From an uncultured Actinomycetes bacterium (GTDB taxonomy: Bacteria; Actinomycetota; Thermoleophilia; Gaiellales; Gaiellaceae), in contig CAVXHB010000018.1 in the NCBI GenBank assembly GCA_963761365.1, forward strand, positions 61-64,060: a DNA stretch of 64,000 nt. The letters run 5' to 3'. The notes under the pieces were generated by a model. The model searched no databases, had not been told where the DNA came from, and saw only the letters and a list, made by a program, of their open reading frames with translations. This document shows, one piece after another, positions 1 through 64,000 of the stretch (the stretch's first letter is position 1; every line of letters starts with the position of its first letter). A program made the translations under genes and the position numbers.

Positions 1-281
1 CCGATCCTGTGGCCCCGCTGGTCCCGCCGCTCCCGCCGGTCCGCGTGGGCCGGCCGGTACGACCGACGCCGGGAACTTGCGATTCGATCCGAGCGCGAGC
101 AGTTGGCCGGCCTTTGGTGTCTTCGACGCCTTGATATTGTCGTCGACGGTGCCTGCGTTCTTCGCAAATAGAGGTATGCCTGCAGGTTCTCCTTCTTCGC
201 CGCCTCGCTGATGGATGTCGATCCCATCACGGCCACGACGAGCGCGACCACTGACAGGATGATCGGTACACGCTGCTTCAT
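1..281 (-). CDS. secreted collagen-like (Gly-X-Y) repeat protein, 5' part only (runs off window start)
   Basis: ATG at 281-279 behind a GAGGGGG RBS. Signal peptide MKQRVPIILSVVALVVAVMG. After one frame change near 170 it reads FAKNAGTVDDNIKASKTPKAGQLLALGSNRKFPASVVPAGPRGPAGAAGPAGPQ. Confidence 0.5.
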   Translation of the reverse strand, partial: MKQRVPIILSVVALVVAVMGSTSISEAAKKENLQAYLYLRRTQAPSTTISRRRRHQRPANCSRSDRIASSRRRSYRPAHADRRERRDQRGHRI

Positions 282-335
282 GATCTTGCCCCCTCTCTTG
301 ACGGGTTTGTCGCCTGCGGTAAACGGAGACCAATA

Positions 336-842
336 TTGGCAAAGCAGCTCCGGCCATGTGCGCTAGAGCCGCAAACCGCAGGAGACGTCGGCGTCATGCG
401 CGGCGTCGACTGCACGTCCAGCTTCCGTTCATTTAACAATGCCCGGTCATCGAGCATTTGGGGGCGGCGGTGGCAGTTTGATTTCTCGCAGGTCGAGCGG
501 TCGAGCGGCCGTGTCACGGTCGAGAACTTGAGCCCGGGCCGCGCCACTTGGTCGGGCAGCTTCTTTGCCCCGCTCGAGGCACTCTCAGCGGACGGTCTGG
601 ATAGCGGCCGATTCACTAAGTACACGCGCGCGCGAATAGCAGAAAACGCCACTTCGAGTGGCCGAGCACCGCGACGCTCTTACCGTCTGACTGGCCTCAT
701 CACTGGCGCCGTGTTCTTCTTTCTGTTCGGTCTGCGTCTCCTGCTGGGTACCCGCTGGGGTGGCGAGGTCGTCGCTTGGATTTTCGGTCTCGTAGCCGTT
801 GCTGGACTCGTGCTCGCGGTAATCGCGGCAACCCACAAGTAG
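336..842 (+). CDS. hypothetical membrane protein (weak call)
   Basis: 168-aa ORF. The last 50 aa form two hydrophobic helices (LTGLITGAVFFFLFGLRLLL, VVAWIFGLVAVAGLVLAVIAA). No family recognised. Lies in the A/T-richer island and may be non-coding. Confidence 0.25.
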   Translation: MAKQLRPCALEPQTAGDVGVMRGVDCTSSFRSFNNARSSSIWGRRWQFDFSQVERSSGRVTVENLSPGRATWSGSFFAPLEALSADGLDSGRFTKYTRARIAENATSSGRAPRRSYRLTGLITGAVFFFLFGLRLLLGTRWGGEVVAWIFGLVAVAGLVLAVIAATHK

Positions 843-1443
843 CTGTCGCCTAGTTCGATTCCCATCGCCTATTAGACGAACTGCTGGAAAGGTGACGGCC
901 GGTCCGCGGCTTCACTCGCACCTGTGTGCTCACGCTTGGTGCCGGCAGCGCATTGCGGAGCACCTCGAAAACTTGGTCAGAGTCCAAGAGCGTTCTCGCT
1001 GGTCTCAGGATCTCTAGACCGGAACTGACAGCTACCGCTCACGGACGCGACGATTCAGTACACTAGGGAGGAGCCTGCCGTCCGGATCGAGAGGTGACAA
1101 CACGACGATGCGGGTCGATGATCCAAGCCTGTCTCCCAGCCAAATTTGATCGGAGCGTGCTCCTCCTCGCGGCCTTGTTCGCTGGCAGCACACGCTGACA
1201 GGGCACGAACTGGGTCGATCTCCGGCGATGCGTAAGTTGGTGCTCAGCGCGTCTATCGCGCTCGGCTTCGCGCCATCGGCACTTGCGACGAAGTGCTGGC
1301 CATCATCGAGGGAGGACGTGACGCATTCCAGACAAGGAGACGCCGCTATCGACTCGAGACCTGAGCTAGGAGCCTCTTGAGGCTAAGGGGCGAGTCATGA
1401 TTAGGTTGCGGAGTCGGAAACCCTGAAATCATCCTTCGATCTC

Positions 1444-2037
1444 GTGGATCCCAACACGATTATCGGCGTTGTAGGCGGCTTCGGGGTCTCAATCGTCCTC
1501 TGGTTCTTAACAGTTAAGTGGCTGGTCGCTCGGATCGCCATCTCAAAGGTGCTCTACGAACAGAAGGACAACAAAGGAGTGCGTCGGTTCTGGATCACGA
1601 CTAAGAATACGAGCTTCCGCGACGCAGTTGATGTTGTCGTCAAATGCACGCTCTATTCAACCGGATGGGGGAATGGAGATGAGGCTGTCATCGCAACGAT
1701 CGATGTCCCTGTCTCGACGGGGCAGATCGACATCCTGCCCCTGGAAGGCTCCGTCTTTCAAGAAGACGGACGAAAATGATGCCCAGGGGTCTCGGCTCGT
1801 CGAACTGCGCTTCGATCAGATCAGCGATTTCCAGCGACAGAAGCTGACACCCAAGCAGCGCCAGAGTCTGGAACGGCGCCAGTCAGGATTCGCGGAAATC
1901 GCTGGTCTGCGGGTGAGGAGTCTTTCCTAGCCCTGGTGGTATATGCCTACGATCGATTCAGCGGGAGCCGAAGAGTTTTCACGTCGCAGGAGTTCACACC
2001 GGAAGATGTCAGGCTGGGATTCCCGGTCGACGACTGA
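1444..2037 (+). CDS. hypothetical N-terminally membrane-anchored protein (frame-disrupted as sequenced)
   Basis: ORF 1444-1779 opens with the TM helix IIGVVGGFGVSIVLWFLTVKWLV. Reading continues in two other frames (KKTDENDAQGSRLVELRFDQISDFQRQKLTPKQRQSLE, then LVVYAYDRFSGSRRVFTSQEFTPEDVRLGFPVDD, stop 2035-2037). No family recognised. Confidence 0.4.
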
Positions 2038-2368
2038 CTGGGAGCGTCGATGCTCGGCGGACAAGCCCCAGTCGTCTCTCCTTGCGCGGCTCGACGGTTT
2101 TCTTTGTCGTCTGAGTGACTACCTGTCTAATCAGCTGAGTTGAGCAAGAAGGCAGCGAGGATTGGTCGAGAGCGCGAGAGACCCGAGTGCGTTCCTGTTG
2201 ACATGCATGCCGTTGGCCTAAGAGCTACCTGTGCTTCTTGCGTGACCCGCGCATTCAGGTTTCCTGTGCATCGCGAAGACGTGTGCGAGCCTGTCTCTGG
2301 TGACACAAATGAAGTTTGTCCGCGAGCGGCGCTAGTGTTGTCGACGTAGATCAACGAAGGAGTTAGCG

Positions 2369-4201
2369 TTGAAAGCGCCTCTCTACTCGTTCGCATCGTT
2401 CGTGGCGGCGGACCAGACGGCGAAGATCGCCGCGGTCTCCGATGCCAAGAACCCTGCGGCCTACGACGTTTGAGCCGATTGGTGGAAGCAACTACGCGAG
2501 TTCATTCCGCGTAATCACAAGATGGGTGGTCTCGAGACCAAGCTCGCTAGAATTCACCAAGACGGTCACCCAACGGAAGCAAAGCGGTTACGGCGATCGT
2601 GTGGCCGCCTACAACAAGTGGTGGGGCAAGAACGTCATCAAAGGGGCAATCGGCGCTCCCACGACTTCGTATGGTCAGGACTCGATGTAACCGTGAACCC
2701 TGAGCTCTTTCTATCTGTAAATGAGTTCGGCACATCATCAAGCTTTACTTCAAACAGTCCGAGAAGCTTGGCGGCAGGGCGAATGTCGTCCTGCGACTCA
2801 TGGAGCTCAAGTATCGGAAGGGATCCTCTCCGACGGGTACATCTGTGGTCGCTATCTTTGATCTTGCCCAGCCAGTTCATCGTTCCGATCGTTTCTTTGG
2901 CGTATTTTTCGATCCGCTTCTCGCCGGGGAAGCGAGCGTCATTTGCCACGATTTGGCCCTCGGCGTAGAAGGGGTTTACCGCACGTTTGCGCCTGGCATG
3001 GAGATTGATTCGGTGCTTGATCAGTTCGACATCGCTCAAGAGAATCTTGGGCGGCTCAAGTCCGTATGGGAACGCCTTGAGAAGCTCGTGCCAACTGGGA
3101 TTGCGTTTCTCGGGCCTGATGATGAACGGCGACTGCAATATGACGACCTGGTTCGTGCTTATGGTGATCTCGCCCACGAGCTTCCTCCGGTCGAGGGCTT
3201 TCGTGTTCAGTCCAGCCCGCTCAGCCTAAGTGAGATAGCTCAGGCTCGGCTAGATGCAGCAGAGATAAGCGAGTTTGAGGTTGAGTTGCGCATGGAGCAA
3301 GAGCGCGGGCTGCCGGCCGAGGAACTTGCTGAGTACGAATACAAGTTCAACAAGGCGCGAAGACGGCTCATTCGTCATCGCGTGATGGCTTTAGTCGAAG
3401 AAATCGATGCGCTTACGCTCGCATTGGGTGCGCGAACAGATCGAAGCAACGAACCGATTGTGGGCTCAGATGGGACCGACTTCGTGAGGCGATCCCAGAG
3501 CTTGAGCGTTTGATCGGCGGCATCGTGACTCGCGAGGGGAGGTGGCGTGAACTCTCGCGTCATCTCGCGTGGGCGCAAGAGATCGATGCACAAGATATTG
3601 CCGACCACGATTGGCCGTCTGTGAGACAGGATGTCCTTTCAGCCTTATACGCGGACATCGAACCTTTGCCGAGTGCAGGTCTTGATCTTGATGTGTTGTC
3701 GCGATCCGACCCTCAGGGGAGCGTCACCACATCGCTTGCGTGGAATGCGTTAGGCCCCGAGGACTTCGAGCGCCTCATCTACAACCTGCTCTCATCCGCG
3801 GGGGGTTGGGAAAATGCGCGCTGGCTCACAAAGACGAACGCTCCCGACCGTGGCAGGGACCTCTCGGTGGAGCGCGTGGTTGACGATCCGTTGATTGGGA
3901 CGACTCGTCAGAGAGTGCTTGTTCAGTGCAAGCATTGGTTGACGAAATCGATCGATGTTGCCGAAATGGCGAACGCGGTCGCGGCAACTTCGCACTGGGA
4001 GCCACCACCCATCGATGTCCTGATTGTTGCGACGAGTGGTCGGTTCACCATCGACGCCGTCGCGTGGACTGACGCTCACAATCGAGACCGGAAGCGGCCC
4101 ACTCTCGAGATATGGCCAGAAGTCACCTCGAGTCGTTGATCGCGCGTCGGCCCCAACTTCGGGCGGCGTTCGGCCTTACGGCTCCAAACGTGCCGGATTA
4201 G
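2369..4201 (+). CDS. large protein with unrecognised N-terminal module and C-terminal Mrr-cat / PD-(D/E)xK restriction-endonuclease domain (frame-disrupted)
   Basis: GAAGGAG RBS 6 nt before TTG 2369. The C-terminal third has nuclease blocks FERLIYNLL, APDRGRDLSVERV, RVLVQCKHW, DVLIVATSGRFT and the tail IWPE/SHLESLIARRPQLRAAFGL (stop 4199-4201). The N-terminal ~380 aa (VNPELFLS, IIKLYFKQSEKL, long helical EISEFEVELRMEQERGLPAEELAEYEYKF) are not recognised. Several frame changes are needed. Confidence 0.55.
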
Positions 4202-4672
4202 CGCGGTAGCTGACGTTCGCCCGTGACAAGCCCGTACTTGGGCGGTCGAGTGCCTATGCAGGGTCCCTTCATCCTCGAGCTGCGGGGCTTGAAACGTGTC
4301 AGCATCGTGTCAGCAATTGCGGTCTCCAACGAGGAAACGTGGGTCGAAGCGTCGGAACGAGAAATCGGCGATGTGCAGGGAGCTGTCCAGTCCGGTCGAT
4401 CCCTGTCGGAGCTGGGGATAGGCTCGACAAGCTGGGGGTTACTGGTTCGAGCGTGCCCTGCTCAGCGGGCCTGCCCACCTCTTCGCACGGCCTGGTACCG
4501 ACACGCCCCGTTTTCGGATCCGTGCTCTCCGCCGATCTCTGAGTGCGATCACCTCCCGGCGCGGCGGCCGGCTGCACGCAAATTTGACCAAAACTTGACC
4601 ACGGCGAGTTATCTACAGGTTTCCGCGGCCATCTGGAAAACACAAAGGGCGTGTTTGCAGGCCTTTTCTAAA

Positions 4673-4745
4673 TGGAGCCAGGCGGGCTCGAACCGCCGAC
4701 CTCCTGGGTGCGATCCAGGCGCTCTCCCAGCTGAGCTATGGCCCC
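4673..4745 (-). tRNA. tRNA-Ala (anticodon CGC)
   Basis: 73-nt cloverleaf GGGGCCATAGCTCAGCTGGGAGAGCGCCTGGATCGCACCCAGGAGGTCGGCGGTTCGAGCCCGCCTGGCTCCA. It has the G3:U70 Ala identity pair and anticodon loop AUCGCAC. CCA is not encoded. Confidence 0.95.
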
Positions 4746-4768
4746 GCGTCGGCTCAGTTTAGCGACAG

Positions 4769-5444
4769 CTACGCGGCGAACAGGGTCAGCTCGGGTTCGC
4801 GCTCGCCGCGGAGAACGGCGAGGTCGACCTCGACGCAGCGGATACCCCGCGACTCCGCGAGCGTCACCGCCTGCGGCTTGCACTGCTGCGCCGCGAGAAT
4901 GCCGCGGCATTCGACCTTCGCCGGGTCGATGCGGATGCACTCGAGATAGCGGGTGAGCTGCTCGACCGCGTCGATCGTCGCGATCCGCTTGATCTCGACG
5001 GCGACCCAGCCAGCGTCTGCGTCCCGGCACATCAGGTCGACGGGCCCGACGTCGGTCGGCCACTCGCGCCGGTCGAGCCGCAGGCCGGGCTCGAGCGTTT
5101 CCGGCAGCGCCGCAAGCGCCTCCTGCAGGTCACGCTCGACACCGTCCTTCTCGAGCGGCGCCGCTTCGCCCATCTCGTGCTCGACGTCGGAGAGCACTTC
5201 GTGGAGCCGGATCTCGAGGCGGTCTTCGCTCCGGCCGGCGCGCTTGCGGACGACGATCACGCCGTCGCCTTCCTCGATCACGGTCGGCGGCGTCATCCAG
5301 TTGAGCGGCTCGGTACCCGCCGGCGTCGGCGTGCACGAGCACCGAGCCGTCGGCCTTGATCATCAGCAGGCGCGTCGACTCGGGCAGGTACGCGGTCAGG
5401 CGGCCGGTGTAGGTGACCTCGCAGCGGGCGACGAGCAGGCGCAC
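4769..5444 (-). CDS. nucS: endonuclease NucS / EndoMS (one frame change near 5300)
   Basis: N-terminus [44 protein letters not shown] (ORF 5130-5444). C-terminus [41 protein letters not shown] (ORF 4769-5296). Confidence 0.85.
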
Positions 5445-5473
5445 CGCGTCACCCTACTGTCCTTTTCGGACAG

Positions 5474-6100
5474 TTAGACGCGGCGGATGAGGGTCATGCC
5501 GTCGCGCACGCTCAGCATCACCTGCACCGACTCGCGGATCGGCGGCGACGTGGTCGTTGAAGCGCGACGATCGGCCTCTCGCCGTCCAGCACGCGGCCGC
5601 TCCAGAGCGTGTTGTCGGCGACGATCAGCCCGTGGTGCGTCAGGCGCGGCAGCACGGCCTCGTAGTAGTCGACGTAGCCCTCCTTGTCCGCGTCGATGAA
5701 GACGAAGTCGAAGTCGCCCTCGAGTGCGCGATCGTCTCCAGCGCCGGGCCGAGGTGGAGCGTGATCCGCGTGCCGTACGGGCTGCGGTCGAAGTAGCGCT
5801 GCGCAACCGCGGCGCGCTCGGGGTCGATCTCGCACGTGTCGATGCGCCCGTCCTCGGGAAGCGCACCTGCCATCGACAGCGCCGAGTGGCCGCTGAACGT
5901 GCCGATCTCGAGCACGCGCTGCGGCCGTCCGAACCAGACGAGCATCTCGAGGAAGCGGCCGGCGACCGGGCCGGTCAGCATCTGCTCCGAGCCGAGCGCG
6001 GTGCGCGTCTCTTCCGACGAGCTCCGCGAGCAGATCGTCGTGCGGCGAGGTCAGCCGCTCGACGTACTGCCTCGATCTGCGGGTCGAGGATGTCGGCCAC
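5474..6100 (-). CDS. class I SAM-dependent O-methyltransferase (family 3, caffeoyl-CoA OMT-like), frame-disrupted
   Basis: [65 protein letters not shown] and [14 protein letters not shown] sit in four different frames. GTG 6100 overlaps the upstream stop (TAGTG). Confidence 0.75.
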
Positions 6101-6771
6101 TAGCCCTCGCGCTCGACCGACGAGCCGGCGACGATCGCGTCCTCGCCGTCCTCGTAGCGAACCCACGCCTTCCCGTTGCCGTCGTAGTCGGGCCCCCAGG
6201 CGATCAGTGTCGCGTCGCGCCCACCGGCGGTGACGCGTTCGGTCCCTTCCGGTTCGTCCCCTCGCCAGACGCGCACGAACGGATTCAACATCCACTCGCG
6301 TCCGATCGAGGTGATGTCGCTGTGGCCAGGCAGGACCCGCCGGTCGTGCGGCATCGTCATCAAGACGTCCATCACGTCGGTCTTCACCTGCGCGAAGTCG
6401 CCGCCGCCGATCGAGTCCTTGAAGAGCACGTCGCCGGTGGCCACGAGCTCGTCGCCGGCCGGGTCGACGATCACGAAGCAGACGCCGTCCTCCGAGTGAC
6501 CCGGGGTCGGGATCGCCTCGATCTTCAGCCCACCGGTCTCGAATGACGTCGTCATCACCGGCAGGTCGAGGTCGTCCTCGTGCTCGATGTGGTCGTGGTG
6601 GGAGTGGGTGCGGAGAATGTGCGTCAGCCGCAGGCCCTGGGTGGTCGCGAATTGGAGCAGCGGCGTGACCGGGGCGCCCGAGTCGATGATCACCGCCGCG
6701 CCGCCGCGGCCCTCGCCCACGACGAAGGCATTCGAGAGGTAGCGGGGATGCATGCTTCTCGTCAGCAGCAC
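6100..6771 (-). CDS. MBL-fold metallo-hydrolase
   Basis: Intact 223-aa ORF with the HSHHDH metal motif and a later PGHS. The start may be the internal MHPRY at 6753. Confidence 0.8.
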   Translation of the reverse strand: MLLTRSMHPRYLSNAFVVGEGRGGAAVIIDSGAPVTPLLQFATTQGLRLTHILRTHSHHDHIEHEDDLDLPVMTTSFETGGLKIEAIPTPGHSEDGVCFVIVDPAGDELVATGDVLFKDSIGGGDFAQVKTDVMDVLMTMPHDRRVLPGHSDITSIGREWMLNPFVRVWRGDEPEGTERVTAGGRDATLIAWGPDYDGNGKAWVRYEDGEDAIVAGSSVEREG

Positions 6772-6788
6772 GGGCGGTAGGCTACAGA

Positions 6789-7547
6789 GTGCAAACCCGC
6801 TCCTGGGAGGAACAGATGCCCGGCTTGGTTGGACGCACGATGGTGATCATCAAGGCGAAATTCTCGCGGCTGCTCGACCACGCCGAGAATCCGTCGGAGA
6901 CGCTCGACTACTCCTACGAGGAGCAGCTGCGCCAGCTTCAGAACGTCAAGCGGGGAATCGCCGACGTGGCGACGGCCAAGAAGCGGCTGGAGCTTCAGTA
7001 CACCTCGATGCAGCAGCAGGTGGACAAGCTCGACGGCCAGGCGCGCGACGCCGTCACGGCGAACCGCGAGGACCTGGCCCGCGAGGCACTCACGCGCAAG
7101 GCGGCGATCCAGGGCCAGCTCCAGTCGATCATGGAGCAGGGCCAGCAGCTCGAGGCCCAGCAGCAGAAGCTCGTCGACGGCGAGAAGACGCTGTCGTCGA
7201 AGGTCGAGTCGTTCCGCACGCAGAAGGAAGTGATCAAGGCGCAGTACTCGGCCGCCGAGGCGCAGGTGAAGATCGGCGAGGCCGCGACCGGGATCGGCAG
7301 CAACATGGCCGACGTGGGGGCCGCAGTCGAGCGCGCGAAGGACAAGACCGCGCAGCTCCAGGCGCGCGCCGCGGCAGTCGACGAGCTGACCGCAGCAGGA
7401 ACGCTCGACGACTTCACCTCGTCCGACGACGACATCGACCGCCAGCTGAAGCAGATCTCGCAGAGCGGCCAGGTCGACGACGAGCTCGCGAAGATCAAGG
7501 CCGAGGTCGGCAAGGGCGCGGAGCCCGCGAAGGAGATCCAACCGTAG
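6789..7547 (+). CDS. pspA: PspA/IM30 family protein
   Basis: Intact ORF with coiled-coil sequence AKFSRLLDHAENPSETLDYSYEEQLRQLQNVKRGIADVATAKKRLE. The start among 6789, 6816 and 6840 is unresolved. Confidence 0.85.
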   Translation: MQTRSWEEQMPGLVGRTMVIIKAKFSRLLDHAENPSETLDYSYEEQLRQLQNVKRGIADVATAKKRLELQYTSMQQQVDKLDGQARDAVTANREDLAREALTRKAAIQGQLQSIMEQGQQLEAQQQKLVDGEKTLSSKVESFRTQKEVIKAQYSAAEAQVKIGEAATGIGSNMADVGAAVERAKDKTAQLQARAAAVDELTAAGTLDDFTSSDDDIDRQLKQISQSGQVDDELAKIKAEVGKGAEPAKEIQP

Positions 7548-7552
7548 GGCCG

Positions 7553-8809
7553 TTGTTCGGCGGCCGTACATTCGCGAGCCTTCGCAAGCATCGCAACTAC
7601 CGGCTCTACTTCGCCGGACAACTCATCTCCGCAAGCGGCACGTGGATGCAGGACACGGCGTTGCCGTGGCTGATCCTTCAGCGGACGCACTCGCCGGTGC
7701 AAGTCGGTCTGCTGCTCTTCTGCCGGTACCTCCCGTTCTCGCTGTTTGGCCTCTATGCCGGCGTCCTCGCGGACCGCTTCGACAACCGCCACATGATGAT
7801 GGCGACGCAGACCGCGTCGATGAGCATTGCCGCCGGGCTCGCCACGGTCACGCTCCTGCACGGCCCGATCGCTCTGGTGTACGTCCTCGCGGCGTTCGGC
7901 GGCACGGCGGTCGTTTTCGACGCGCCGAATCGCCAGTCGCTCACCTTTCGCCTCGTCGGTCGTGCAGAGCTGCCAAATGCCGTCGCGCTCAACTCGAGCA
8001 TCTTCAACTCCGGCCGCGTGATCGGGCCCGCGCTCGGCGGCATCATCATCGCAGCTGCGGGCGTGGGCTTCTGTTTTGCGCTGAACGCGGTGTCGTTCCT
8101 GGCGGTGCTTGCAGCGCTTGCGCTGATGCGCCCGCGCGAGTTCTACCCGCTCGACCGGCGCGGCTCGCGCGCACGGGGGGCAGGCGCGATCCGAGAGGGA
8201 CTCGGCTACGTCCGTGCGAATCGCAGTCTGCGACTGATCGTCGGGGCGGCGGCGGTCGTGGGTCTCATCGGTTTCAACGTCCGCGTGCTGATCCCGGTGC
8301 TCACGGCGAAGACGCTGAAGGCCGGCCCGCACACGCTCGGCGTGCTCTTCGCGTGCTTCGGCCTGGGCGCGCTCGCCGGTGCTCTCATCACCGCTTCGGC
8401 GGAGCGCCCGCGCTGGCGGCGGTCGCTTGCCGGGCTCGGTGGTCTGGGAATCGCCCTGATCGCGATGGCGTTCCTCCAGACGGTTTGGGCGGCGGGCGCG
8501 CTGCTCGCAGTCGTCGGGATCTCGTTCTCGACCTGGTCGGCGACGAGCCAAACGATGCTCCAGCTGACTGCGCCCGATGCGCTTCGCGGCCGCGTCGTCA
8601 GCCTGTACCTCCTCGTCTTCGGCGGCTTCAGCCCGATCGGCAGTCTGCTTTCAGGTTGGCTCGCCGACATCGGCGGAACACGGCTCGCGTTCCTCGCCGC
8701 GGGCGGAGCGGTATCGGCCACCGCCGTCTACGACGCACTCCGAATTCGCGGCTTCAAGGCAGAGGAGCCACGCGGCCGGCCGACGGAGTATGTAGAGCCG
8801 CCGGTTTAG
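7553..8809 (+). CDS. MFS transporter (enterobactin-exporter-like subfamily)
   Basis: TTG 7553 lies just after the pspA stop. Reads FGGRTFASLRKHRNYRLYFAGQLISASGTWMQDTALPWL followed by about 12 TM segments. The first 800 nt of track ORF 6752-8809 are out-of-frame read-through of pspA. Confidence 0.8.
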   Translation: MFGGRTFASLRKHRNYRLYFAGQLISASGTWMQDTALPWLILQRTHSPVQVGLLLFCRYLPFSLFGLYAGVLADRFDNRHMMMATQTASMSIAAGLATVTLLHGPIALVYVLAAFGGTAVVFDAPNRQSLTFRLVGRAELPNAVALNSSIFNSGRVIGPALGGIIIAAAGVGFCFALNAVSFLAVLAALALMRPREFYPLDRRGSRARGAGAIREGLGYVRANRSLRLIVGAAAVVGLIGFNVRVLIPVLTAKTLKAGPHTLGVLFACFGLGALAGALITASAERPRWRRSLAGLGGLGIALIAMAFLQTVWAAGALLAVVGISFSTWSATSQTMLQLTAPDALRGRVVSLYLLVFGGFSPIGSLLSGWLADIGGTRLAFLAAGGAVSATAVYDALRIRGFKAEEPRGRPTEYVEPPV

Positions 8810-9420
8810 ATCGGCAGGTCGTACAACGCGAGCCACCGGGTCAGGTCGGGCTCGATCGGGAGCTCTTCTTCGAGCTTCGCCTTCAGCTCGAGCTCGGTCG
8901 CGTTGTCGCGGTTCTGCCCGTCACCGGTCGGGATGAACGGCCACCATTTGCCTCGCTTGAAGCCGTAGATCCAGTAGACGGGATTCTTCGCGTCGCCGAA
9001 GTTGCCACCGTCGAAGCGGAACGGCGCGGCGAGCAGCTGCCCGCCGAATCCCTGTGCGGTCAGCTCGCTGGCAACCGCGTACACGGCGGTGACCTGGTCC
9101 TCGATGTCCTTGTCGTGGATGATCACCCACTCGAAGCCGTACTTGTCGGTTTTGCGCTCGACCTCGCCACCCGACGAGCGTGCCGCCGATTTGACGAGCG
9201 AATCGGTGTCCGTATCCACCCGTTCGAAGTCGCCCGACGACAGCGACTTGTACGTCACCGCGCCGACGCCCGCTGGGTTTAGACCGAGCTCGGTCTGCAG
9301 CGTCACGCACGCGGTCGTGAGCGCGAACAGCGCGTCTTGGTCTGGCGCCTTGAGCTTGTTGCGCCCGAAGAGAACGTTTCCGAGCCCCATATCGTCAGCG
9401 TAGCGTGGGGCCTGGGGCAA
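8806..9420 (-). CDS. PspA-associated protein, PspAB-like (conserved actinobacterial hypothetical)
   Basis: Intact ORF. Probable start MGLGNVLFGR at 9390. Blocks DALFAL, GFGGQLL and RDNATELELKAKLEEELPIEPDLTRW resemble the PspAB family as I remember it. Sits beside pspA. Confidence 0.55.
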   Translation of the reverse strand: MPQAPRYADDMGLGNVLFGRNKLKAPDQDALFALTTACVTLQTELGLNPAGVGAVTYKSLSSGDFERVDTDTDSLVKSAARSSGGEVERKTDKYGFEWVIIHDKDIEDQVTAVYAVASELTAQGFGGQLLAAPFRFDGGNFGDAKNPVYWIYGFKRGKWWPFIPTGDGQNRDNATELELKAKLEEELPIEPDLTRWLALYDLPI

Positions 9421-9475
9421 GCGTCAGACAAAACTGATCCTCAAAGACTACGGGCGTACGACCGATACAGAAGCG

Positions 9476-9661
9476 ATGACCCTGAGAGACGCGCTTTCCA
9501 TCGCAATTCCCGCAGTCGCGCTCGTCGTTCTCTTCGCTGCGCCGGGCGAACTCCGCTGGACCCGTCGCCCATGGTTCATAAAAGGGCCGCCGCGTCGCCG
9601 TTCTTTCGCCGCGTTCTTCGCGGCCCTTCTTGTTATCGCCGTCACGCATACGCTCTACTGA
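9476..9661 (+). CDS. possible small two-TM membrane protein
   Basis: 61-aa ORF with two hydrophobic stretches (IAIPAVALVVLFAA, FAAFFAALLVIAV) in an otherwise empty 290-bp gap. Confidence 0.3.
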   Translation: MTLRDALSIAIPAVALVVLFAAPGELRWTRRPWFIKGPPRRRSFAAFFAALLVIAVTHTLY

Positions 9662-9710
9662 GCTCGAAGACAAGCTAAGCCTCGGTGGCCGTGTCTGGCC
9701 GGTGCTCCCT

Positions 9711-10007
9711 CTATCTGACCATTTCTACGTCGAAGACGACTTCGAAGCTTTCGAGACTGATGCGCTTGCCGCGGACGCTTTCGGGGATCTCGTCGCCCAG
9801 TTGTTCGAACCGCTCCTCAGCCGCGGCCGCTGTCTCTTCGCTGTCGAAGAACGAGATCACCGACCACCTGCTTTCGTCCTTCATCAGGACCATCACGCGG
9901 AGGATCCCGGCCGGGAGTTCGGTCGCGCGCTCGACCAGCATCTCGTTGTTGCGCCGACCCATCTCTTCCGCGTCGCCTCCTTCGAACGTCGCGATCCTTG
10001 CAATCAC
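9711..10007 (-). CDS. small ABM/Dabb-fold-like hypothetical protein
   Basis: Intact 98-aa ORF MIARIATFEGGDAEEM...SVISFFDSEETAAAAEERF. This is the typical shape of a ferredoxin-like stress or monooxygenase-fold protein. Confidence 0.45.
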   Translation of the reverse strand: MIARIATFEGGDAEEMGRRNNEMLVERATELPAGILRVMVLMKDESRWSVISFFDSEETAAAAEERFEQLGDEIPESVRGKRISLESFEVVFDVEMVR

Positions 10008-10094
10008 GAGTCTTCCCTCCTCATCGGTGTTGACCGGCCACTGCGGACGATCTGGAACTGCTGCGCGAGCGCGACTGGCACGGCTGCGCCGTGC

Positions 10095-11018
10095 CTACGC
10101 GACCGGCCTGCCCATCTGCCGCGAGATCTCGGCAAGCGCTGCCAGGCGCTTCTCGAGCGGCGGGTGATCCATGAACAGCTCGGCACCGGCAGACCTGACC
10201 TTCGCCGGGATGATGAAGAACGCGTTCATCCCTTCCACCTGGCGCAGATCCTGGTTCGGGATCAGCGTCATCTGCGACGAGATCTTCTGAAGCGCGCTCA
10301 TCAGGTACTCGGGTGCGCCCGTGATCAGCGCCGAGCCGCGATCGGCGGCGTACTCGCGGTACCGCGAGATCGTGCGGATCAGGACGAAGCTGATCGCATA
10401 GGTGACGGCGCCGACGAGGAGCAGGATCAGCCAGAGCGGCGGGCCGTTGTTGTTGCTGTTGCGGTTGCCGCCGCTGAACATCCCTCCGTACATGCCGAAG
10501 CGCGCGAGCAGCGCCGCGAGCATGGCGAAGAAGCTCGCCACGGTCATGACGAGTACGTCGCGGTTCGCGATGTGCGAGAGCTCGTGGGCCAGCACACCTT
10601 CGCGCTCCTTCGGGTCGAGGCGCTCCCAGAGGCCGGTCGTCACGCAGACGGCGGCGTGCTTGGGGGAGCGGCCGGTCGCGAACGCGTTCGGCACGGGCGT
10701 GTCCATGATCGCGATCTTCGGCTTCGGCAGGTCGGCCATCGCGCACAGCCGCTCGACCGTCTCGTGCAGCGCGGGCGCTTCCTCGGGAGTCACGATCTTG
10801 GCTCCCGCGGCGCGGAGGGCGAGCTTGTCCGAGGTGTAGTACTGGAAGAAGGCGATCCCGACCACGATCACGACCAACGGGACCAGGCCGACGTTCAGGA
10901 CGCTGAAGAGGACGACCGCGAAGATGACGTAGAGGAGGCCGAGGAGGCCGCCGGTCAGGATCATGCGAATGGTGAGGCCGGCATCGCGGCCATAGTTGCG
11001 ACGTTTCATGCTCGCCAT
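10095..11018 (-). CDS. htpX: zinc metalloprotease HtpX (M48)
   Basis: Intact 307-aa ORF with N-terminal TM helices, HELSHIANRD (HExxH) and YREYAADRGSA. Confidence 0.9.
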   Translation of the reverse strand: MASMKRRNYGRDAGLTIRMILTGGLLGLLYVIFAVVLFSVLNVGLVPLVVIVVGIAFFQYYTSDKLALRAAGAKIVTPEEAPALHETVERLCAMADLPKPKIAIMDTPVPNAFATGRSPKHAAVCVTTGLWERLDPKEREGVLAHELSHIANRDVLVMTVASFFAMLAALLARFGMYGGMFSGGNRNSNNNGPPLWLILLLVGAVTYAISFVLIRTISRYREYAADRGSALITGAPEYLMSALQKISSQMTLIPNQDLRQVEGMNAFFIIPAKVRSAGAELFMDHPPLEKRLAALAEISRQMGRPVA

Positions 11019-11052
11019 GGTACTCCTCGCCCCAGGCTAGACTCGGCCCCCC

Positions 11053-11450
11053 GTGCTGCGTCGCCTCGCACCCCTGGCCGCTCTTGCGGTGCTCGCCTCC
11101 GGCTGCGGCGCCGGCCAGGTGATCTCGCCGGCGGCCGAGACGGTGATCGGCACCGTCGCCGACGCAGACCTGCCCCGTTCCGCCCGAATACGCCAAGGGC
11201 GACCCCGTCGCCGGCAAGGTGGTCTTCACCACGAAGGGCTGCACCGCCTGCCACACGCTCAAGGACGCCGGCGCCGACCGGGAACGTCGGGCCCGAACCT
11301 CGACGAGGCGAAGCCGCCGCTCGGCGAAGGCGATCGACCGGCTGCGTCCACGGCAAGGGCTGCGATGCCGCCGTTCAAGGGCGTGCTCTCGACCAAGCAG
11401 ATCGCCGACGTCGCCGCGTACGTCGTCAAGGCCACCGGCAGTCCGGCTGA
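11053..11450 (+). CDS. class I c-type cytochrome lipoprotein (frame-disrupted)
   Basis: Lipobox LAVLASGCGAG. Haem site VFTTKGCTACHTLKDAG (CxxCH). MPPFKGVLSTKQIADVAAYVVKATG. The pieces sit in three frames and the 3' end is approximate. Confidence 0.7.
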
Positions 11451-12279
11451 TCGAGCTCCCGGCGGACTTCCCCCGCGACGTCGACGTCGTCGCGACGGAC
11501 CTCGACCACACGCTTGACGTGGACGGACGGCGTGCTGCGACCCCGCACGCTCGCCACGCTCGCTCGCGCGCGAAGACGCGGGCCTGCACGTGATCGTCGT
11601 GACGGGCCGCATGGTGCAGTCGGTCCGCCGCGTGCTCGAGCCGGCCGGCTTGCACGAACCGGTCGTCTGCTACCAGGGCGCCGCCGTCGTGGCCGCGGAC
11701 GGCGAGTGGCTCCGGCACGTGCCGATCGAGCTCGAGCTCGCGACGCGAGGCGATCGCGGCGGTCGAGGCGGAGGGCTACGACCCGAACGTCTATGTCGGC
11801 GACGAGCTCTACGTCGTCGCAGATCACGCCGGAGGCGGAGGCGTACGCGAGCTTCCAGCAGCTCCCGATCCATACGGTCGGCGACGTCATGGAGTGGCTC
11901 CCGGAGCCGCCGACGAAGCTCGTCTGCGTCGGCGACCCGGCCGAGCTCGACGGGCGTCGGTGAGCGGATGCGCGCGCGCTTCGGCGACCGGCTGCGGGTC
12001 ACGAAGTCGCTGCCGAACTTCCTCGAGTTCGCAACGCTCGGCGTCACGAAGGGCTCGGGATGGAGTTCCTCTCCGAGCGGCTCGGCTTCTCGCCGGAGAA
12101 GACGATCGCCTTCGGCGACGGCGAGAACGACGTCGAGCTGCTCGAGTGGGCCGGCTACGGCGTCGCCGTCGAGAACGCGCACGAGCGGGTGAAGGCGGTC
12201 GCCGACTGGATCTGCCCGCCCGCGTCCGAGGAGGGCGTGGCTGCTCGTCCTGGATGCGCTTCTAGACTCACGCGGATGA
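11446..12279 (+). CDS. Cof-type HAD-IIB phosphatase (frame-disrupted)
   Basis: VVATDLDHTL, LHVIVVTGRMVQSVRRVLEPAGLHEPVVCYQGAAV, LEFATLGVTKGSG and IAFGDGENDVELLEWAGYGVAVENAHERVKAVADWI lie across several frames. The stop overlaps the serS ATG (ATGA). Confidence 0.7.
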
Positions 12280-13473
12280 TCGACCTCCGGCCGCCCGCGC
12301 CGACCCGGACCGCGTTTCGCGCGGCGCTCGCCCGCAAAGGGCGCCGCCGAGGCGTTCGACTCGCTGCTCGTCGCCGACGAGCGCTGGCGCGCGCTCGTGC
12401 CGAAGGTCGACGAGCTGCGCGGCGAAGCAGAACTCAAGGGCAAGCCGACGCCCGAGCAGCTGCGAGGAGCTCGGCGCCGTGAAGGACGAGTTGCGAACGC
12501 CGAGGACGAGCTCGTCTGCCGCCGAGGCCGAGCGCGACGCGCTGCTCGCCCAGGTGCCGAACCCGCCGGATCCATCGGCGCCCGACGGCGACACCGACGA
12601 CGACGCCGAGGAGCTCCGGCGCTGGGGCAACCCGAAGCCCGACGGGCCCGAGCACACCGAGGTCGGCCGTTTCGAGATGGAGCGGGCGCGCGTCTCTCGG
12701 GCTCGCGCTTCGGCTTCCTCGTCGGCGACACCGCGCTCGTCGCGATGGCGCTCTATCGCTTCGCGCTCGACCGCGCGCTCGCGCACGGCCACACGCCGGT
12801 GCGTGCCGCCGGTGCTCGTGCGCGAAGAGGCGATGTACGGCACCGGTTTCTTCCCGACCGACCGCTCGAACATCTATGCGCTCGAGCGACGACGAGCTCT
12901 ATCTCACCGGCACGTCCGAGGTCGCGCTCGCGGGGCTTCCACATGACCGAGATCCTCGATGAGCTGCCGTTGCGCTACGCGGGGTTCTCGACGTGCTTTC
13001 GGCGCGAGTCGGGCGCGGCCGGAAAGGACACGCGCGGCATGTTCCGCGTGCACCAGTTCAACAAGGTCGAGCTGTTCGTCTACTGCGAGCCCGAGCAGCT
13101 CGGACGAGGAGCACGACCGGCTGCTCGCGATCGAGGAGGAGCTCGTGCAGGCACTCGAGCCTGCCGTATCGCGTCGTCAACGTCGCCGCGGGCGATCTCG
13201 GCGCTCCGGCCGCGAAGAAGTACGACATCGAGGCGTGGTTCCCGTCGCAGCAGCGCTACCGCGAGATCACGTCGACCTCGAACACGACCGACTTCCAGGC
13301 GCGGCGGCTCGGGATTCGCTACCGCACCGACGACAAGAGGCTCGAGACCCCGCATACGCTGAACGGCACCGCGGTCACCGACCGCTGGCTGCTCGCGCTC
13401 CTCGAGAACTTCCAGCGGCGAGGTGCCGGACGTGCTGCGTGAGTTTGGCGCGCCCGCGCGCGTGAACAAGTAG
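12276..13473 (+). CDS. serS: seryl-tRNA synthetase (heavily frame-disrupted as sequenced)
   Basis: MIDLR..., [124 protein letters not shown] and [20 protein letters not shown]. At least 5 frame changes. Confidence 0.9.
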
Positions 13474-13479
13474 TGCGTC

Positions 13480-14435
13480 TGGGCGCTGCCGGCGCTCGTG
13501 CTGTTGCTCGCGGGGTGCGGCTCGACTCCCGCCATGATCGCTTTCACCTCGACGCGCGACGGCAACGCCGAGGTCTATGTCGATGCGCGCGGACGGAAGC
13601 CACGTTCAGGATCTGACGCAGAACCTCGCGCAGGACGGTGAGCCATCGTGGTCGCCCGATGGGAAGCGGATCGCGTTCGTGAGCGGCCGCGACGGCAATA
13701 TCCAGGTCTTCGTGATGAACGCCGACGGCAGTGGGCAGAAGCGGCTGACGCACTCGCAATCAGAGCGACATGGCGCCGGTCTGGTCGCCGGACGGTCGCA
13801 AGATCGCGTTCATGTGCACGACCGCCAAGCCCAACCTCGTCACCGAGATCTGCATCGTGAACGCCGATGGGTCGGGGGCACGCGAGCTGACGCGCCCTAG
13901 CCAGGGCGACAATCTCTACCCGGTGTGGACACACGATTCGAAGGTGGTCGTGTTCACGCGTCCCGGCGGTGGCTATTCCGTCGTCGGCGTCGATGTGAGC
14001 GGTAAGCAGCGGTTCCACATGATCAACGGTGTCGCGGAGGTGGTGTATCCGCAGGCAGGTGACACGCTGGCGTACCTCAGGCATTCCCCAGGCGGCGGGA
14101 AGTGGGCGTTGTACATCGGCCCACGGAAAATCTCGGCCACGTCGGGGAACGTCGATACGCCGGTGTGGTCGCCCGACGGGAAGCGGATCGCGTTCGCATC
14201 CAGGAGCTCTCGCTCCGATCTCTACGTCGTCAAGCGCGACGGCAGCGGCGAGCGGCGCTTGACCTCGGGGCCCGGGAACAGCATCAGTCCTCGCTGGTCG
14301 CCGGACGGGAAGTCGATTGCCTTCGAGCGATTGCGCGGCAACAGCTCGCAAGTTTTCACGGTGCATGCCGATGGCACGGGGGAGAAGCAGCTCACCCACG
14401 AAGGGAAGAACGGCGGTCCCGTGTGGCGGCCCTAG
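13480..14435 (+). CDS. TolB-like PD40 beta-propeller lipoprotein (start uncertain, frame-disrupted)
   Basis: Lipobox LLLAGCGS. Repeated PSWSPDGKRIAF / PVWSPDGRKIAF / PRWSPDGKSIAF blades with ADGSG turns. Confidence 0.7.
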
Positions 14436-14709
14436 TCCTCGCCGTCACGCTGCCAGGCGAGTTTCGACGCTGTAGTTGTTCGTGCTCATCGCGTGTCAGC
14501 GACCAGTCCGGCAGCACAGCCCAGACGGTCGCCGGCTGCCCGTCGCGTGACCAGGTGCGCACCCGGAGCTCGTCGGCGTGCGCCTTGGTGCGGATCGCCT
14601 GCCGCCAGCCTCGATGCTGCGTCGGTGCAAGCCTGCGCATCACCGAGCCGCGGCGCAGTAGAAGGAGGTAGTCCTGGGCGAGTTCGTCGTCGTCGAAGCG
14701 CTCGTACAT
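14392..14709 (-). CDS. hypothetical protein
   Basis: 105-aa ORF MYERFDDDELAQDYLLLLRRGSVMRRLAPTQHRGWRQAIRTKAHADELRV. The 3' end overlaps the convergent propeller gene. No family recognised. Confidence 0.35.
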   Translation of the reverse strand: MYERFDDDELAQDYLLLLRRGSVMRRLAPTQHRGWRQAIRTKAHADELRVRTWSRDGQPATVWAVLPDWSLTRDEHEQLQRRNSPGSVTARTRAATRDRRSSLRG

Positions 14710-14731
14710 CGCGAGGCTAGGATCGTGCCAC

Positions 14732-14819
14732 GGCGGGGTGGCCGGAGCGGTCGAAGGCGGTGGTCTTGAAAATCACTGAGCCTCACAGTCCTCCGTGGGT
14801 TCAAATCCCAGCCCCGCCG
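14732..14819 (+). tRNA. tRNA-Ser (anticodon TGA)
   Basis: 88 nt. Acceptor GGCGGGG/CCCCGCC, D-arm GCCGGAGCGGTCGAAGGC, anticodon loop CUUGAAA, long variable arm, T-loop TTCAAAT. The first pair of the T-stem is a G:G mismatch. Confidence 0.85.
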
Positions 14820-14838
14820 CTCGTTCCTCCGACCGTGG

Positions 14839-15492
14839 TCAGCGGTCGGCGCGCATGAGGAAGCCCGCTCGGCCCGGTGCGTGAACCTCGACGTGCGCGA
14901 AACCGGCATGCGTGAACAGAGCGCGGATCTGCGGCTCGGTGTAGTCGAAGATCGGGCAGTCGCTGAGGACCTCGTAGCGGAGCTTTCTGATCGGTCCCTT
15001 CAGCCAGTGCCAGGCGGGGAAGCTCGCGACCGCGGAGCCTGAGCACAGAGCACCGATTCGCATCGCGAAGGTTTCCGGCTCGCGCAGGTAGTCGAAGAGA
15101 CCGAGGCCGAGTACGACGTCGAACGGCTCCTCCGTCGGGAGCTCGAGAAAGTCACCCTGGACAAGCGTGACGCGTTCGCCGAATCGCGCGAGGCGAGCCC
15201 GCGCGAGGTCGAGCATCTCCGCAGCGAGATCCACGCCGAGGTACTCCGCAGCGCCCGCGTCGAGCACCAGCTCGCCAATGCGACCCGAGCCGCAGCCGAC
15301 GTCGAGCACACGTGGGTTCGCGCGCGAGCGGACCGCTTCGAGTGCCAGCTCCCGGCGGCGGACGAGACCTGGACGCAGCCACCGGGAGATCGGGCCGTCC
15401 TCGTCGTAGAGCGCGTCAAAGGAGGCGGCCTTCTTCCGAAAGTGACCGCCGACACGCTCCGACGTCGTCGAGGCGGGCGTATGCCTGCTCAC
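14839..15492 (-). CDS. class I SAM-dependent methyltransferase
   Basis: C-terminal part of ORF 14839-16254: VLDVGCGSGRIGELVL (motif I), VDLAAEMLDLAR, FDVVLGLGLFDYL. The GTG 15492 start is tentative. Confidence 0.75.
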   Translation of the reverse strand: MSRHTPASTTSERVGGHFRKKAASFDALYDEDGPISRWLRPGLVRRRELALEAVRSRANPRVLDVGCGSGRIGELVLDAGAAEYLGVDLAAEMLDLARARLARFGERVTLVQGDFLELPTEEPFDVVLGLGLFDYLREPETFAMRIGALCSGSAVASFPAWHWLKGPIRKLRYEVLSDCPIFDYTEPQIRALFTHAGFAHVEVHAPGRAGFLMRADR

Positions 15493-16334
15493 AGGTTTGC
15501 AGTCGAAATTCCCGCGCCGCCGCCTGGACGAGCCGCGGGACGCGGGCTCGGCCTGCTTCGCGCCAGAGCGTGCGCTCGGCCGCAAGCGCACGTTGCCCGA
15601 GCGACGCACCTTTCGGAAGGACGATGTGAAGCGCGTCCGGATCCCATTCATACGGATGGAAGTAGATCGTCGGTAGCCGGTCGTCGGTTGCCGCGGCACG
15701 GAGGGAGCGGAAGAGGGTCCGCTCCGGGAGCAGGCGCCAGTAGCTTCCGCCGCCGACCGGCAGTGTGATCCCTCCGACGCGCGAGACGGCGACCGGGAAC
15801 TCCCACAGCGTACGACCGGAGGCGAGCTCGAGAATGTAGGGCTCGCCGGGGATGCCCTGGATCCGGTTCGGGACTCGAGGCCGAGTCGTACTGGCTCGCG
15901 TCGTAGCGGAAACCGAGGTCTGCGAGCACCTCGTAGGCCCAGGGTGTGTTGCGGTTGATCGAGAACAGTGGCGCGCGGTATCCGGTTGCGACGCGACCCG
16001 TCGCGACCTCGATCGTCTCGAGCGCCGCCTGCAGGTCGTCTCGGAACTCGGCTGCCGTCTGGGTGTGCACGGGACGGTGGGCATCTCCGTGGCACGCGAT
16101 CTCGTGGCCGCGCGCGGCGATCTCGGCGGCCAGTTGCGGATAGCGCCGCACAGTCAGGCCGAGGAGGAAGAACGTCGCCCGCACGCCGAGTCCGTCGAGC
16201 CGATCGAGGATCGAGTCGACCTGGCGCGGGAGCGCGGGTCTCGCCTGGTCCCAATCGACGAGCCCGAGGCGGCGATGCACGAGTTGGTGCCAGTCTTCGA
16301 CATCGAACGTGAGCACGAGCGATTGACGGCTCAT
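15416..16334 (-). CDS. polysaccharide deacetylase family protein (NodB domain + DUF3473-like tail), one frame change near 15880
   Basis: MSRQSLVLTFDVEDWHQ, ATFFLLG, HEIACHGDAH, then YILELASGRTLWEFPVAV...GGGSYWRLLP...IYFHPYEWD. ATG 16334 overlaps the upstream stop (ATGA). Confidence 0.75.
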
Positions 16335-17672
16335 GGCTGCGAGAGGTGCGCCAGGAGGTTGTCGACCAACTGTCCCGACGGTCGGGTCGGAGAGAACCGA
16401 GCCTGCGAGGGTGAAGGCGCCCGCTGCGAAGACCTTTGCGCCGGACGGCGTCTCGTAGTAGGTCATTTGCGCGGTGAAGCCCTTGCCGAACAGGTCGGGG
16501 ATCTCCGCCAGCACGTGCACGTTCCGCGGCGAGGCGGCGCTGGTCGCGTCGATCTCGATGCCGCCGTTGCCGAACGAGCGAGCCGTCGACGAGATCGGTG
16601 CCGGCGAAGAGCCACTGCGGCGTCGGCGGTGTCGCGCACGATCCACGGCGCCGCGATGCTGTGCCGCCGTCGTTGCGCGCGGTACTCGGCGCCGATCAGC
16701 GACCCCTCGGGCGCGTCGAGATCGCGCCACTGCGTCGTCCGCTCGATCGTGTTCGCCGTGCCGGACGGTCTGCCAGAAGAAGTTGTTCGCCGAGAGGAAC
16801 GCGAGGTTGCCGCCGAGGTCCCGGTACCCGCGCACGAGCGCGTACTCGTGCGTCGTCACGTACTCGTGGTGGCCCGGGAAGACGATCAGGTCGTAGGCGC
16901 GCGCGAGTGCCTGCGGCGTTCGGACGCGCGTCGAGGTCGCCGTCGGAGAGGTAGTCGACGGCGTGGCCCGTCCATGCGAGCCAGTGCAGGAACGGCAGGT
17001 CGTAGTTGCGGAAGTGGTACGGGACGCCGCGATCGAGGATACGGCCGGTACAGGTGCGCCGTGTGGACGTTCCAGTCGGCGTACCAGCTGTCGCCCTTAC
17101 CGTCGCCGTTGTCGTCGCGGAGGTTGTAGGCCTGCCAGGTCATCGTCGGCAGGACGACGGCGACCCGGTGCTCGCCGAGCGAGCGGGGCGCGATGACGAC
17201 CGGCGCGAACCCGATACGTCCGTCGGCGGCGTGGAGCCGCGCGAAGTAGACGCCCGACGGCCAGTCGCCGATCGCGACTCGGACGACGCGATTCGGCGTG
17301 CAGGTGCCGATGCGCTTCGCGCGCGGTCACCGAGACGCCCTGCATCTCGCTGTTGCCGACCGTGACGGCGTGCTCGGGGCCGGTGTGGAAGATCTGCAGC
17401 GTGACGCCGCGCGCGCGGTTGAAACAGGCGAGCGAGGCGATGCTTCCGGGCGCGTAGCTCTCGCGTTGAAACGCGGCCTCGACGGAGGGCTGAAGCTCCT
17501 CGGCCGTGGGGGCCCGCCCTTCTAGCTCCTCGGCGCTCGAAAGCGTTGGGGTGGAGGTCGCGGCACCGGCGAGCAGCGCTGCGACTGCGAACGCGGCGGC
17601 AGGCCCGAGCAGCCAGAACCGGAGCGGGCGGCGGCCGGGAGTGCGGTTGAGACGTGCGGTGGCGGTTGACAT
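16331..17672 (-). CDS. secreted N,N-dimethylformamidase-large-subunit-like (DUF6605-type) protein, frame-disrupted
   Basis: Signal MSTATARLNRTPGRRPLRFWLLGPAAAFAVAALLAGA. VVLPTMTWQAYNLRDDNGDGKGDSWYADW, HEYVTTHEYALVRGYRDLGGNLAFLSANNFFWQ, GGIEIDATS and the tail LVDNLLAHLSQP. Confidence 0.55.
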
Positions 17673-17773
17673 GCAGCCACCGTCGAAGGGAGGCCCAATC
17701 TGACGACAACGCCTGCCCAACTGCACCCCAACGGCGGCTTTCGGATGCCTGCCGGCGGTGTTACAACCCGTTC

Positions 17774-19437
17774 GTGACCGAGTTCCGGATCCTCGGACCG
17801 CTCGAGGTCGTCGACGAGACCGGGCCGGTCGCGCTGACGGGCCAGAAGCAGCGGGCGCTGCTCGCGCTCCTGCTCATTCACGCCGGCGAGACGCTCTCGA
17901 CCGACCGCATCGTCGACGAGCTCTGGGGCGACAATCCGCCGCGGACGGCGACGACGTCGCTCTGGAACCTCGTCGCGCAGCTCCGCAAAGTGCTGCCGCC
18001 CGACGTGCTCGCCACCAAGCCGCCGGGGTACGTGCTCCAGGCTCGAGGGCCACGAGCTCGACCTCCGCCGCTTCGAGGAGCTCGTCGCCCGAGCACGAAC
18101 CGCCGATGCCGAGGAACGATCCGACCTGCTGCGACAGGGGCTTGCGCTCTGGCGCGGCGGACCGCTCGCCGACCTCGCCTACGAGACGTTCGCGCGGCGC
18201 GAGATCGAGCGACTCGACGAGCTACGCCTGGTGGTGCTCGAGGATCGGATCGACGCCGATCTCGAGCGAGGTGCTCACGCCGACCTCGCGGGCGAGCTCG
18301 AGGCGCTCGTGCAGGATCACCCGCTGCGCGAGCGGATCCGAGGCCAGCTGATGCTCGCGCTCTACCGCTCAGGGCGGCAGGCGGAAGCCCTTCAGGCGTA
18401 TCTCGATGCGAGGAGAACGCTTGTGGACGAGCTCGGGATCGAGCCGCGCCGCGAGTTGCAGGATCTGTACCGCGCGATCCTCCGACAGGAGACGGCTCTC
18501 GAGCGCGCCATCGCCCGCCCGCCTCTCTGACGACCACCTCGCCGACGTCGTTCGCGCCGCGCTGTCGGGTCGGCTTGTCGTCGTCCTCGGCGCCGACGTC
18601 GACCGGGCCCGCGACGGCGAGCGGCAGGAGCTGCCCGGGCTCGGGCGAGATCGTCGCTCATCTCGCGCACGCGTTCAGCTGTCCTCCCGAGCACGTTCGC
18701 GATCTCGCTCACGTCGCCGAGTACGTCGCCCTGACGAACGGCGTCGGGCCGCTCTACGACGAGCTCCACCAGCTCTTCGACCGCGACTCCACCCCCGGAC
18801 CGATCCACAAGGCGCTGGCCGAGCTCGACCGCTCGATCGCCGAGCGCAGCGCCTCGCACCAGCTCATCGTCACGACGAGCTTCCATGAGCTGCTCGAGCA
18901 GGCATTCAGGGCAGACGGATGCGAGTTCGACGTCGTTTCGTATCTCGCGGTCGGGCGGCACCAGGGCAAGTTCCTCCATTCGACACCCGACGGGGAGCCG
19001 ATCGTCGTCGACGCTCCGTACGCGTACACGGATGTCTCACCGGAACGTCGGAGCGTGATCCTGAAGATCCATGGCGGCATCGACCGCGGGCCCGAGTCGC
19101 GAATGGGAGAGCTTCGTCGTCAGCGAGGACGACCACATCGACCATCTCGCACACGGTGACATCGCAGTGGCGTTGCCGGTCACTCTCGCGGCTCGGCTCC
19201 GTCGAAGCCATTTTCTCTTTCTCGGCTACCCGCTGCAGGAGTGGAGTCTCCGCGTCTTTCTCCATCGCGTCTGGGGTCGCGAGAAGGTGGCGTACCGCTC
19301 GTGGGCGATCGCGCCGGCGCTCGACGGGATCGACAAGGAGCTCTGGCGCCAGCGTGGGATCGACATGTTCGACGCTCCCGCTCGACGAGTACGTTGCAGG
19401 CCTCGTACGGCGGCTCGAGGCCGAGGCAAAGCCGTGA
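17774..19437 (+). CDS. SARP-type regulator (OmpR/PhoB winged helix + BTAD) fused to a SIR2_2-family domain; five frame changes as sequenced
   Basis: VTEFRILGPLEVVDETGPVALTGQKQRALLALLL...YVLQ (wHTH). LRRFEELV...ALWRGGPLADL...LMLALYRSGRQAEALQAYLDARRTLVDELGIEP (BTAD). GRLVVVLGADV, LIVTTSFHELLE, ILKIHGG, VVSEDDHIDHL, FLFLGYPLQEWSL (SIR2_2 blocks). No start codon lies between BTAD and SIR2. Confidence 0.75.
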
Positions 19438-22400
19438 GCACCGATTCCGGCTCGCCGTACCGCGGCCTCGCTCCATTCCAGGATGCAGAGCACGACGTCC
19501 GGTTCTTCTTCGGCCGGGATCGAGAGCGCGAGCTGATCGAGGCGAATCTGATGGCGTCACGGCTGACCGTCCTCTACGGCGAGGCGGGGGTCGGCAAGAG
19601 CTCGGTGCTGCGCGCGGGCGTGGCGCATCACCTGCGGCGGGTCGCGAAGGAAAACCTCGAAACGCGGGGCGAGCCGGGGCTCGCGGTCGTCGTGTTCGAC
19701 GAGTGGCGCGACGATCCGGTACGGGCGCTTCGCGCCGCAGTCGCCGACGAGGTGACGCTCGCGCTCGGAGGCTCGATCATCCCGGCCGACGACGGCGGCT
19801 CGCTCGAGGACGCGCTTGGAATGTGGCAGGACATCCTCGGCGGCGAGCTGTACATCATCCTCGACCAGACGGAGGAGCTACTTCCTCTACCACGGCGGCG
19901 ACGACGAGCCGGGCACGTTCGGCTCCGACTTCCCCGCGATCGTGAACAACCCCGAGCTGCGCGTCAACTTCCTGCTCGCGCTGCGTGAGGACACGCTCGC
20001 GAAACTCGACGTCTTCCGGAGCCGGATTCCGAACGTGCTCGGAAACTATCTTCGGCTCGAGCATCTCGACATGCGGGCCGGACGGTCGGCGATCGTCGAA
20101 CCGGTCGCCGAGTACAACCGCCTTGTCGGACGAGGGCTCGAGGGTCGAGATCGAGCCGGCGCTCGTCGACGCCGTGCTCGAGCAGGTCGTCGCCGGCAAG
20201 GTCGAGATCGGGGCGACAGGCCGCGGCGTCGTCGAGAACACCGGCGGTGAGGTGCGGATCGAGACGCCGTACCTCCAGCTCGTGATGCGGCGGCTCTGGG
20301 ACGAGGAACTGGGCGAAGGCGGGAGGGAGCTCCGCGTGACGACGCTTCGCCGGCTCGGGGGCGCGGAGCAGATCGTGCGCGACCACGTCGAGCATGCGCT
20401 GACCGATCTCACTCCCGACGGAGAAGGACCACGCCGCGCGGCTCTTCGACCATCTGGTCACCCCGTCCGGGAGCAAGATCGCGCACGCGATCGGCGATCT
20501 CGCGAAGTACGCCGGGACGTCCGAGCCCGAGCTTCTGCCGGTGCTGGCCAAGCTCGGGAACGAGCGGATCCTCCGCTCGGTCGCCGGCGACGATTCGCGC
20601 GGCTCGCGGTACGAGCTCTTTCACGACGTACTCGCCGAGCCTGTGCTCGCGTGGAAAGCCGAACACGAGGCAAGCCGGGCGCTCGCCGCCGCGACGGAGC
20701 TCGCACGCAAGCGACACCGTCGGCTCGCAGTGGTCTCCGGCGCCTCACTTGCCGCGCTCGTTCTGCTCGCCGCATTGACGGTGTTCGCCTTCTCCCAGCG
20801 CAGCAAGTCGGCGAACCGTGAGCAGACGGCGAAGTCGCGCGAGCTCGCGGCGTCGGCCCTGACACAGATCGGCAACGATCCCGAGCTCGCGCTCTTGCTC
20901 GCAGTGCAGGCGGCGACCATCCAGGAGAACCCGAGCGTCGACAGCGCGATCCGCACGGCGCTCCTCGAATCGCGCGTCCGCCGGGTCGCGATGCTCGGCC
21001 GGCCCGTCGAGGCGATAGACGTGGCCTCGCGAGGGCACTTCGTCGTCTCGACGGGCAGCGAAACAGTGGTGCTCGACAAGCGGTTGAGAGTCGTGCGGAC
21101 GCTGCCGAGCTTCGGCCGCTTCCTTGGCGTTCGCGGCGCCCAGATGGTGTTCCTCACCGGGCGGGGGCTCGAGCTCCGACGCGTCAGCGACGGTCATCTG
21201 ACGCAGCTGATCCCGATCCGGGAAGGCGCGACCCTCGAAATTCACGACCTCGCCACCGGCGCTGTCGTCGGACACGTGCGCATGCCGAAGCACGTCACGC
21301 TCGCCGCACTCGGTCCCCGCGGCACGCTCCTCGCCGTCAGCGACGGATCGAACCGCGTGATCGTCATCGACGCGCTCACCGGGAATGCACGCCACGAGCT
21401 CCCCCAGCCCTCGAAGGTCACGGCGCTCGCCTTCGGGCCGGGCGCGCGGATTCTCGCGACCGGCGGCAAGGACGGCAACACGCGGCTCTGGACGGTCTCG
21501 ACCGGCAGGATCCGCGCCGTCCTCCGCGGCCAAGTCGGCGCAGTACGCGATGTCGCGTTCAGCCCGACCGAGACGCTGATCGCCTCGGCGAGCAATGACA
21601 ATACGGCGCGCGTGTTCCGCCTCGCGAATGGCGCTCGCGGTCGCGGTGATGTCGGGGCACTCGAACCCGGTCACCGATGTCGCCTTCAGTTCCGACGGGA
21701 CGAGAATCGTCACCGCGAGCGCAGACGGTACCGCGCGCGTCTGGAAGGCAGAGACTGGTGAGCCGCTTGCGGTGCTCCAGGGTGATCAGGGAGCGGTGAC
21801 GGCGGCGCGCTTCGCCGGCGACTCGTTCGTCGTCACCGGGAGTGACGACGGCTCGGTCCGGCTCTGGTATGCGCTCAAACAGCCGGAACTGGCGCTGCTC
21901 CACCAGTTCCCGCGACCGGTCGTGCGCGCGGCCTTCACATCCGACGGCCACGTCGAGGCCGTGACCAGCGACGGTCGTGCGCACATCCTCGCCGCGAACG
22001 GACGCGAGATCGCCACGCGCGCGGCAGGCCCGGCGCCGCCCGCTCGAGTCCGCCGCTGGAGTGAGTGCGACCGTCGCGGGAAGGCTCGTCACGCTGCACG
22101 AGCCCGACGGGCGTGACGTCGTTCTGCGCGGACACACGGCGCCTGTGACGTCGGTGCGATTCTCGCCGGACGGGACGGAAGTGGTGACCGCGAGCCGCGA
22201 CACGACGGCGCGGATCTGGGACGCGTCGACCGGGGCGTTGCTCGTCAGGCTCGCGCGGTAGACACAACGGCGTAGTTCGCGACGCGAGCTTCAGTCCCGA
22301 TGGCCGCTGGGTCGTCACCGCGGGGCCCGGCACCGCTGCGCTCTGGTCGTCGGACACCGGTGAGTTCTTCTTCTACCTCCAGGGCCACAGCGGCGACCTG

Positions 22401-22583
22401 ACCTCAGCTTCTTTCGATGCTGCCGGCGATCGCATTCTCACCTCGGGAGTCGACGGAACGGTCAGGACGTACGTGTGCGAGATCTGCCGAAGCGGTGCGG
22501 CTCTAGCCGATGTCGCGCGTGCGCGGCTCGCGCAGACCGGTCGCCAGCTCACGCCGGGCGAGCGAGCGCGCTTCCTTCGCTGA
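19434..22583 (+). CDS. nSTAND-type P-loop NTPase - single TM helix - WD40 repeat protein (frame-disrupted)
   Basis: GTG overlaps the upstream TGA (GTGA). [25 protein letters not shown]...[20 protein letters not shown] (Walker A). [10 protein letters not shown] (Walker B). [25 protein letters not shown]. At least 7 WD40 blades ([60 protein letters not shown]...). Tail CEICRSG...[11 protein letters not shown]. Confidence 0.75.
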
Positions 22584-22605
22584 AGTCAGAACGCAGCTTC
22601 CACGC

Positions 22606-23666
22606 TCACTCGAACCACATCAGCGTCGCGAGGATCACGTAGGTGGCGACGAGCGCCGCGCCCTCGAACACGACCGCCTCGCCATCGCCCGTGATCTGCC
22701 ACATCGCAATTGCCGTCACGACGAGAGCGCCGATGAACACCGGGCTGAGGACGAAGGTCAGGTGCGTGCCGAAGGCAAGTGAGCAGAGCACGAGCGCCGG
22801 GAAGAGGAAGACTGCGATCTGCGCCACCGAGTTCTTCACGACCGACACTGCCAGGTCGGCCTTGCCCTTCGCTGCGAGCGTGATCCCGACGACATTCTCG
22901 ACGGCATTGCCCGCGATCGCGACGATCACGAGGCCCGTGAACGCCTTCGAGATCCCGAGCGACTTGACCGCCGGGTCGAGCGCATTCACGAACCAGTCCG
23001 AGACGAAGGCCGCCGCGATGCCGCTCACCGCAAGCACGGCGAGCGCGACGTTGAACGAAAGCGCCTCCTCGTGCATCTCCGCTGCCTGCCTCCTCCTCGC
23101 GCGGCCCGTCGGAGCGGAGGTAATCGACAAGCCAGATCGCGTAGACGGCGAGCAGGGCGACCGCGCCGATCACCGAGATCGTCTGCTGGTGTTGGCTCGC
23201 TCGGTCACCCACCTGATTCGACAACCCGAGCAGGACGATGATCGAGATCGCGAGCAAGAGCAGGGTGGCCGTGTCCTGGGGCAGCCGTGTGCGGAAGCGC
23301 ATCACGCCGTCGGGCGCCTCGCGGGCTCCGGCGATGATCGTGAGCCCCAGCACGAGCAGCCCGTTCGCGAACAGCGAGCCCAGGATCGACGTCCGCGCAA
23401 CGACGAGCTCGCCCGGCCGAGAGCGCGAAGAGGACGATGAAGAGCTCCGGCAGGTTCCCGAGCGTGGACTGCAACGCGCCGGTGATCGCCGGCCCGAACC
23501 GCTCGCCGACCGCTTCGGTCGCGATTGAGATCGACCACGCAAGCCCGCCGAGCGCAAAGCCGGCGACGATGAAGACAGCGACCGGCTGGATGTGGGCGAA
23601 ATGGAGGACGCCGGTAACGACGGCCACTCCGAGGATCGCGGCAAGGACGACACCGGTTCTGGACAC
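22606..23666 (-). CDS. Ca2+/H+ antiporter (CaCA/CAX family), frame-disrupted
   Basis: The two halves each carry the alpha-repeat: GPAITGALQSTLGNLPELFIVL and GLVIVAIAGNAVENVVGITLA. Multiple TM segments. The central part sits in other frames. Confidence 0.75.
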
Positions 23667-23688
23667 GCGCGGACTCTAATCGGCGCAC

Positions 23689-23729
23689 AAAAAAAAGAAG
23701 CGCCCCAGTCCGCATCAGGGGCGCTTCTT
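23689..23729 (-). terminator. rho-independent terminator after the WxL-like gene
   Basis: Perfect 12-bp stem AAGAAGCGCCCC / GGGGCGCTTCTT with an 11-nt loop. On the minus strand it is followed by a run of 8 T. Confidence 0.8.
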
Positions 23730-23789
23730 GGCTTTCTCGCTACCGCCTCTCGGGCAGCGGTCCGTCGGGCGGTGCGAGAAACTTGTCGC

Positions 23790-24341
23790 TTACGGCCCGG
23801 AGACTGCTGCGACCGTGATCGTGCTCGTGTAGCTCCCGGCGTAGGAGTTGCCCGGAATCGAGACGTTGATCGTCGGGGTAAGCGTGAAGCGGCCGAGGCC
23901 GGTGGTGGCCGCCGAGTTGAAGAGCTTGACGGCTGCCGGGGCGGATGCTGCCGCCGGCATGGTGAGCGGGTAGGTGATCGAGTTCGTCGCGTTGGTGCAG
24001 GTGCCGCCCGCGACGCAGGCCATCGAGACCGAGGCGATCGAGGAGGCGCTCGTGGCGAGGGTGTGACCGGCGCCATCGTTGAACGTGGTCGAGGTGACCG
24101 TCAGGTTCCAGCCTGTGCCGGTGCCGCGGGCATCCGTCAGGGTGAGGGGGAGGGTGTAGCCGACCGTCTGATCCGTGCCGTCGAGCGTGTCTGTGAGCGT
24201 TGCGGTGGCGCCGTTGCTGAGCGCGAGCGAGCCTGCGCCCGAAACCGTGGCCGTTGCCGTCACGGTGCCGGCGACTGCTGCTGCTGCAAGCGCGAGGGCT
24301 GCAACTGCAAGTCCGCTGAAAATGATGATCCGCTGCTTCAT
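23790..24341 (-). CDS. secreted WxL-domain-like protein
   Basis: AAGGAG RBS and signal MKQRIIIFSGLAVAALALAAAAVAG. DARGTGTGWNLTVTSTTF (WxL-type motif) and C-terminal NSYAGSYTSTITVAAVSGP. Intact. Confidence 0.6.
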   Translation of the reverse strand: MKQRIIIFSGLAVAALALAAAAVAGTVTATATVSGAGSLALSNGATATLTDTLDGTDQTVGYTLPLTLTDARGTGTGWNLTVTSTTFNDGAGHTLATSASSIASVSMACVAGGTCTNATNSITYPLTMPAAASAPAAVKLFNSAATTGLGRFTLTPTINVSIPGNSYAGSYTSTITVAAVSGP

Positions 24342-24464
24342 GGTGTGTCCGTCTCCTTGGGTCGCTGCTGGGTTGATGGGCTCAGTGTCGGAGACGCGGG
24401 TTGGCTTTCGAGGGGCCGCACCGTATGCAGCGCGTATGAGGTCAAAAATCCGTTCTCTCACAGA

Positions 24465-24490
24465 GAGAAGGCCCCGATCGGGGCCTTCTC
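24465..24490 (-). terminator. hairpin terminator candidate after secreted-protein gene
   Basis: GAGAAGGCCCC-GATC-GGGGCCTTCTC, a perfect 11-bp stem. On the minus strand a T5 run follows about 16 nt downstream. Confidence 0.55.
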
Positions 24491-24515
24491 AGTCGAGCAT
24501 TCGTGCGGTTCGAAA

Positions 24516-25199
24516 TCAGTCGTCGTCGTCGTGACCGCGCTGATCGTTCCCGTGGTGGTCCTGCGCGTGCTTCTGGTGGTTGAAGTAGCTGACGCACTGG
24601 CCCTGGTTACGGAACGACGGGCTCGTGAAGCTCTTCCAGCCGCCATGCTTGCAAGCGTTCTTCGAGGTCGGGCCGGGTGCCGGAACCTCGGCCACGCCGT
24701 TGAAGGTGATGTTGCTCAGGTCGGCAGTGCCCTGCACGTCGAGGACTATGTCGACCGAGGTGATCGTCCCGCTCGGAACGGCCACCTGGTTTCCGCCGGC
24801 GGCGATCGTGGCTGCCGTGAACGTGTAGGTCCGGGTGCCGTCTGCGTTCGTCGTCGGGATGACGTTGTTACACCCGAGGAAGTTGGTTGTGCTGGTCGTG
24901 CCGTTCGTCGTCACGACGTTGAAGCGTGGCGAACCGCCGTTGCACACACTCGCGGCCGTGAGCGTGAACGACGCGGAGCTGAACGTCCCGCTGACACCCG
25001 TGATGGTCGCGCCTGCGGACACGACGGTGGTCGTTGGGCAGTTCTTGGCGAGATGGAGCACACCGCCGCTGAAGGTCGAGGTCACGCAGCCGGCGTCCGC
25101 GGGATTCAAGGCGTACGTCCAGGGAACGAGCGCCGCAGACGCGGTTGCGGCCACCACCAATGCTGCCGCCGCCACGGCGGTCACGATCAATCTCTTCAT
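24516..25199 (-). CDS. secreted hypothetical protein with Cys pairs and His/Asp-rich tail
   Basis: Intact. Signal MKRLIVTAVAAAALVVAATASA, a Thr/Ser/Ala-rich beta-type body with 8 Cys, and tail HQKHAQDHHGNDQRGHDDDD. No family recognised. Confidence 0.55.
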   Translation of the reverse strand: MKRLIVTAVAAAALVVAATASAALVPWTYALNPADAGCVTSTFSGGVLHLAKNCPTTTVVSAGATITGVSGTFSSASFTLTAASVCNGGSPRFNVVTTNGTTSTTNFLGCNNVIPTTNADGTRTYTFTAATIAAGGNQVAVPSGTITSVDIVLDVQGTADLSNITFNGVAEVPAPGPTSKNACKHGGWKSFTSPSFRNQGQCVSYFNHQKHAQDHHGNDQRGHDDDD

Positions 25200-25282
25200 C
25201 TTTTTTTCCCCCTTTTTGTTTCGGTCTCCTTCAGCCTTCCCGGGGATTGGGGGGATTCGGTGCCCTGGAGGTAAGGGGTTTG

Positions 25283-25834
25283 TTAGGCCGCAGGCCGAAA
25301 TGCGAGCAGTTCGGGGCCGTGCTTGGTGAGCCAGTCTCGCTGGTTGTGCCAGTTCGGCCGGCGCGAGGCGACGAGCTTCCAGAAGCGGGCTGAATGGTTC
25401 GGCTCGATCAGATGGCAGAGCTCGTGCACGACGACGTAATCGAGCACCTCGAACGGGGCGAGCGCAAGGCGCCAGTTGAATGAAAGGGCGCCGCTCGACG
25501 AGCACGATCCCCAGCGTGCGCGCTGGTTGCGGATCTCGACCCGCCCAACCGAGACGCCGAGTACCGGCGCCTCCTCGTCGAGCACCATCCCCACGAGCTC
25601 GCGTGCCGCCTGCCGCCCTTCCGTCTCCGAGATCTTCCGCGCGTCCAGCCGCAGGCGCGGCACCTGCGCGGCGCGCTCGCGCGCGATCCACGCGCGATGC
25701 GACTCGATCACCTCGGCAATCTCGCGCTCTCGCATTCGGGCCGGGACCGTGAGGAGGACTGGTTCGCCCCACGGAATCGTGATCGTCCAGCGACGGGCCC
25801 GCCGCGAGCGCCTGATCTCCACCAGTTCGTCCAT
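25283..25834 (-). CDS. YgjP-like (DUF45 / M48-type) metal-dependent hydrolase
   Basis: Intact 183 aa: RNQRARWGSCSSSGALSFNWRLALAPFEVLDYVVVHELCHLIEPNHSARFW (HExxH). Confidence 0.75.
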   Translation of the reverse strand: MDELVEIRRSRRARRWTITIPWGEPVLLTVPARMREREIAEVIESHRAWIARERAAQVPRLRLDARKISETEGRQAARELVGMVLDEEAPVLGVSVGRVEIRNQRARWGSCSSSGALSFNWRLALAPFEVLDYVVVHELCHLIEPNHSARFWKLVASRRPNWHNQRDWLTKHGPELLAFRPAA

Positions 25835-25854
25835 TTGCCTAGTCTGCCGGGGGC

Positions 25855-26608
25855 ATGGGACGTGCGATCGCGACAACGCTCGTCGCGCTCGCCGTCCTGA
25901 CGGCGCTCGTGCTCGGCGGCGTGCTGACCGGGCTCGACGAGTGGGGGCTCGATCACGTGATGCCGGCGCTCGATCCGAGGGCCCATGGGACGGGCATCGT
26001 CTCGAGCAACGGGCTCTGGCGGCCATTTCCGTTGCACGTGCCGTGGTGGCAGAAGGCACTCGATCTCTACACCTATCCCGGCTCGGCGCTCGTGTCGGGC
26101 GTCGTTGGTGGCAATCGCGTGTGTAGCGCTCGCGCGACGCGGCCGGCTCTGGGCGGCGCTCGTGTGGCTGGGAGCGTGGCTTGCGGGCAGCGTGATCGAG
26201 CTGATCGGCAAGCACGTCCTCGACCGCCCGTCGCTCTACTGGACGAACGGGCACGCTCGGATCCACGTCGCGCCGTTCGCGAACTCGTACCCCAGCGGGC
26301 ACACGATCCGCTCGGTCGTGATTGCGGCGCTGCTCGCCTTCGTCTGGCCCCGCGCGAAAGTGCCCCTGGCCGTGTGGCTCGCGTTCGTGCCGGTCGCGCT
26401 CGTGGTCGTCGCTGCCCACACGATCACCGATGTGATCGGCGGCCTGCTGCTCGGTGTGCTGATCGTGCTCGTCGCGCACGCCATGATTCGGGTATGGACC
26501 CGGTCGCCACGGTTCTCGGGCAACTCGAGCGAGGGGAGCTCGGAAACCCCGAGGCGGTCCTGGCCTACCTCGCCGGCCAGACGCTCGAGCTCCCCGCCGG
26601 CGAGCTGA
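25855..26608 (+). CDS. PAP2-superfamily phosphatase (one frame change near 26100; 3' end uncertain)
   Basis: N-terminal TM MGRAIATTLVALAVLTALVLGGVL. KHVLDRP, SYPSGHT and HTITDVIGG acid-phosphatase motifs in ORF 25985-26608. The tail overlaps the next gene, so the true stop is probably earlier. Confidence 0.65.
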
Positions 26609-26886
26609 ACGAGGCCCGGCGCCGCACGCTCCTCCTGCTCGCGGCCGGCGGGGATCCCCACCGCGAGCTCGAGATCGACGATCGCGCGGTCAAGGCGCTC
26701 GCTGCCGAGCTCTGGACCGAGGAACGTCGCGCCGGCCTGGCGGCGGGACTGGACGAGCTGGCTCTCCGGGCGCGCGAGCTGCCGCGGGTGCGCGAGGTCG
26801 TCCTTGGCCTTGCGACCGACCTCGATCTCGCGTGGCGGCTCTTCGCGCTCACGCTGGTCGCGGAGGAGCTTGCCTCGGACGAGTGA
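26494..26886 (+). CDS. hypothetical protein
   Basis: In-frame ATG inside ORF 25855-26886. Helical, acidic 130 aa (MDPVATVLGQLERGELGNPEAVLAYLAGQ...). No family recognised. Confidence 0.4.
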   Translation: MDPVATVLGQLERGELGNPEAVLAYLAGQTLELPAGELNEARRRTLLLLAAGGDPHRELEIDDRAVKALAAELWTEERRAGLAAGLDELALRARELPRVREVVLGLATDLDLAWRLFALTLVAEELASDE

Positions 26887-26924
26887 TTCAGCACGGCGCG
26901 ACGAATTGCCGACTAGCTGCTCGT

Positions 26925-27974
26925 ATGCGGCGAGTCGTCATCTTGCTTGTGCTCGTTGCGGGCGCCCTCGCTCCTGCCGCGGGTGCATCACAGGTGATCA
27001 GCACCAGCACCGCCACCGGGATCAAGCTCGGGGTCGACGCCAAAGGTCAGGCGTTCCTCAGCTACAAGTCCGGCGGCAAGGATGTCAACGTCCTCGCGTG
27101 GGGCGCGATCAACGCACTCGCGCCGACGCCGGGCGGCAAGCAGGTGGCGTTCCAGCTCGACTACTCGGGTGGGTACACGCTCTTCAAGGGCGACCTCGCA
27201 AAGGCGACGGGCCAGCTTCGCGCCGATCAGGCGCAGTTCCGCAAGGCGCAGTCTGCGGCGAAGGCGCAGGGGAAGAAGTACACGCCCGACGTGACCAAGT
27301 TCAGCGCCGCGGTCAACAAGGACTACGCGGACATCCAGAAGATCCACGAGCAGTCGAGCAACGTCGGCAGCTCCTTCACGTGCCCGAAGTACACGGGCCC
27401 GCCGCTCGCATGGATGATTGTCGCGTGCAACGCGCCCGACGGCAGCTACTGGGCCGTGCAGTCGTGGCAGCGCCTGCTGCCGGACTACGGCGTCGCACCG
27501 ACCCCGACACAGGCCGCCTGGGAGGTTCACCTCTCGCACTGGACCGGCCCGCTGCCGGCGCTGACCGTCAATACCGACTGGGCGTGGCATCAGTGGGATC
27601 ACCTCTTCGGCACCTACACCTACGGCGACAACGCCGTCTACGGCTTCAAGTCGACGTCGGTCGGCGCGCCGCTCGACACCTTCGGCCGCAACGTCTACGT
27701 GGACACGTTCGACTCGAAGTACGGCACGGGCTGGATCCGGGAGAACAGCTTCCTGACGCATACCGGTGACGGCGTGTTCTGTTACAGCTTCAACCCGCAC
27801 GGCGCGCATCCGGCCGGCAACGGCTCGAAGTACCGCGCGACGATCCTCGGCCCCGGCGTCACGCCGGACGTGATGTGGGAGGGCACACCGCCCGGCCCGT
27901 ACGACAAGGCGCTCGACGCGAGTGCGAACGCTGCGATCGCGGGCCTGCACGACAAGCAGTGCCAGCCGAACTAA
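26925..27974 (+). CDS. secreted hypothetical protein
   Basis: Intact 349 aa. Signal MRRVVILLVLVAGALAPAAGASQ. Trp-rich conserved-looking core (YWAVQSWQRLLPDYG, WEVHLSHWTG, DWAWHQWDHLFGTYTYG). No family recognised. Confidence 0.6.
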   Translation: MRRVVILLVLVAGALAPAAGASQVISTSTATGIKLGVDAKGQAFLSYKSGGKDVNVLAWGAINALAPTPGGKQVAFQLDYSGGYTLFKGDLAKATGQLRADQAQFRKAQSAAKAQGKKYTPDVTKFSAAVNKDYADIQKIHEQSSNVGSSFTCPKYTGPPLAWMIVACNAPDGSYWAVQSWQRLLPDYGVAPTPTQAAWEVHLSHWTGPLPALTVNTDWAWHQWDHLFGTYTYGDNAVYGFKSTSVGAPLDTFGRNVYVDTFDSKYGTGWIRENSFLTHTGDGVFCYSFNPHGAHPAGNGSKYRATILGPGVTPDVMWEGTPPGPYDKALDASANAAIAGLHDKQCQPN

Positions 27975-28014
27975 AAGGAATCGTTACCTCAGTAGCAAGG
28001 CTAGCCTCGGCACC

Positions 28015-28485
28015 GTGGACGATCGCGGTGCCGAGCAGCGCTCACTCTTCCGACGCTGGCCCACCGGCGTTTCCGTCGTCGTCGCCGAGTCCGGGACGCG
28101 GCGCGCCGGGCTGACGGTCAACTCGCTCGTCTCGCTTTCGCTCGAGCCGCAGCTCGTCGGCATCTCGCTTGCGCGGTCGGCCTCGCTCTTCGAAGTCTTG
28201 CGCGAGGCTGACGAGTGGGCGGTGTCGCTGCTCGCCGGCAACCAGGATCACCTCGCGCAGCATTTCGCCCGTAGCGTGCCGCCGCTCGTGCTCTGGGACG
28301 GGATCGCCGTGCGCGAGAACGATCCACGTCTGCTCGAGGACGCCGTCGGCTGGCTGCTCGTCCGCACGATCGAGGAAGTCGATGCCGGCGACCATGTGTT
28401 CTTCATCGGCGAGGTCCAGTCGATCGAGCGCGGGCCGGGCAAGGGATCGCTCGTCTACCTCGACCGCGCGTACACCGGGCTTTGA
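28015..28485 (+). CDS. flavin reductase family protein
   Basis: FRRWPTGVSVVVAESGTRRAGLTVNSLVSLSLEPQLVGISL...HVFFIGEV. The GTG 28015 start is tentative. Confidence 0.7.
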   Translation: MDDRGAEQRSLFRRWPTGVSVVVAESGTRRAGLTVNSLVSLSLEPQLVGISLARSASLFEVLREADEWAVSLLAGNQDHLAQHFARSVPPLVLWDGIAVRENDPRLLEDAVGWLLVRTIEEVDAGDHVFFIGEVQSIERGPGKGSLVYLDRAYTGL

Positions 28486-29123
28486 CCACCGCCATCGTGT
28501 TCGACCTGGACGGGGTGCTGATCGACTCCGAGCAGGTCTGGGACGACGTGCGCGAGCAACTGGCGCGTGAGCTCGGCGGCCGGTGGCATGAAGGCGCGCA
28601 GCGAGACATGATGGGGATGAGCTCGCCCGAATGGTCGCGCTACATGCACGACCGGATCGGCCTGCGCGAGAGCCCCGAACAGATCAACCGGATCGTCGTC
28701 GAGCGGATGCTCGAGCGCTACGAGGATGGACCGCCGTGGCTGCCTGGTGCGCTAGACGCCGTACGGCGGGTTGCAGACACATTTGTACTCGGCCTTGCGT
28801 CGTCGTCGAACCGGGAGCTGATCGACGCCGTGCTCGAGGCGGGCGGGATCGCAGATCTGTTCAAGGCGACCGTCTCGTCGGAGGAGGTGGCTGCGGGGAA
28901 GCCGGCGCCGGACGTCTACGTCGAGGTCGCGCGCCGCCTCGGGGTCGAGCCGGCCGAGTGCACCGCAGTCGAGGACTCGCACAACGGGATCCGCTCGGCA
29001 AAGGCGGCGGGGCTCCGGTGCGTCGCGATCCCGAATGCTCGCTTCCCGCCGGGCGACGCGGTCGCCGACGCGGACATCGTGCTCGGCTCGCTGGCAGACC
29101 TGACGGTCGCCGTCCTGACGTAG
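28482..29123 (+). CDS. HAD-IA hydrolase (beta-phosphoglucomutase-like)
   Basis: Intact: IVFDLDGVLIDSE, LGLASSS, GKPAPDVY, VEDSHNGIRSAKAAG. The start overlaps the upstream stop. Confidence 0.8.
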   Translation: MTTAIVFDLDGVLIDSEQVWDDVREQLARELGGRWHEGAQRDMMGMSSPEWSRYMHDRIGLRESPEQINRIVVERMLERYEDGPPWLPGALDAVRRVADTFVLGLASSSNRELIDAVLEAGGIADLFKATVSSEEVAAGKPAPDVYVEVARRLGVEPAECTAVEDSHNGIRSAKAAGLRCVAIPNARFPPGDAVADADIVLGSLADLTVAVLT

Positions 29124-29131
29124 CTGGAAAC

Positions 29132-29161
29132 GCGACGGCCCGCCGTGGGGCGGGCCGTCGC
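29132..29161. terminator. GC-rich hairpin between convergent genes (bidirectional terminator candidate)
   Basis: GCGACGGCCCGCC-GTGG-GGCGGGCCGTCGC, a perfect 13-bp stem. No clear U-tract on either strand. Confidence 0.5.
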
Positions 29162-29191
29162 AAACGCAAACTGAGCCGCAAGGCTCCTGAA

Positions 29192-29560
29192 CTAGGTGAC
29201 CGTCAGCACGCCCTTCATGCCGGCTGCGGCGTGCCCCGTGACCGTGCACTGGTACGGGTACTTGCCGGCCTTGGCGAAGGTGACCGTCAAGCTCTGCGAC
29301 TGCCCCTGTGAGAGCAGCTTGGTCGTCTTGCCGTTGATCTTGAAGTCGTGCGGCAGTGCGCCGGCGCCCTTCACCTTGAAGGTGACGGCGCCGTGCTTGA
29401 CCGTCTTCGTCGAAAGCGTGAAGCGGAACTCAGACGGCTTGCCGGCGGTGACCGTGACCACGGTTGCCTTGGCGGCGGTGCGATGCGCTGTCGCGGGCAG
29501 AGCCCACACGAGCACACCGGTCGCGACCAGGCCGAGGGTGAAAACCCTGATCTTGCTCAT
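29192..29560 (-). CDS. cupredoxin (plastocyanin/azurin-like type-1 copper protein)
   Basis: Intact 122 aa with a signal peptide. Ligand pattern H(PHDF)...C(YQCTVTGH)..H..M(GMKG). Confidence 0.75.
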   Translation of the reverse strand: MSKIRVFTLGLVATGVLVWALPATAHRTAAKATVVTVTAGKPSEFRFTLSTKTVKHGAVTFKVKGAGALPHDFKINGKTTKLLSQGQSQSLTVTFAKAGKYPYQCTVTGHAAAGMKGVLTVT

Positions 29561-29655
29561 TTGGATAGGAGCCCCTTCGGTACGCGTAGGACAGGAGCCA
29601 TCAACGTACCACCGGCGGCCGGTGGCTGCAAAGAGGGAAAACCCTGCTTGCAGGA

Positions 29656-30699
29656 CTAGGAGAGGACGGTCGCGTGGGCGACCGAGGTGATCCGCTTGGA
29701 GCGGGCGATCACGTTCGCCTCGATCAGCTGCGCGCCGATCGTGACTGCGACTTCCTCGGGGGTGCGGGCGCCGATCTGGATCCCGATCGGCGCGTGGAGA
29801 CGGGCGAGGTCGGCTTCGCCGACGCCCTCGTCGCGGAGCCGGAGATCGCGCTCGGTGCGGGTCTTCTCGCTGCCGATCGCCCCGATGTAGCCGGCGTTCG
29901 TGGCCAGCACTCCCTTCAGCGCGGGCACGTCGAACTTCAGGTCGTGGGTCATCATGCAGATCGCTGTGCGGGCATCGACCGGAGCGTGCTCGAGGAAGCG
30001 GTCGGGCCATTCGATCGCGAGCTCGTCGGCATCGGGGAAGCGCTCGCGGGTCATGAAGGTCGACCGCGGGTCGCAGACCGTGACGCGGTAGCCCAGGAAC
30101 TTGCCCATCGTCACGAGCGCGGTGACGTGGTCGCTCGCGCCGAAGATGTACATGTTGGGCCGCGGCGCATATGACTCGACGAAGACGAGCTCGCCTTCGC
30201 CTGTCTCGACGACGCCGCTCTCGCCGAGCTCGAGCAGGGCCCGGGCGGCGGCATCGAGCGGATCGCCGTTCGATTCGCCTTCACCGGAGACGAGACGCTG
30301 CTCGCCGAAGCGCTCGTCGGCCAGGCGCACCGTGATCGCAACCGGCCGGTCGGAGCCGACGGCGCTTCCGAGCGGCTCGACCAGCTTGGGGTCGAGCGCG
30401 TAGACGGCGACGGCGATCGTGCCGCCGCACGAGAGGCCGACGTCGAAGCCGTCGTCGTCGGTGAGCCCGTACCGGCAGATCCGGCCGGTCGAGCCGTTCA
30501 GCACCTCGGTCGCCTCGCGGATCACGGCGGGCTCGACGCAGCCGCCGGTGACCGAGCCTGCGACCTCTCCCGTCGCCGAGACGGCGAGCGTTGCCCCAGG
30601 GTCGCGGGGAGCCGAGCCGATACGCTCGATCACCGACCCAAGCGCGACCGCAGTTCCTTCGCCCGTCCAGCGCTCCAGAATGGGGAGGATGTCACGCAT
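29656..30699 (-). CDS. XdhC/CoxI family accessory protein
   Basis: Last 347 aa of ORF 29656-32103: GSAPRDPGATLAV...GSVTGGCVE, IFGASDHVTALVTMGKFLGYRVTVCDPR, GYIGAIGS, IGARTPEEVAVTI. Confidence 0.8.
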   Translation of the reverse strand: MRDILPILERWTGEGTAVALGSVIERIGSAPRDPGATLAVSATGEVAGSVTGGCVEPAVIREATEVLNGSTGRICRYGLTDDDGFDVGLSCGGTIAVAVYALDPKLVEPLGSAVGSDRPVAITVRLADERFGEQRLVSGEGESNGDPLDAAARALLELGESGVVETGEGELVFVESYAPRPNMYIFGASDHVTALVTMGKFLGYRVTVCDPRSTFMTRERFPDADELAIEWPDRFLEHAPVDARTAICMMTHDLKFDVPALKGVLATNAGYIGAIGSEKTRTERDLRLRDEGVGEADLARLHAPIGIQIGARTPEEVAVTIGAQLIEANVIARSKRITSVAHATVLS

Positions 30700-30756
30700 T
30701 TGCTCCCACAAGAATAGCGCCACCAGACTGTTACCACTAGCTTTTCGGAGGTTCAG

Positions 30757-31359
30757 ATGACGACGCATCCCCAAGCCGCCACCCTTCGGAACGCCGTCCT
30801 GCCCAGGACTGGCCTGCTCACCGACGCCCTGCTGATCGCCGGTGGGGCCGGGCTGATCGCCGCCTCGGCCCAGGTCTCGTTCAAGCTGCCGTTCACGCCG
30901 GTGCCGATCACAGGCCAGACGTTCTCCGTCCTGCTCGTCGGCGCCTCGCTCGGAACGACGCGCGGCGGGGCGAGCGCTCTTCTCTACGTGCTGGCCGGGC
31001 TCCTGTTCCCGATCTATGCGCCGCACACGGGCTATGGCTGGTCGACGATCACGAGCGCGTCGGGCGGCTACCTCGTCAGCTACCCGTTCGTCGCAGCGCT
31101 CACCGGCTGGCTCGCCGAGCGCCGCTGGGACCGCAAGTTCTCCTCGGCGGTCGGCGCGATGCTCACCGGCAACGTCGTCATCTACCTGTTCGGCCTGCCG
31201 TGGCTCGCGGTCGTGCTGAACACGAACCTCGAGAAGACGCTCGAGCTCGGGCTCTACCCGTTCGTTCCCGGCGACACGTTCAAGCTCTACCTCGCCGCGG
31301 CCGCTCTCCCGGGGGCGTGGAAGCTCGTTGGGGCCGCAAAACGGCGAACTGATCGGTGA
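30757..31359 (+). CDS. bioY: biotin transporter BioY
   Basis: Intact 200 aa: VPITGQTFSVLLVGASLG, GGYLVSYPFVAALTGWL, FVPGDTFKLYLAA. Confidence 0.85.
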   Translation: MTTHPQAATLRNAVLPRTGLLTDALLIAGGAGLIAASAQVSFKLPFTPVPITGQTFSVLLVGASLGTTRGGASALLYVLAGLLFPIYAPHTGYGWSTITSASGGYLVSYPFVAALTGWLAERRWDRKFSSAVGAMLTGNVVIYLFGLPWLAVVLNTNLEKTLELGLYPFVPGDTFKLYLAAAALPGAWKLVGAAKRRTDR

Positions 31360-32017
31360 TCTGGAGCTCGCGCCGCTCGAAGCGGTAGACCGCGGCCGGA
31401 CGTCCGCCGGTCGGGCCGGACTCGCGCCGGCTTCCCATCGGGACGAGCAGCCGCCGGCGCACGAGCACGCGCTGGAGATTTGTCGCCGAGACGTCGTGAC
31501 CAAGCGCGGCGCGGTAGTGGTCGCGCAGCTCTGAGAGCGTGAACGTCTCCGGGGCGAGCGCGAAGCCGGCGTTCGTGTAGGAGAGCTTGGCGCGGAGACG
31601 CTCGCGTCCGGCGAGCACGACCCGCGCGTGGTCGAACGCGAGCTTCGGCAGCTTGTCGACCGGATGCCAGCGGGTGTCGTCGGGGAGCGCGGGGTCGACG
31701 TCGCTCGGAACGAGCCCGAGATAGGCGGTCGCGAGCTCGCGGCGCGCCGGGCTCCGGTCGGGGTCGCTGAGCGTCTCGAGCTGCTCGATGTGCGAGAGCT
31801 CGCGGACGTCGACCTTCGCCGCCAGGTGCCGGCGGATCGACTCCTCGAGCGTCTCGTCGGGGGCGAGCTCGCCGCCCGGGAGTGACCAGCAGCCGGCGCA
31901 GGGCTCGAGCGCGCGCTGCCAGAGCAGCACCTCGAGCCGCCCTGCCCGGACCTGGAAGACGACCGCCAGCACGGTGTGCGCCGCGGCCGCTGTTTTCGCC
32001 TGAGGGTCGGAAACCAT
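31280..32017 (-). CDS. nrtR: NrtR-family regulator (Nudix domain + C-terminal winged helix)
   Basis: Nudix box WSLPGGELAPDETLEESIRRHLAAKV. C-terminal TLSELRDHYRAALGHDVSATNLQRVLVRR...YRF. Divergent from nadB. The 3' 80 nt overlap bioY. Confidence 0.7.
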   Translation of the reverse strand: MVSDPQAKTAAAAHTVLAVVFQVRAGRLEVLLWQRALEPCAGCWSLPGGELAPDETLEESIRRHLAAKVDVRELSHIEQLETLSDPDRSPARRELATAYLGLVPSDVDPALPDDTRWHPVDKLPKLAFDHARVVLAGRERLRAKLSYTNAGFALAPETFTLSELRDHYRAALGHDVSATNLQRVLVRRRLLVPMGSRRESGPTGGRPAAVYRFERRELQITDQFAVLRPQRASTPPGERPRRGRA

Positions 32018-32060
32018 GTAGACTCTGGACAGGTTATCGACTTTGAGGAGAAAACCTGAC
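32018..32060. promoter_or_regulatory. 43-bp divergent nrtR / nadB control region
   Basis: The only space for both promoters and any NrtR operator. GAGGAG RBS 8 nt before nadB ATG 32061. I could not define a clean palindrome. Confidence 0.4.
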
Positions 32061-33441
32061 ATGGTCGTCGTCGGAGGCGGAGTTGCCGGGCTCTATGCGG
32101 CACTCAGCGCGGCCGACGGAGGGCGAGGTGCTCCTGCTCGCGAAGGGGCCGGTCGCCGCATCGAACAGCTGGCACGCGCAGGGTGGCGTCGCCGCGGCGC
32201 TCGCGCAGGAGGACGAGCCCGGCTTCCACGCTGAGGACACGTTGCGCGCCGGCCGCGGCCTCTGTCGCGTGAGCGCCGTCCGCGCACTGACCGAAGACGC
32301 GCCGGCAAGGATTGCCGACCTCGTCGAGCTCGGCGTCGACTTCGACGACGACCTTGGCCGCGAGGGCGGCCACTCGCTGCGGCGGATCGCGCACGTGAAC
32401 GGCGCCGAGACCGGCAAGGCAATTGCCGCGGCGCTTGCCGAACGCGTGCGCGTGCATCCACGGATCACCGTCGCCGAGGGCGAGACGGTGCGCTCGCTGT
32501 GGGAGGAGGACGGACGCTGTGTGGGTGTTGTCACAGACGACCGCTCGATTCCCGCGCCGGCGACGCTGCTCGCCACCGGCGGGTACGCGGCGCTTTGGGA
32601 GCGCACGACGAATCCGGCCGGCGCGGTCGGGGACGGGCTCGTGCTCGCCTATCGCGCGGGTGCCGCGCTCGGCGATCTCGAATTCGTGCAGTTCCACCCG
32701 ACTGCACTGAAGGGGAACGGCTTCCTGCTCTCCGAAGCGCTGCGCGGCGAGGGAGCCGTCCTCGTCGGTGCCGACGGCGGCCGCTTCACCGACGAGCTCG
32801 CGCCGCGCGACGTCGTCACGCGCGCGATCGTCGCGAACGGCGACGCGCGGCTCGACCTGCGCGCGATCGACCGCGGACGTTTTCCCGGGCCTGATGGCGA
32901 CGCTCGAACGCGAGGGCTACGACCCCGCCGCCGAGCCGATTCCGGTTTCGCCCGCCGCGCACTACACGGTCGGCGGCATCGTCACCGACCTCGACGGGCG
33001 CTCGACGCTGCCGGGGCTGTACGCCGCCGGCGAATGTGCGGCAACCGGCGTGCACGGCGCCAACCGGCTCGCATCGAACTCGCTGCTCGAGTGCCTCGTC
33101 TTCGGCCGTCGCGCCGCGCTTGCGGCACTCTCGGAGCCGGCCGCGGCGCGGTCCGTCTACGACAGGGGTCAGACCCCTTAGACAGTCGTCACGAAACCGT
33201 AACGCCGGAAATTCGGCACGCGCTCTGGGAGGACGCCGGTGTGATCCGCAACGCCGAGGGGCTCGAGCGGCTGCTCCACGTCGATGCGCTGCTGCCGCGT
33301 CTCGTCGCCGAGAGCGCGCTCGCCCGGCGCGAGAGCCGCGGCGCGCACTTCCGCTCCGACTTCCCGACCGAGGACGAGGCGTTCGCGGCCCATGTCGTCC
33401 TGACGCGCGGCGAGGAGCCGCGGCTCGAGACGTGGGTCTGA
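32061..33441 (+). CDS. nadB: L-aspartate oxidase (frame-disrupted)
   Basis: [18 protein letters not shown] (FAD fold), [81 protein letters not shown]. At least 3 frame changes. Confidence 0.9.
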
Positions 33442-34260
33442 CCCCGGAGATACTCGAGCCCGTCGTTCGCGCGGCGCTCGCCGAGGACGTCGGCAGCGGC
33501 GACCGCACGACGGACGGGCTCGTTCCCGCCGATGCGCGCTGCACGGCCGAGCTGCTGCTCGAGGAGCCGGGCGTCGTCTGCGGTGTCGCAGCGGTGCACG
33601 CAGTCTTCCAAGCGCTCGATCCCGGCGTGCGCGTCGAGGCCCTGCTTGCGGAGGGCTCACGGATCACCGACGTTCCCGCACGAGTCGCCACGATCGAGGG
33701 CCCCGCACGCGCGATCCTCACCGGCGAGCGAACCGCGCTCAACATCTTCGGCCGCCTCTGCGGAATCGCAACGCTCACCGCCCGGTACGTCGATCTCGTC
33801 GAGGGCACGGGCACGGCGATCCTCGACACGCGCAAGACGACACCCGGGCTGCGCGCACTCGAACGCTACGCAGTCCGCTGCGGCGGCGGTGTGAATCACC
33901 GCTTCGGCCTGCACGACGCGATCCTCGTCAAGGAGAACCACCTTCGCATCGCCGGCGGCATCGCGCCGGCGGTGGCCGCGTCTCCGCAACGGCCGGCCGA
34001 TCGAGGTCGAGGCGGAGACGCTCGACGACGTCGCCGAAGCACTCGAGGCCGGGGTCGAACGGATTCTGCTCGACAACATGACGCCCGAGCAGGTGCGCGC
34101 CGCCGTCGAGCTCGTCGCCGGACGCGCACAGCTCGAAGCATCGGGCGGCATCTCGCTCGCGACGGTGCGCGCCTACGCGGAGGCTGGCGTCGACTTCATC
34201 TCGGTCGGCGCGCTGACCCACTCGGCTCGCTCGCTCGACGTTTCCCTGGAGGTCGAATGA
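33432..34260 (+). CDS. nadC: nicotinate-nucleotide (quinolinate) pyrophosphorylase (frame-disrupted)
   Basis: [95 protein letters not shown]. Confidence 0.9.
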
Positions 34261-35193
34261 CTGCGCTCGAAGTAGACACGCTGCATGAGGAGGTGCGCGC
34301 GCTTGCACGCGAGCGCAACGCCGTCATCCTCGCGCACAACTACCAGCTGCCCGACGTGCAGGACGTTGCCGACTACGTCGGCGATTCGCTCGGGCTCTCG
34401 CGACAGGCCGCGGCAACCGAAGCCGACGTGATCGTCTTCTGTGGAGTGCACTTCATGGCCGAGACTGCGGCGATTCTCTCGCCCGACAAGACGGTGCTGA
34501 TTCCCGATCTGCGCGCCGGCTGCTCGCTCGCCTCCTCGATCACGGCGGAGCAACTGCGCGCCTGGAAGGCAGAGCATCCCGGTGCCGTCGTCGTCTCGTA
34601 CGTGAACACGACCGCCGAGGTGAAGGCCGAGAGCGACTACTGCTGCACGTCCGGGCAACGCGAAGGCCGTGATCGAGGCGATCCCGGCCGACCAGGAGAT
34701 CCTCTTCCTGCCCGACCTGTTCCTCGGCATCTGGCTGGAGAAGGTGACCGGTCGCAAGCTGACGATCTGGCTCGGCGAGTGCCACGTGCATGCGGGCATC
34801 CGCCCGAGCGACATCACGCGCTGGCACGAGGAGGCGCCCGATGCCGATTTGCTCGTCCATCCCGAATGCGGTTGCGCAAGCCAGGCGATGGCATTTGCCG
34901 ACGGACGCACGAAGATCCTGTCGACCGAGGGGATGGTCGAGCACGCGCGCACTTCGCCGAAGCAGCGGTTCATGATCGCGACGGAGGAGGGGATCATCCA
35001 CCGCCTCCAGCGCGAGGCGCCCGGCAAGACGTTCCAGCCGGTGCGCGAGGGCGCGGTCTGCCGCTTCATGAAGATGATCACGCTCGAGAAGGTGCGCGAC
35101 TCGCTGCGCGACTGGCAGTACGAGGTGACGGTCGATCCCGAGATCGCGGCGCGGGCCCGCGGCGCGATCGACCGGATGATCGCGTTGGGGTAG
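34257..35193 (+). CDS. nadA: quinolinate synthase (one frame change near 34655)
   Basis: ATGA overlap with nad[62 protein letters not shown]. Confidence 0.9.
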
Positions 35194-35202
35194 CGTCGAC
35201 TC

Positions 35203-36310
35203 GTGAGATCGCGGCTGGAAGCAGTGCTCGCGTGCATCGTCGCGGTGGCTGTCATCACGGGCGTGATCTTCGGCCTGCGGTCCTACGTTCCGGTGCTGAG
35301 CCTTGGCGCGCTCTACGTGTTCGCCGTGCTGCCGGTCGCCGTGGCGTTCGGAATCGGGTACGCGGCGGCCGTGTCGATCGCCTCGATGCTCGCGTTCAAC
35401 TGGTTCTTCCTGGCGCCGGTGCACACGTTCACGCTCGCCGATTCGAGCGACTGGCTCGCGCTCGCTCGTCTTTCTCACCACTGCGATCGTCGTCGGTGAG
35501 CTTGCTGCTCGTTCCCGCCGCCGAGCGCAAGAGGCGTCGATGCTTGCCGACGCGGCGACATCACTACTCGCGGAACGCGAGCGGCTCGCCGCGGAGGCGC
35601 TCGAGGCCGAGGCGCTTCGCCGCGCGACGTGATCAAGACCGCGCTCCTGCGCGCGGTCAGCCACGATCTGCGCACGCCGTTGATGGCGATCTCGACCTCG
35701 GCGGGAGCACTCGCGCGTCGACGACCTGACGATCGACGATGCCGACCGCGCCGAGCTGCTCGCAACGATCCTCAGCGCCTCGGACCGGCTCGACCATCTC
35801 GTCGGCAACCTGCTCGACCTCTCGCGCCTGCAGGCGGGCGCCGCGCAACCCGAGCCGGCGCTGCTCGAGCTCGACGATCTCGTTGTCGGCGCTCTCGACG
35901 AGCTGGGCAAGGATGGCCGGCGCGTCGAGGTTGCCTTCTCCGACGAGTCGCCGGCCGTGCGCGTCGACGCGCATCAGATCCAGCGCGTGCTCGTGAACCT
36001 GCTCGAGAACGCGCTCAAGTACTCGCCGGCCGGACGAGCCGGTGCACGTGAATGTCTCTGGCACTCCGGCCGAGGCGGTCGTCCGCGTGATCGACCACGG
36101 GCCCGGCGTCACCATCGAGGAGCGCGAGCGGATCTTCGAGCCGTTCCACCGCGGCGATCGAGGCGACGTCGCCGGCGCCGGCCTCGGGCTCGCGATCGCG
36201 CGCGGCTTCGCCGAGGCGAACGGCGGCCGGGTGTGGGTCGAGTCGCGCTCGGGCCAGGGCGCGACGTTCGTCCTCTCGCTTCCGGCGGTCGCGCCGAGGT
36301 CACTGCATGA
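35203..36310 (+). CDS. KdpD-type sensor histidine kinase lacking the KdpD N-terminal/Usp sensor (DUF4118 TM + HisKA + HATPase), frame-disrupted
   Basis: TM block [46 protein letters not shown]-box [15 protein letters not shown] boxes [49 protein letters not shown]. Confidence 0.8.
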
Positions 36311-36997
36311 CGCGGCGCGCGCATCCTCGTCGTCGACGACGAGCAGCAGATTCTGCGCGCGCTGCGCACGAGCCTGCGCGGCGCCGGCTACGAGGTCGAG
36401 ACCGCCGACACGGCCGAGGGCGCGCTCGCCGCCGCGGCGATGCGCCCGCCCGAGGCGGTGATCCTCGATCTCGTGCTTCCGGACGGCACCGGCATCGACG
36501 TCTGCCGCGAGCTGCGCAAGTGGAGCTCGGCGCCGGTGATCGTGCTCTCGGCGGTCGGCGAGGAGCGCGAGAAGGTGGCGGCGCTCGACGCCGGTGCCGA
36601 CGACTACGTCACGAAGCCGGTCGGGATCGACGAGCTGCTCGCGCGGCTGCGCGCGGTGCTGCGCCGCACCGCTCCGTCGGGCGAGCCGGTGATCGAGGTC
36701 GGCGAGCTCGTCGTCGATCTCGAGAAGCGCGCGGTGACGCTCGCCGGCAAGCCGGTGCACCTGACGCCGCATCAGTTCGACCTGCTGCGCGTCTTCGCCG
36801 TCAACGAGGGCAAGCTGCTCACCCACCGGATGCTCCTGCAGGAGGTGTGGGGCCCCGGCTACGGCAGCGAGTCGAACCTGCTGCACGTGAACGTCTCGCA
36901 GCTGCGCCGCAAGATCGAGCCGGACCGCGCGCAGCCGCGCTACCTGCTGACCGAGCCCGGCGCCGGCTACCGCCTCGTCGAGCCCGCTGCGCCCTAA
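36307..36997 (+). CDS. kdpE: OmpR-family response regulator KdpE (frame change just after the start)
   Basis: ATGA overlap with the kinase. ILVVDDEQQILRAL, VILDLVLPDG, LSAVGEEREKVAALDAGADDYVTKP, LTPHQFDLLRVF...GAGYRL. Confidence 0.85.
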
Positions 36998-37002
36998 AGC
37001 AA

Positions 37003-37114
37003 CCTCAGGGTCTCTTCAGGCACGCACGGCGCCTGAACCTTCAGGCCGCCGTCAGCGGCGCCTCCTACGTGCTTCAGGCGTCGTTCGACTCGCCTGGCAC
37101 GGCACCGTCAGGAA
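37003..37114 (+). promoter_or_regulatory. array of YTCAGG repeats upstream of the kdp structural genes (candidate KdpE operator / leader structure)
   Basis: CTCAGG 37004, TTCAGG 37015, TTCAGG 37040, GTCAGC 37051, TTCAGG 37073, GTCAGG 37107. Two pairs are spaced exactly 11 bp apart. GCCTGAA-CC-TTCAGGC palindrome at 37031-37046. Confidence 0.4.
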
Positions 37115-37117
37115 TGC

Positions 37118-37201
37118 ATGTACGACCTCGCCGCGCTCGGGATCGTCGCCGCCTGCTTCGCCTTCATCTTCCTGCTCCTCTGGCTCCTGGAGCGCGTCTG
37201 A
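37118..37201 (+). CDS. 27-aa hydrophobic peptide ORF preceding kdpF
   Basis: MYDLAALGIVAACFAFIFLLLWLLERV. Its TGA overlaps the kdpF ATG (TGATG). Confidence 0.45.
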   Translation: MYDLAALGIVAACFAFIFLLLWLLERV

Positions 37202-37290
37202 TGTCGGCCGCCGACGCCTTCGGGCTCGCCGTCTCGCTCGCCGTGCTCGCGTACCTCGTCTACGCGCTGTTTCGCGGTGAGCGGTTCTAG
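37201..37290 (+). CDS. kdpF: K+-transporting ATPase subunit F
   Basis: 29 aa MSAADAFGLAVSLAVLAYLVYALFRGERF (KdpF-type YLxYALxRxERF ending). Immediately followed by the kdpA ATG. Confidence 0.8.
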   Translation: MSAADAFGLAVSLAVLAYLVYALFRGERF

Positions 37291-39000
37291 ATGAGCGGCC
37301 AGGGCATCGCCCAGATCCTCGTCTACGCGATCGCGCTGATCGCGCTCGCGTACCCGCTCGGCCTCTACATGGCGCGGGTCTACACGGCCGCGATGCGGCC
37401 GCGTGCTCGCGCGGTCGAGCGCGGCTTCTACCGGCTCGTCCGCGCCGACGCGGAGCAGCGAGCAGGACTGGAAGGGCTACGGCAAGACCGTGCTCGTCTT
37501 CAGCGTCGCTCTTCTTCGGCGTGCTCTACGCGATCCAGCGCGCTGCAGGGGCACCTGTTCCTGAACCCGGACCACCTGAAGGGCGTGCCGTCGCACATCG
37601 CGCTGAACACGGCCGCCAGCTTCATCACGAACACGAACTGGCAGTTCTACGGCGGCGAGTACACGATGTCGTACCTCACCCAGATGGCCGGGCTCGCGGT
37701 GCAGAACTTCGTCTCGGCCGCGGTCGGGATGGCCGTGCTCGCCGCCGTCGTGCGCGGGCTCGCGCGCCGCTCGCGCCGGAACGCTCGGCAACTTCTGGGT
37801 CGACCTCTACCGCTCGCTCGTCTACATCCTGCTGCCGCTCGCCGATCGTCGTCGCGGTGATTCTGGTCTCGCAGGGCGTGCCGCAGACGTTCCACGGGCA
37901 CGCGACCGCGACCACGCTCCAGGGCGCGCAGCAGACGATCGCGCGCGGCCCGGTCGCCTCGCAGATCGCGATCAAGCAGCTCGGGACGAACGGCGGCGGC
38001 TACTACAACTCGAACTCGGCCGTTCCGTTCGAGAACCCGAACGGGCTGACGAACTTCCTCGAGCTGCTCGCGATCCTGCTGATCCCGGCGGCGCAGGTGT
38101 TCATGTTCGGGAAGATGGTGCTCGCGCGACGACACGCCTGGATGGTGTTCGCGGCGATGTTCGCGATGTTCGCGCTCGGCGTCGCGATCAAGCTGCCCGC
38201 CGAGCAGCACGGCTCGCAGGTGCTGCGCACCTCCGGCGTGAACATCACGCAGGGCAGCGGCCAGAGCGGCGGCAACATGGCCGACAAGGAGGTTCGCTTC
38301 GGCAGTCGCCAACACGGCGCTCTGGACGATCGCGACGACCGACGCCTCGAACGGCTCGGTCAACGGCGGCCACGACGCGCATGACGCCCGGCCGGCGGCG
38401 CCGTGCCCGCTCGTCAACATCTTCGTCGGCGAGGTGATCTTCGGCGGCGTCGGCTCCGGCCTCTACGGGATGTTCTTCTACATCCTCATCGCCGTCTTCG
38501 TCGCCGGCCTGATGGTCGGCCGGACACCCGAGTAGCTCGGCAAGAAGATCGAGGCGCGCGAGATCAAGTACGCGGCGCTCGGCGCGCTCTTCGTGCCGAC
38601 GATGGTGCTGACGCTGACCGCGCTCTCGATCGTGACGAAGAGCGGGCTCGCCTCGATCTACAACGGCGGCGCGCACGGCTTCACCGAGGCGCTCTACGCC
38701 TACGACTCGCAGTCGAACAACAACGGCAGCGCGTTCGCCGGCTACGGCGCGACGAACTTCTCGCGCCGACTTCGGGACGATCGCGATGCTCCTCGGCCGC
38801 TTCGTGCCGCTGCTCGCGGCGCTCGCGCTCGGCGGCTCGCTCGCCGAAGAAGAAGATCGGCACCGGTCTCGGCGGGCACGTTCCGCACCGACGGCCCGAC
38901 GTTCGTCGTGCTGCTCGTCGGCGTGATCGTGCTCACCGCCGGCCTGATGATCTTCCCGGCGCTCACGCTCGGCCCGATCGTCGAAGGGCTGATGCACTGA
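37291..39000 (+). CDS. kdpA: K+-transporting ATPase subunit A (many frame changes and one in-frame TAG)
   Basis: [126 protein letters not shown], tail [11 protein letters not shown]. Confidence 0.9.
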
Positions 39001-39591
39001 TGCGCGAACGTCGTCAGCTCGCGTCGTCGCGATCGTCGTGCTCACCGGCGGTCTTCGGCTTCGGCTACCCGCTCGCGATGACCGGCTTCGCGCAGGTCGC
39101 GTTCAAGAACCAGGCGAACGGCAGCCTGATCACGGTCGAACGGCAAGGTCGTCGGCTCGAAGCTCGCCGCGCAGGCGTTCACGAGCGCGCAGCTACTTCC
39201 ACGAGCGCCCGTCGGCCGGCCTGCCTACAACGCCGGGGGGACGACGTTCGCGAACCTCGGCCCGACGAGCCCCGACCTCGCGAAGAACGTCAAGCGCAGC
39301 GGCCGCAGGCGATCCTGAAGCTCGAAGGCCCGTACAACCCGGGCCTGACGATCCACGACATCCCGGTCGACGCCGTCACGACGTCGGCCTCCGGGATCGA
39401 CCCCGACATCTCGCCGGCCTACGCGCGAGCTCCAGGCGCGCCGCGATCGCCGCCGTCCGGCACCTGCCGCTCGCGACCGTGCAGCAGCTGATCGAGCAGC
39501 ACACCGACGGCCGCTCGTGGGGCTTCTTCGGCGAGCCCGGCGTGAACGTGCTCGAGCTCAACCTCGCACTCGACAGGCAGGAGGCGGCTAG
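39000..39591 (+). CDS. kdpC: K+-transporting ATPase subunit C (frame-disrupted), located between kdpA and kdpB
   Basis: TGATG junction with kdp[56 protein letters not shown]. Confidence 0.8.
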
Positions 39592-41653
39592 ATGGCGCGC
39601 GCAGTCGGCGAGCATCTTCTCGCGCGAGCTCGTCGCTCGCGCGCGGTCCGGGACTCGTTCCCGAAGCTCGACCCGCGGCTGCAGCTGAAGAACCCGGTGA
39701 TGTTCATCGTCGAGCTCGGCAGCGTGATCACGACGGGCATCTTCGTGCTCGATCTCGCGCGCGGGCACACCGGCTCGCTCTGGTTCGTCGGCGTGATCGC
39801 GATCTGGCTCTGGCTGACCGTGCTGTTCGCGAACTTCGCCGAGGCGATCGCCGAGGGCCGCGGCAAGGCGCAGGCGAACGCGCTGCGCGCGACGCGCACG
39901 ACGACGATCGCGACGCTGCCGCGACGGCGCGTCGAGACGTGCCCGCGGCCGAGCTGCAGCGCGGCGACGTCGTCGTCGTCGACGCCGGCGAGATCATCCC
40001 GGCCGACGGCGAGATCATCGAGGGCGTCGGCTCGGTCGACGAGTCGGCGATCACCGGCGAGTCGGCGCCGGTGATCCGCGAGGCCGGCGGCGACCGCTCG
40101 GCCGTCACCGGCGGCACGAGGCTGCTCTCCGACCGGCTCGTGATCGAGGTGACGCAGGAGCCGGGCAAGTCGTTCCTCGACCGGATGATCGCGCTCGTCG
40201 AGGGCGCCGAGCGCCGCAAGACGCCCGAACGAGATCGCGCTCAACATCCTGCTCGCCGGGCTGACGATCACGTTCGTCGCCGCCGTCGTCACGCTGCGGC
40301 CGTATCGCGATCTACGCCGGCACGCACCTCTCGCAGACCGTGCTGATCGCGCTGCTCGTCGCGCTGATCCCGACCACGATCGGCGCGCTGCTCTCGGCGA
40401 TCGGGATCGCCGGCATGGACCGGCTCGTGCAGCGCAACGTGCTCGCGATGTCGGGCCGCGCGGTCGAGGCCTCCGGCGACGTCGACGTGCTGCTGCTCGA
40501 CAAGACCGGCACGATCACGCTCGGCAACCGCCAGGCGTCGGAGTTCGTCCCGGTCGACGGCGTCGACGCCCGCCGAGCTGGCCGAGGTCGCGCAGCTCGC
40601 CTCGCTCGCCGACGAGACGCCCGAGGGCCGCTCGATCGTCGTGCTCGCGAAGGAGCAGTACGGCCTGCGCGGGCGCGAGCTCTCCGAGCACGAGGCGACG
40701 TTCATCCCGTTCTCGGCGACGACGCGGATGAGCGGCGTCGACTTCGACGGCAAGCAGTTCCGCAAGGGCGCCGCCGACGCGGTCAAGCGCTTGGTCGAGG
40801 AGCAGGGCGGCCGATCCCGGCGCGGCTCGACGAGGAGGTCGACAAGATCGCCCGCGCCGGCGGCACGCCGCTCGTCGTCGCGCAGGACAACTTCGTGCTC
40901 GGCGTCATCCACCTGAAGGACATCGTCAAGGGCGGCATGCGCGAGCGCTTCGACGAGCTGCGCAGGATGGGCATCCGCACGGTGATGATCACCGGCGACA
41001 ACCGCGTCACCGCCGCCGTGATCGCCGCAGGAGGCAGGCGTCGACGACTTCCTCGCCGAGGCGACGCCGGAGGCGAAGATGGCGCTGATCAAGGAGGAGC
41101 AGGCGAAGGGCCGCATGGTCGCGATGACCGGCGACGGCACGAACGACGCGCCCGCGCTCGCGCAGGCCGACGTCGGCGTCGCGATGAACACCGGCACGTC
41201 CGCCGCGAAGGAGGCCGGCAACATGGTCGACCTCGACTCGAACCCGACGAAGCTGATCGAGATCGTCGAGGTCGGCAAGCAGCTGCTGATCACGCGCGGC
41301 GCGCTGACGACGTTCTCGATCGCGAACGACGTCGCCAAGTACTTCGCGATCCTGCCGGCGATGTTCGCGTTCACCTACGCGGCGCACCCGGGCCAGCGCG
41401 GGCCCGCTGAACTCGCTGAACGTCATGCACCTCGGCGACCCGAAGAGCGCGATCATCTCGGCGATCATCTTCAACGCGCTGATCATCCCGGCGCTCGTCC
41501 CGCTCGCGCTCAAGGGCGTCAAGTACCGCGCGATCGGCGCGACGGCGCTGCTGCGGCGCAACCTGCTGATCTACGGGCTCGGCGGCATGATCCTGCCGTT
41601 CGTCGGCGATCAAGCTGATCGACCTGGTCGTGCACAACGTGCTCGGAGCGTGA
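39592..41653 (+). CDS. kdpB: K+-transporting P-type ATPase subunit B (frame-disrupted)
   Basis: [110 protein letters not shown]. Confidence 0.9.
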
Positions 41654-42740
41654 ATGCGGGGCAGCTACCGGATCCTGCTCGGCATGGCCGCGGGAGTCGG
41701 CAAGACCTACCGCATGCTCCAGGAGGGCCGGCAGGCCCAGCGACGAGGGCCGCGACGTCGTGATCGGCTACCTCGAGCCGCACGACCGGCCCGAGACGGC
41801 GGCGCTCGCCGACGGGCTCGAGGAGGTGCCGCACCTGCGGAGCGCGCACGGCGGGCTCGAGCTGACGGAGATGGACGTCGACGCGGTCATCCGCCGCGCG
41901 CCCGAGCTCGCGCTCGTCGACGAGCTCGCGCACACGAACGGCCCGAGGCGCCGCAACCGGAAGCGCTACGAGGACATCGACGAGATCCTCGCCGCCGGCA
42001 TCGACGTCATCTCGACGGTCAACGTCCAGCACCTCGAGAGCCTCAACGACTCGGTCTTCGAGCTGACCGGCGTCCGCGTGCGCGAGACGTTCCCCGACCG
42101 GATCCTCGACGAGGCCGACGAGGTCGTGCTCGTCGACCTGACGCCCGAGGCGCTCCGGGAGCGGCTCGAGGCCGGCAAGGTCTACGCGCCGACCGGGCCG
42201 AGGTCGCGCTGCAGAACTTCTTCCGGCTCGACAACCTGGCGGCGCTGCGCGAGCTCGTGCTGCGCGAGCTCGCCGAGGACGTCGAGGCGCGGCGCAACCG
42301 GCCGTGCTCGACCCGCTCAGCCAGCAGGCGGTCGCCGAGCGGATCCTCGCGCTCGTCACGCCGGAGCCGCGCTCGCAGCGGATCCTGCGCCGCGCGTTGC
42401 GCTCGGCCCAGCGGCTCGGCTCCGAGATCGACGCGCTCTGGGTGCGCAGCCGGGCGCGAGCTCGAGCGAGGAGGAGGCCGTCTCGCTCGCGGCGCTGCGC
42501 CGGCTCGCGAGCATCCTCGGCGCGCACTTCATCGAGGTCGAGGGCGACGACCTCGTCGCGACCGTCAAGCGGTTCGTCGGCGAGCGCGGCTCGACCTACG
42601 TCTTCGTCGGCACGCCCGACGAGTCGCGCCGCACGGAGATCCTCCGCGGCTCGCTCGTCTCGGCGCTCGTGCGCGAGCTGCCGGGAGTCGACATCCGCGT
42701 CGTCGCCGACCGCGCGCTGCGCGAGGAGGAGCCGCGGTGA
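41654..42740 (+). CDS. kdpD: KdpD N-terminal sensor domain + Usp domain protein without kinase module (frame-disrupted)
   Basis: [62 protein letters not shown], then Usp-like [16 protein letters not shown]...YVFVGTPDE. Stop at 42740, with no HisKA/HATPase. Confidence 0.8.
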
Positions 42741-43268
42741 CGACCGCGCCGTCGTCCGCCGCTGGTCGTCGCCGCTCGCGGTCGGCTGCTCGTCAGCGCT
42801 GCGCTCGGCTCGCGGCGGCCCGCAGCGCTCGGCGCGCCACGCGCGTCGGGCGCATCCTCGTCCCGTTCACCGGCGGCGCGCTCGACCCGACGGTGCTCGC
42901 CGCCGCGATCCGGATCGCGCGCGCCGAGGACGCGACGCTCGTGCCCGCCTACCTGATCGTCGTCCCGCTCGAGCTAGCGCCGAGGACGCGCCGATGCAGA
43001 GCAGGTCGCGGTCGCGATGCCGCTGCTCGAGGCGGTCGAGCACGCCGCGCTGCGCGCCGGCGTGCCGGTCGACGCGCGCATCGAGAGCGGCCGCACGCCG
43101 ATCCACGCGCTCCAGCGGCTCTGGGACGTCGAGCACTTCGACCGGATCGTCGTCCCGGCGCCCGTCCGGCCGCACGGCCCGGGCTTCACGCCGAAGGACC
43201 TGACCTGGATGCTGACGCACGCGCCGAGCGAGACGCTGATCCTGCGGCCCGATCCGATCGCGGCCTGA
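42737..43268 (+). CDS. universal-stress-protein-like domain protein (frame-disrupted, N-terminus unclear)
   Basis: RILVPFTGGALDPTVLAAAIRIARAEDATLVPAYLIVVP...DARIESGRTPIHALQRLWDVEHFDRIVVPA. Confidence 0.5.
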
Positions 43269-43535
43269 TTTTCCGACCCTCCGGTCGGTCCTCGCCCGAG
43301 AGCCGCTACCTTTACGGGGAATCCGGGGAGACCCGACGATTCTTAGCCAGTTCACAGACAGTTGTGGTCAGCTGATCAGACTCTTTTCAACGGTCAGCTG
43401 AGCGGTGACTGCGGCGCGATCGAGCGAGCAGGAGGCTTCCAGTGGCAGATGAGCACGCTGCCCCAGCCAACCAGGCCCGCCAGTGGGGGCACAACCGGCA
43501 AGAACTGCCAACGATGCCTGCGGAGGATCAGCGCC

Positions 43536-44536
43536 GTGGCCGACAAGGAGCTGCTGAAGAAGCTCGAGGAGGCGCTGTTCGAGATCCGGCGCATCATCGC
43601 CGGCCAGGAAGCGATGCTGGAGCGGGTGCTCGTCTGCCTGCTCGCAGGCGGGCATCTCCTGATCGAGGGCGTGCCGGGGCTGGCGAAGACGCTGACGATC
43701 AAGACGACGGCGTCGGTGCTCGGCGGCACGTTCAAGCGCGTCCAGTTCACGCCGGACCTCGTCCCGAGCGACCTCGTCGGCACGCGCGTCTTCCGCCCGG
43801 ACCACGCCGACTTCGACACCGAGCTCGGGCCCGGTCTTCTGCAACTTCCTGCTCGCCGACGAGATCAACCGCGCGCCGGCCAAGGTCCAGTCGGCGCTGC
43901 TCGAGGTGATGCAGGAGCGTCAGGTGACGATCGGCCACAACACCTACCCGGTGCCCAATCCGTTCCTCGTGCTCGCGACGCAGAACCCGATCGAGTCGGA
44001 GGGCACGTATCCGCTGCCCGAGGCGCAGGTCGACCGCTTCATGCTCAAGGTGCTCGTCGACTACCCGGCCCACGACCAGGAGCTGACGGTCGTCCTGCGC
44101 TCGCTCGAGCCGCCGCCCGAGCTGCTGAACAGCGTGCTCTCGCTCGAGGAGCTGCGGCGCTCCAGGCCAAGGTCGCGCAGGTCTACGTCGATCCCGCACT
44201 CGTGAGCTGGGTCGTCGACATCGCCACCGCGACGCGCAAGCCGATCGAGCACGGGCTCGAGTCGATCGCCCCGTACATCTCGTACGGCGCGAGCCCGCGC
44301 GGGCCGATCAGCGTGATCGCCGCGGCCCGCGCGCTGGCCCTGCTCCGTGGTCGCGACTACGTGTCCTCGCGAGCGACGTCGAGGCGCTCGTGCGCGACGC
44401 GTTCCGCCACCGGCTCGTCCTCTCGTACCAGGCGCTCGCCGAGGAGGTCTCCTCCGACCGCGTGCTCGACGAGGTGCTCGCGGCGATCGCGCCGCCACAG
44501 ATCGACCTCGGTCGCACCGCGCCCGCGGCGGCGTGA
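43536..44536 (+). CDS. MoxR-family AAA+ ATPase (frame-disrupted; start tentative)
   Basis: [14 protein letters not shown] (Walker A), [24 protein letters not shown] (Walker B / sensor), [31 protein letters not shown]. Confidence 0.85.
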
Positions 44537-45453
44537 AAGGGCTCACCGCCGCCGTCGGCCGTGAGCGGACGGCCGCGCGTCCCGGCCCCGGGCTGGTCAC
44601 CGCCGAGAGCCTCGAGGCGCTCGAGCTCTCGATCGGCCGGCGCGTCGACGGCCTGCTCGCGGGCGACTACCGCTCGGCGTTCTCGGGGGTCGGCAGCGAG
44701 CTCCACCAGGTGCGGCCCGTACGAGGCCGGGCGACGACGTGCGCCGGATCGACTGGAACGTCACCGCCCGCACCGGCGCACCCACGTCCGGGTCGAGCTC
44801 GCCGAGCGCGTGCTCGTCACGTGGCTCGTCTTCGACTCGTCGGCGTCGATGGCGTTCGGGACCGCCGACCGGCGCAAGGCCGACGTCGCCGAGGGGGTCG
44901 CGCTCGCGGTCGGGCACGCGGCGACCCGCCGCGGCAACCGGCTCGGGCTGATCGCGTTCGGGCCGGACGACCCGCGCTGGCGCACGGCCTCGGCAGGGCC
45001 GCCGCGGCCTCCTGCTGACGCTCTCGGCCCTGCGAGACGAGCCGGCCGGCACCGGCTCGCTCGGCGAGGCGCTGGCGCTGCTCGACGGGCTCGCCGTGCA
45101 GCGGTCGCTCGTCGTGATCGTCTCCGACTTCCGCGGCCCGCTCGACTGGCGCGGGCCGCTGCTGCGGATCGCCGGGCGCCACCCGACGCGTCGCGATCGA
45201 GATCCGCGACCCGCGCGAGCAGGAGCTCGCCGATGTCGGCGAGCTGCGCCTCGTCGACCCCGAGACCGGACGCCAGCTCCGCGTCGACACGAGCGACCGC
45301 CGGCTGCGCGAGCGCTTCGCGGCCGCCGCGACCGAGGAGCGGCAAGGGCTCGTCCGCCTGCTCACGTCGGCCGGCGTGCGGCACGTCGCGCTCTCGACCG
45401 AGGGCGACTGGCTCCGGCCGCTCGCCGCGTTCCTGCGCAGGAGCGACCGGTGA
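44533..45453 (+). CDS. DUF58 domain protein (MoxR partner), frame-disrupted
   Basis: GTGA overlap with moxR. AGDYRSAFSGVGSELHQVRPY, DVRRIDWNVTAR, LVFDSSASM, VVIVSDF. Confidence 0.8.
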
Positions 45454-46420
45454 GCTTCGCCTCCCCGCAGCTCCTGCTCGGCCTGCTCGCGGTCCCGCTC
45501 GCGGTCAGCGGGCTACCTGCTGCTCGAGCGCCGCCGCGCGCGTGCGCGCGGCCGCCTGGACGTCGCCGGCGCTGCTCCCGAACATGGTCAAGGGGTCGCC
45601 CGGCCGCCGCGGCCACATTCCGGCGATCCTGTTCCTGCTCGGCCTGACGCTCCTGCTCGTCGGCTTCGCCCGGCCGCAGGCCCGTTTGAGCGAGGTGCGG
45701 GAGGGCGCGACGGTCGTGCTCGCGCTCGACGTCTCCGGCTCGATGGGAGCGAAGGACGTCGCGCCCACCCGGCTCCTCGCGGCCGGTGCGGCCGCGATCC
45801 AGTTCGCGAACGATCTCCCGACCCAGTACCGGATCGCCGTCGTCACGTTCTCCGACCACATTGCGGTCCGGCTGCCGCCGACCTACCTGCACGACGAGGT
45901 CGCCCAGGCCGTGCCGACGAAGGCGCAGGCGCAGGCATCGGCGCTCGGGGACGGCATCGACGCGGCGATCAAGGTGGCGAGAAGGCGGTCGGCCCGAACA
46001 AGCCGGGCGTGCCGCATCCTCCGGTCGCGATCCTCGTGTTCTCCGACGGCAACCAGAACGCGGGCAAGCTGCCGGCGCAGGCGGCCGCTGAGGCGCGCAA
46101 GGCCGGCATCCCGGTCTCGACCGTCGCTCTCGGCACGGGGGCTCCGGCGGCGTAGTGATCACGCCGGCGGCGGCAACACAGCAGGAGGCCGTCCCGGTCG
46201 CGCCGCCAGCAGCTCCAGGCGGTCGGCCAGGGGCACCGGCGGCCGGTTCTTCGCGGCCCGCTCGGCGGCCGAGCTCAAGCAGGTCTACAAGGATCTCGGC
46301 TAGCGGCTCGTCCACCAGAAGAAATAGCGCGAGATCACCTTCGCGGTGACCGGGGGCGCGCTGGTGCTCATTGCCGTCGGGGCGCTGCTCTCGGGCGTCT
46401 GGTTCCGGAGGCTCGTCTGA
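45450..46420 (+). CDS. membrane-anchored VWA domain protein (BatA-like), frame-disrupted, two in-frame TAG
   Basis: GTGA overlap with the DUF58 gene. N-terminal TM helices. MIDAS VVLALDVSGSM. IAVVTFSD, ILVFSDGNQNAG. C-terminal anchor REITFAVTGGALVLIAVGALLSGVWFRRLV, readable only through TAG 46301 and TAG 46325. Confidence 0.75.
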
Positions 46421-46526
46421 GGCGCCTTTCTTGCGGTCGTCGTTTGGCGTCGTCGCCGGAGCGATCGCGGCACTGGGGTCGGGACGCGGCGATCGGAAAT
46501 GAATGTAACGGCGTCCGCACATTGCA

Positions 46527-46942
46527 TTAGTGTGCCCGGCCCGTGGGTCTCGGTGCAGGGCAACCGGAGAGGCGAAGTTCCTGCTGGACTGCCCAATCGC
46601 CAGGGTGTTGATCGCCGGCCTCGATGCGAAGGCAAGTTCGCGCGATGTCCATGTCACATTCGACGGGCTGCTCGGAAGCCCCGTTCGCGCCCGGACGGAC
46701 GACATCGGCGGTTGCGTCTTCTTTCGGAGCTGTTTCAGGACATCACCAAGCTCGGGCTTTTCAGGCCGCTGATCGGTTGCGTAGGGCCGAGCACCGGCGG
46801 CCCCCACAGACGACTGCGTATGTCGGTCACCCCGGCGGGCGCTGCCCTCGACCTCGCCACTGCGAGCTCCCTGCTCGCGCCCGGGCGGCGGATCGCAAAG
46901 CGACGCTCGGCTGCGCGAATCACGAAAGCCTGGTCTACTCAT
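46527..46942 (-). pseudogene. possible degraded XRE-type HTH gene on the opposite strand inside the Bat-like operon
   Basis: ATG 46942. Fragments ELGDVLKQLRKK, ARTGL.S, LRIEAGD and INTLAIG are spread over two frames and resemble an HTH_XRE motif. Weak call. Confidence 0.25.
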
Positions 46943-47126
46943 GGAGTGCGACTGCTTTCGCAACTGATCAGCCGCCGGTCTCCCGAGCTCGCTCTTGCCG
47001 TGACGGTGAAGCGGGTTGTGCGCAACGGGCCAGGTCGCAGTCCAGCGCGTCGGCAAGCGAGGCGCTGCCGAAGGGCGGCGAAGGCACTCGTGCAGATCGG
47101 CGTGGCGTTGCTCCCCGATAAGTTTT

Positions 47127-48109
47127 GTGAGCCCGTACTACCTGTTTGCTCTGCTCGTCATACCCGCTGCGATCGCCTACGCGATTTTCCTCGTTGAGCT
47201 CCCGGCGCCGAGCGCGGTATCCGGTGACATTCGCCGATCTCCGAGCTCCTTGAAGGAGCTGTCCTGGACGGCGGCGTCCTGGCGGCAGTGGTTGCCACTT
47301 GTTCATGCTCGTGCTTGCGCTTGCGTGTGCGGCGACGGCGGTCGCGCGTCCGAAGGCACGGTTGACGGTCCCGGAGGACAACGGCACGGTCATCTTCCTC
47401 GTCGACGTGTCCGGCTCCATGCACGCAGACGACATCCACCCTACCCGGCTCGTCGCCGCGGTCAACGCCATGCAGACCTTCGTCGCCCGCCTGCCGCCAA
47501 ACGTCAAGGTCGGGCTCGTCACCTTCAGCTCCGAGCCCGGGTGCTGTCGCCACCGACGCGCGATCGCCCGGTCATCCGCGAGGCGCTCGACTACCTCGTC
47601 CCCGAGGCGGGACGGCACTCGGCGAGGGGCTCCCCCACCGCGGTGGGACTCGCGGTCGGCTCTCTCGCCGAGGATGGTGTGCCTCACCAGCCAGGGCGGG
47701 CGGACCGCCCGCCGCGATCGTGCTCGAGTCCGACGGCGCCCAGAACCGCGGCATCCTTCAGCCTCTGCAGGCCGCACGCCAGGCGCGTGCTGCGGGCATC
47801 CACGTCTACGGCGTCGCACTCGGCACGCCGAACGGCGTCGTCTCCTTCGGCTTCGGTCTCTACGTCAACTCAATCCCGGTGCCGCCCGATCCGGCAACCG
47901 TTCGCCTCGTATCGAGCGTCACCGGCGGCGAGGCGGCTCGCGGCGGGCGCCTACGACGCCAAGCTGATCGACATCTACAAGTCGCTCGGCTCGAGCATCG
48001 GGCACAAGGCCGAGTTCCGCGAGGTCTCCTCATGGCTCGCGGCGGCGCGGCCGTCTTGCTGCTCGGCGCCGTGGGCGCGGGCATGATCGTCGGCGGCCGC
48101 GTGCCGTAG
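47127..48109 (+). CDS. second membrane-anchored VWA domain protein (BatB-like), frame-disrupted
   Basis: VSPYYLFALLVIPAAIAYAIFLV, MIDAS VIFLVDVSGSMHADD, VGLVTFSSEP, IVLESDGAQN, GIHVYGVALGT, C-terminal anchor AAVLLLGAVGAGMIVGG. Confidence 0.75.
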
Positions 48110-48796
48110 TTACGTAAAGATGTTGACGGCGCGGGCGGTGACGAGCAACACGGTGAGCGCGGAGATGCTGGACTCGGCGAGCATGAGCAACTTGGCCCAC
48201 CGGCTGAGCGGCATCGCGTCGGTCGGGCTGAACGCAATCGCGTTGGTGAACGAGACGTAGATGTAGTCGACGATGTGCGGGTGCCAGCCGGGCGCCGCGA
48301 GCTGGGGGTTTTCCATCTGCGGAAACTGGAAGTCGGGTGGGGGAGGATCGGGTTGCAGCCTGCGGACCGGCCCACCGCGATCGAAGCCCCAATACCAGAG
48401 GCCGAACGCGATCACGTTCGTGCCCCAGATCGTCGTCGCCTTCAGCAGGAGCTGTCCGCCACTGCGCTCGTGACCGCCGACCAGCGAGCCGAGCAGCGCG
48501 ACCAGGAGCAGGGCGTTCGTGAGGCTGACAGTGCCCAGGAGGGTGAGTGCCACTTTGCGCCGGTGCCCGAGCAGCTCGAGCCGGCGGCGCGACTGATGCC
48601 AGTTGAGCGAAACGAGCAGAACGGTCTCGGGGCCGACTGAAATCAGCCAGACCCACCAGGGCAGGCCCCAGAGCTTCCAGTCCCGTACCTCACTGGCGCC
48701 CGCGAGCACGAGCTGGAACGCGATCACTAATGCAACTGCTGGGGCGGCCTCCCAACGTGACTCGACTTGCTCTTCACGTACCGGGTCGCTACCCAT
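48110..48796 (-). CDS. DUF1345 family membrane protein
   Basis: Intact 228 aa: GTNVIAFGLWYWGFDRGGP, YIYVSFTNAIAFSPTDAMPLSRWAKLLMLAESSISALTVLLVTARAVN. Confidence 0.7.
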   Translation of the reverse strand: MGSDPVREEQVESRWEAAPAVALVIAFQLVLAGASEVRDWKLWGLPWWVWLISVGPETVLLVSLNWHQSRRRLELLGHRRKVALTLLGTVSLTNALLLVALLGSLVGGHERSGGQLLLKATTIWGTNVIAFGLWYWGFDRGGPVRRLQPDPPPPDFQFPQMENPQLAAPGWHPHIVDYIYVSFTNAIAFSPTDAMPLSRWAKLLMLAESSISALTVLLVTARAVNIFT

Positions 48797-48800
48797 ACCG

Positions 48801-49065
48801 CTAGCCGCCGCTGATCGCGGCGACCACCTCGACGCGCGAGCGCTCCTCGAGCGGCGTGTCGAGCTCCGCCCGCTCCCGGTCGACGTACACGTGGATGTGC
48901 ACGCGGAGCGCCGGCCCCGGCTCGCAGAGGCGGTCGCGCACCCCGGGCCAGCGCTCGTCCAGCTCGTCGATCGCCTCGCCGACCGTCGCGCGCGTCGACC
49001 TCGACCCGCCGCGGCAGGTCGCCGAAGAGCGGCGTCAGCGTTCGTGGGAGGTGCAGCTCGGCCAC
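48801..49065 (-). CDS. MoaD/ThiS-family ubiquitin-like protein with C-terminal Gly-Gly (frame-disrupted)
   Basis: VAELHLPRTLTPLFGDLPRRVEVDA, GEAIDELDERWPGVRDRL, VHIHVYVDRERAELDTPLEERSRVEVVAAISGG followed by the stop. Confidence 0.6.
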
Positions 49066-49066
49066 G

Positions 49067-50144
49067 TCAGTCCACGGTCGCGACCTCGACCGACCAGATC
49101 GGCGGCAGGTAGTCTCGCGATCTCGCTCCAGCTCTCGCCGTCGTCGGTGCTCGCGAAGAGCTGGCCGGTGCTCGTGCCGAAGTAGAGGCCGGGCTCGTCG
49201 TCGTCGTCGATCGCCATCGCGGCGCGCAGCACGCCGAGGTGGGCGTCTCGCTGCGGCAGCCCGCGGTCGAGCTCGCTGCCAGGTCGCGCCGGCGTCGCGC
49301 GTGCGCCAGACCGCGGCTCGCCCGTCGGGCATGCAGCGGGCGTGGCCCGGGTCGAGCGGGATGACGTAGAAGGTGTCGTTGTCGTGCGGATGCGTCGCGG
49401 CGGCGAAGCCGAACTCGCTCGGCAGGCCCTCGGTGATCTCGGTCCACGAGTGGCCGCCGTCGTCGCTGCGGTGCACGCCGACGTGGTTCTGCTGGTACAT
49501 GCGGTTCGGGTCGGCGGGCGAGCGGACGAGCCGGTGGACGCAGAAGCCGACCTCCTCGTGCGGCCGCGGCCAGTCGGCGCGCAGGCCCCTGTTGCGCGGC
49601 GTCCAGCTCGCCGCCGTCGTCGGTCTCGAAGACGCCGACGCCCTGGACGATCGCCCAGAAGTGCGACGCATCGTCTGCGTCGGGCATGATGGCCGAGATG
49701 CCGAGGTGGCCGGGCGGCTGGTTCGACGGGTCGTCCCACTCCTCGCTGCCGGGCTGGCCCGCGAGCGTCGTCAGCAGCGAGAAGGTCTCGCCGCCGTCGC
49801 GGCTCTCGAAGATGCCCGGCGCCTCGGCGCCGACGAGCAGCGCCCGTGCGATCGCGGCGAGCGTCGCGACCTTCGACACCTTGCGCTCGCCGGCCTCGTC
49901 GTAGGCGAGGCCCTCGCTCGAGAGCGCCCAGGTCTCGCCGAGGTCGCCGCTGCGCCAGACGGCCGAGCCGTGCCACTCGCTCGCGGCGGCGGCGTAGATC
50001 GCGCCGGAGTCGCGTCGTGAATGGCGTGGTAGACGGGCCAGCTCTCGCAGAACGGCCCGCGCAGCTCCAGTCGCGCCGGTCGGCGTCGCTCTCGAGCAGG
50101 AAGAGCCCCTTTCGCGTTCCGATCAGCAGCAGTGTCCGCGCCAT
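49067..50144 (-). CDS. BNR/Asp-box (sialidase-like) beta-propeller protein, frame-disrupted
   Basis: GGAGGTGAGGGGAG RBS. MARTLLLIGTRKGLFLLESD. Repeated S.DGG.TW-type boxes (SGDLGETW, SRDGGETF, TDDGGE, SDDGGHSW, TRDAGATW, TDDGESW). Confidence 0.7.
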
Positions 50145-50196
50145 CTCCCCTCACCTCCGGGTCGATTGCCATTAAGACGGATCCGCGGCCTGAAAG

Positions 50197-51473
50197 TCAT
50201 CGGTCGAGGTTCAACTCGCGTAAGGCCAGGAACACGGCCTCGCTGAACGTCGGGTAGGGCGGGATCACGTCGAGCAGCGTCTCGAGCGACCTCGGCCGGG
50301 ATCGCAAGCGTCAGCTGCTGCAGCCATTCGCCGGCCTCGGGCCCGGCCGCGACGGCACCGGTGAGGACGCGCCGGTCCGGGTCTGCAGCGACCTTGACGA
50401 ACCCTTGGCGCTTCGGTCGCTCATAGGTCGAAGAGACGCGGCGTCTTGCTGGTCAGCTCCCCCGACCGGGTGATCTGCCCGTCGAGTGAGCCGACCGTAG
50501 CGACCTGTGGATCGGTGAAGATCGTTGCGGGAATCGCGCGGTAGTCGGCCCGCACGTCGTGCCCGTTCATGTCGTAGGCCGCGATCCTGTGCCTGGTACT
50601 TGCCGACGTGCGTGAGCTGCGCGATCCCGGTCACGTCGCCGATCGCCCAAACGTTTTCGGCGGCTCGCAGGCGCTCGTCCACCTCGATTCCGTGTTTCGA
50701 GACAGTCAGGCCGAGCGCATCGAGCCCCTCCACGTTCGGCTTACGACCGGTGGCGACGAGCACTCGGTCGAACTTTTCTCGAGTGACTCTTTGTCGCTTA
50801 CGCGTTCGCTCACACGCACCTCGACGCCGTCTTCCTCGAGCGCCGCGTGCACGAGCGCGGCGGCGTCGGCGTCGACGTTCGGCAGCAGCCGCTCTTCCGC
50901 CTGGACGAGCGTGACCTTCGAGCCGACCCGCGCGAAGAACTGCGCGAGCTCGCAGCCGACGGGCCCGCCGCCGAGCACGAGCAGCGTTCCGGGCACTTCC
51001 GTCGTCTCCGTCGCCTCTTTGTTCGTCCAGTAGTCGAGCCCGTCGACGAACGGTGGCACGACCGGCGAAGAGCCGGTTGCGATCACGAGCCGGTCGTAGG
51101 CAAGCTCGCGCCCGTCGACGTCGACGACGCCCGGCTTCGTCACCACGCCGTCGCCACGCACGAGCTCGCAATGCTGGTCCGCGAGCCATTTGACCTGCGC
51201 CGAGTCGTCGCGCCCGTCGACGACGAGGTCGCGCCAGGCGAAAACACCCGCCGGGTCGAGGGTGGCAGGGCTGAGCCCGGGTGCACGGCGTGTCGCAGCC
51301 ACGAGCTCCGTCGCGCGCAGCAACGTCTTCGTCGGCATGCAGGCCCAGTACGAGCACTCGCCGCCGACGAGGCGACGCTCCACGAGCGTCAGCTCGACAT
51401 CGTCGTCCAGACGGCGGAGAGCGCCGACGAAATGCTCGCCGGTCGACCCTCCGCCGAGGACGACAACCTTCAA
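50197..51473 (-). CDS. pyridine nucleotide-disulfide oxidoreductase (dihydrolipoyl dehydrogenase / mercuric reductase-like), frame-disrupted
   Basis: MKVVVLGGGSTGEHF, redox motif GGECSYWACMPTK, LLVLGGGPVGCELAQ, VWAIGDVTG, tail PPYPTFSEAVFLALRELNLDR. Confidence 0.75.
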
Positions 51474-52398
51474 CTAGACGAGGCCGTTCGCCTTCAGGAA
51501 CGCCTTGGCGATCGACGCTGCCGACTGCTTGTCGACGTAGAACGCCTTGTTCATCGCCACCATCGCGTTCTGGCTCAGCTTCGCCGAGACCGCGTTGACC
51601 GTGGCGGTGAACGTGGCGCCCGCCGCACTGGCGACCGACGTCTTCACGATCGGCACCACGTTCTGGAAGCCGGTGACGTGCTTCGGGTCGGCCAGGACCG
51701 TGTACTTCGATCCCTTACCGAGCGGCGGATCCGTCGAGAACACGTCTGCCGCCAGCACCTTGCCCTGGTCGAGGAGCGTGTACGGCGAGAGGCTTCCGAC
51801 CGACACGAACGACGCGTTCGCCAGCCCGTACTGCCTTCGTGTAGCCGACGAAGCACGTGTTGCGTGTCTGGCACTCGGGCAGGCCGCCGAACTTGAAGCT
51901 CCCGACCTTCTTCAGGTCGGAGATCGACTTCAAGCCGTACTTCTTCGCGGTCGCATTCGTCACCGCGACCACATCGGTGTCGAAGAACGGCGTCGGGTTG
52001 AGCACGGTGAAGCCCTTCGCCGCCTCGAGCTTTCGCGCGTTTGCGGTTGTCGCCGCGGCGGTCGCACCGGAGAACGTCTTGTGGAAGACGTCCTGCACGA
52101 TCACGCCCGTGTACTCGGGGTAGAAGTTGATCTTGCCGCTCGTGAGCGCGGTCTGGATCAACTCGGTCGAGCCGAGGCTTCCCTTGTTCGTGACGGTGAA
52201 GCCCTTCGCTTGGAGCGCCTGCTTGTACAGCTCGCCGAGGATGTACTCCTCGGCGAAGTTCTTCGTCCCGATCACGATCGTCGGCCCGGCTTTGGGTGCC
52301 GGGCGGGCCGTGCCGGCGAATAGGCCTAGGACGATCGCGACCCCCAGGGAAACCGCGAACGCCGCCTTGGCAGCTCTGCGTGTGTGCTTGCGAATCAC
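51474..52398 (-). CDS. glycine betaine/choline-type ABC substrate-binding protein (one frame change near 51830)
   Basis: Signal/anchor. IVIGTKNFAEEYILGELYKQALQAKGF, INFYPEYTG, VLADPKHVTGFQNVVPIV. Confidence 0.8.
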
Positions 52399-53102
52399 AA
52401 CAACTCCCTCCTGTCGTTGGCTGCGCCCGGGACCCTACTGGGCCTAAGTGCCTTGGGCGTCATCCCTTGCTGTAACGCCAGTAGGGCGAGCCATACTCCC
52501 GCGGACAGCGCCATCACGCAGTACGAGGCGCCGAGCACACCCTGCAGGCGGTAGCTCGCCTGGTTGACGATCACGTCTCCGAGGCCGCCGCCGCCTGCGA
52601 TCGCCGCAATCGGGGCGGTCGCGACGACCGTCACGGCTGCGACCCGGATCCCGGTGAAAAGGAGCGGCGTCGCCAGCGGCAACTCGATGCGACGGAGGAT
52701 CTGGAGGTGCGACATGCCCATGCCGCGGGCCGCCTCGACGACGTCGCGGTCGACGCCGTCGACACCGTCGTAGGCGTTCGTCAGCAACGGCCCCGTGGCG
52801 AGGACGGCGAGCGCGACCATGTTGTTGACGAAGCCGAAACCGAGGATGGTCAGGAACACGCCGATCAGGACGATGCTCGGCAGCGCGCGGCCGAAGATCG
52901 ACGCGCCGATCGCGACGTTCGCGCCGCGGTGGAAGTGACCGAGGACGATCCCGATCGGCAGCGCGAGGGCAGCGCCGAGCCCGAGCGCCGCACCGGAGAG
53001 CTCGAGCTGCTGGAGCGCCTTGTGGGCGAGGAAACCGGGGTTGTCGCCGATGAAGCGAAACGCTTCCAGGAACGTGTGCGCGTTGGCAGCGTCGAAGATC
53101 AT
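52395..53102 (-). CDS. osmoprotectant ABC permease (second)
   Basis: ATG 53102 overlaps the upstream TGA (ATGA). EAARGMGMSHLQILRRIELPLATPLLFTGIR (EAA loop). Stop overlaps the SBP GTG (GTGA). Confidence 0.8.
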   Translation of the reverse strand: MIFDAANAHTFLEAFRFIGDNPGFLAHKALQQLELSGAALGLGAALALPIGIVLGHFHRGANVAIGASIFGRALPSIVLIGVFLTILGFGFVNNMVALAVLATGPLLTNAYDGVDGVDRDVVEAARGMGMSHLQILRRIELPLATPLLFTGIRVAAVTVVATAPIAAIAGGGGLGDVIVNQASYRLQGVLGASYCVMALSAGVWLALLALQQGMTPKALRPSRVPGAANDRRELL

Positions 53103-53816
53103 TCGTGCACCCGTGTCCACGGGACGAGCGCTCGCCGGAGCGGTGACGAGGATCAGGTCGCAGGACAGCGCGAGCGCGACGACCAGGAAGCCCGCCGAAT
53201 AGATCTCGGTCTTGAACGGCGTCGGCTCCTGCAGCGCGAGGAAGATGGGATAGCCGAGGCCGCGGTCGCCGATCAACGCGGCGATCGTGGCGATCGTCAC
53301 GGTGGAGACAACGGCGATGCGCAGCCCGCCGATGATCGCCGGCAGCGCGAGCGGCAGCTCCACCCGCGTCAACACCTGGCGGCGCGTCAGGCCCATCCCG
53401 CGCGCGGCCTCGAGCACGTCCGGGGGTGCGGCGCGCAGGCCGGCGACGATGTTCGGGTAGAGGATCACGAGCGAGTAGCCGGTGAGCGGGATCTCGACGG
53501 TCGTGTTCGAGAGGCCGAAGAACGGCAGCAGGATCTGGAAGATCGCGAGCGCTCGGGATCGTGTAGATGAGCGCGGCCGCGATCGAGATCGGCTGCTCGA
53601 TCGCCGGCGAAGCGGTAGGAGACGAGCGCGAGCGTGAAGGCGAGCGCGAAGCCGATCGCGACGGCGATCAAGGTCAGCTCGACGTGCTGAACGAGGTGGG
53701 GCTCGAGCGTGTCGCCCCAGTGCGCGCGCACCCAGTCCCAGCAGAAGACGTGGTCGCCGGTGACGCACGCGCTCGCCGTGGCCGAAGTTGGGGATGACGG
53801 GGCCGCCGGCGATCAG
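53099..53816 (-). CDS. osmoprotectant ABC permease (first), frame-disrupted, start approximate
   Basis: FCWDWVRAHWGDTLEPHLVQHVELTLIAVAIGF. EAARGMGLTRRQVLTRVELPLALPAIIGGLR (EAA loop). Confidence 0.75.
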
Positions 53817-54778
53817 CGGAGCAGCTCCTCGACCTCGCTTGAGCTCGAGCACGCCTTGCGCGTTCGCCGTCGTCGCCGATGACGAGCACGCGGTCGGCGG
53901 CCGCTCCCGACCATCAGCGAGAGCGCGTTCCTGAGCGTCGTCGTCACTGTCACGCGCGGCATGTCCCGGCGACTGTCCCTGGACATGGCTCAATGGGACA
54001 TCGCCGACACGGCGCAGCGCGAGGCGGCGCAGGGCGCGGTCTTCGCCGATGAACTGCTCGACGAACGTGTCGGCCGGGTGCGCGAGGATCGCGTCCGGCG
54101 TGTCGTACTGGGCAAGCCTGCCGCCCTCGCGCAGGATCGCGATCCGGTCGCCCATCATGATCGCCTCGTCGATGTCGTGGGTGACGAAGATGATCGTCTT
54201 CGCGACCGCTCGATGGAGCCGGCGCACTTCGAGCTGCAGCCGGTGACGCGTGATCGGATCGAGCGCGCCGAACGGCTCGTCCATCAGCAGCACCGGCGGG
54301 TCGGCCGCGAGCGCCCGCGCCAGGCCGACGCGCTGGCGCTGGCCGCCGGAGAGCTGCGCCGGATAGCGCTTGGCGTCGCCCTGCTCGAGCCCGACGAGCT
54401 CGATCAGCTCCGCGACGCGCGCCTGGATGCGCGCCTTTCCCCAGCCGAGCAGGCGCGGCACGGTGGCGATGTTCTCGCCGACCGTCATGTGCGGGAAGAG
54501 GCCGGCCTGCTGGATCACGTAGCCGATCCCGCGCCGCAGCTCGACGGCCGGGAGCTCGCGGACGCTGCGTCCGTCGATGCGGATGTCGCCGGAATCGAAC
54601 GAGATCAGGCGGTTGACCATCTTCAGCGCCGTCGTCTTGCCGCCGCCCGACGGCCCGACGAGCACGCAGAACGTGCCTCCGGGGATGTCGAGCGACAACT
54701 CTTCGAGCGCATGATCCTGGCGGCCCGGATAGGTCTTCGACACGCGGTCGAAGACGATCTGCTCCGTGCGCCGCTCAT
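53813..54778 (-). CDS. osmoprotectant ABC ATP-binding protein (frame-disrupted, CBS-type tail)
   Basis: ATG 54778 overlaps the MFS stop (ATGA). GPSGGGKTT, LSGGQRQRVGLARAL, LLMDEPFGALD, FVTHD. Tail VLVIGDDGE...LELSEVEELL. Confidence 0.85.
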
Positions 54779-56176
54779 GTTGCGTTGCGTCGGTTCGTGA
54801 TGCCGACGAGCCCGGTCAGCCCGCCGACCGCGATCAGCCCGGCCGTGATCGCCATCGAGAGGCGATAGCCGTGCAGGTCGAGGCTCGTTGCCCGATCCCG
54901 CGATCGCGGCGCCGACGGTTGCGATGCCGATCAGGCCGGCGATGCGCGCGATCGCATTGTTGACGCCGGAGGCGATGCCGGCGTCGCGCTCGCCGGCGTC
55001 GGCGAGCACGGTCGAGGTCAGCGGCGCGACGATCAGCGAGAGGCCGACCGCGAAGATCGAGCAGCTGCGGCAGCAGGGTCGTCCAGTAGTCGAAGCCGGG
55101 CGAGAGCGTGCGCATCCAGAGGAGGGAGGCCGCGCAGATGAGCGGTCCGATCCCCATGAACCAGCGGGGACCGATCCGCATCGACAGCCGGCCGACGCGC
55201 GGCGAGAGAACGAACATCACGACCGTGATCGGAACGGTCGCGAGCCCGCTTCGGAACGGCGAGTAGCCGGCGAGCTGCTGCAGGAAGATGACGAGGAAGA
55301 ACGTCAGCGTCGAGAGCGCCGCGTAGACGGTGAACGTCTCGAGGTTCGCGAACGTGAAGTTGCGCAGGCGGAAGAGCCGCAGCGGCAGCATCGGGTCGGG
55401 GTGATGCGAGCTCCCAGACGACGAACAGCCGCGAGCAGCGCGATCCCACCGATCAGCGTCGCCAGGATCAACGGGTCGGAGAAGCCGCGTTTCTGCGATT
55501 CGATCAGCGCGAACACCGGCCCGCCGAGCCCGAGCATGCCGAGCAAGCCGCCGACGACGTCGACGCGCACCCGCTCGCGCGTCATGTCGCGGCCCGGAAG
55601 CGAGATCCGCACGATCGCGAGGGTGGCGATCACGAACGGGATGTTGATCACGAAGATCGAGCGCCACGACCCGACCGAGACGAGCCAGCCGCCGACGAGC
55701 GGGCCGATCACGAACGAGATCCCCGTCCAGGCCGTCCACGTGCCGATCGCGGCTCCGCGCTCCTCGCCCGAGAAGTTCGACGTGATCGTCGCAAGCGCGG
55801 CCGGCGTGAGCAGCGCGCCCGCGATTCCCTGCAGCCCGCGGGCGACGATCAGCTCTGGGCCGTTCAGCGAAACGGCGCAGAGGACCGACGTGACGCCGAA
55901 CACGGCCACGCCGATCTCGAAGATCCGCTTGCCGCCGAAGATGTCGCCCAGCGAGCCGCCGACGAGGATCAGTGAGCCCAGGGTGAGCAGGTAGGCATCG
56001 ACGACCCACTGCTGCAGCACGAGCCCACCGCCGAGATCGCGCTGGATCGCGGGCAGGGCGACGTTCACGACCGTCGAGTCGATGAAGACGACCGTCGAGC
56101 CGAGGATGCACGCCACGAGGATCAGCCGCTTGCGTGTCGAGTCGCTCAGGTGGCTTAATACTTCCATGGGAGACAC
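54775..56176 (-). CDS. DHA2 (EmrB/QacA-type) MFS transporter, frame-disrupted
   Basis: FIDSTVVNVALPAIQRDLGG, LGSLILVGGSLGDIFGGKRIF, ARGLQGIAGALLTP, 14-TM layout. Start is GTG 56176 or ATG 56167. Confidence 0.8.
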
Positions 56177-56562
56177 CTACACGATCAAAACGCTGGCGGA
56201 CGTGCCCGACATCCTGGGCGACTACCCGGGCGAGATGCAGTTCTTCACTCCGGAGCTCGGCAACGAGCAGGTTGCCTTCACCTACCGTCGGATGCCGCAG
56301 CATACGGGCGGCAAGGGCGGGTATGGCCACTTTCACAAGCAGCAGGAGGAGGTCTACTTCGTCGTCTCGGGGAAGCTCCAGTTCAAGCTCGACGACGAGG
56401 TGATCGAGGCGGGGCAGGGGCACCGCGATCCGGGTCGCGCCCGAGTGCGTCCGCTCCGTCTGGAACGACGAGCCCGAGGATGCCGAGCTCGTGATCGTCT
56501 CGACCCGCAGCGAGGATCCGCGCGAAGACACCGAGCGGGTTCCGGACTTCTGGCCGGCGTGA
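56166..56562 (+). CDS. cupin domain protein (frame change near 56410)
   Basis: MGDTYTIKTLADVPD...GYGHFHKQQEEVYFVVSGKLQFKLDDEVIEAGQG, then AIRVAPECVRSVWNDEPEDAELVIVS. Confidence 0.65.
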
Positions 56563-56573
56563 GTCGGTCGCCC

Positions 56574-56684
56574 CTAGTTGGGGCGGGCGACCCGGCGGCG
56601 CCGCCGAAGCGGGCCGCCGCGGAGCGTCTCGATGCGCTCCGAGATGAGGAGCTTCGTGAACTGCGGGTCTGACAGTCTGAACAT
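56574..56684 (-). CDS. 36-aa ORF with consensus promoter and strong RBS (function unknown)
   Basis: TTGACA-17 nt-TAGTAT promoter, AGGAGGAGGGG RBS, ATG 56684. MFRLSDPQFTKLLISERIETLRGGPLRRRRRVARPN. The 3' end runs into a hairpin. Confidence 0.35.
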   Translation of the reverse strand: MFRLSDPQFTKLLISERIETLRGGPLRRRRRVARPN

Positions 56685-56702
56685 TTCCCCTCCTCCTAAA
56701 GA

Positions 56703-56776
56703 ATCTCGATGTCGAGATACTAATGGTGGAATAGGTCTCTGTCAAGAGTCTTGACATCGAGCTATAATCGAGCTAC
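56703..56776. promoter_or_regulatory. divergent promoter/operator region of marR and the small ORF
   Basis: Minus strand: -35 TTGACA (56745-56740) and -10 TAGTAT (56722-56717). Plus strand: TATAAT 56763-56768, 8 nt before marR ATG 56777 (leaderless-type). Palindromes ATCTCGA-TG-TCGAGAT (56703-56718) and GTCAAGA-G-TCTTGAC (56741-56755). Direct repeat ATCGAGCT x2 (56756, 56767). Confidence 0.6.
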
Positions 56777-57281
56777 ATGACAACCACGACAGCCCAGCGA
56801 GACCACATCGACCTCTTCCTCGACCGGCTGGTCGACATCCCCGGCCTCGACCCTGAGGTCGAGGGGATCGTCGACCGGATCAACAGCCTCAGGAACAAGT
56901 TCCGGCGCGCGCTCGAAGAGACGCTCGGAGAGCACGACCTGACGTGGGGGGAGTGGAAGGTGCTCGGCTCGCTGATCCTCGGCGAAGGGGAATGCTCGCT
57001 CGCCGGGAGAGCTCTCGACCGAGCTCGAGGTGTCCACGGGGGCGATGACGAACCGGCTCGACCGCCTCGAGCAGGACGGCCTGATCCGGCGCGTGCGCGA
57101 CCCTGACGACCGCCGTGGCGTGAAGATCGAGCTGACCGACGCCGGGCGTCGCGCGTGGACGGACTCGACGTAGTGCGCAGGCCCGCAAGGAGGCGCTCGT
57201 CGCCGCTGCGCTCACGAAGAAGGAGCAAGGCGAGTTGAACGCGCTGCTGCGCAAGCTGATGCTCGCGTTCGAGATGCCTAG
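56777..57281 (+). CDS. MarR-family transcriptional regulator (frame-disrupted; 3' end uncertain)
   Basis: [59 protein letters not shown] (winged helix), LNALLRKLM. Confidence 0.75.
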
Positions 57282-58354
57282 GCGCTCGTCGCCGTCCGCA
57301 GGCCGGCGTGGCCGGTGCGCGGGCCGAGCGCAGTGGAACGGCTCGGGCTCGCGGCCGCCTTCGATGCAGTCCGCGACGTATTCGGCGAGCGCAGGGCCGT
57401 GCTTGAACCCGTGACCTGAGCCGCCGCCCAGCAGCCACCATCCGGGCTGCTCGGGGTGCCGGTCGAAGAGAAAGTGCGAGTCGAGCGGTCAGGTCGTACT
57501 GGCAGACGCGGGCGCCGATCAGCGGTGCGCCGGCGAGCGCAGGGAACCGCTTGCGCGACGTAGCTGCGCGCGAGTGCTTCGCTCGCGGGATCGGGCAGCC
57601 GCTCGAGCTGGTCCGGGTCGATCTCGACCCCGGGCCCGTCGTAGGAGGTCTTGAGCCCGAGCCCTCCGAGCTCGCCGTGTCCGTAATACGGGCCCTCGTA
57701 GTCGCAATAGCCTGGCGTGCCGGACCAGCTGCCGTCGACGCCGAAGAAGAAGACGTCGCGACGCGAGATCCGTTGTTGCACCAGTGCGGGGAACAATCCG
57801 GGGAGCCAGGCGCCGCAGGCCCAGACGACGATGTCGGCGCGCGGCGGGTCGATCGGCGTCGGTCGTCCGGTCTCGACGCGCAGGTTGCGGACGAGGCAGC
57901 GCGTCGCACGACGCGCGAACAAGACGCCGGCGCCGGGCTCGAGCAACACCGAGCGCAGATCGTCTCCGCCGAGGGACGGATAGAGGTGCTGCGCGTCCTC
58001 GGGCGTGAGGCGCTCGCACGCGATGCCGAGGCGACTGAGCGTCGCCTCGCTCTTTCGCGTGAAGTCGTCGTCTCCCGTCTCGAACCACGCGACCCCGACC
58101 GGTTCGAAGAGCTTCATCCCCGTCTCCTCCTCGAGCTCGAGCCACAGCTCAAGCGCGCGACGCGCCATCAGCGTGTACCAGTCGACGTCGCCGTGCGAAA
58201 ACCGGAGCAGGCGCGTGTCGCCGCCCGACCCCGAGCGCACGTTGCCGGCTGCGTACTGCTCGACGACGCGCACGTCCCAGCCGCGCCGGGCAAGCTCGCG
58301 TGCGGTCGACGCTCCGAAGACTCCTGCGCCGACGACGACCGCGGTGCCAGACAC
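57278..58354 (-). CDS. FAD-dependent oxidoreductase (DAO / sarcosine-oxidase-like), frame-disrupted near the 3' end
   Basis: [29 protein letters not shown] (GxGxxG), then [19 protein letters not shown] in a shifted frame. Confidence 0.75.
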
Positions 58355-58363
58355 GCGTGAACC

Positions 58364-59056
58364 CTAGATCGCGGCCCGGAGGCTGCGCACGTACTCCCGC
58401 AGCGCGGCCGGGCCCTCTTCGGCGACTTGCACCGCGCGTGAGCCCACGACGACGCCGTCTGCCAACTCGGCCACAGCCGCCGCGTGTGCGGGCGTGGAGA
58501 TGCCGAAGCCGGCGTAGAGCGGCTTGTCGGTCAGCGCCCGGGTGCGCTCGACGAGCCCGGCGAGCGCGGGGGAGACCTCGTCGCGCGTTCCCGTCGTTCC
58601 CGTGAGCGAGACGAGGTAGAGCCAGCCGTCGGTGTTCGCCACGCACGTGGCGATTCGCTCGTCGGTCGAGGTCGGCGCAACGAGCTGGATCCGCGGCACG
58701 TCTGCATGCTCCTCCACCGGCAGGTCGACGACGATCGCGCTTGTTGCGCCGGCCGCCCGCGAGTCCGTGACGAAGCGCTCGTAGCCGTACGCCTCGAGGA
58801 TCGCCGCGTAGGTCATCGGCACGAGCGGGACATCGACGCGCTCGCGCACGGCCGCGATGCACTCGAGACATTCCTTCGTGCGCATCCCGCGAGCGAGCGC
58901 GCGCTCGGATGCGAGGCGGATCGTCGGGCCCTCGGCGAGCGGATCGGAGAACGGGATGCCGAGCTCGACGATGTCGGCGCCGCCCTCGACCGCGGCCTCG
59001 GCGAGCTCGGGCGTCTCCGGCTCGCACACGAGGTAGATGACGAGTTTCTTGTTCAC
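58364..59056 (-). CDS. trpA: tryptophan synthase alpha chain
   Basis: Reads in one frame: [36 protein letters not shown] overlaps the trpB stop. Confidence 0.85.
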
Positions 59057-60174
59057 GCGCGCGCGAGGACCTCGGCGCAGGTCCTTGTCGCCGCGGCCGG
59101 AGAGGCAGACGAGGACGAGCTCTGCGTCGAGGTCGAGCGCGCGCGCGAGCGCGTGCGAGCTCTCGAGCGCGGGGATGATCCCCTCCGTCTTGCGCGAGCC
59201 GGTGGAAGGCGGTGAGCGCCTCTTCGTCGGTGCACGGGAGGTAGGTCGCGCGGCCCGAGTCGCGCAACGCGGCGTGCTCGGGGCCGACGCCGGGGTAGTC
59301 GAGCCCGGCGGAGATCGAATGCGCGTCGGCGATCTGGCCGTCGTCGTCTGCGAGCACGGACGAGCGCGCGCCGTGGAGCACGGCGGTCCGGCCGGTGCCG
59401 AGGCTTGCCGCACCCGCGGCTTCGACGCCGACCAGCCGCACGTCTGGATCGTCGGAGGAAGCCGTAGAAGATCCCGATCGCGTTCGAGCCGCCGCCGACG
59501 CACGCGACGACCGCCTCGGGCAGGCGGCCCTCGGCCGCGAGGAACTGCTCGCGCGCCTCGTCGCCGATCACGCGCTGCAGGTCGCGGACGATCTCCGGGT
59601 ACGGCGCCGGGCCGACGCACGAGCCGATCAGGTAGTGCGTCGTCTCGACGTTCGTGATCCAGTCGCGGATCGCCTCGCTCGTCGCTTCCTTCAGCGTCTT
59701 CGTCCCGAACTCGACCGGCCGCACCTCGGCACCGAGCAGGTGCATCCGCTCGACGTTCGGCTTCTGCCGGCGCATGTCCTCGGCGCCCATGTAGACGACG
59801 CACTCGAGGCCGAAGCGCGCGCAGACGGTGGCGGTGGCGACGCCGTGCTGGCCGGCGCCCGTCTCGGCGACGATCCGGCGCTTGCCGAGGCGGCGCGCGA
59901 GCACCGCCTGGCCGAGCGCGTTGTTCAGCTTGTGCGCGCCCGGTGTGCAGCAGGTCCTCGCGCTTGAGGTAGAGGCGCTTGTCGGGCGCGAACCGCTCGA
60001 CGCGCGTCAGCGGCGTCGGCCGGCCGCCGTAGTTCGTGAGCAGCTCGTGCAGCTCGCGATGGAAGGCGTCGTCGGCCTTCGCGGCCTCCCAGCCCGCGGT
60101 CAGCTCGTCGAGCGCCGGAATCAGCGTCTCGGGACGTAGCGGCCGCCGTAGGCGCCGAAGGTGGTGGTCGTCAT
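59053..60174 (-). CDS. trpB: tryptophan synthase beta chain (frame-disrupted)
   Basis: [72 protein letters not shown]. Confidence 0.9.
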
Positions 60175-61325
60175 CGCGCTGCCTTTCACCCACGCGCGCA
60201 CGGCGTCGTGGTCCTTGATTCCCGGCTCGAGCTCGGTCGACCGCGCCGAGTCGACCGCCCACGGACGGATGCTGTCGATCGCCGCGCGCACGTTGCCCGG
60301 GTCGAGGCCGCCCGCGAGCATGACGCGGCCCGGTGTCGTGCGCGCGCGCTCGAGATGGGTCTCGTCGGTCGCGCTCCCACGGCAGGTCGACGACGGTGCC
60401 GACCCGTTCGCCGTTGTACGCGCAGCACGCCGTCGCGCGCGCGGTGGCCGTTCTCGCGCTCGTAGAACTGCACGACGTCGGCGCCGGTCTCGTGCTCATC
60501 GCCGACGAAGACCGCGACGCGAAGCACCGTGTCCGGCGCGTCGAGGAGCTCGTCGGTGCGGCGTGGGCTCTCCTGCGCGAGGATGAAGCCGACGAGGTCG
60601 GCGCCCGCGTCGACCGCGACGTCGACGTCCTCCTGGCGGGTCAGCCCGCAGACCTTGACGAGCGGCCGCGAGATCAGCTCGGCGAGCTTGGCGCCGGGAT
60701 CGGTCGCGCGCATCAGCGTCGAGCCGACGAGGATCGCGTTCGCGCCGGCGAGCTCGGCGGCCGCGCCCTGCGCGCGCGTCTCGATCGCCGACTCGGCGAT
60801 CACGATCCGGTCGCGCGGCGCACGCGCGAGCAGCGCGAGCTGCGCGCGCGCGGTCGATGTGGAACGTGGAGAGATCGCGCGCGTTGACGCCGATCACCGG
60901 CGCGCCGAGCTGCGTCGGCGCGAGCGAGCTCGGCCGCGTCGTGCGCCTCGACCAGCGTGTCGAGGCCGAGTGCCTCCGCCTCACGCATCAGTGTCAGACA
61001 CTGCGCATCGTCGAGGTCGCGCAGGATCAGCAGCGCCGCGTCGGCGCCCGCCTCGCGCGCCGTGCGCAGATGTTCCGCGGTCGAGAAGAAGCCCTTGGCG
61101 AGGAGCGGCAGCGAGGTCGCCGCGCGCGCGGCGCGCAGGTCGTCCCACGAGCCGGCGAAGCGCTCGTCGACGAGCACCGACATCGCACGCGCGCCGGCGC
61201 GCTTCGTACGCGCGCGCGACGGCGGCGGGATCGCCGTCCGGGCGCAGGTCGCCGGCCGACGGCGAGCGCCGCTTGAACTCGGCGATCGCGCCGAAGCCAT
61301 CGCGCAACGAGTCAGCGAACCTCAT
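60171..61325 (-). CDS. trpC: bifunctional indole-3-glycerol-phosphate synthase / phosphoribosylanthranilate isomerase (TrpC-TrpF fusion), frame-disrupted
   Basis: TrpC: IAEFKRRSPSAG, MSVLVDERFAGS, LLAKGFF, VIGVNARDL, IAESAI. It runs without stop or start into TrpF: LVKVCGLTRQEDVDVAVDAGADLVGFI...LAGGLDPGNV...AVDSARSTE. Confidence 0.8.
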
Positions 61326-61374
61326 GTGGAAAACCTGTCGCAGTTCCGTAGCGATGCCTGGCACCGGCCATGTC

Positions 61375-62399
61375 TCATTTCGACACGCCCGCTCGGGAGA
61401 AGGCGATCAGGGCATCGAGCCGTTCGGCGGCGGCGCCCGAGTCGAGCGCCTCGCGCGCGAGCTCGAGCCCTTCGCGCAGGTCGTCGGCGTGACCGGCCGC
61501 TGCGATTGCGCCCGCGGCGTTGAGCAGGATCGCCGAGCGGCGCCCGCCGTTGCCGCCCTGCGAACACCTCGCGGATCTTCGCGGCGTTCTCGTCGGCGGT
61601 GCCGCCGCGGAGCTCCTCGGGGTCGCAACGCTCGACGCCCAGGTCGAGCGGGTCGATCTCGCGGCGACGCACGTCGCCGTCGACCACCTCGTACACGAGG
61701 TTCGGCCCGGTGGGCGAGAGCTCGTCGATCCCGCCCGCGCCGTGGACGACGAATGCCCGCCGCGCGCCGAGCGCCGCAAGCACATCCGCGATCACCGGCA
61801 CGAGCAGCGGTGAGTAGACGCCGACGATCTGCGCGCGCGCGCCGGCCGGGTTCGTCAGCGGTCCGAGCACGTTGAAGACCGTGCGCGCCGCGAGCTCGCG
61901 GCGCACCGGGCCCGCGTGCTTCATCGACGGGTGGTGCGTCGGCGCGAACATGAAGCCGAACCCGAGCTCGTCGATCGACTGCGCGATCCGCTCCGGTGCG
62001 AGCTCGAGCTCGAAGCCGAGCGACTCGAGCACGTCGGCAGATCCTGACTGCGACGACACCGAGCGGTTGCCGTGCTTCGCGACGCCTGCGCCGGCGGCTG
62101 CCGCGACGAGCGCCGCCGCGGTGGAGATGTTGAACGTCTTGCCGCCGTCGCCGCCGGTGCCCGCCGTGTCGACGAGGTCGTCGCGCTTTGCGTTGACCGG
62201 GAGCACGTGCGCGCGCATCGCCTCCGCGCAACCGGCGATCTCGTCGGCGGTCTCGCCCTTCAGCCGCAGCGCGACGAGGAAGCCGCCGATCTGTGCCGGC
62301 GTCGCTTCGCCCGACATGATCGTGTTCATCACCTCGCGCGCCTTGTCGCGCGCCGAGGTCACGGCCTTCGAGCAGCTCGTTCAGCGCGTCCTGAATCAT
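61375..62399 (-). CDS. trpD: anthranilate phosphoribosyltransferase (frame changes at both ends)
   Basis: [63 protein letters not shown], tail LDALIAFSRAG. Confidence 0.9.
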
Positions 62400-62963
62400 C
62401 TGCGCTCCCGAGGAAGTTCTTCGCGAGGTCGCGCCCGACCGGCGTCAGCACCGACTCGGGATGGAACTGCACGCCGTCGACCGGCAGCTCGCGATGGCGC
62501 ACGGCCATCACCTCGCCGTCGGCCGCAGTCGCCGAGATCTCGAGGCAGTCGGGGATCGTCGTCGCCGCGAGCGAGTGGTAGCGGCCTGCGAGAAAGTCCT
62601 CGGGCAGCCCGGCGAAGATGCCGCGTCCGTCGTGCGCGACCATCGTCGCCTTGCCGTGCACCAGCGCCTGCGCGGGGCCGACCTCGCCGCCGAAGGCCGC
62701 AACGATCGCCTGATGCCCGAGGCAGACGCCGAGCGTCGGCACGCGGCCGGCGAAGGTGCGCACGATCTCCTCCGACACGCCCGCCGCCTCTGGCCGACCG
62801 GGCCCGGGCGAGATGACGACGTGCGACGGCGCCATCGCCTCGGCTTCGCCACCGTGATCTCGTCGTTGCGCCGCACCACGACCTCCGCGCCCAGTTCGCC
62901 GAACAGGTGCGCCAGGTTGTACGTGAACGAGTCGTAGTTGTCGATCAAGAGCACCGTCGCCAT
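62397..62963 (-). CDS. trpG: anthranilate synthase component II (glutamine amidotransferase), frame-disrupted
   Basis: [35 protein letters not shown] (catalytic Cys), [14 protein letters not shown] junction with trpE. Confidence 0.9.
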
Positions 62964-64000
62964 CAGCCGGCCTCCGCGAGGTCGATCGCGGTCTCGAGCG
63001 CGGCCAGCTTGCGCAGGCACTCCTCGTGCTCGGCGGCCGGGTCGGAGTCGGCGACGATCCCCGCCCCCGCCTGCAAGAGCGCCACGCCGTCGTGCAGCAC
63101 GATCGTGCGGATCGAGATGCATGCATCGAGCACACCGCCCGGAAGCGCGTAGAGCACCGCTCCCGCGTAGGGGCCGCGGCGATAGCCCTCGAGCTCGGAG
63201 ATGATCTGCATCGCGCGCACCTTCGGGGCGCCCGAGACGGTGCCCGCCGGGAAGCACGCGCGCAGCAGGTCGAAGCCCGTGATCCCCGCGCGCATTTCCC
63301 CTGCGACCTCCGACACGAGGTGGGTGATGTGCGAGAAGCGCTCGGCTTCGAGGAACCGTTCGACCTTGACCGTGCCGGGCACACAGACGCGCGAGAGATC
63401 GTTGCGGCCGAGGTCGACCAGCATGACGTGCTCGGCGCGGTCCTTGTCGGACGAGAGCAGACGTTCGGCGTCGCCTTCGCCCGGGCGCGTCGAGCCCGCG
63501 ATCGGGTTGAGCGACGCGCGCGTGCCCTCGCATTTCACGAGCGTCTCGGGGGACGAGCCGACGAGCGCGATCCCGTCGAGCTCGAGCAGGAAGAGGTACG
63601 GCGACGGGTTGACGTGGCGCAGCGAGCGGTAGAGCGCGAGCGCCGAGACGCTGGTCGGCCGCTCAGCGCGTTGCGACAGCACGATCTGGAACGCGTCGCC
63701 CTGCCGGATGTAGTCCTTGCAGGCGCGCACGCCCGCCTCGTACTCGGCCTGCGAGGGGAAGCGGCGTGTCGGCGAGGGAGCTGCGTGTTCAGGCGGCGGA
63801 GGCGGCATCGGGTGGTTGAGCAACCGCGCCGTATCAACGAGGTCACCGCGAAGGATTTCCGCCTGGCCTCGGACATGGTCGAAGCGAACCAGCGTGTCCG
63901 CCACGACGAAGCGGCTCTCCGGCAGGCCCCGCCCATCGGCCGGCAACGGGACTGTTGGCTCGAGCTTGGCAGCGAAGTCGTAGCCCAGGTAACCGACGAC
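62963..64000 (-). CDS. trpE: anthranilate synthase component I, 3' two-thirds (5' end beyond window)
   Basis: Uninterrupted frame to the window edge: [59 protein letters not shown]. Confidence 0.9.

Follow-up and report, generated by a model that had tools for sequence, protein, structure and literature searches.

The DNA analysed here (the window, a single stretch of 64,000 nucleotides) belongs to a contig of ~65.7 kb in a Gaiellaceae-like soil metagenome-assembled genome (MAG). Reading frames were followed along the window with a GC3 frame tracker, which recorded many switches between frames of the same strand. The frames were then joined across these switches, with an X at each junction, and the resulting stitched translations were matched against Pfam profiles. 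Broken genes include serS, nadB, nadC, nadA, kdpA, kdpC, kdpB, kdpD, trpC, trpF, trpB, trpG, trpD, opu genes, cax, genes for a SARP-SIR2 and a STAND protein and for an O-methyltransferase, and nucS. Dirty stretches, in which frames are disrupted, alternate with clean ones, as follows.

4769 to 6100, minus strand: dirty stretch, nucS and O-methyltransferase (aligned to JGI contig L091)
6100 to 11018: clean block, 0 indels relative to the JGI contigs at ~94% identity
6100 to 6753: MBL-fold protein, in this clean block
6816 to 7547: PspA, same block
7553 to 8809: MFS_3, same block
8806 to 9390: PspAB, same block
9412 to 10095: variable segment, same block
10095 to 11018: HtpX/M48, same block
11053 to 14435, plus strand: densest dirty stretch, ~1.4% indels (comparison with Illumina contigs)
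11053 to 11450, plus strand: cytochrome c, in this stretch
11514 to 12279, plus strand: Cof-type HAD hydrolase, same stretch
12276 to 13473, plus strand: serS, same stretch
13473 to 14435, plus strand: Tricorn/PD40 protein, same stretch
14732 to 14820, plus strand: tRNA-Ser(UGA), 89 nt, with one extra G (ARAGORN and alignment)
14839 to 21626: lower-density dirty stretch (contig comparison and Pfam)
14839 to 15309: methyltransferase, 0 indels, in this stretch
15416 to 16334: polysaccharide deacetylase, 1 indel, same stretch
16331 to 17672: DMFA2_C protein, 10 indels, same stretch
17774 to 19437: SARP-SIR2, 5 indels, same stretch
19434 to ~21626: nSTAND-WD40, at least 3 indels, same stretch
22609 to 23651, minus strand: cax (Na_Ca_ex) in three frames, junctions near 23090 and 23412 (frame tracker and stitched Pfam match only)
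23790 to 25834: intact ORFs (ORF reading alone)
26113 to 32026: clean block with genes for a PAP2-like protein, a secreted protein, a flavin-reductase-like protein, HAD, XdhC and others (compared with 9-35 relatives)
32050 to 46400, plus strand: dirty block, ~50 window-specific frame-offset changes; nadB, nadC, nadA, kdpD kinase half with kdpE, kdpA, kdpC, kdpB, kdpD sensor half, MoxR AAA, DUF58 and VWA genes (comparison with relatives, Pfam across junctions)
38533 to 38535, plus strand: in-frame TAG in kdpA, TGG or TAC in relatives
46301 to 46327, plus strand: two in-frame TAGs in the VWA gene, TCG and AAG in relatives
48804 to 56416, minus strand: moderately dense dirty block; BNR protein, MoaD-like ORF, MFS transporter, opu-type ABC ATPase, two permeases, OpuAC binding protein (offset changes seen relative to 3-80 relatives; Pfam)
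57300 to 62000, minus strand: part of the trp operon and neighbours; trpC, trpF, trpB, trpA, FAD oxidase-like gene, trpD (frame tracker, relatives, Pfam)
62963 to 64000, minus strand: C-terminal part of trpE, single open frame (Chorismate_bind 2-257/257)

The stitched translations match their Pfam profiles end to end, as single stretches. Coverage is 1-252/255 for Hydrolase_3, 1-294/295 for NadA, 1-169/169 for QRPTase_C, 78-548/548 for KdpA and 2-210/210 for KdpD; further matches are to PALP (TrpB), Glycos_transf_3 (TrpD), GATase, IGPS, DMFA2_C, nSTAND1, SIR2_2, Na_Ca_ex, ABC_tran and BPD_transp_1. Operon junction signatures, which an initial annotation of the window had called intact, are indeed present as ATGA and TGAATG junctions. 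Because the correct frame is taken up again after every break, one might propose that the breaks are decoded around, through programmed ribosomal frameshifting, transcriptional slippage or RNA editing. The breaks, however, number 3-14 per kb, affect both strands and extend to a tRNA gene and to spacers; no slippery, homopolymeric or common motif was found at the sites, and none of the relatives has them. Programmed frameshifting, slippage or editing is effectively refuted by the lack of a motif and of conservation in relatives, and its probability is negligible.

The dense, patchy frame disruption claimed by the initial annotation was, if anything, understated: the 49 kb of the window that can be aligned to relatives contain at least 176 small indels private to the window, or ~3.6/kb. 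Relative to L091, in which both genes are intact (224 and 207 aa, respectively), nucS (4769-5444) carries one extra base, and the Methyltransf_3 O-methyltransferase gene (5474-6100) carries four inserted bases and one deleted. The latter had been said to need four frame changes. In the densest stretch, 11053-14435, every indel is seen relative to all covering Illumina contigs (6-19, their number dropping along the stretch). There, serS has 14 nt inserted and 7 nt deleted relative to the intact 396-aa gene of the relatives, in agreement with the at least five frame changes proposed for it. The D-loop segment of tRNA-Ser(UGA) reads GGCCGGAG in the window and GGCC-GAG in the relatives, whose gene is 88 nt long, and the anticodon stem shows compensatory changes (ARAGORN and alignment).

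Offset changes in the 32050-46400 block are seen relative to nearly all of the 13-69 relatives compared (e.g., 67/69, 51/51, 17/17, 14/14). Three indels within ~100 nt had been placed in kdpA, and they are recovered as +1 events at ~37455, 37507 and 37542, each relative to 15-17 of 17 relatives. The trp region at 57300-62000 holds ~18 events, nearly all of them +1; for trpG and the start of trpD (62.0-62.96 kb), the junctions come from the frame tracker only. DNA comparison also confirmed the reported breaks in nadB, nadC, SARP-SIR2, STAND, trpB, trpD and opu, and added nadA to them, while the break in cax was recovered with the frame tracker and its stitched Pfam match. In one respect the earlier picture is corrected, in that three in-frame TAG codons produced by substitution also exist.

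For the region from 4.7 to 21 kb, the reference set consisted of independent JGI Illumina contigs (L081-L100) from a population with 94-95% nucleotide identity to the window. All but one of the 68 gap clusters (67/68) are seen relative to most or all covering Illumina contigs, and nearly all relative to every one of them (up to 19/19). Genes intact in the JGI contigs include serS and those for HAD, cytochrome c, DMFA2_C, the deacetylase, SARP-SIR2 (552 aa), STAND (1047 aa) and the O-methyltransferase. Compared with one another over 9.5 kb, these contigs show 123 mismatches and 0 gaps. Three frame-break sites are covered by Illumina contigs that are at least 96% alike and come from four soil and rhizosphere runs, and these contigs lack the extra bases at 32113, 33980 and 34655/6. 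The lesions are likewise absent from the 17-69 more distant relatives in which they were sought, and no lesion common to a relative was found, down to 94-97% identity. A search for reads or an assembly from the same strain or sample found neither, the best run shares being 0.07-0.30.

The nearest accurate sequences are only 94-97% identical to the window, so a very recent burst of real insertions is formally possible. What would be required is a genuine, very recent mass pseudogenisation, with upwards of 170 small indels over 49 kb, serS included, possibly in an indel-prone mutator (given the frame break in nucS) whose clean blocks were acquired by recombination from intact relatives. The indels are truly present in the deposited sequence, nucS is itself interrupted, and there are three nonsense TAGs. 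Nevertheless, no relative shares the lesions, and the substitutions still appear to be under purifying selection. In the broken genes, 70% of the mismatches fall at codon position 3, and the non-synonymous share is 0.31, compared with 0.24 for the same genes between two intact relatives and a neutral benchmark of ~0.7; this share is somewhat higher than in clean genes (0.14), which counts against an artefact. Among 18 genes compared, no stops by substitution were found, and window-private substitutions at conserved columns of the dirty block amount to 1.06%, the relatives ranging from 0.1 to 2%.

The mix of lesions also argues against pseudogenisation. The nonsense TAGs number three and the small indels at least 176; almost every change is +1, and neither larger deletions nor IS insertions were seen in the window. 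(The sole IS difference is an IS in L091 that is absent from the window.) Indel nucleotides per mismatch number 72/611 in broken genes and 0/233 in the contig's clean genes (Fisher P = 4e-10), a ratio far from the natural one, as the gap-free comparison between relatives also indicates. Housekeeping and accessory genes are affected to the same degree, and the indels in serS, nadA/B/C, the trp genes and tRNA-Ser count in favor of an artefact. As to nucS, loss of NucS mainly raises transitions, not insertions.

In real decay, as in Mycobacterium leprae or recently host-restricted symbionts, nonsense mutations, deletions and IS insertions are mixed with frameshifts, selection is relaxed, and the same lesions recur in independent samples of one lineage. 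The window is alike in that many conserved genes are frameshifted, but it has neither the mixed lesions nor the relaxed selection nor the lineage-shared lesions. Nor is real decay known to break up a seryl-tRNA synthetase gene that is the only copy. We therefore consider mass pseudogenisation very improbable. It is also extremely improbable that the extra bases are real and mark a free-living Gaiellaceae lineage at the onset of an insertion-biased mutational collapse, maybe linked to nucS, too recent for substitutions or secondary decay and with clean blocks restored by recombination.

The spectrum of the indels is narrow: 68 of 75 are 1-nt changes, and insertions outnumber deletions by 63 to 12 (P = 2e-9). 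The association with homopolymers that the initial annotation led us to expect, a classical mark of 454 and Ion Torrent as well as Nanopore errors, was not borne out. Inserted bases are isolated in 45 of 57 cases, above the 35 expected (P = 0.003), and events do not differ from random positions in the distribution of the longest run found within 5 nt. The contexts C[G]C and T[G]C are over-represented at insertions, and 43 of 52 insertions adjoin a third codon position, compared with 2/3 expected (P = 0.008).

These features bear on one way in which an artefact might arise, namely that the dirty blocks are co-occurring strains merged into one consensus. Both alleles would then be kept side by side at mostly third-codon sites, leaving an isolated extra base, and clean blocks would have one contributing strain. 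That inserted bases are isolated rather than extensions of runs, and that they favor third positions, fits this mechanism. So do individual sites: 34653-34656 reads GGGC where close Illumina relatives have GGA or GGC, 33979-33981 reads GCGT in place of the GCG or GCT of relatives, and the extra bases at 37507 and 37542 lie in codons whose third base is G/C-variable among relatives. In the collapsed-haplotype assembly of Trypanosoma brucei Tb427, apparent frameshifts arise where allelic variants disturb read alignment; indel errors are reported to be gained near such variants and variant-free regions are clean, giving an uneven distribution like that seen here (PMC8445201). Tb427 is, however, a diploid eukaryote, and the haplotypes of the window would be co-occurring soil strains. 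Moreover, 9 of 52 insertions separate the first from the second codon position, which is unexpected for merged synonymous alleles, and the third-position enrichment is modest and may reflect the bias in sequence context. The collapsed-haplotype mechanism is only partly supported, and we regard it as a possible, though doubtful, contributor.

In the first clean block, MBL, PspA, MFS_3, PspAB and HtpX have 0 indels in 4152 coding nt, the interval 6.1-11.1 kb has none, in keeping with the claim that 6100-11018 is clean, and 6069-9412 is indel-free with a Poisson P = 7e-6. The span 26494-32017 had been called uninterrupted; its low load stands, with 3 offset changes in 26113-32026 compared with 21 expected (P = 1e-6), but these three do exist, in spacers or at or near gene boundaries. 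The two shorter blocks reported, 58364-59056 and 62963-64000, are clean as well: the first corresponds to zero events in 58369-59069, over trpA, a 0.7-kb block that alone is too short for significance, and the second is the open trpE frame with its full Chorismate_bind match. Patchiness is significant, both main clean blocks having a Poisson P of ~1e-6. Clean and dirty blocks diverge equally from relatives in mismatches (5.2-6.4%), which implies that the clean blocks were not imported recently, again contrary to pseudogenisation followed by recombination.

Block edges are sharp, with 0 indels for 5 kb and then 6 in 200 nt from 11163, and indel density steps between 0% and ~1.4% in blocks of 0.7-14 kb. 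Such steps might be produced by a hybrid or scaffolded assembly, another form of artefact, in which clean stretches are short-read or short-read-polished sequence and dirty ones are long-read gap fill. Nothing in the sequence marks a short-read origin, however, and GC contents overlap (0.66-0.70 in clean and 0.675-0.75 in dirty stretches), so that there is no evident sign of short-read coverage having been lost through GC content. Relatives in MFD-named MAGs, which according to the catalogue paper are Nanopore-only, are equally patchy without short reads (PMC12313526), and a hybrid origin accordingly seems unlikely.

These MFD-named MAGs carry the same signature. With MAG classes assigned from record names, 88 private frame-changing events were counted in 285 kb of MFD-named relatives, compared with 2 in 125 kb of other, mostly short-read-style MAGs (P = 1e-12). 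The events are also +1-biased and clustered; in one relative (L054), 17 of them fall within 4.4 kb, and the 9.6 kb that follow have 0. The MFD long-read catalogue was assembled with Flye and one round of Medaka, without short reads; in Nanopore-only MAG catalogues Medaka is used against indels, and lower-coverage MAGs report low coding density (PMC12313526).

Every test run favors uncorrected consensus indels over pseudogenisation, as the initial annotation had proposed, and this reading is supported by indels that are private and almost all 1-nt, by the retention of selection and by the MFD precedent. We conclude with high confidence that the frames are disrupted by errors in the deposited consensus and not by mutations that the organism carries. 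Very probably, this consensus was built from noisy long reads, a platform that we infer, at low or uneven effective depth and with incomplete polishing. Spurious single bases would have been left in some kb-scale stretches while others came out clean, the errors being mostly isolated extra G or C, with fewer missing and few wrong bases. Candidate causes of the patchiness are support by one or a few reads, stretches skipped by the polisher, or collapsed co-occurring strains; partial polishing is plausible.

The window resembles long-read (Nanopore or PacBio) assemblies and low-coverage MAGs with gene-fragmenting indel errors, in which conserved genes are cut by private 1-nt indels into neighbouring ORFs of different frame and the indel-to-substitution ratio is far above natural. 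One report describes long-read indel errors as pseudogenising genes (PMC12007338), and another gives homopolymer errors as the classical Nanopore signature (PMC9262707). The window differs from these known artefacts in that its errors are not at homopolymers, its insertions outnumber deletions 5 to 1, and its error density is stepwise between kb-scale blocks. The dozens of broken genes recorded here almost certainly reflect spurious single bases added in a noisy metagenome consensus rather than gene decay, and hence bear on annotation quality, not on biology.

The window has a G+C content of about 69%, and on contigs representing one genome per species its NadA is best matched by MAGs of the Gaiellaceae (amino-acid identity up to 84%); its source is a Gaiellaceae/Gaiellales-like soil actinobacterium. 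With a frame tracker based on codon-position G+C the window falls into 152 segments, and in many places the frame switches while the strand stays the same. Each segment was read in its own frame, the pieces were joined with X, and the stitched translations were compared with Pfam. The products give end-to-end matches, with the following families or domains crossing junctions as single stretches.

Pfam matches across frame junctions
11-24 kb: Hydrolase_3, Seryl_tRNA_N with tRNA-synt_2b, DMFA2_C, BTAD, SIR2_2, nSTAND1, Na_Ca_ex
nad and kdp loci: NadB FAD domain, both NadC domains, NadA, KdpA, KdpC, KdpB domains, KdpD
43-56 kb: AAA_3, DUF58, MFS_1, ABC_tran, BPD_transp_1
trp genes: IGPS, PRAI, PALP, GATase, Glycos_transf_3

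The frames are therefore truly interrupted within conserved domains. Together with DNA comparison with relatives, these matches bear out the frame disruption that the initial annotation had described across the window.

Copies of the window's HtpX that are 99% identical occur on many JGI metagenome contigs, and twenty of these (L081-L100) were taken for comparison between 4.7 and 21 kb. They are collinear with the window at 94-95% DNA identity and carry intact genes for serS (396 aa), a HAD hydrolase (253), cytochrome c (129), DMFA2_C (443), a deacetylase (305), SARP-SIR2 (552), STAND-WD40 (1047), the O-methyltransferase (207) and NucS (224). Measured against these contigs, the window shows 63 insertions and 12 deletions, and 68 of these changes involve a single base. 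The differences lie on the side of the window: 67 of 68 gap clusters are common to most or all of the JGI contigs covering them, nearly all being found in every one (up to 19 of 19), while comparison of the JGI contigs with one another over 9.5 kb gives 123 mismatches and not one gap.

Indels in window genes relative to the JGI contigs
serS: 14 inserted and 7 deleted nt
cytochrome c: 8 inserted nt
DMFA2_C: 10 inserted nt
O-methyltransferase: 4 inserted and 1 deleted nt
SARP-SIR2: 5 inserted nt
MBL, PspA, MFS_3, PspAB, HtpX: none in 4152 nt

The initial annotation had given at least five frame changes for serS and four for the O-methyltransferase. The tRNA-Ser(UGA) gene (14732-14820) is 89 nt long against 88 nt in relatives, the surplus base being a G in the D-loop segment; its anticodon stem shows compensatory changes relative to them. 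A 111-aa 'hypothetical' gene that overlaps this tRNA on the JGI contigs is probably a spurious call. Two further differences were observed in this region. On contig L091 (13619-16297) IS-type genes (HTH_Tnp_1, rve) spanning some 2.7 kb separate the O-methyltransferase gene from nucS; the window (5444-5477) lacks them at this place, which is a natural structural difference. The interval between PspAB and HtpX (9412-10095), a short variable stretch within a clean block, aligns with none of the close JGI contigs, which have a different ORF of 204 or 233 aa there.

For 26-62 kb the reference set comprised syntenic loci with 75-80% DNA identity to the window (about 20 of them, and as many as 69 near nadA), together with 80 metagenome loci from the vicinity of the opu genes. 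Frame was followed through the cumulative alignment offset modulo 3, and a change common to nearly all relatives was taken as specific to the window. The stretches 32.0-46.4 kb and 47-62 kb each show about 50 such changes, whereas 26.1-32.0 kb has only three, each in a spacer or at or close to a gene boundary. The three closely spaced indels reported in kdpA were recovered at about 37455, 37507 and 37542. Four soil and rhizosphere runs supplied Illumina contigs of at least 96% similarity that cover three frame-break sites, and at all three the extra base is missing from these contigs.

An ENA contig (L101) was rejected as a reference: its DUF1345 protein is 99% identical, but its DNA is 86-91% identical and itself gap-riddled, and it is named in Flye style. 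The kdp locus of the window (35203-42740) reads in the order kdpD kinase half, kdpE, kdpA, kdpC, kdpB, kdpD sensor half. An A-C-B order and a split KdpD are suggested by the L101 gene list as well; both features rest on junctions inside a dirty block.

Altogether, at least 176 events were counted in 49.4 kb compared. The dirty blocks lie at 4.7-6.1, 11.1-21.6, 22.6-23.7, 32.0-46.4 and 48.8-63.0 kb. Under a uniform Poisson model the event-free stretch 6069-9412 has P = 7e-6, and 26113-32026, with its three events, has P = 1e-6; both of these main clean blocks lie far outside uniform expectation. GC content was rejected as the cause of this patchiness, the ranges of clean and dirty blocks overlapping. 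Mismatch divergence from the JGI population is equal in the two kinds of block (5.2-6.4%), and they therefore have one common history.

To distinguish error from decay, we compared the kinds of change. Those of the window are nearly all of 1 nt, with insertions outnumbering deletions 5 to 1 (P = 2e-9). Measured against the same relatives, broken genes have 72 indel nucleotides to 611 mismatches, and clean genes of the same contig 0 to 233 (P = 4e-10). With indels set aside, 70% of mismatches in broken genes fall at codon position 3, and the non-synonymous share (0.31) is close to that between two intact relatives for the same genes (0.24). No stop codon created by substitution was found in the 18 genes compared. 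Substitutions private to the window at conserved columns of a dirty block amount to 1.06%, which is not raised relative to the 0.1-2% of relatives. Housekeeping genes are struck as hard as accessory ones, and the tRNA-Ser gene also has its extra base.

Three in-frame TAG codons arise by single substitutions, one in kdpA (38533-38535; TGG or TAC in relatives) and two in a VWA gene (46301-46303, TCG; 46325-46327, AAG). Since the residues replaced are not the same (Trp or Tyr, Ser and Lys), recoding of TAG was ruled out. Substitution errors are the simplest explanation, and by our own estimate the number of these codons is about that expected from a small share of such errors in high-GC coding sequence.

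The same kind of frame error occurs among the relatives in MAGs named MFD… (Microflora Danica). With the two classes assigned from record names, and the others being mostly of short-read style, we counted 88 private frame-changing events in 285 kb of MFD… contigs against 2 in 125 kb of other MAGs (P = 1e-12). The MFD events are +1-biased and clustered; in L054, for example, 17 fall within 4.4 kb and the following 9.6 kb are free of them. In the nad and kdp region five such relatives (L014, L018, L022, L050 and L054) each have their own clustered, +1-biased errors, at 0.6-1.6 per kb, and the problem is therefore common in Gaiellaceae long-read MAGs. Two MFD-type MAGs with 94.5% identity outside gaps show 103 one-base gaps over 20 kb; isolated bases make up 73% of these. 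For the Microflora Danica long-read catalogue, Nanopore reads were assembled with Flye and put through Medaka once; some of its MAGs of lower coverage have a low coding density, as its authors point out (PMC12313526). The indel spectrum, the selection, the targets, the divergence and this MFD precedent point to error, not decay, in support of the earlier interpretation of the breaks as uncorrected consensus indels over pseudogenisation.

As to how the errors arose, textbook long-read errors lie at homopolymers, whereas those of the window do not: the association with homopolymer runs that the initial annotation proposed to check was absent in two separate tests, and of 57 inserted bases, 45 match neither of their neighbours (35 expected; P = 0.003). 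Likewise 45 of the 57 are G or C, with a G:C ratio of 29:16 (P = 0.07). A search for a methylation-type or other motif at insertion sites yielded none, apart from C[G]C and T[G]C contexts being mildly favoured. Strand-specific runs of G versus C, sought as a sign of single-read support, are suggestive only (runs test by hand, z ~ -1.5). The insertions touch the third codon position in 43 of 52 cases, where two thirds are expected (P = 0.008), and at several sites two alternative third-position alleles stand side by side, as in GGGC, for which close relatives read GGA or GGC. This enrichment and these paired alleles suggest that part of the errors may come from collapsed reads of co-occurring strains, a mechanism documented in a collapsed diploid assembly (PMC8445201); 9 of the 52 insertions, however, are at odds with it. 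The sharp block edges and a local density of up to 1.4% would be accounted for equally well by low depth or unpolished stretches.

No sequencing run with the same strain was found in the index, the best shares being at most 0.30. The first 4672 nt, with a G+C of 57-60% up to the tRNA-Ala gene (4673-4745, minus strand), are found in almost no public run (share 0.07), and so look like a strain-specific island.

Within the dirty blocks gene calls, gene ends, pseudogene calls, apparent fusions or splits, and estimates of coding density and completeness are unreliable. Caution applies to readings from a single junction or codon, including the split KdpD, the three in-frame TAGs, the SARP-SIR2 fusion and a small MoaD-like ORF. 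In MAGs of this kind the frame errors can show an insertion bias, lie outside homopolymers and come in blocks, so that homopolymer-aware filters will miss them. The frame disruption is no biological feature and brings no new biology; its main value is as a warning for every other reading of the window.

Follow-up and report, generated by a model that had tools for sequence, protein, structure and literature searches.

The gene pair described here shares parts with several known systems. AfsR of Streptomyces coelicolor combines a SARP head with NOD/NB-ARC and TPR modules; SARPs recognise direct repeats spaced by 11 or 22 bp, with one protomer on each repeat, and the AfsR head is under the control of the NOD/TPR modules (PMC10936776). 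In EmbR of Mycobacterium tuberculosis, a SARP head is fused to a signalling adaptor, FHA, which couples it to a membrane receptor kinase of the Ser/Thr type. Avs5 and other SIR2-STAND antiviral proteins join a SIR2-family domain, a STAND NTPase, and a C-terminal sensor, in Avs5 within one cytoplasmic polypeptide whose N-terminal SIR2 NADase is active; the SIR2 fold is also that of the defence NADases Thoeris ThsA, DSR2, SIR2/HerA, and Kongming KomC. In the nSTAND1 conflict systems (Kaur, Burroughs, Iyer, and Aravind 2021), effectors are linked via death-like or EAD adaptor domains (PMC8195603); BTAD and SARP are absent from that text, and SIR2 is named only among many effectors of another system (PMC8195603).

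In the window (the whole 64-kb stretch of DNA analysed; coordinates are on the plus strand unless noted), gene 1 (17774..19437) encodes a SARP-SIR2-like protein and gene 2 (19434..22583) an nSTAND1 NTPase with one transmembrane (TM) helix and a WD40 region. A sequence-only reading of this DNA could assign the architecture to no described system, and we likewise found no published description of a SARP-SIR2 protein with a TM-nSTAND1-WD40 partner in the searchable literature. As in AfsR, a STAND-class NTPase and a repeat sensor are associated with a SARP head, which is 44 to 45% identical to that of AfsR (Foldseek TM-score 0.89). Unlike in AfsR, the NTPase is a protein of its own, translationally coupled to the one with the head, and falls within the nSTAND1 clade, not NB-ARC; it is anchored in the membrane with its WD40 region predicted outside, whereas AfsR has cytoplasmic TPRs; and a SIR2-like domain is interposed between the head and its NTPase partner. 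Action on direct repeats with 11-bp spacing, and a head controlled by NTPase/sensor modules, are features of AfsR-type SARPs (PMC10936776) that we propose for the pair as well. The fold of gene 1 also matches EmbR (34 to 35% identity), and gene 1 would resemble it in fusing a SARP head to an adaptor for a membrane partner, but the adaptor is SIR2-like instead of FHA and the partner is a STAND NTPase instead of a kinase. In its layout gene 2 can be likened to PknD, a receptor kinase that has a cytoplasmic enzyme, one TM helix, and an extracellular beta-propeller.

From the Avs5 type, the pair differs in being split over two genes, in its degenerate SIR2 motifs, and in having a SARP head, a TM helix, and a WD40 region; PADLOC gave no Avs match. 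The gene 2 NTPase scores well above the Pfam nSTAND1 cut-off and has the PY[RK]GL...FFGR start typical of nSTAND1 conflict systems, but in its subclade a TM helix follows the NTPase and a dedicated SIR2 partner is encoded upstream. We put at about even the chance that this is a transmembrane STAND signalling pair whose transcriptional output is a SARP, and not an NAD-depleting defence system.

Domains of the two proteins

Pfam searches, run on stitched or corrected proteins, matched all of the families that the sequence-only reading had named: Trans_reg_C, BTAD, SIR2_2, nSTAND1, and WD40. Gene 1 indeed has three parts. It begins with an OmpR-type winged-helix DNA-binding domain (17774..18044; Trans_reg_C, 1.3e-9) containing the recognition helix TSLWNLVAQLRK (17954-17989), continues with a bacterial transcriptional activator domain (BTAD, 18057..18482; PF03704, 4.4e-43, full-length profile covered), and ends with the SIR2-like domain. 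The head matches the AfsR SARP with an E-value of 3.5e-51, and Foldseek matched the BTAD to AfsR and EmbR; NCBIfam places the head nearest AfsR and BagI/FevR, yet far below their cut-offs. The base-contact residues differ between the two proteins: T88 and R92 of AfsR align to N65 and Q69 in gene 1. Throughout the family N65 is invariant, and Q69 has a conservation of at least 90%.

Gene 2 carries an nSTAND1 NTPase module (19455..20642, residues 8-402; PF20703, 8.4e-38), with Walker A, GEAGVGKSS (19578-19604), and Walker B (19848-19877). A single TM helix (20724..20795), a hydrophobic segment with RKRHRR just before it, is followed by a WD40 beta-propeller region (21204..22475) with seven scored WD40 repeats and matches to many propeller families, and by a CxxC tail (22476-22487) in which C1013 and C1016 are invariant. 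Every element that the sequence-only reading had listed (nSTAND start, Walker motifs, one TM helix, at least seven WD40 blades, and the CxxC tail) was recovered. Walker A, Walker B, the TM helix, and the CxxC are each conserved in 11/11 orthologues, both Walker motifs being invariant, and WD40/propeller families are found in all 11; the hydrophobic segment keeps its relative position throughout the 11 orthologues and also in all the remoter nSTAND1 relatives checked. Because the TM helix is single and the NTPase requires cytoplasmic nucleotide, the NTPase is predicted to be cytoplasmic and the WD40 region to face outside the cell as a sensor, a topology derived from a hydropathy scan and charge counts only. 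The model of P0271, a 72%-identical partial homologue, has a pLDDT of more than 90 for the greater part of residues 10-450. The solved structures closest to it in fold, each of them a distant match, are those of Cdc6/Orc1, Apaf-1, plant NRC, and Avs5, with EfAvs5 at rank 47.

The SIR2-like domain and its constant partner

The SIR2-like domain (18523..19434; PF13289, 3.5e-15) scores 56.8 bits against a SIR2_2 cut-off of 24.5. Its Foldseek matches are KomC, ThsA, DSR2, and SIR2/HerA (E-values of 6e-10 to 1e-6; 13 to 23% identity), and canonical members of its subfamily have TTNYD and FxGYS-type blocks in common with KomC and DSR2. All four SIR2_2 blocks noted from the sequence are present, but the two that bear NAD-binding or catalytic residues are degenerate: LGADV (18586-18600) replaces the GAG loop by GAD, and TTSFH (18872-18886) replaces the Asn and Asp of TTN[YF]D by Ser and His. 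The KIHGG motif (19064-19078) and the catalytic His432 are retained. Also in contrast to the defence SIR2 NADases, there is no SLOG domain, and no ThsB, HerA, or KomA/B partner near the pair. Neither the N112A nor the H152A mutant of ThsA cleaved or bound NAD+ (PMC7272460).

Across the family the full Asn/Asp/His set is found in 53 of 120 clusters (~44%), and the tree requires at least 16 changes of state for it; the Asn is kept in 61 (at least 15 changes) and the His in 104 (at least 7 changes). This pattern suggests that catalysis is not under steady selection across the family, in contrast to the invariant Walker A/B motifs and the conservation of the recognition-helix residues. Since the residues needed for NAD+ hydrolysis are lost in the clade of the pair, the SIR2-like domain there is probably a pseudo-enzyme, and in the window protein it does not appear to be an NAD-consuming effector; an "NAD-linked" role looks unlikely to be catalytic in the window protein. 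Enzymatic activity may be relevant in that part of the family that keeps the Asn/Asp/His set.

The partner of the domain is more constant than its catalytic set. A one-TM nSTAND1 gene follows not only the SARP-headed SIR2 proteins but also those that are headless (L093) or headed by TIR (L094), XRE-HTH (L095), CHAT (L096), cyclase (L089, L092), or kinase (L040), and six clusters have a complete nSTAND1-HEAT-SIR2 arrangement in one polypeptide. SIR2 plus TM-nSTAND1 is therefore the constant core, on which the head domain is interchangeable. The cyclase variant adjoins a cNMP-binding SpoIIE phosphatase and a STAS/anti-sigma module, which would make a matching downstream reader for a cyclase output. 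The L040 protein shows that a kinase-SIR2 variant of the SIR2-nSTAND1 module exists.

An alternative that we regard as unlikely, though with some weight, is a nucleotide-gated transcription factor, in which the SIR2-like domain would bind NAD+, an ADP-ribose derivative, or another nucleotide, turning it over slowly or not at all, and would thereby set SARP activity, with gene 2 supplying or modulating the input. The Rossmann-type SIR2 fold is kept, many noncatalytic positions are invariant (in GPLYD, EDD, RRSHFLFLGY, and YRSWA), all catalytic residues persist in ~44% of members, and, going by structure titles, ThsA-type and KomC-type SIR2 proteins are under nucleotide-signal control. However, the change from GAG to GAD puts an acidic residue within the usually phosphate-binding loop, and the missing Asn is the residue whose loss abolished NAD+ binding in ThsA. 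Moreover, no enzyme generating a signal nucleotide adjoins the SARP variant, and the constant SIR2-nSTAND1 pairing, whatever the head, is left unexplained.

Direct repeats, the divergent operon, and transcriptional output

Upstream of gene 1 are four direct repeats with an 11-nt period (17695..17738; GCCGCCGTTGG, GGTGCAGTTGG, GCAGGCGTTGT, and CGTCAGATTGG on the minus strand), a candidate SARP binding array. The array ends 22 nt ahead of the start codon of a divergent DMFA2_C-domain gene with a signal-peptide-like N terminus (16331..17672, minus strand), a candidate target that is frameshifted, as is every other window gene, and has an intact orthologue with PF20254 (L001:6568-7899). The second gene of the divergent operon encodes a polysaccharide deacetylase (Polysacc_deac_1 + DUF3473; 15416..16334, minus strand); its L001 counterpart (L001:5654-6571) shares 4 bp with the DMFA2_C gene. 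The motif was defined post hoc, after it had been sighted in the window, where the array is unique (0/100 shuffles match). In relatives, comparable arrays keep this register to the start codon of a secreted-enzyme gene, and accompany secreted DMFA2_C, M23, or deacetylase genes; in L005 and L006 they go with a DMFA2_C gene located on the opposite side of the pair. Among 84 non-redundant comparison loci, triple repeats are confined to SIR2 loci, and all nine matches in 2.1 Mb (both strands counted) lie beside SIR2 pairs. A DMFA2_C, M23, or deacetylase gene, in all cases with a signal-like N terminus, is found within 6 kb in 17/18 non-redundant SIR2 loci compared with 1/66 controls (Fisher 1e-15), and the DMFA2_C gene is a neighbour in 11/18 compared with 1/66. 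The array-bearing loci are related to one another, so that their conserved synteny and promoter footprints do not count as independent evidence.

Six nucleotides ahead of the gene 1 start codon lies a conserved element, (G)TGTTACAACC (17760..17768), kept in the window, L001, L012, L013, L014, and L022, with variants in L015, L016, and L017. Possibly it serves a leaderless transcript as an extended -10 box; a sigma-70 scan found nothing for it, nor -10/-35 elements for the target operon.

We propose that gene 2 is a single-pass membrane receptor, with a cytoplasmic nSTAND1 switch, a TM helix, and an outside WD40 propeller region of ~590 aa, and that gene 1 is its soluble output, whose SARP head (winged helix and BTAD) would activate transcription while the SIR2-like domain would serve as a docking or coupling module toward the nSTAND1 NTPase. 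A signal at the propeller would switch the NTPase to another nucleotide or oligomeric state; this change would cluster or release SARP-SIR2 molecules, whose heads would occupy the 11-bp-spaced repeats at 17695-17738 and activate the divergent operon for secreted envelope-acting enzymes (the DMFA2_C-like protein and the polysaccharide deacetylase). Sequestration and release fits the data equally well as assembly. Most likely, then, the pair switches on neighbouring secreted cell-wall enzyme genes rather than causing cell death by burning NAD.

The sequence-only reading had allowed for either a defence/abortive module or an NAD-linked transcriptional switch. We favour a transcriptional switch because the 11-nt repeats adjoin the pair, the secreted-enzyme neighbours are conserved, the flanking genes are housekeeping with no defence island, and the predicted location of the sensor is outside the cell. 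An anti-phage or abortive-infection system of the SIR2-STAND type, in which the WD40 region would sense an invader, the NTPase oligomerise, and the SIR2 domain act as NADase while the SARP head only autoregulates, is in our view improbable. Points consistent with it are the closeness of the SIR2 fold to KomC, ThsA, DSR2, and SIR2/HerA; the retained His432; the PADLOC ThsA model, matched by 40 of 55 family members (best E-value 6e-13); the TIR or CHAT heads in relatives, typical of cell-death and conflict systems; the definition of nSTAND1 within conflict systems (PMC8195603); and the labelling of nSTAND1 proteins as conflict-system ATPases by Pfam and JGI. Against these, the window protein is without the TTN[YF]D Asn and Asp and has GAD for GAG, a catalytic set repeatedly lost in the family whose Asn is essential in ThsA. 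The window proteins themselves have only marginal PADLOC matches, and within one lineage synteny holds over identities of 44% to 98%. A sensor predicted outside the cytoplasm, conserved SARP recognition residues, and candidate target sites adjoining secreted-enzyme genes likewise argue for transcriptional output over defence.

The best-known role of SARPs is to activate antibiotic gene clusters, and the NCBIfam placement of the head could be read in that way, with gene 1 as an ordinary pathway-specific activator of a secondary-metabolite cluster and the WD40 gene as an unrelated neighbour by chance. This we consider very improbable: none of the loci inspected has biosynthetic genes beside the pair, the partner gene is translationally coupled and its conservation is strict, and the candidate targets are secreted hydrolase-type genes, so that the gene neighbourhoods already contradict it.

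Reading frames and conservation of the pair

The frame changes suspected from the sequence are present in the window as exactly 11 single-base insertions, located by alignment to a 94.4%-identical metagenome contig: five in gene 1 (18039, 18507, 18633, 19095, and 19380) and six in gene 2 (19880, 20127, 20418, 21637, 22042, and 22253). The same alignment gives 69 single-base insertions over 17 kb, affecting all genes, including that for seryl-tRNA synthetase. Deleting the 11 bases yields uninterrupted ORFs of 552 and 1047 aa, each with a GTG start, and keeps the predicted GTGA junction (19434-19437), in which the gene 1 TGA overlaps the gene 2 GTG. Corrected gene 1 is 97 to 98% identical to the intact metagenome protein P0001, and corrected gene 2 is 93% identical to an intact metagenome copy, with the same synteny for both. 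That the two genes are decayed or an artefact, with real frame breaks and separate or dead BTAD and SIR2 parts, has next to no probability: the 11 breaks within 4.8 kb and the stop codon exactly at the BTAD/SIR2 junction, which coincides with inserted base 18507, would fit it, but it is contradicted by like insertions in every gene over at least 17 kb, the restoration of both ORFs, intact copies of the pair on four metagenome contigs at 94% DNA identity, and more than 100 intact fused homologues.

In those homologues, of ~552 aa, BTAD and SIR2 form one continuous ORF; the fusion is represented by >100 intact protein clusters, from Gaiellaceae-type MAGs. The two genes are also conserved neighbours: an nSTAND1 gene lies downstream in 22/22 SIR2-bearing loci (down to 44% identity), compared with 1/66 SARP-only loci. 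The two-gene unit is real and widely conserved in soil actinobacteria. Translational coupling of gene 1 to a membrane-anchored nSTAND1-WD40 NTPase is supported by the 4-bp start/stop overlap, which is widespread and occurs in L001, L005, L006, L008, L089, L093, and L096.

Corrected reading frames and domain composition

Six-frame translation of 17640-22700 reveals two long plus-strand coding regions, each of which shifts one frame forward five to six times. A JGI soil/rhizosphere metagenome contig carrying relatives of both genes (L001) is 94.4% identical to the window over 10084-27176; relative to it, the window has 69 single-base insertions and 17 deletions, a pattern that probably covers the whole window. 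The insertions lie outside homopolymer runs and occur in every gene, ∼15 of them within the seryl-tRNA synthetase gene. Eleven coincide with the frame jumps (18039, 18507, 18633, 19095, 19380, 19880, 20127, 20418, 21637, 22042, and 22253), and deleting these bases leaves clean ORFs of 552 aa (gene 1; 17774-19437, plus strand) and 1047 aa (gene 2; 19434-22583, plus strand). The corrected genes are 98 and 93% identical, respectively, to the intact genes at L001 through L004, where the gene order is identical. On the evidence of these alignments, the genes have not decayed; their frames are broken by errors in the sequence, and the error pattern fits an insertion-prone, unpolished assembly. A pseudogene reading is contradicted by the window-wide insertions together with the intact ORFs obtained after correction. 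As essentially every gene is frameshifted, no ORF of the window is trustworthy without correction.

Pfam matches in the stitched gene 1 are Trans_reg_C (1.3e-9), BTAD (4.4e-43), and SIR2_2 (PF13289; 3.5e-15; 56.8 bits, with the cut-off at 24.5). In gene 2, nSTAND1 (PF20703; 8.4e-38) is matched over residues 8-402, together with WD40 repeats and a large number of propeller families. The sequence-only reading had proposed profile searches with these five models as a check on its domain calls, and all five matched, SIR2_2 and nSTAND1 above cut-off. The domains, Walker motifs, transmembrane (TM) helix, CxxC tail, and GTGA overlap that it had described are each found in the corrected sequence. It had also treated BTAD and SIR2 as parts of one gene, which agrees with more than 100 intact fused clusters of ∼552 aa (PF00486 + PF03704 + PF13289; 97% to 61% identity; 5.8 billion proteins searched); the window has a stop codon between the two domains because of the insertion at 18507. 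Named sources of the fused clusters are Gaiellaceae MAGs, and full-length matches in GTDB representative genomes all come from Gaiellaceae, Thermoleophilia-type, or unclassified Actinomycetota MAGs.

For structure and representative-protein searches, the corrected window protein was replaced by P0001, an intact homolog 97-98% identical to gene 1, and by the clean fragment 18635-19093. Gene 1 has the SARP order of an OmpR-type winged helix followed by BTAD (Pfam) and matches AfsR at 3.5e-51. In the AlphaFold model of P0001 (mean pLDDT 77.7), the N-terminal half resembles the AfsR SARP domain (Foldseek TM-score 0.89, 44-45% identity); two residues through which AfsR contacts DNA bases, T88 and R92, correspond in the alignment to N65, invariant in the family, and Q69, at least 90% conserved. 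AfsR-type large SARPs combine SARP, NB-ARC/NOD, and TPR in one polypeptide, whereas here the NTPase is a separate nSTAND1 protein; the NCBIfam AfsR model aligns to the head of gene 1 alone, and its score of 210 bits falls far below the cut-off of 1430.

The SIR2-like domain and its membrane NTPase partner

The C-terminal half of the P0001 model has a SIR2-like Rossmann fold, as judged by the PF13289 match and by Foldseek matches (13-23% identity) to KomC, ThsA, DSR2, and SIR2/HerA. These relatives were found by the fold search of the model; a phmmer search of PDB sequences with the SIR2 part gave no meaningful match. Scanning the fragment 18635-19093 against 1.84 billion representative proteins yielded 600 clusters with E values no higher than 1e-10. 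In this subfamily the consensus is TTN[YF]D ... K[IL]HG, and a canonical member aligns both motif blocks to the characterized NADases KomC and DSR2. The window protein and P0001 have TTSFH in place of TTN[YF]D, so that the catalytic Asn (present in 102/150 subfamily representatives) and the neighboring Asp (136/150) are missing, while the catalytic His of K[IL]HG is kept (KIHGG, 19064-19078). The Gly-rich GAG(x) loop, most commonly LGAGV or VGAGV in the family, is LGADV in the window, and LGAD[VA] occurs in only 5/120 clusters.

Loss of the catalytic residues recurs among the 120 SARP-SIR2 clusters, where state changes were counted as parsimony minima on an average-linkage tree. Asn is present in 61/120 (at least 15 state changes), His in 104/120 (lost in 16/120; at least 7 changes), and Asn, Asp, and His together in 53/120 (at least 16 changes). 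In ThsA, N112A and H152A each abolish NAD+ cleavage, and neither mutant binds NAD+ (PMC7272460). Many non-catalytic positions of the SIR2 domain (GPLYD, EDD, RRSHFLFLGY, and YRSWA) are invariant. This tight conservation, shared by the Walker and base-contact residues, is set against a variable catalytic set, and we therefore infer that selection maintains the fold and its surfaces but does not consistently maintain the NAD chemistry. The SIR2-like domain of gene 1 is, by its motifs, degenerate for NAD; the sequence-only reading of it as an NAD-consuming effector is not supported, since the window protein lacks Asn, Asp, and GAG and keeps only His, and the full set is present in just 53/120 clusters.

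Besides its PF20703 match, gene 2 has both Walker motifs, A and B, intact, and G49, G52-K55, S57, D144, Q145, and E148 are invariant in 11 orthologs. The arrangement of nSTAND1, a WD40/propeller region, and a single hydrophobic helix at equal relative position recurs in 11/11 intact orthologs; gene 2 thus has a C-terminal repeat sensor, and the placement of a TM helix between NTPase and sensor is unusual. Because the NTPase must reach nucleotide in the cytoplasm and only one TM helix follows it, the WD40 region is predicted to face outward. An RRHRR cluster directly before the helix fits an N-in orientation, and the only two conserved cysteines of gene 2 come after the helix. The proteins retrieved by a search with the NTPase part were all shorter than ∼780 aa, so a partial homolog (P0271; 72% identical) was modeled in place of full-length gene 2. 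The model comprises a confident NTPase/winged-helix module followed by one long helix (residues 399-479) running through the TM segment. Among solved folds it comes nearest to Cdc6/Orc1, Apaf-1, and plant NRC and, distantly, to Avs5, with no close relative of the NTPase module among the fold matches; an NTPase profile run against PDB sequences retrieved P-loop noise only.

The association of the two genes is conserved. Across 88 loci, an nSTAND1 gene lies immediately 3' of gene 1 in 22/22 SIR2-encoding loci, down to 44% gene 1 identity and commonly with a 4-bp overlap, as against an NTPase-like downstream gene in only 1/66 SARP-without-SIR2 loci (26% identity); the coupling proposed from the sequence, for which co-occurrence across genomes had been suggested as a check, is upheld by these counts. 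The head, by comparison, varies. Pfam architectures among representatives of the SIR2 subfamily include cyclase-SARP-SIR2, cyclase-SIR2, Pkinase-SIR2, XRE-HTH-SIR2, TIR-SIR2, and CHAT-TPR-SIR2, as well as stand-alone SIR2 of ∼320 aa and complete nSTAND1-HEAT-SIR2 polypeptides. A same-subclade nSTAND1 gene follows every head variant whose neighborhood was inspected, lying downstream of SIR2 with no head (L093) and of SIR2 with a TIR (L094), XRE-HTH (L095), CHAT (L096), cyclase (L089 and L092), or kinase head (L040). These partners match the ortholog profile at E ≤ 1e-127 and have one TM helix ∼415-490 residues in. From these neighborhoods, the core module is SIR2 plus TM-nSTAND1 and the head is exchangeable. 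Regions C-terminal to the TM helix also vary (WD40, a Pro/Thr-rich Cys-containing region, CarboxypepD_reg, and SH3) and look extracytoplasmic.

Several variants were recorded alongside. SARP-SIR2 proteins with an extra N-terminal class-3 cyclase (P0044, P0052, P0053, P0067, P0109, and P0124; L008:5086-7347 and L010:5287-7623) are ∼750-780 aa long, have two output domains per protein, and are still paired with nSTAND1-WD40. At a Chloroflexota-type locus (L089:3409-10534), cyclase-SIR2 and TM-nSTAND1 adjoin genes for a cNMP-binding SpoIIE phosphatase and STAS/anti-sigma-kinase proteins, which suggests a cNMP-to-partner-switching output with these neighbors as a plausible reader. The nSTAND1-HEAT-SIR2 polypeptides (P0156, P0176, P0212, P0251, P0258, and P0270) have no convincing TM helix and bear SIR2 at the C terminus, the usual place of the sensor, as a reversed-order fusion of both families. 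Apparent BTAD-SIR2-nSTAND1 and SIR2-nSTAND1 fusions (P0123, P0126, P0130, and P0196) were dropped as Rosetta-stone evidence because they are truncated and have out-of-frame-looking Arg/Gly-rich tails, some coming from error-prone long-read assemblies.

Repeat arrays and candidate target genes

Between gene 1 and a divergent DMFA2_C-like gene, 101 bp of intergenic sequence contain four direct repeats whose period is exactly 11 nt (17695-17738) and which read, on the minus strand from 17738 to 17695, GCCGCCGTTGG, GGTGCAGTTGG, GCAGGCGTTGT, and CGTCAGATTGG. The array stops 22 nt short of the start codon of the divergent gene (16331-17672, minus strand), which is followed in its operon by a polysaccharide deacetylase gene (15416-16334). 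A single copy of the pattern CAAC-N7-CAAC-N7-CAAC is present in the 64-kb window, and 0/100 shuffles contain it; a two-repeat pattern is likewise unique within the window. SARPs bind direct repeats at a spacing of 11 or 22 bp, with each repeat taking one protomer (PMC10936776), and we regard the repeats at 17695-17738 as candidate SARP target sites. A sigma-70 scan of 17500-22800 returned no site.

Arrays of [CG]GTT[AG]G stand in the same register to the start of a secreted-protein gene at L005, L006, L008, L009, L011, L012, L013, L015, and L017. At L005 and L006 the DMFA2_C gene is downstream of the pair and convergent; there the repeats have kept their place beside the DMFA2_C gene, and the region upstream of gene 1 has none. 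Searching both strands of the window and 84 non-redundant loci (2.1 Mb) gave nine triple repeats, every one of them beside a SIR2 pair; the 66 control loci contained no triple repeat. Genes that are preceded by an array or adjoin a pair encode DMFA2_C proteins, M23 peptidases, polysaccharide deacetylases, and one lipoprotein, and the N termini of their products are signal-like. A DMFA2_C, M23, or deacetylase gene lies within 6 kb in 17/18 non-redundant SIR2 loci vs. 1/66 controls (Fisher 1e-15), although neighbor and repeat counts alike overstate independence because the loci are related.

Many array-preceded genes of the DMFA2_C, M23 peptidase, and polysaccharide deacetylase families share a similar 5' region, CGACGGTGGCnGCATG, and an N-terminal leader (approximately MAT.T.HI.R, then a hydrophobic stretch), as seen in the window (16331-17672, minus strand) and at L005, L006, L008, L009, L011-L013, L015, L018, and L019; a shared promoter-leader cassette seems to precede different secreted enzymes. 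Separately, TGTTACAACC at 17760-17768, ∼6 nt before the gene 1 start, is conserved at L012, L013, L014, and L022; no Shine-Dalgarno sequence is present there, and the element may be an extended -10 box of a leaderless mRNA. L016 encodes a separate 1269-aa SARP-cyclase-ATPase-TPR protein (L016:711-4520) just upstream of a repeat array and the lipoprotein gene, and two different SARPs may therefore act in one neighborhood.

Proposed signaling and comparison with known systems

Read most economically, the two genes would encode a transmembrane STAND signaling pair. Signal-dependent switching of the NTPase would cluster or release SARP-SIR2 through its SIR2-like domain; the SARP heads would next bind at the repeats and switch on the secreted-enzyme operon, the membrane partner serving either to assemble the activator or to sequester SARP-SIR2. 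The AfsR SARP head is monomeric until on DNA and is gated by NOD/TPR modules (PMC10936776), and an oligomerizing partner is therefore a plausible loader of three or four heads.

The main rival is an NAD-depleting defense system, with which the SIR2 fold, the nSTAND1 label, the relatives with TIR and CHAT heads, and the PADLOC ThsA matches of canonical relatives all agree. The PADLOC matches of the window proteins, however, are marginal, and the NAD motif losses, housekeeping flanks, lineage-wide synteny, and predicted outward-facing sensor argue against it, as do conserved DNA-binding residues with candidate target sites nearby. Known systems of this kind differ from the pair. Avs5/SIR2-STAND has SIR2 and STAND on one cytoplasmic polypeptide, whereas here there are two genes, the second with a TM helix, and PADLOC Avs models did not match the window proteins. 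Thoeris joins ThsA (SIR2 plus SLOG or TM) with a TIR-domain ThsB; the PADLOC ThsA model matches the window protein at only E = 0.003, and the neighborhood of the pair has no TIR gene. A ligand-gated version, in which the SIR2-like domain is a nucleotide sensor, is possible, and an ordinary cluster-activator reading is contradicted by the data.

SIR2 domains attached to bacterial STAND proteins are usually regarded as NAD-depleting suicide effectors, and STAND NTPases as cytoplasmic sensors. A large soil Actinomycetota family appears to depart from both views: SIR2 is repeatedly without catalytic residues yet invariably accompanied by its NTPase partner, the NTPase is anchored in the membrane and its sensor is predicted to lie outside, a bona fide SARP head provides the output, and candidate sites precede genes for secreted peptidoglycan- or polysaccharide-acting enzymes. 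We tentatively propose an undescribed class of transmembrane STAND receptor, with a cytoplasmic nSTAND1, one TM helix, and a variable predicted outer sensor, partnered by a largely non-catalytic SIR2-like coupling module with swappable outputs (SARP, cyclase, Ser/Thr kinase, XRE-HTH, TIR, and CHAT); the SARP version would be an immune-type STAND/SIR2 module recruited for cell-envelope remodeling genes. The sequence-only reading could assign the architecture to no described system, and the searchable literature yielded no description of a SARP-SIR2 fusion or of a SIR2 partner for TM-nSTAND1 proteins. The component families are already known, and STAND control of a SARP head has a precedent in AfsR; what is unexpected is that the constant module for coupling would be a repeatedly de-catalyzed SIR2 and that the STAND receptor would span the membrane. 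If correct, the proposal would provide a concrete case of an immune-type module reused in gene regulation, a new mode of SARP control relevant to activating silent gene clusters, and a defined modular signaling scaffold with swappable outputs, and it would caution against calling SIR2-STAND pairs defense systems from domain content alone.

Elsewhere in the window, 1-4745 is low in G+C (57-60% vs. ∼69% elsewhere) and ends at a tRNA gene (4673-4745, minus strand). It includes ORFs without obvious relatives, one (3510-4139) appearing restriction-endonuclease-like by eye, and the stretch may be an integrated island. A second tRNA gene (14732-14819, plus strand; Rfam 40.8 bits) lies between a methyltransferase-like region and a PD40/Tricorn-like gene.
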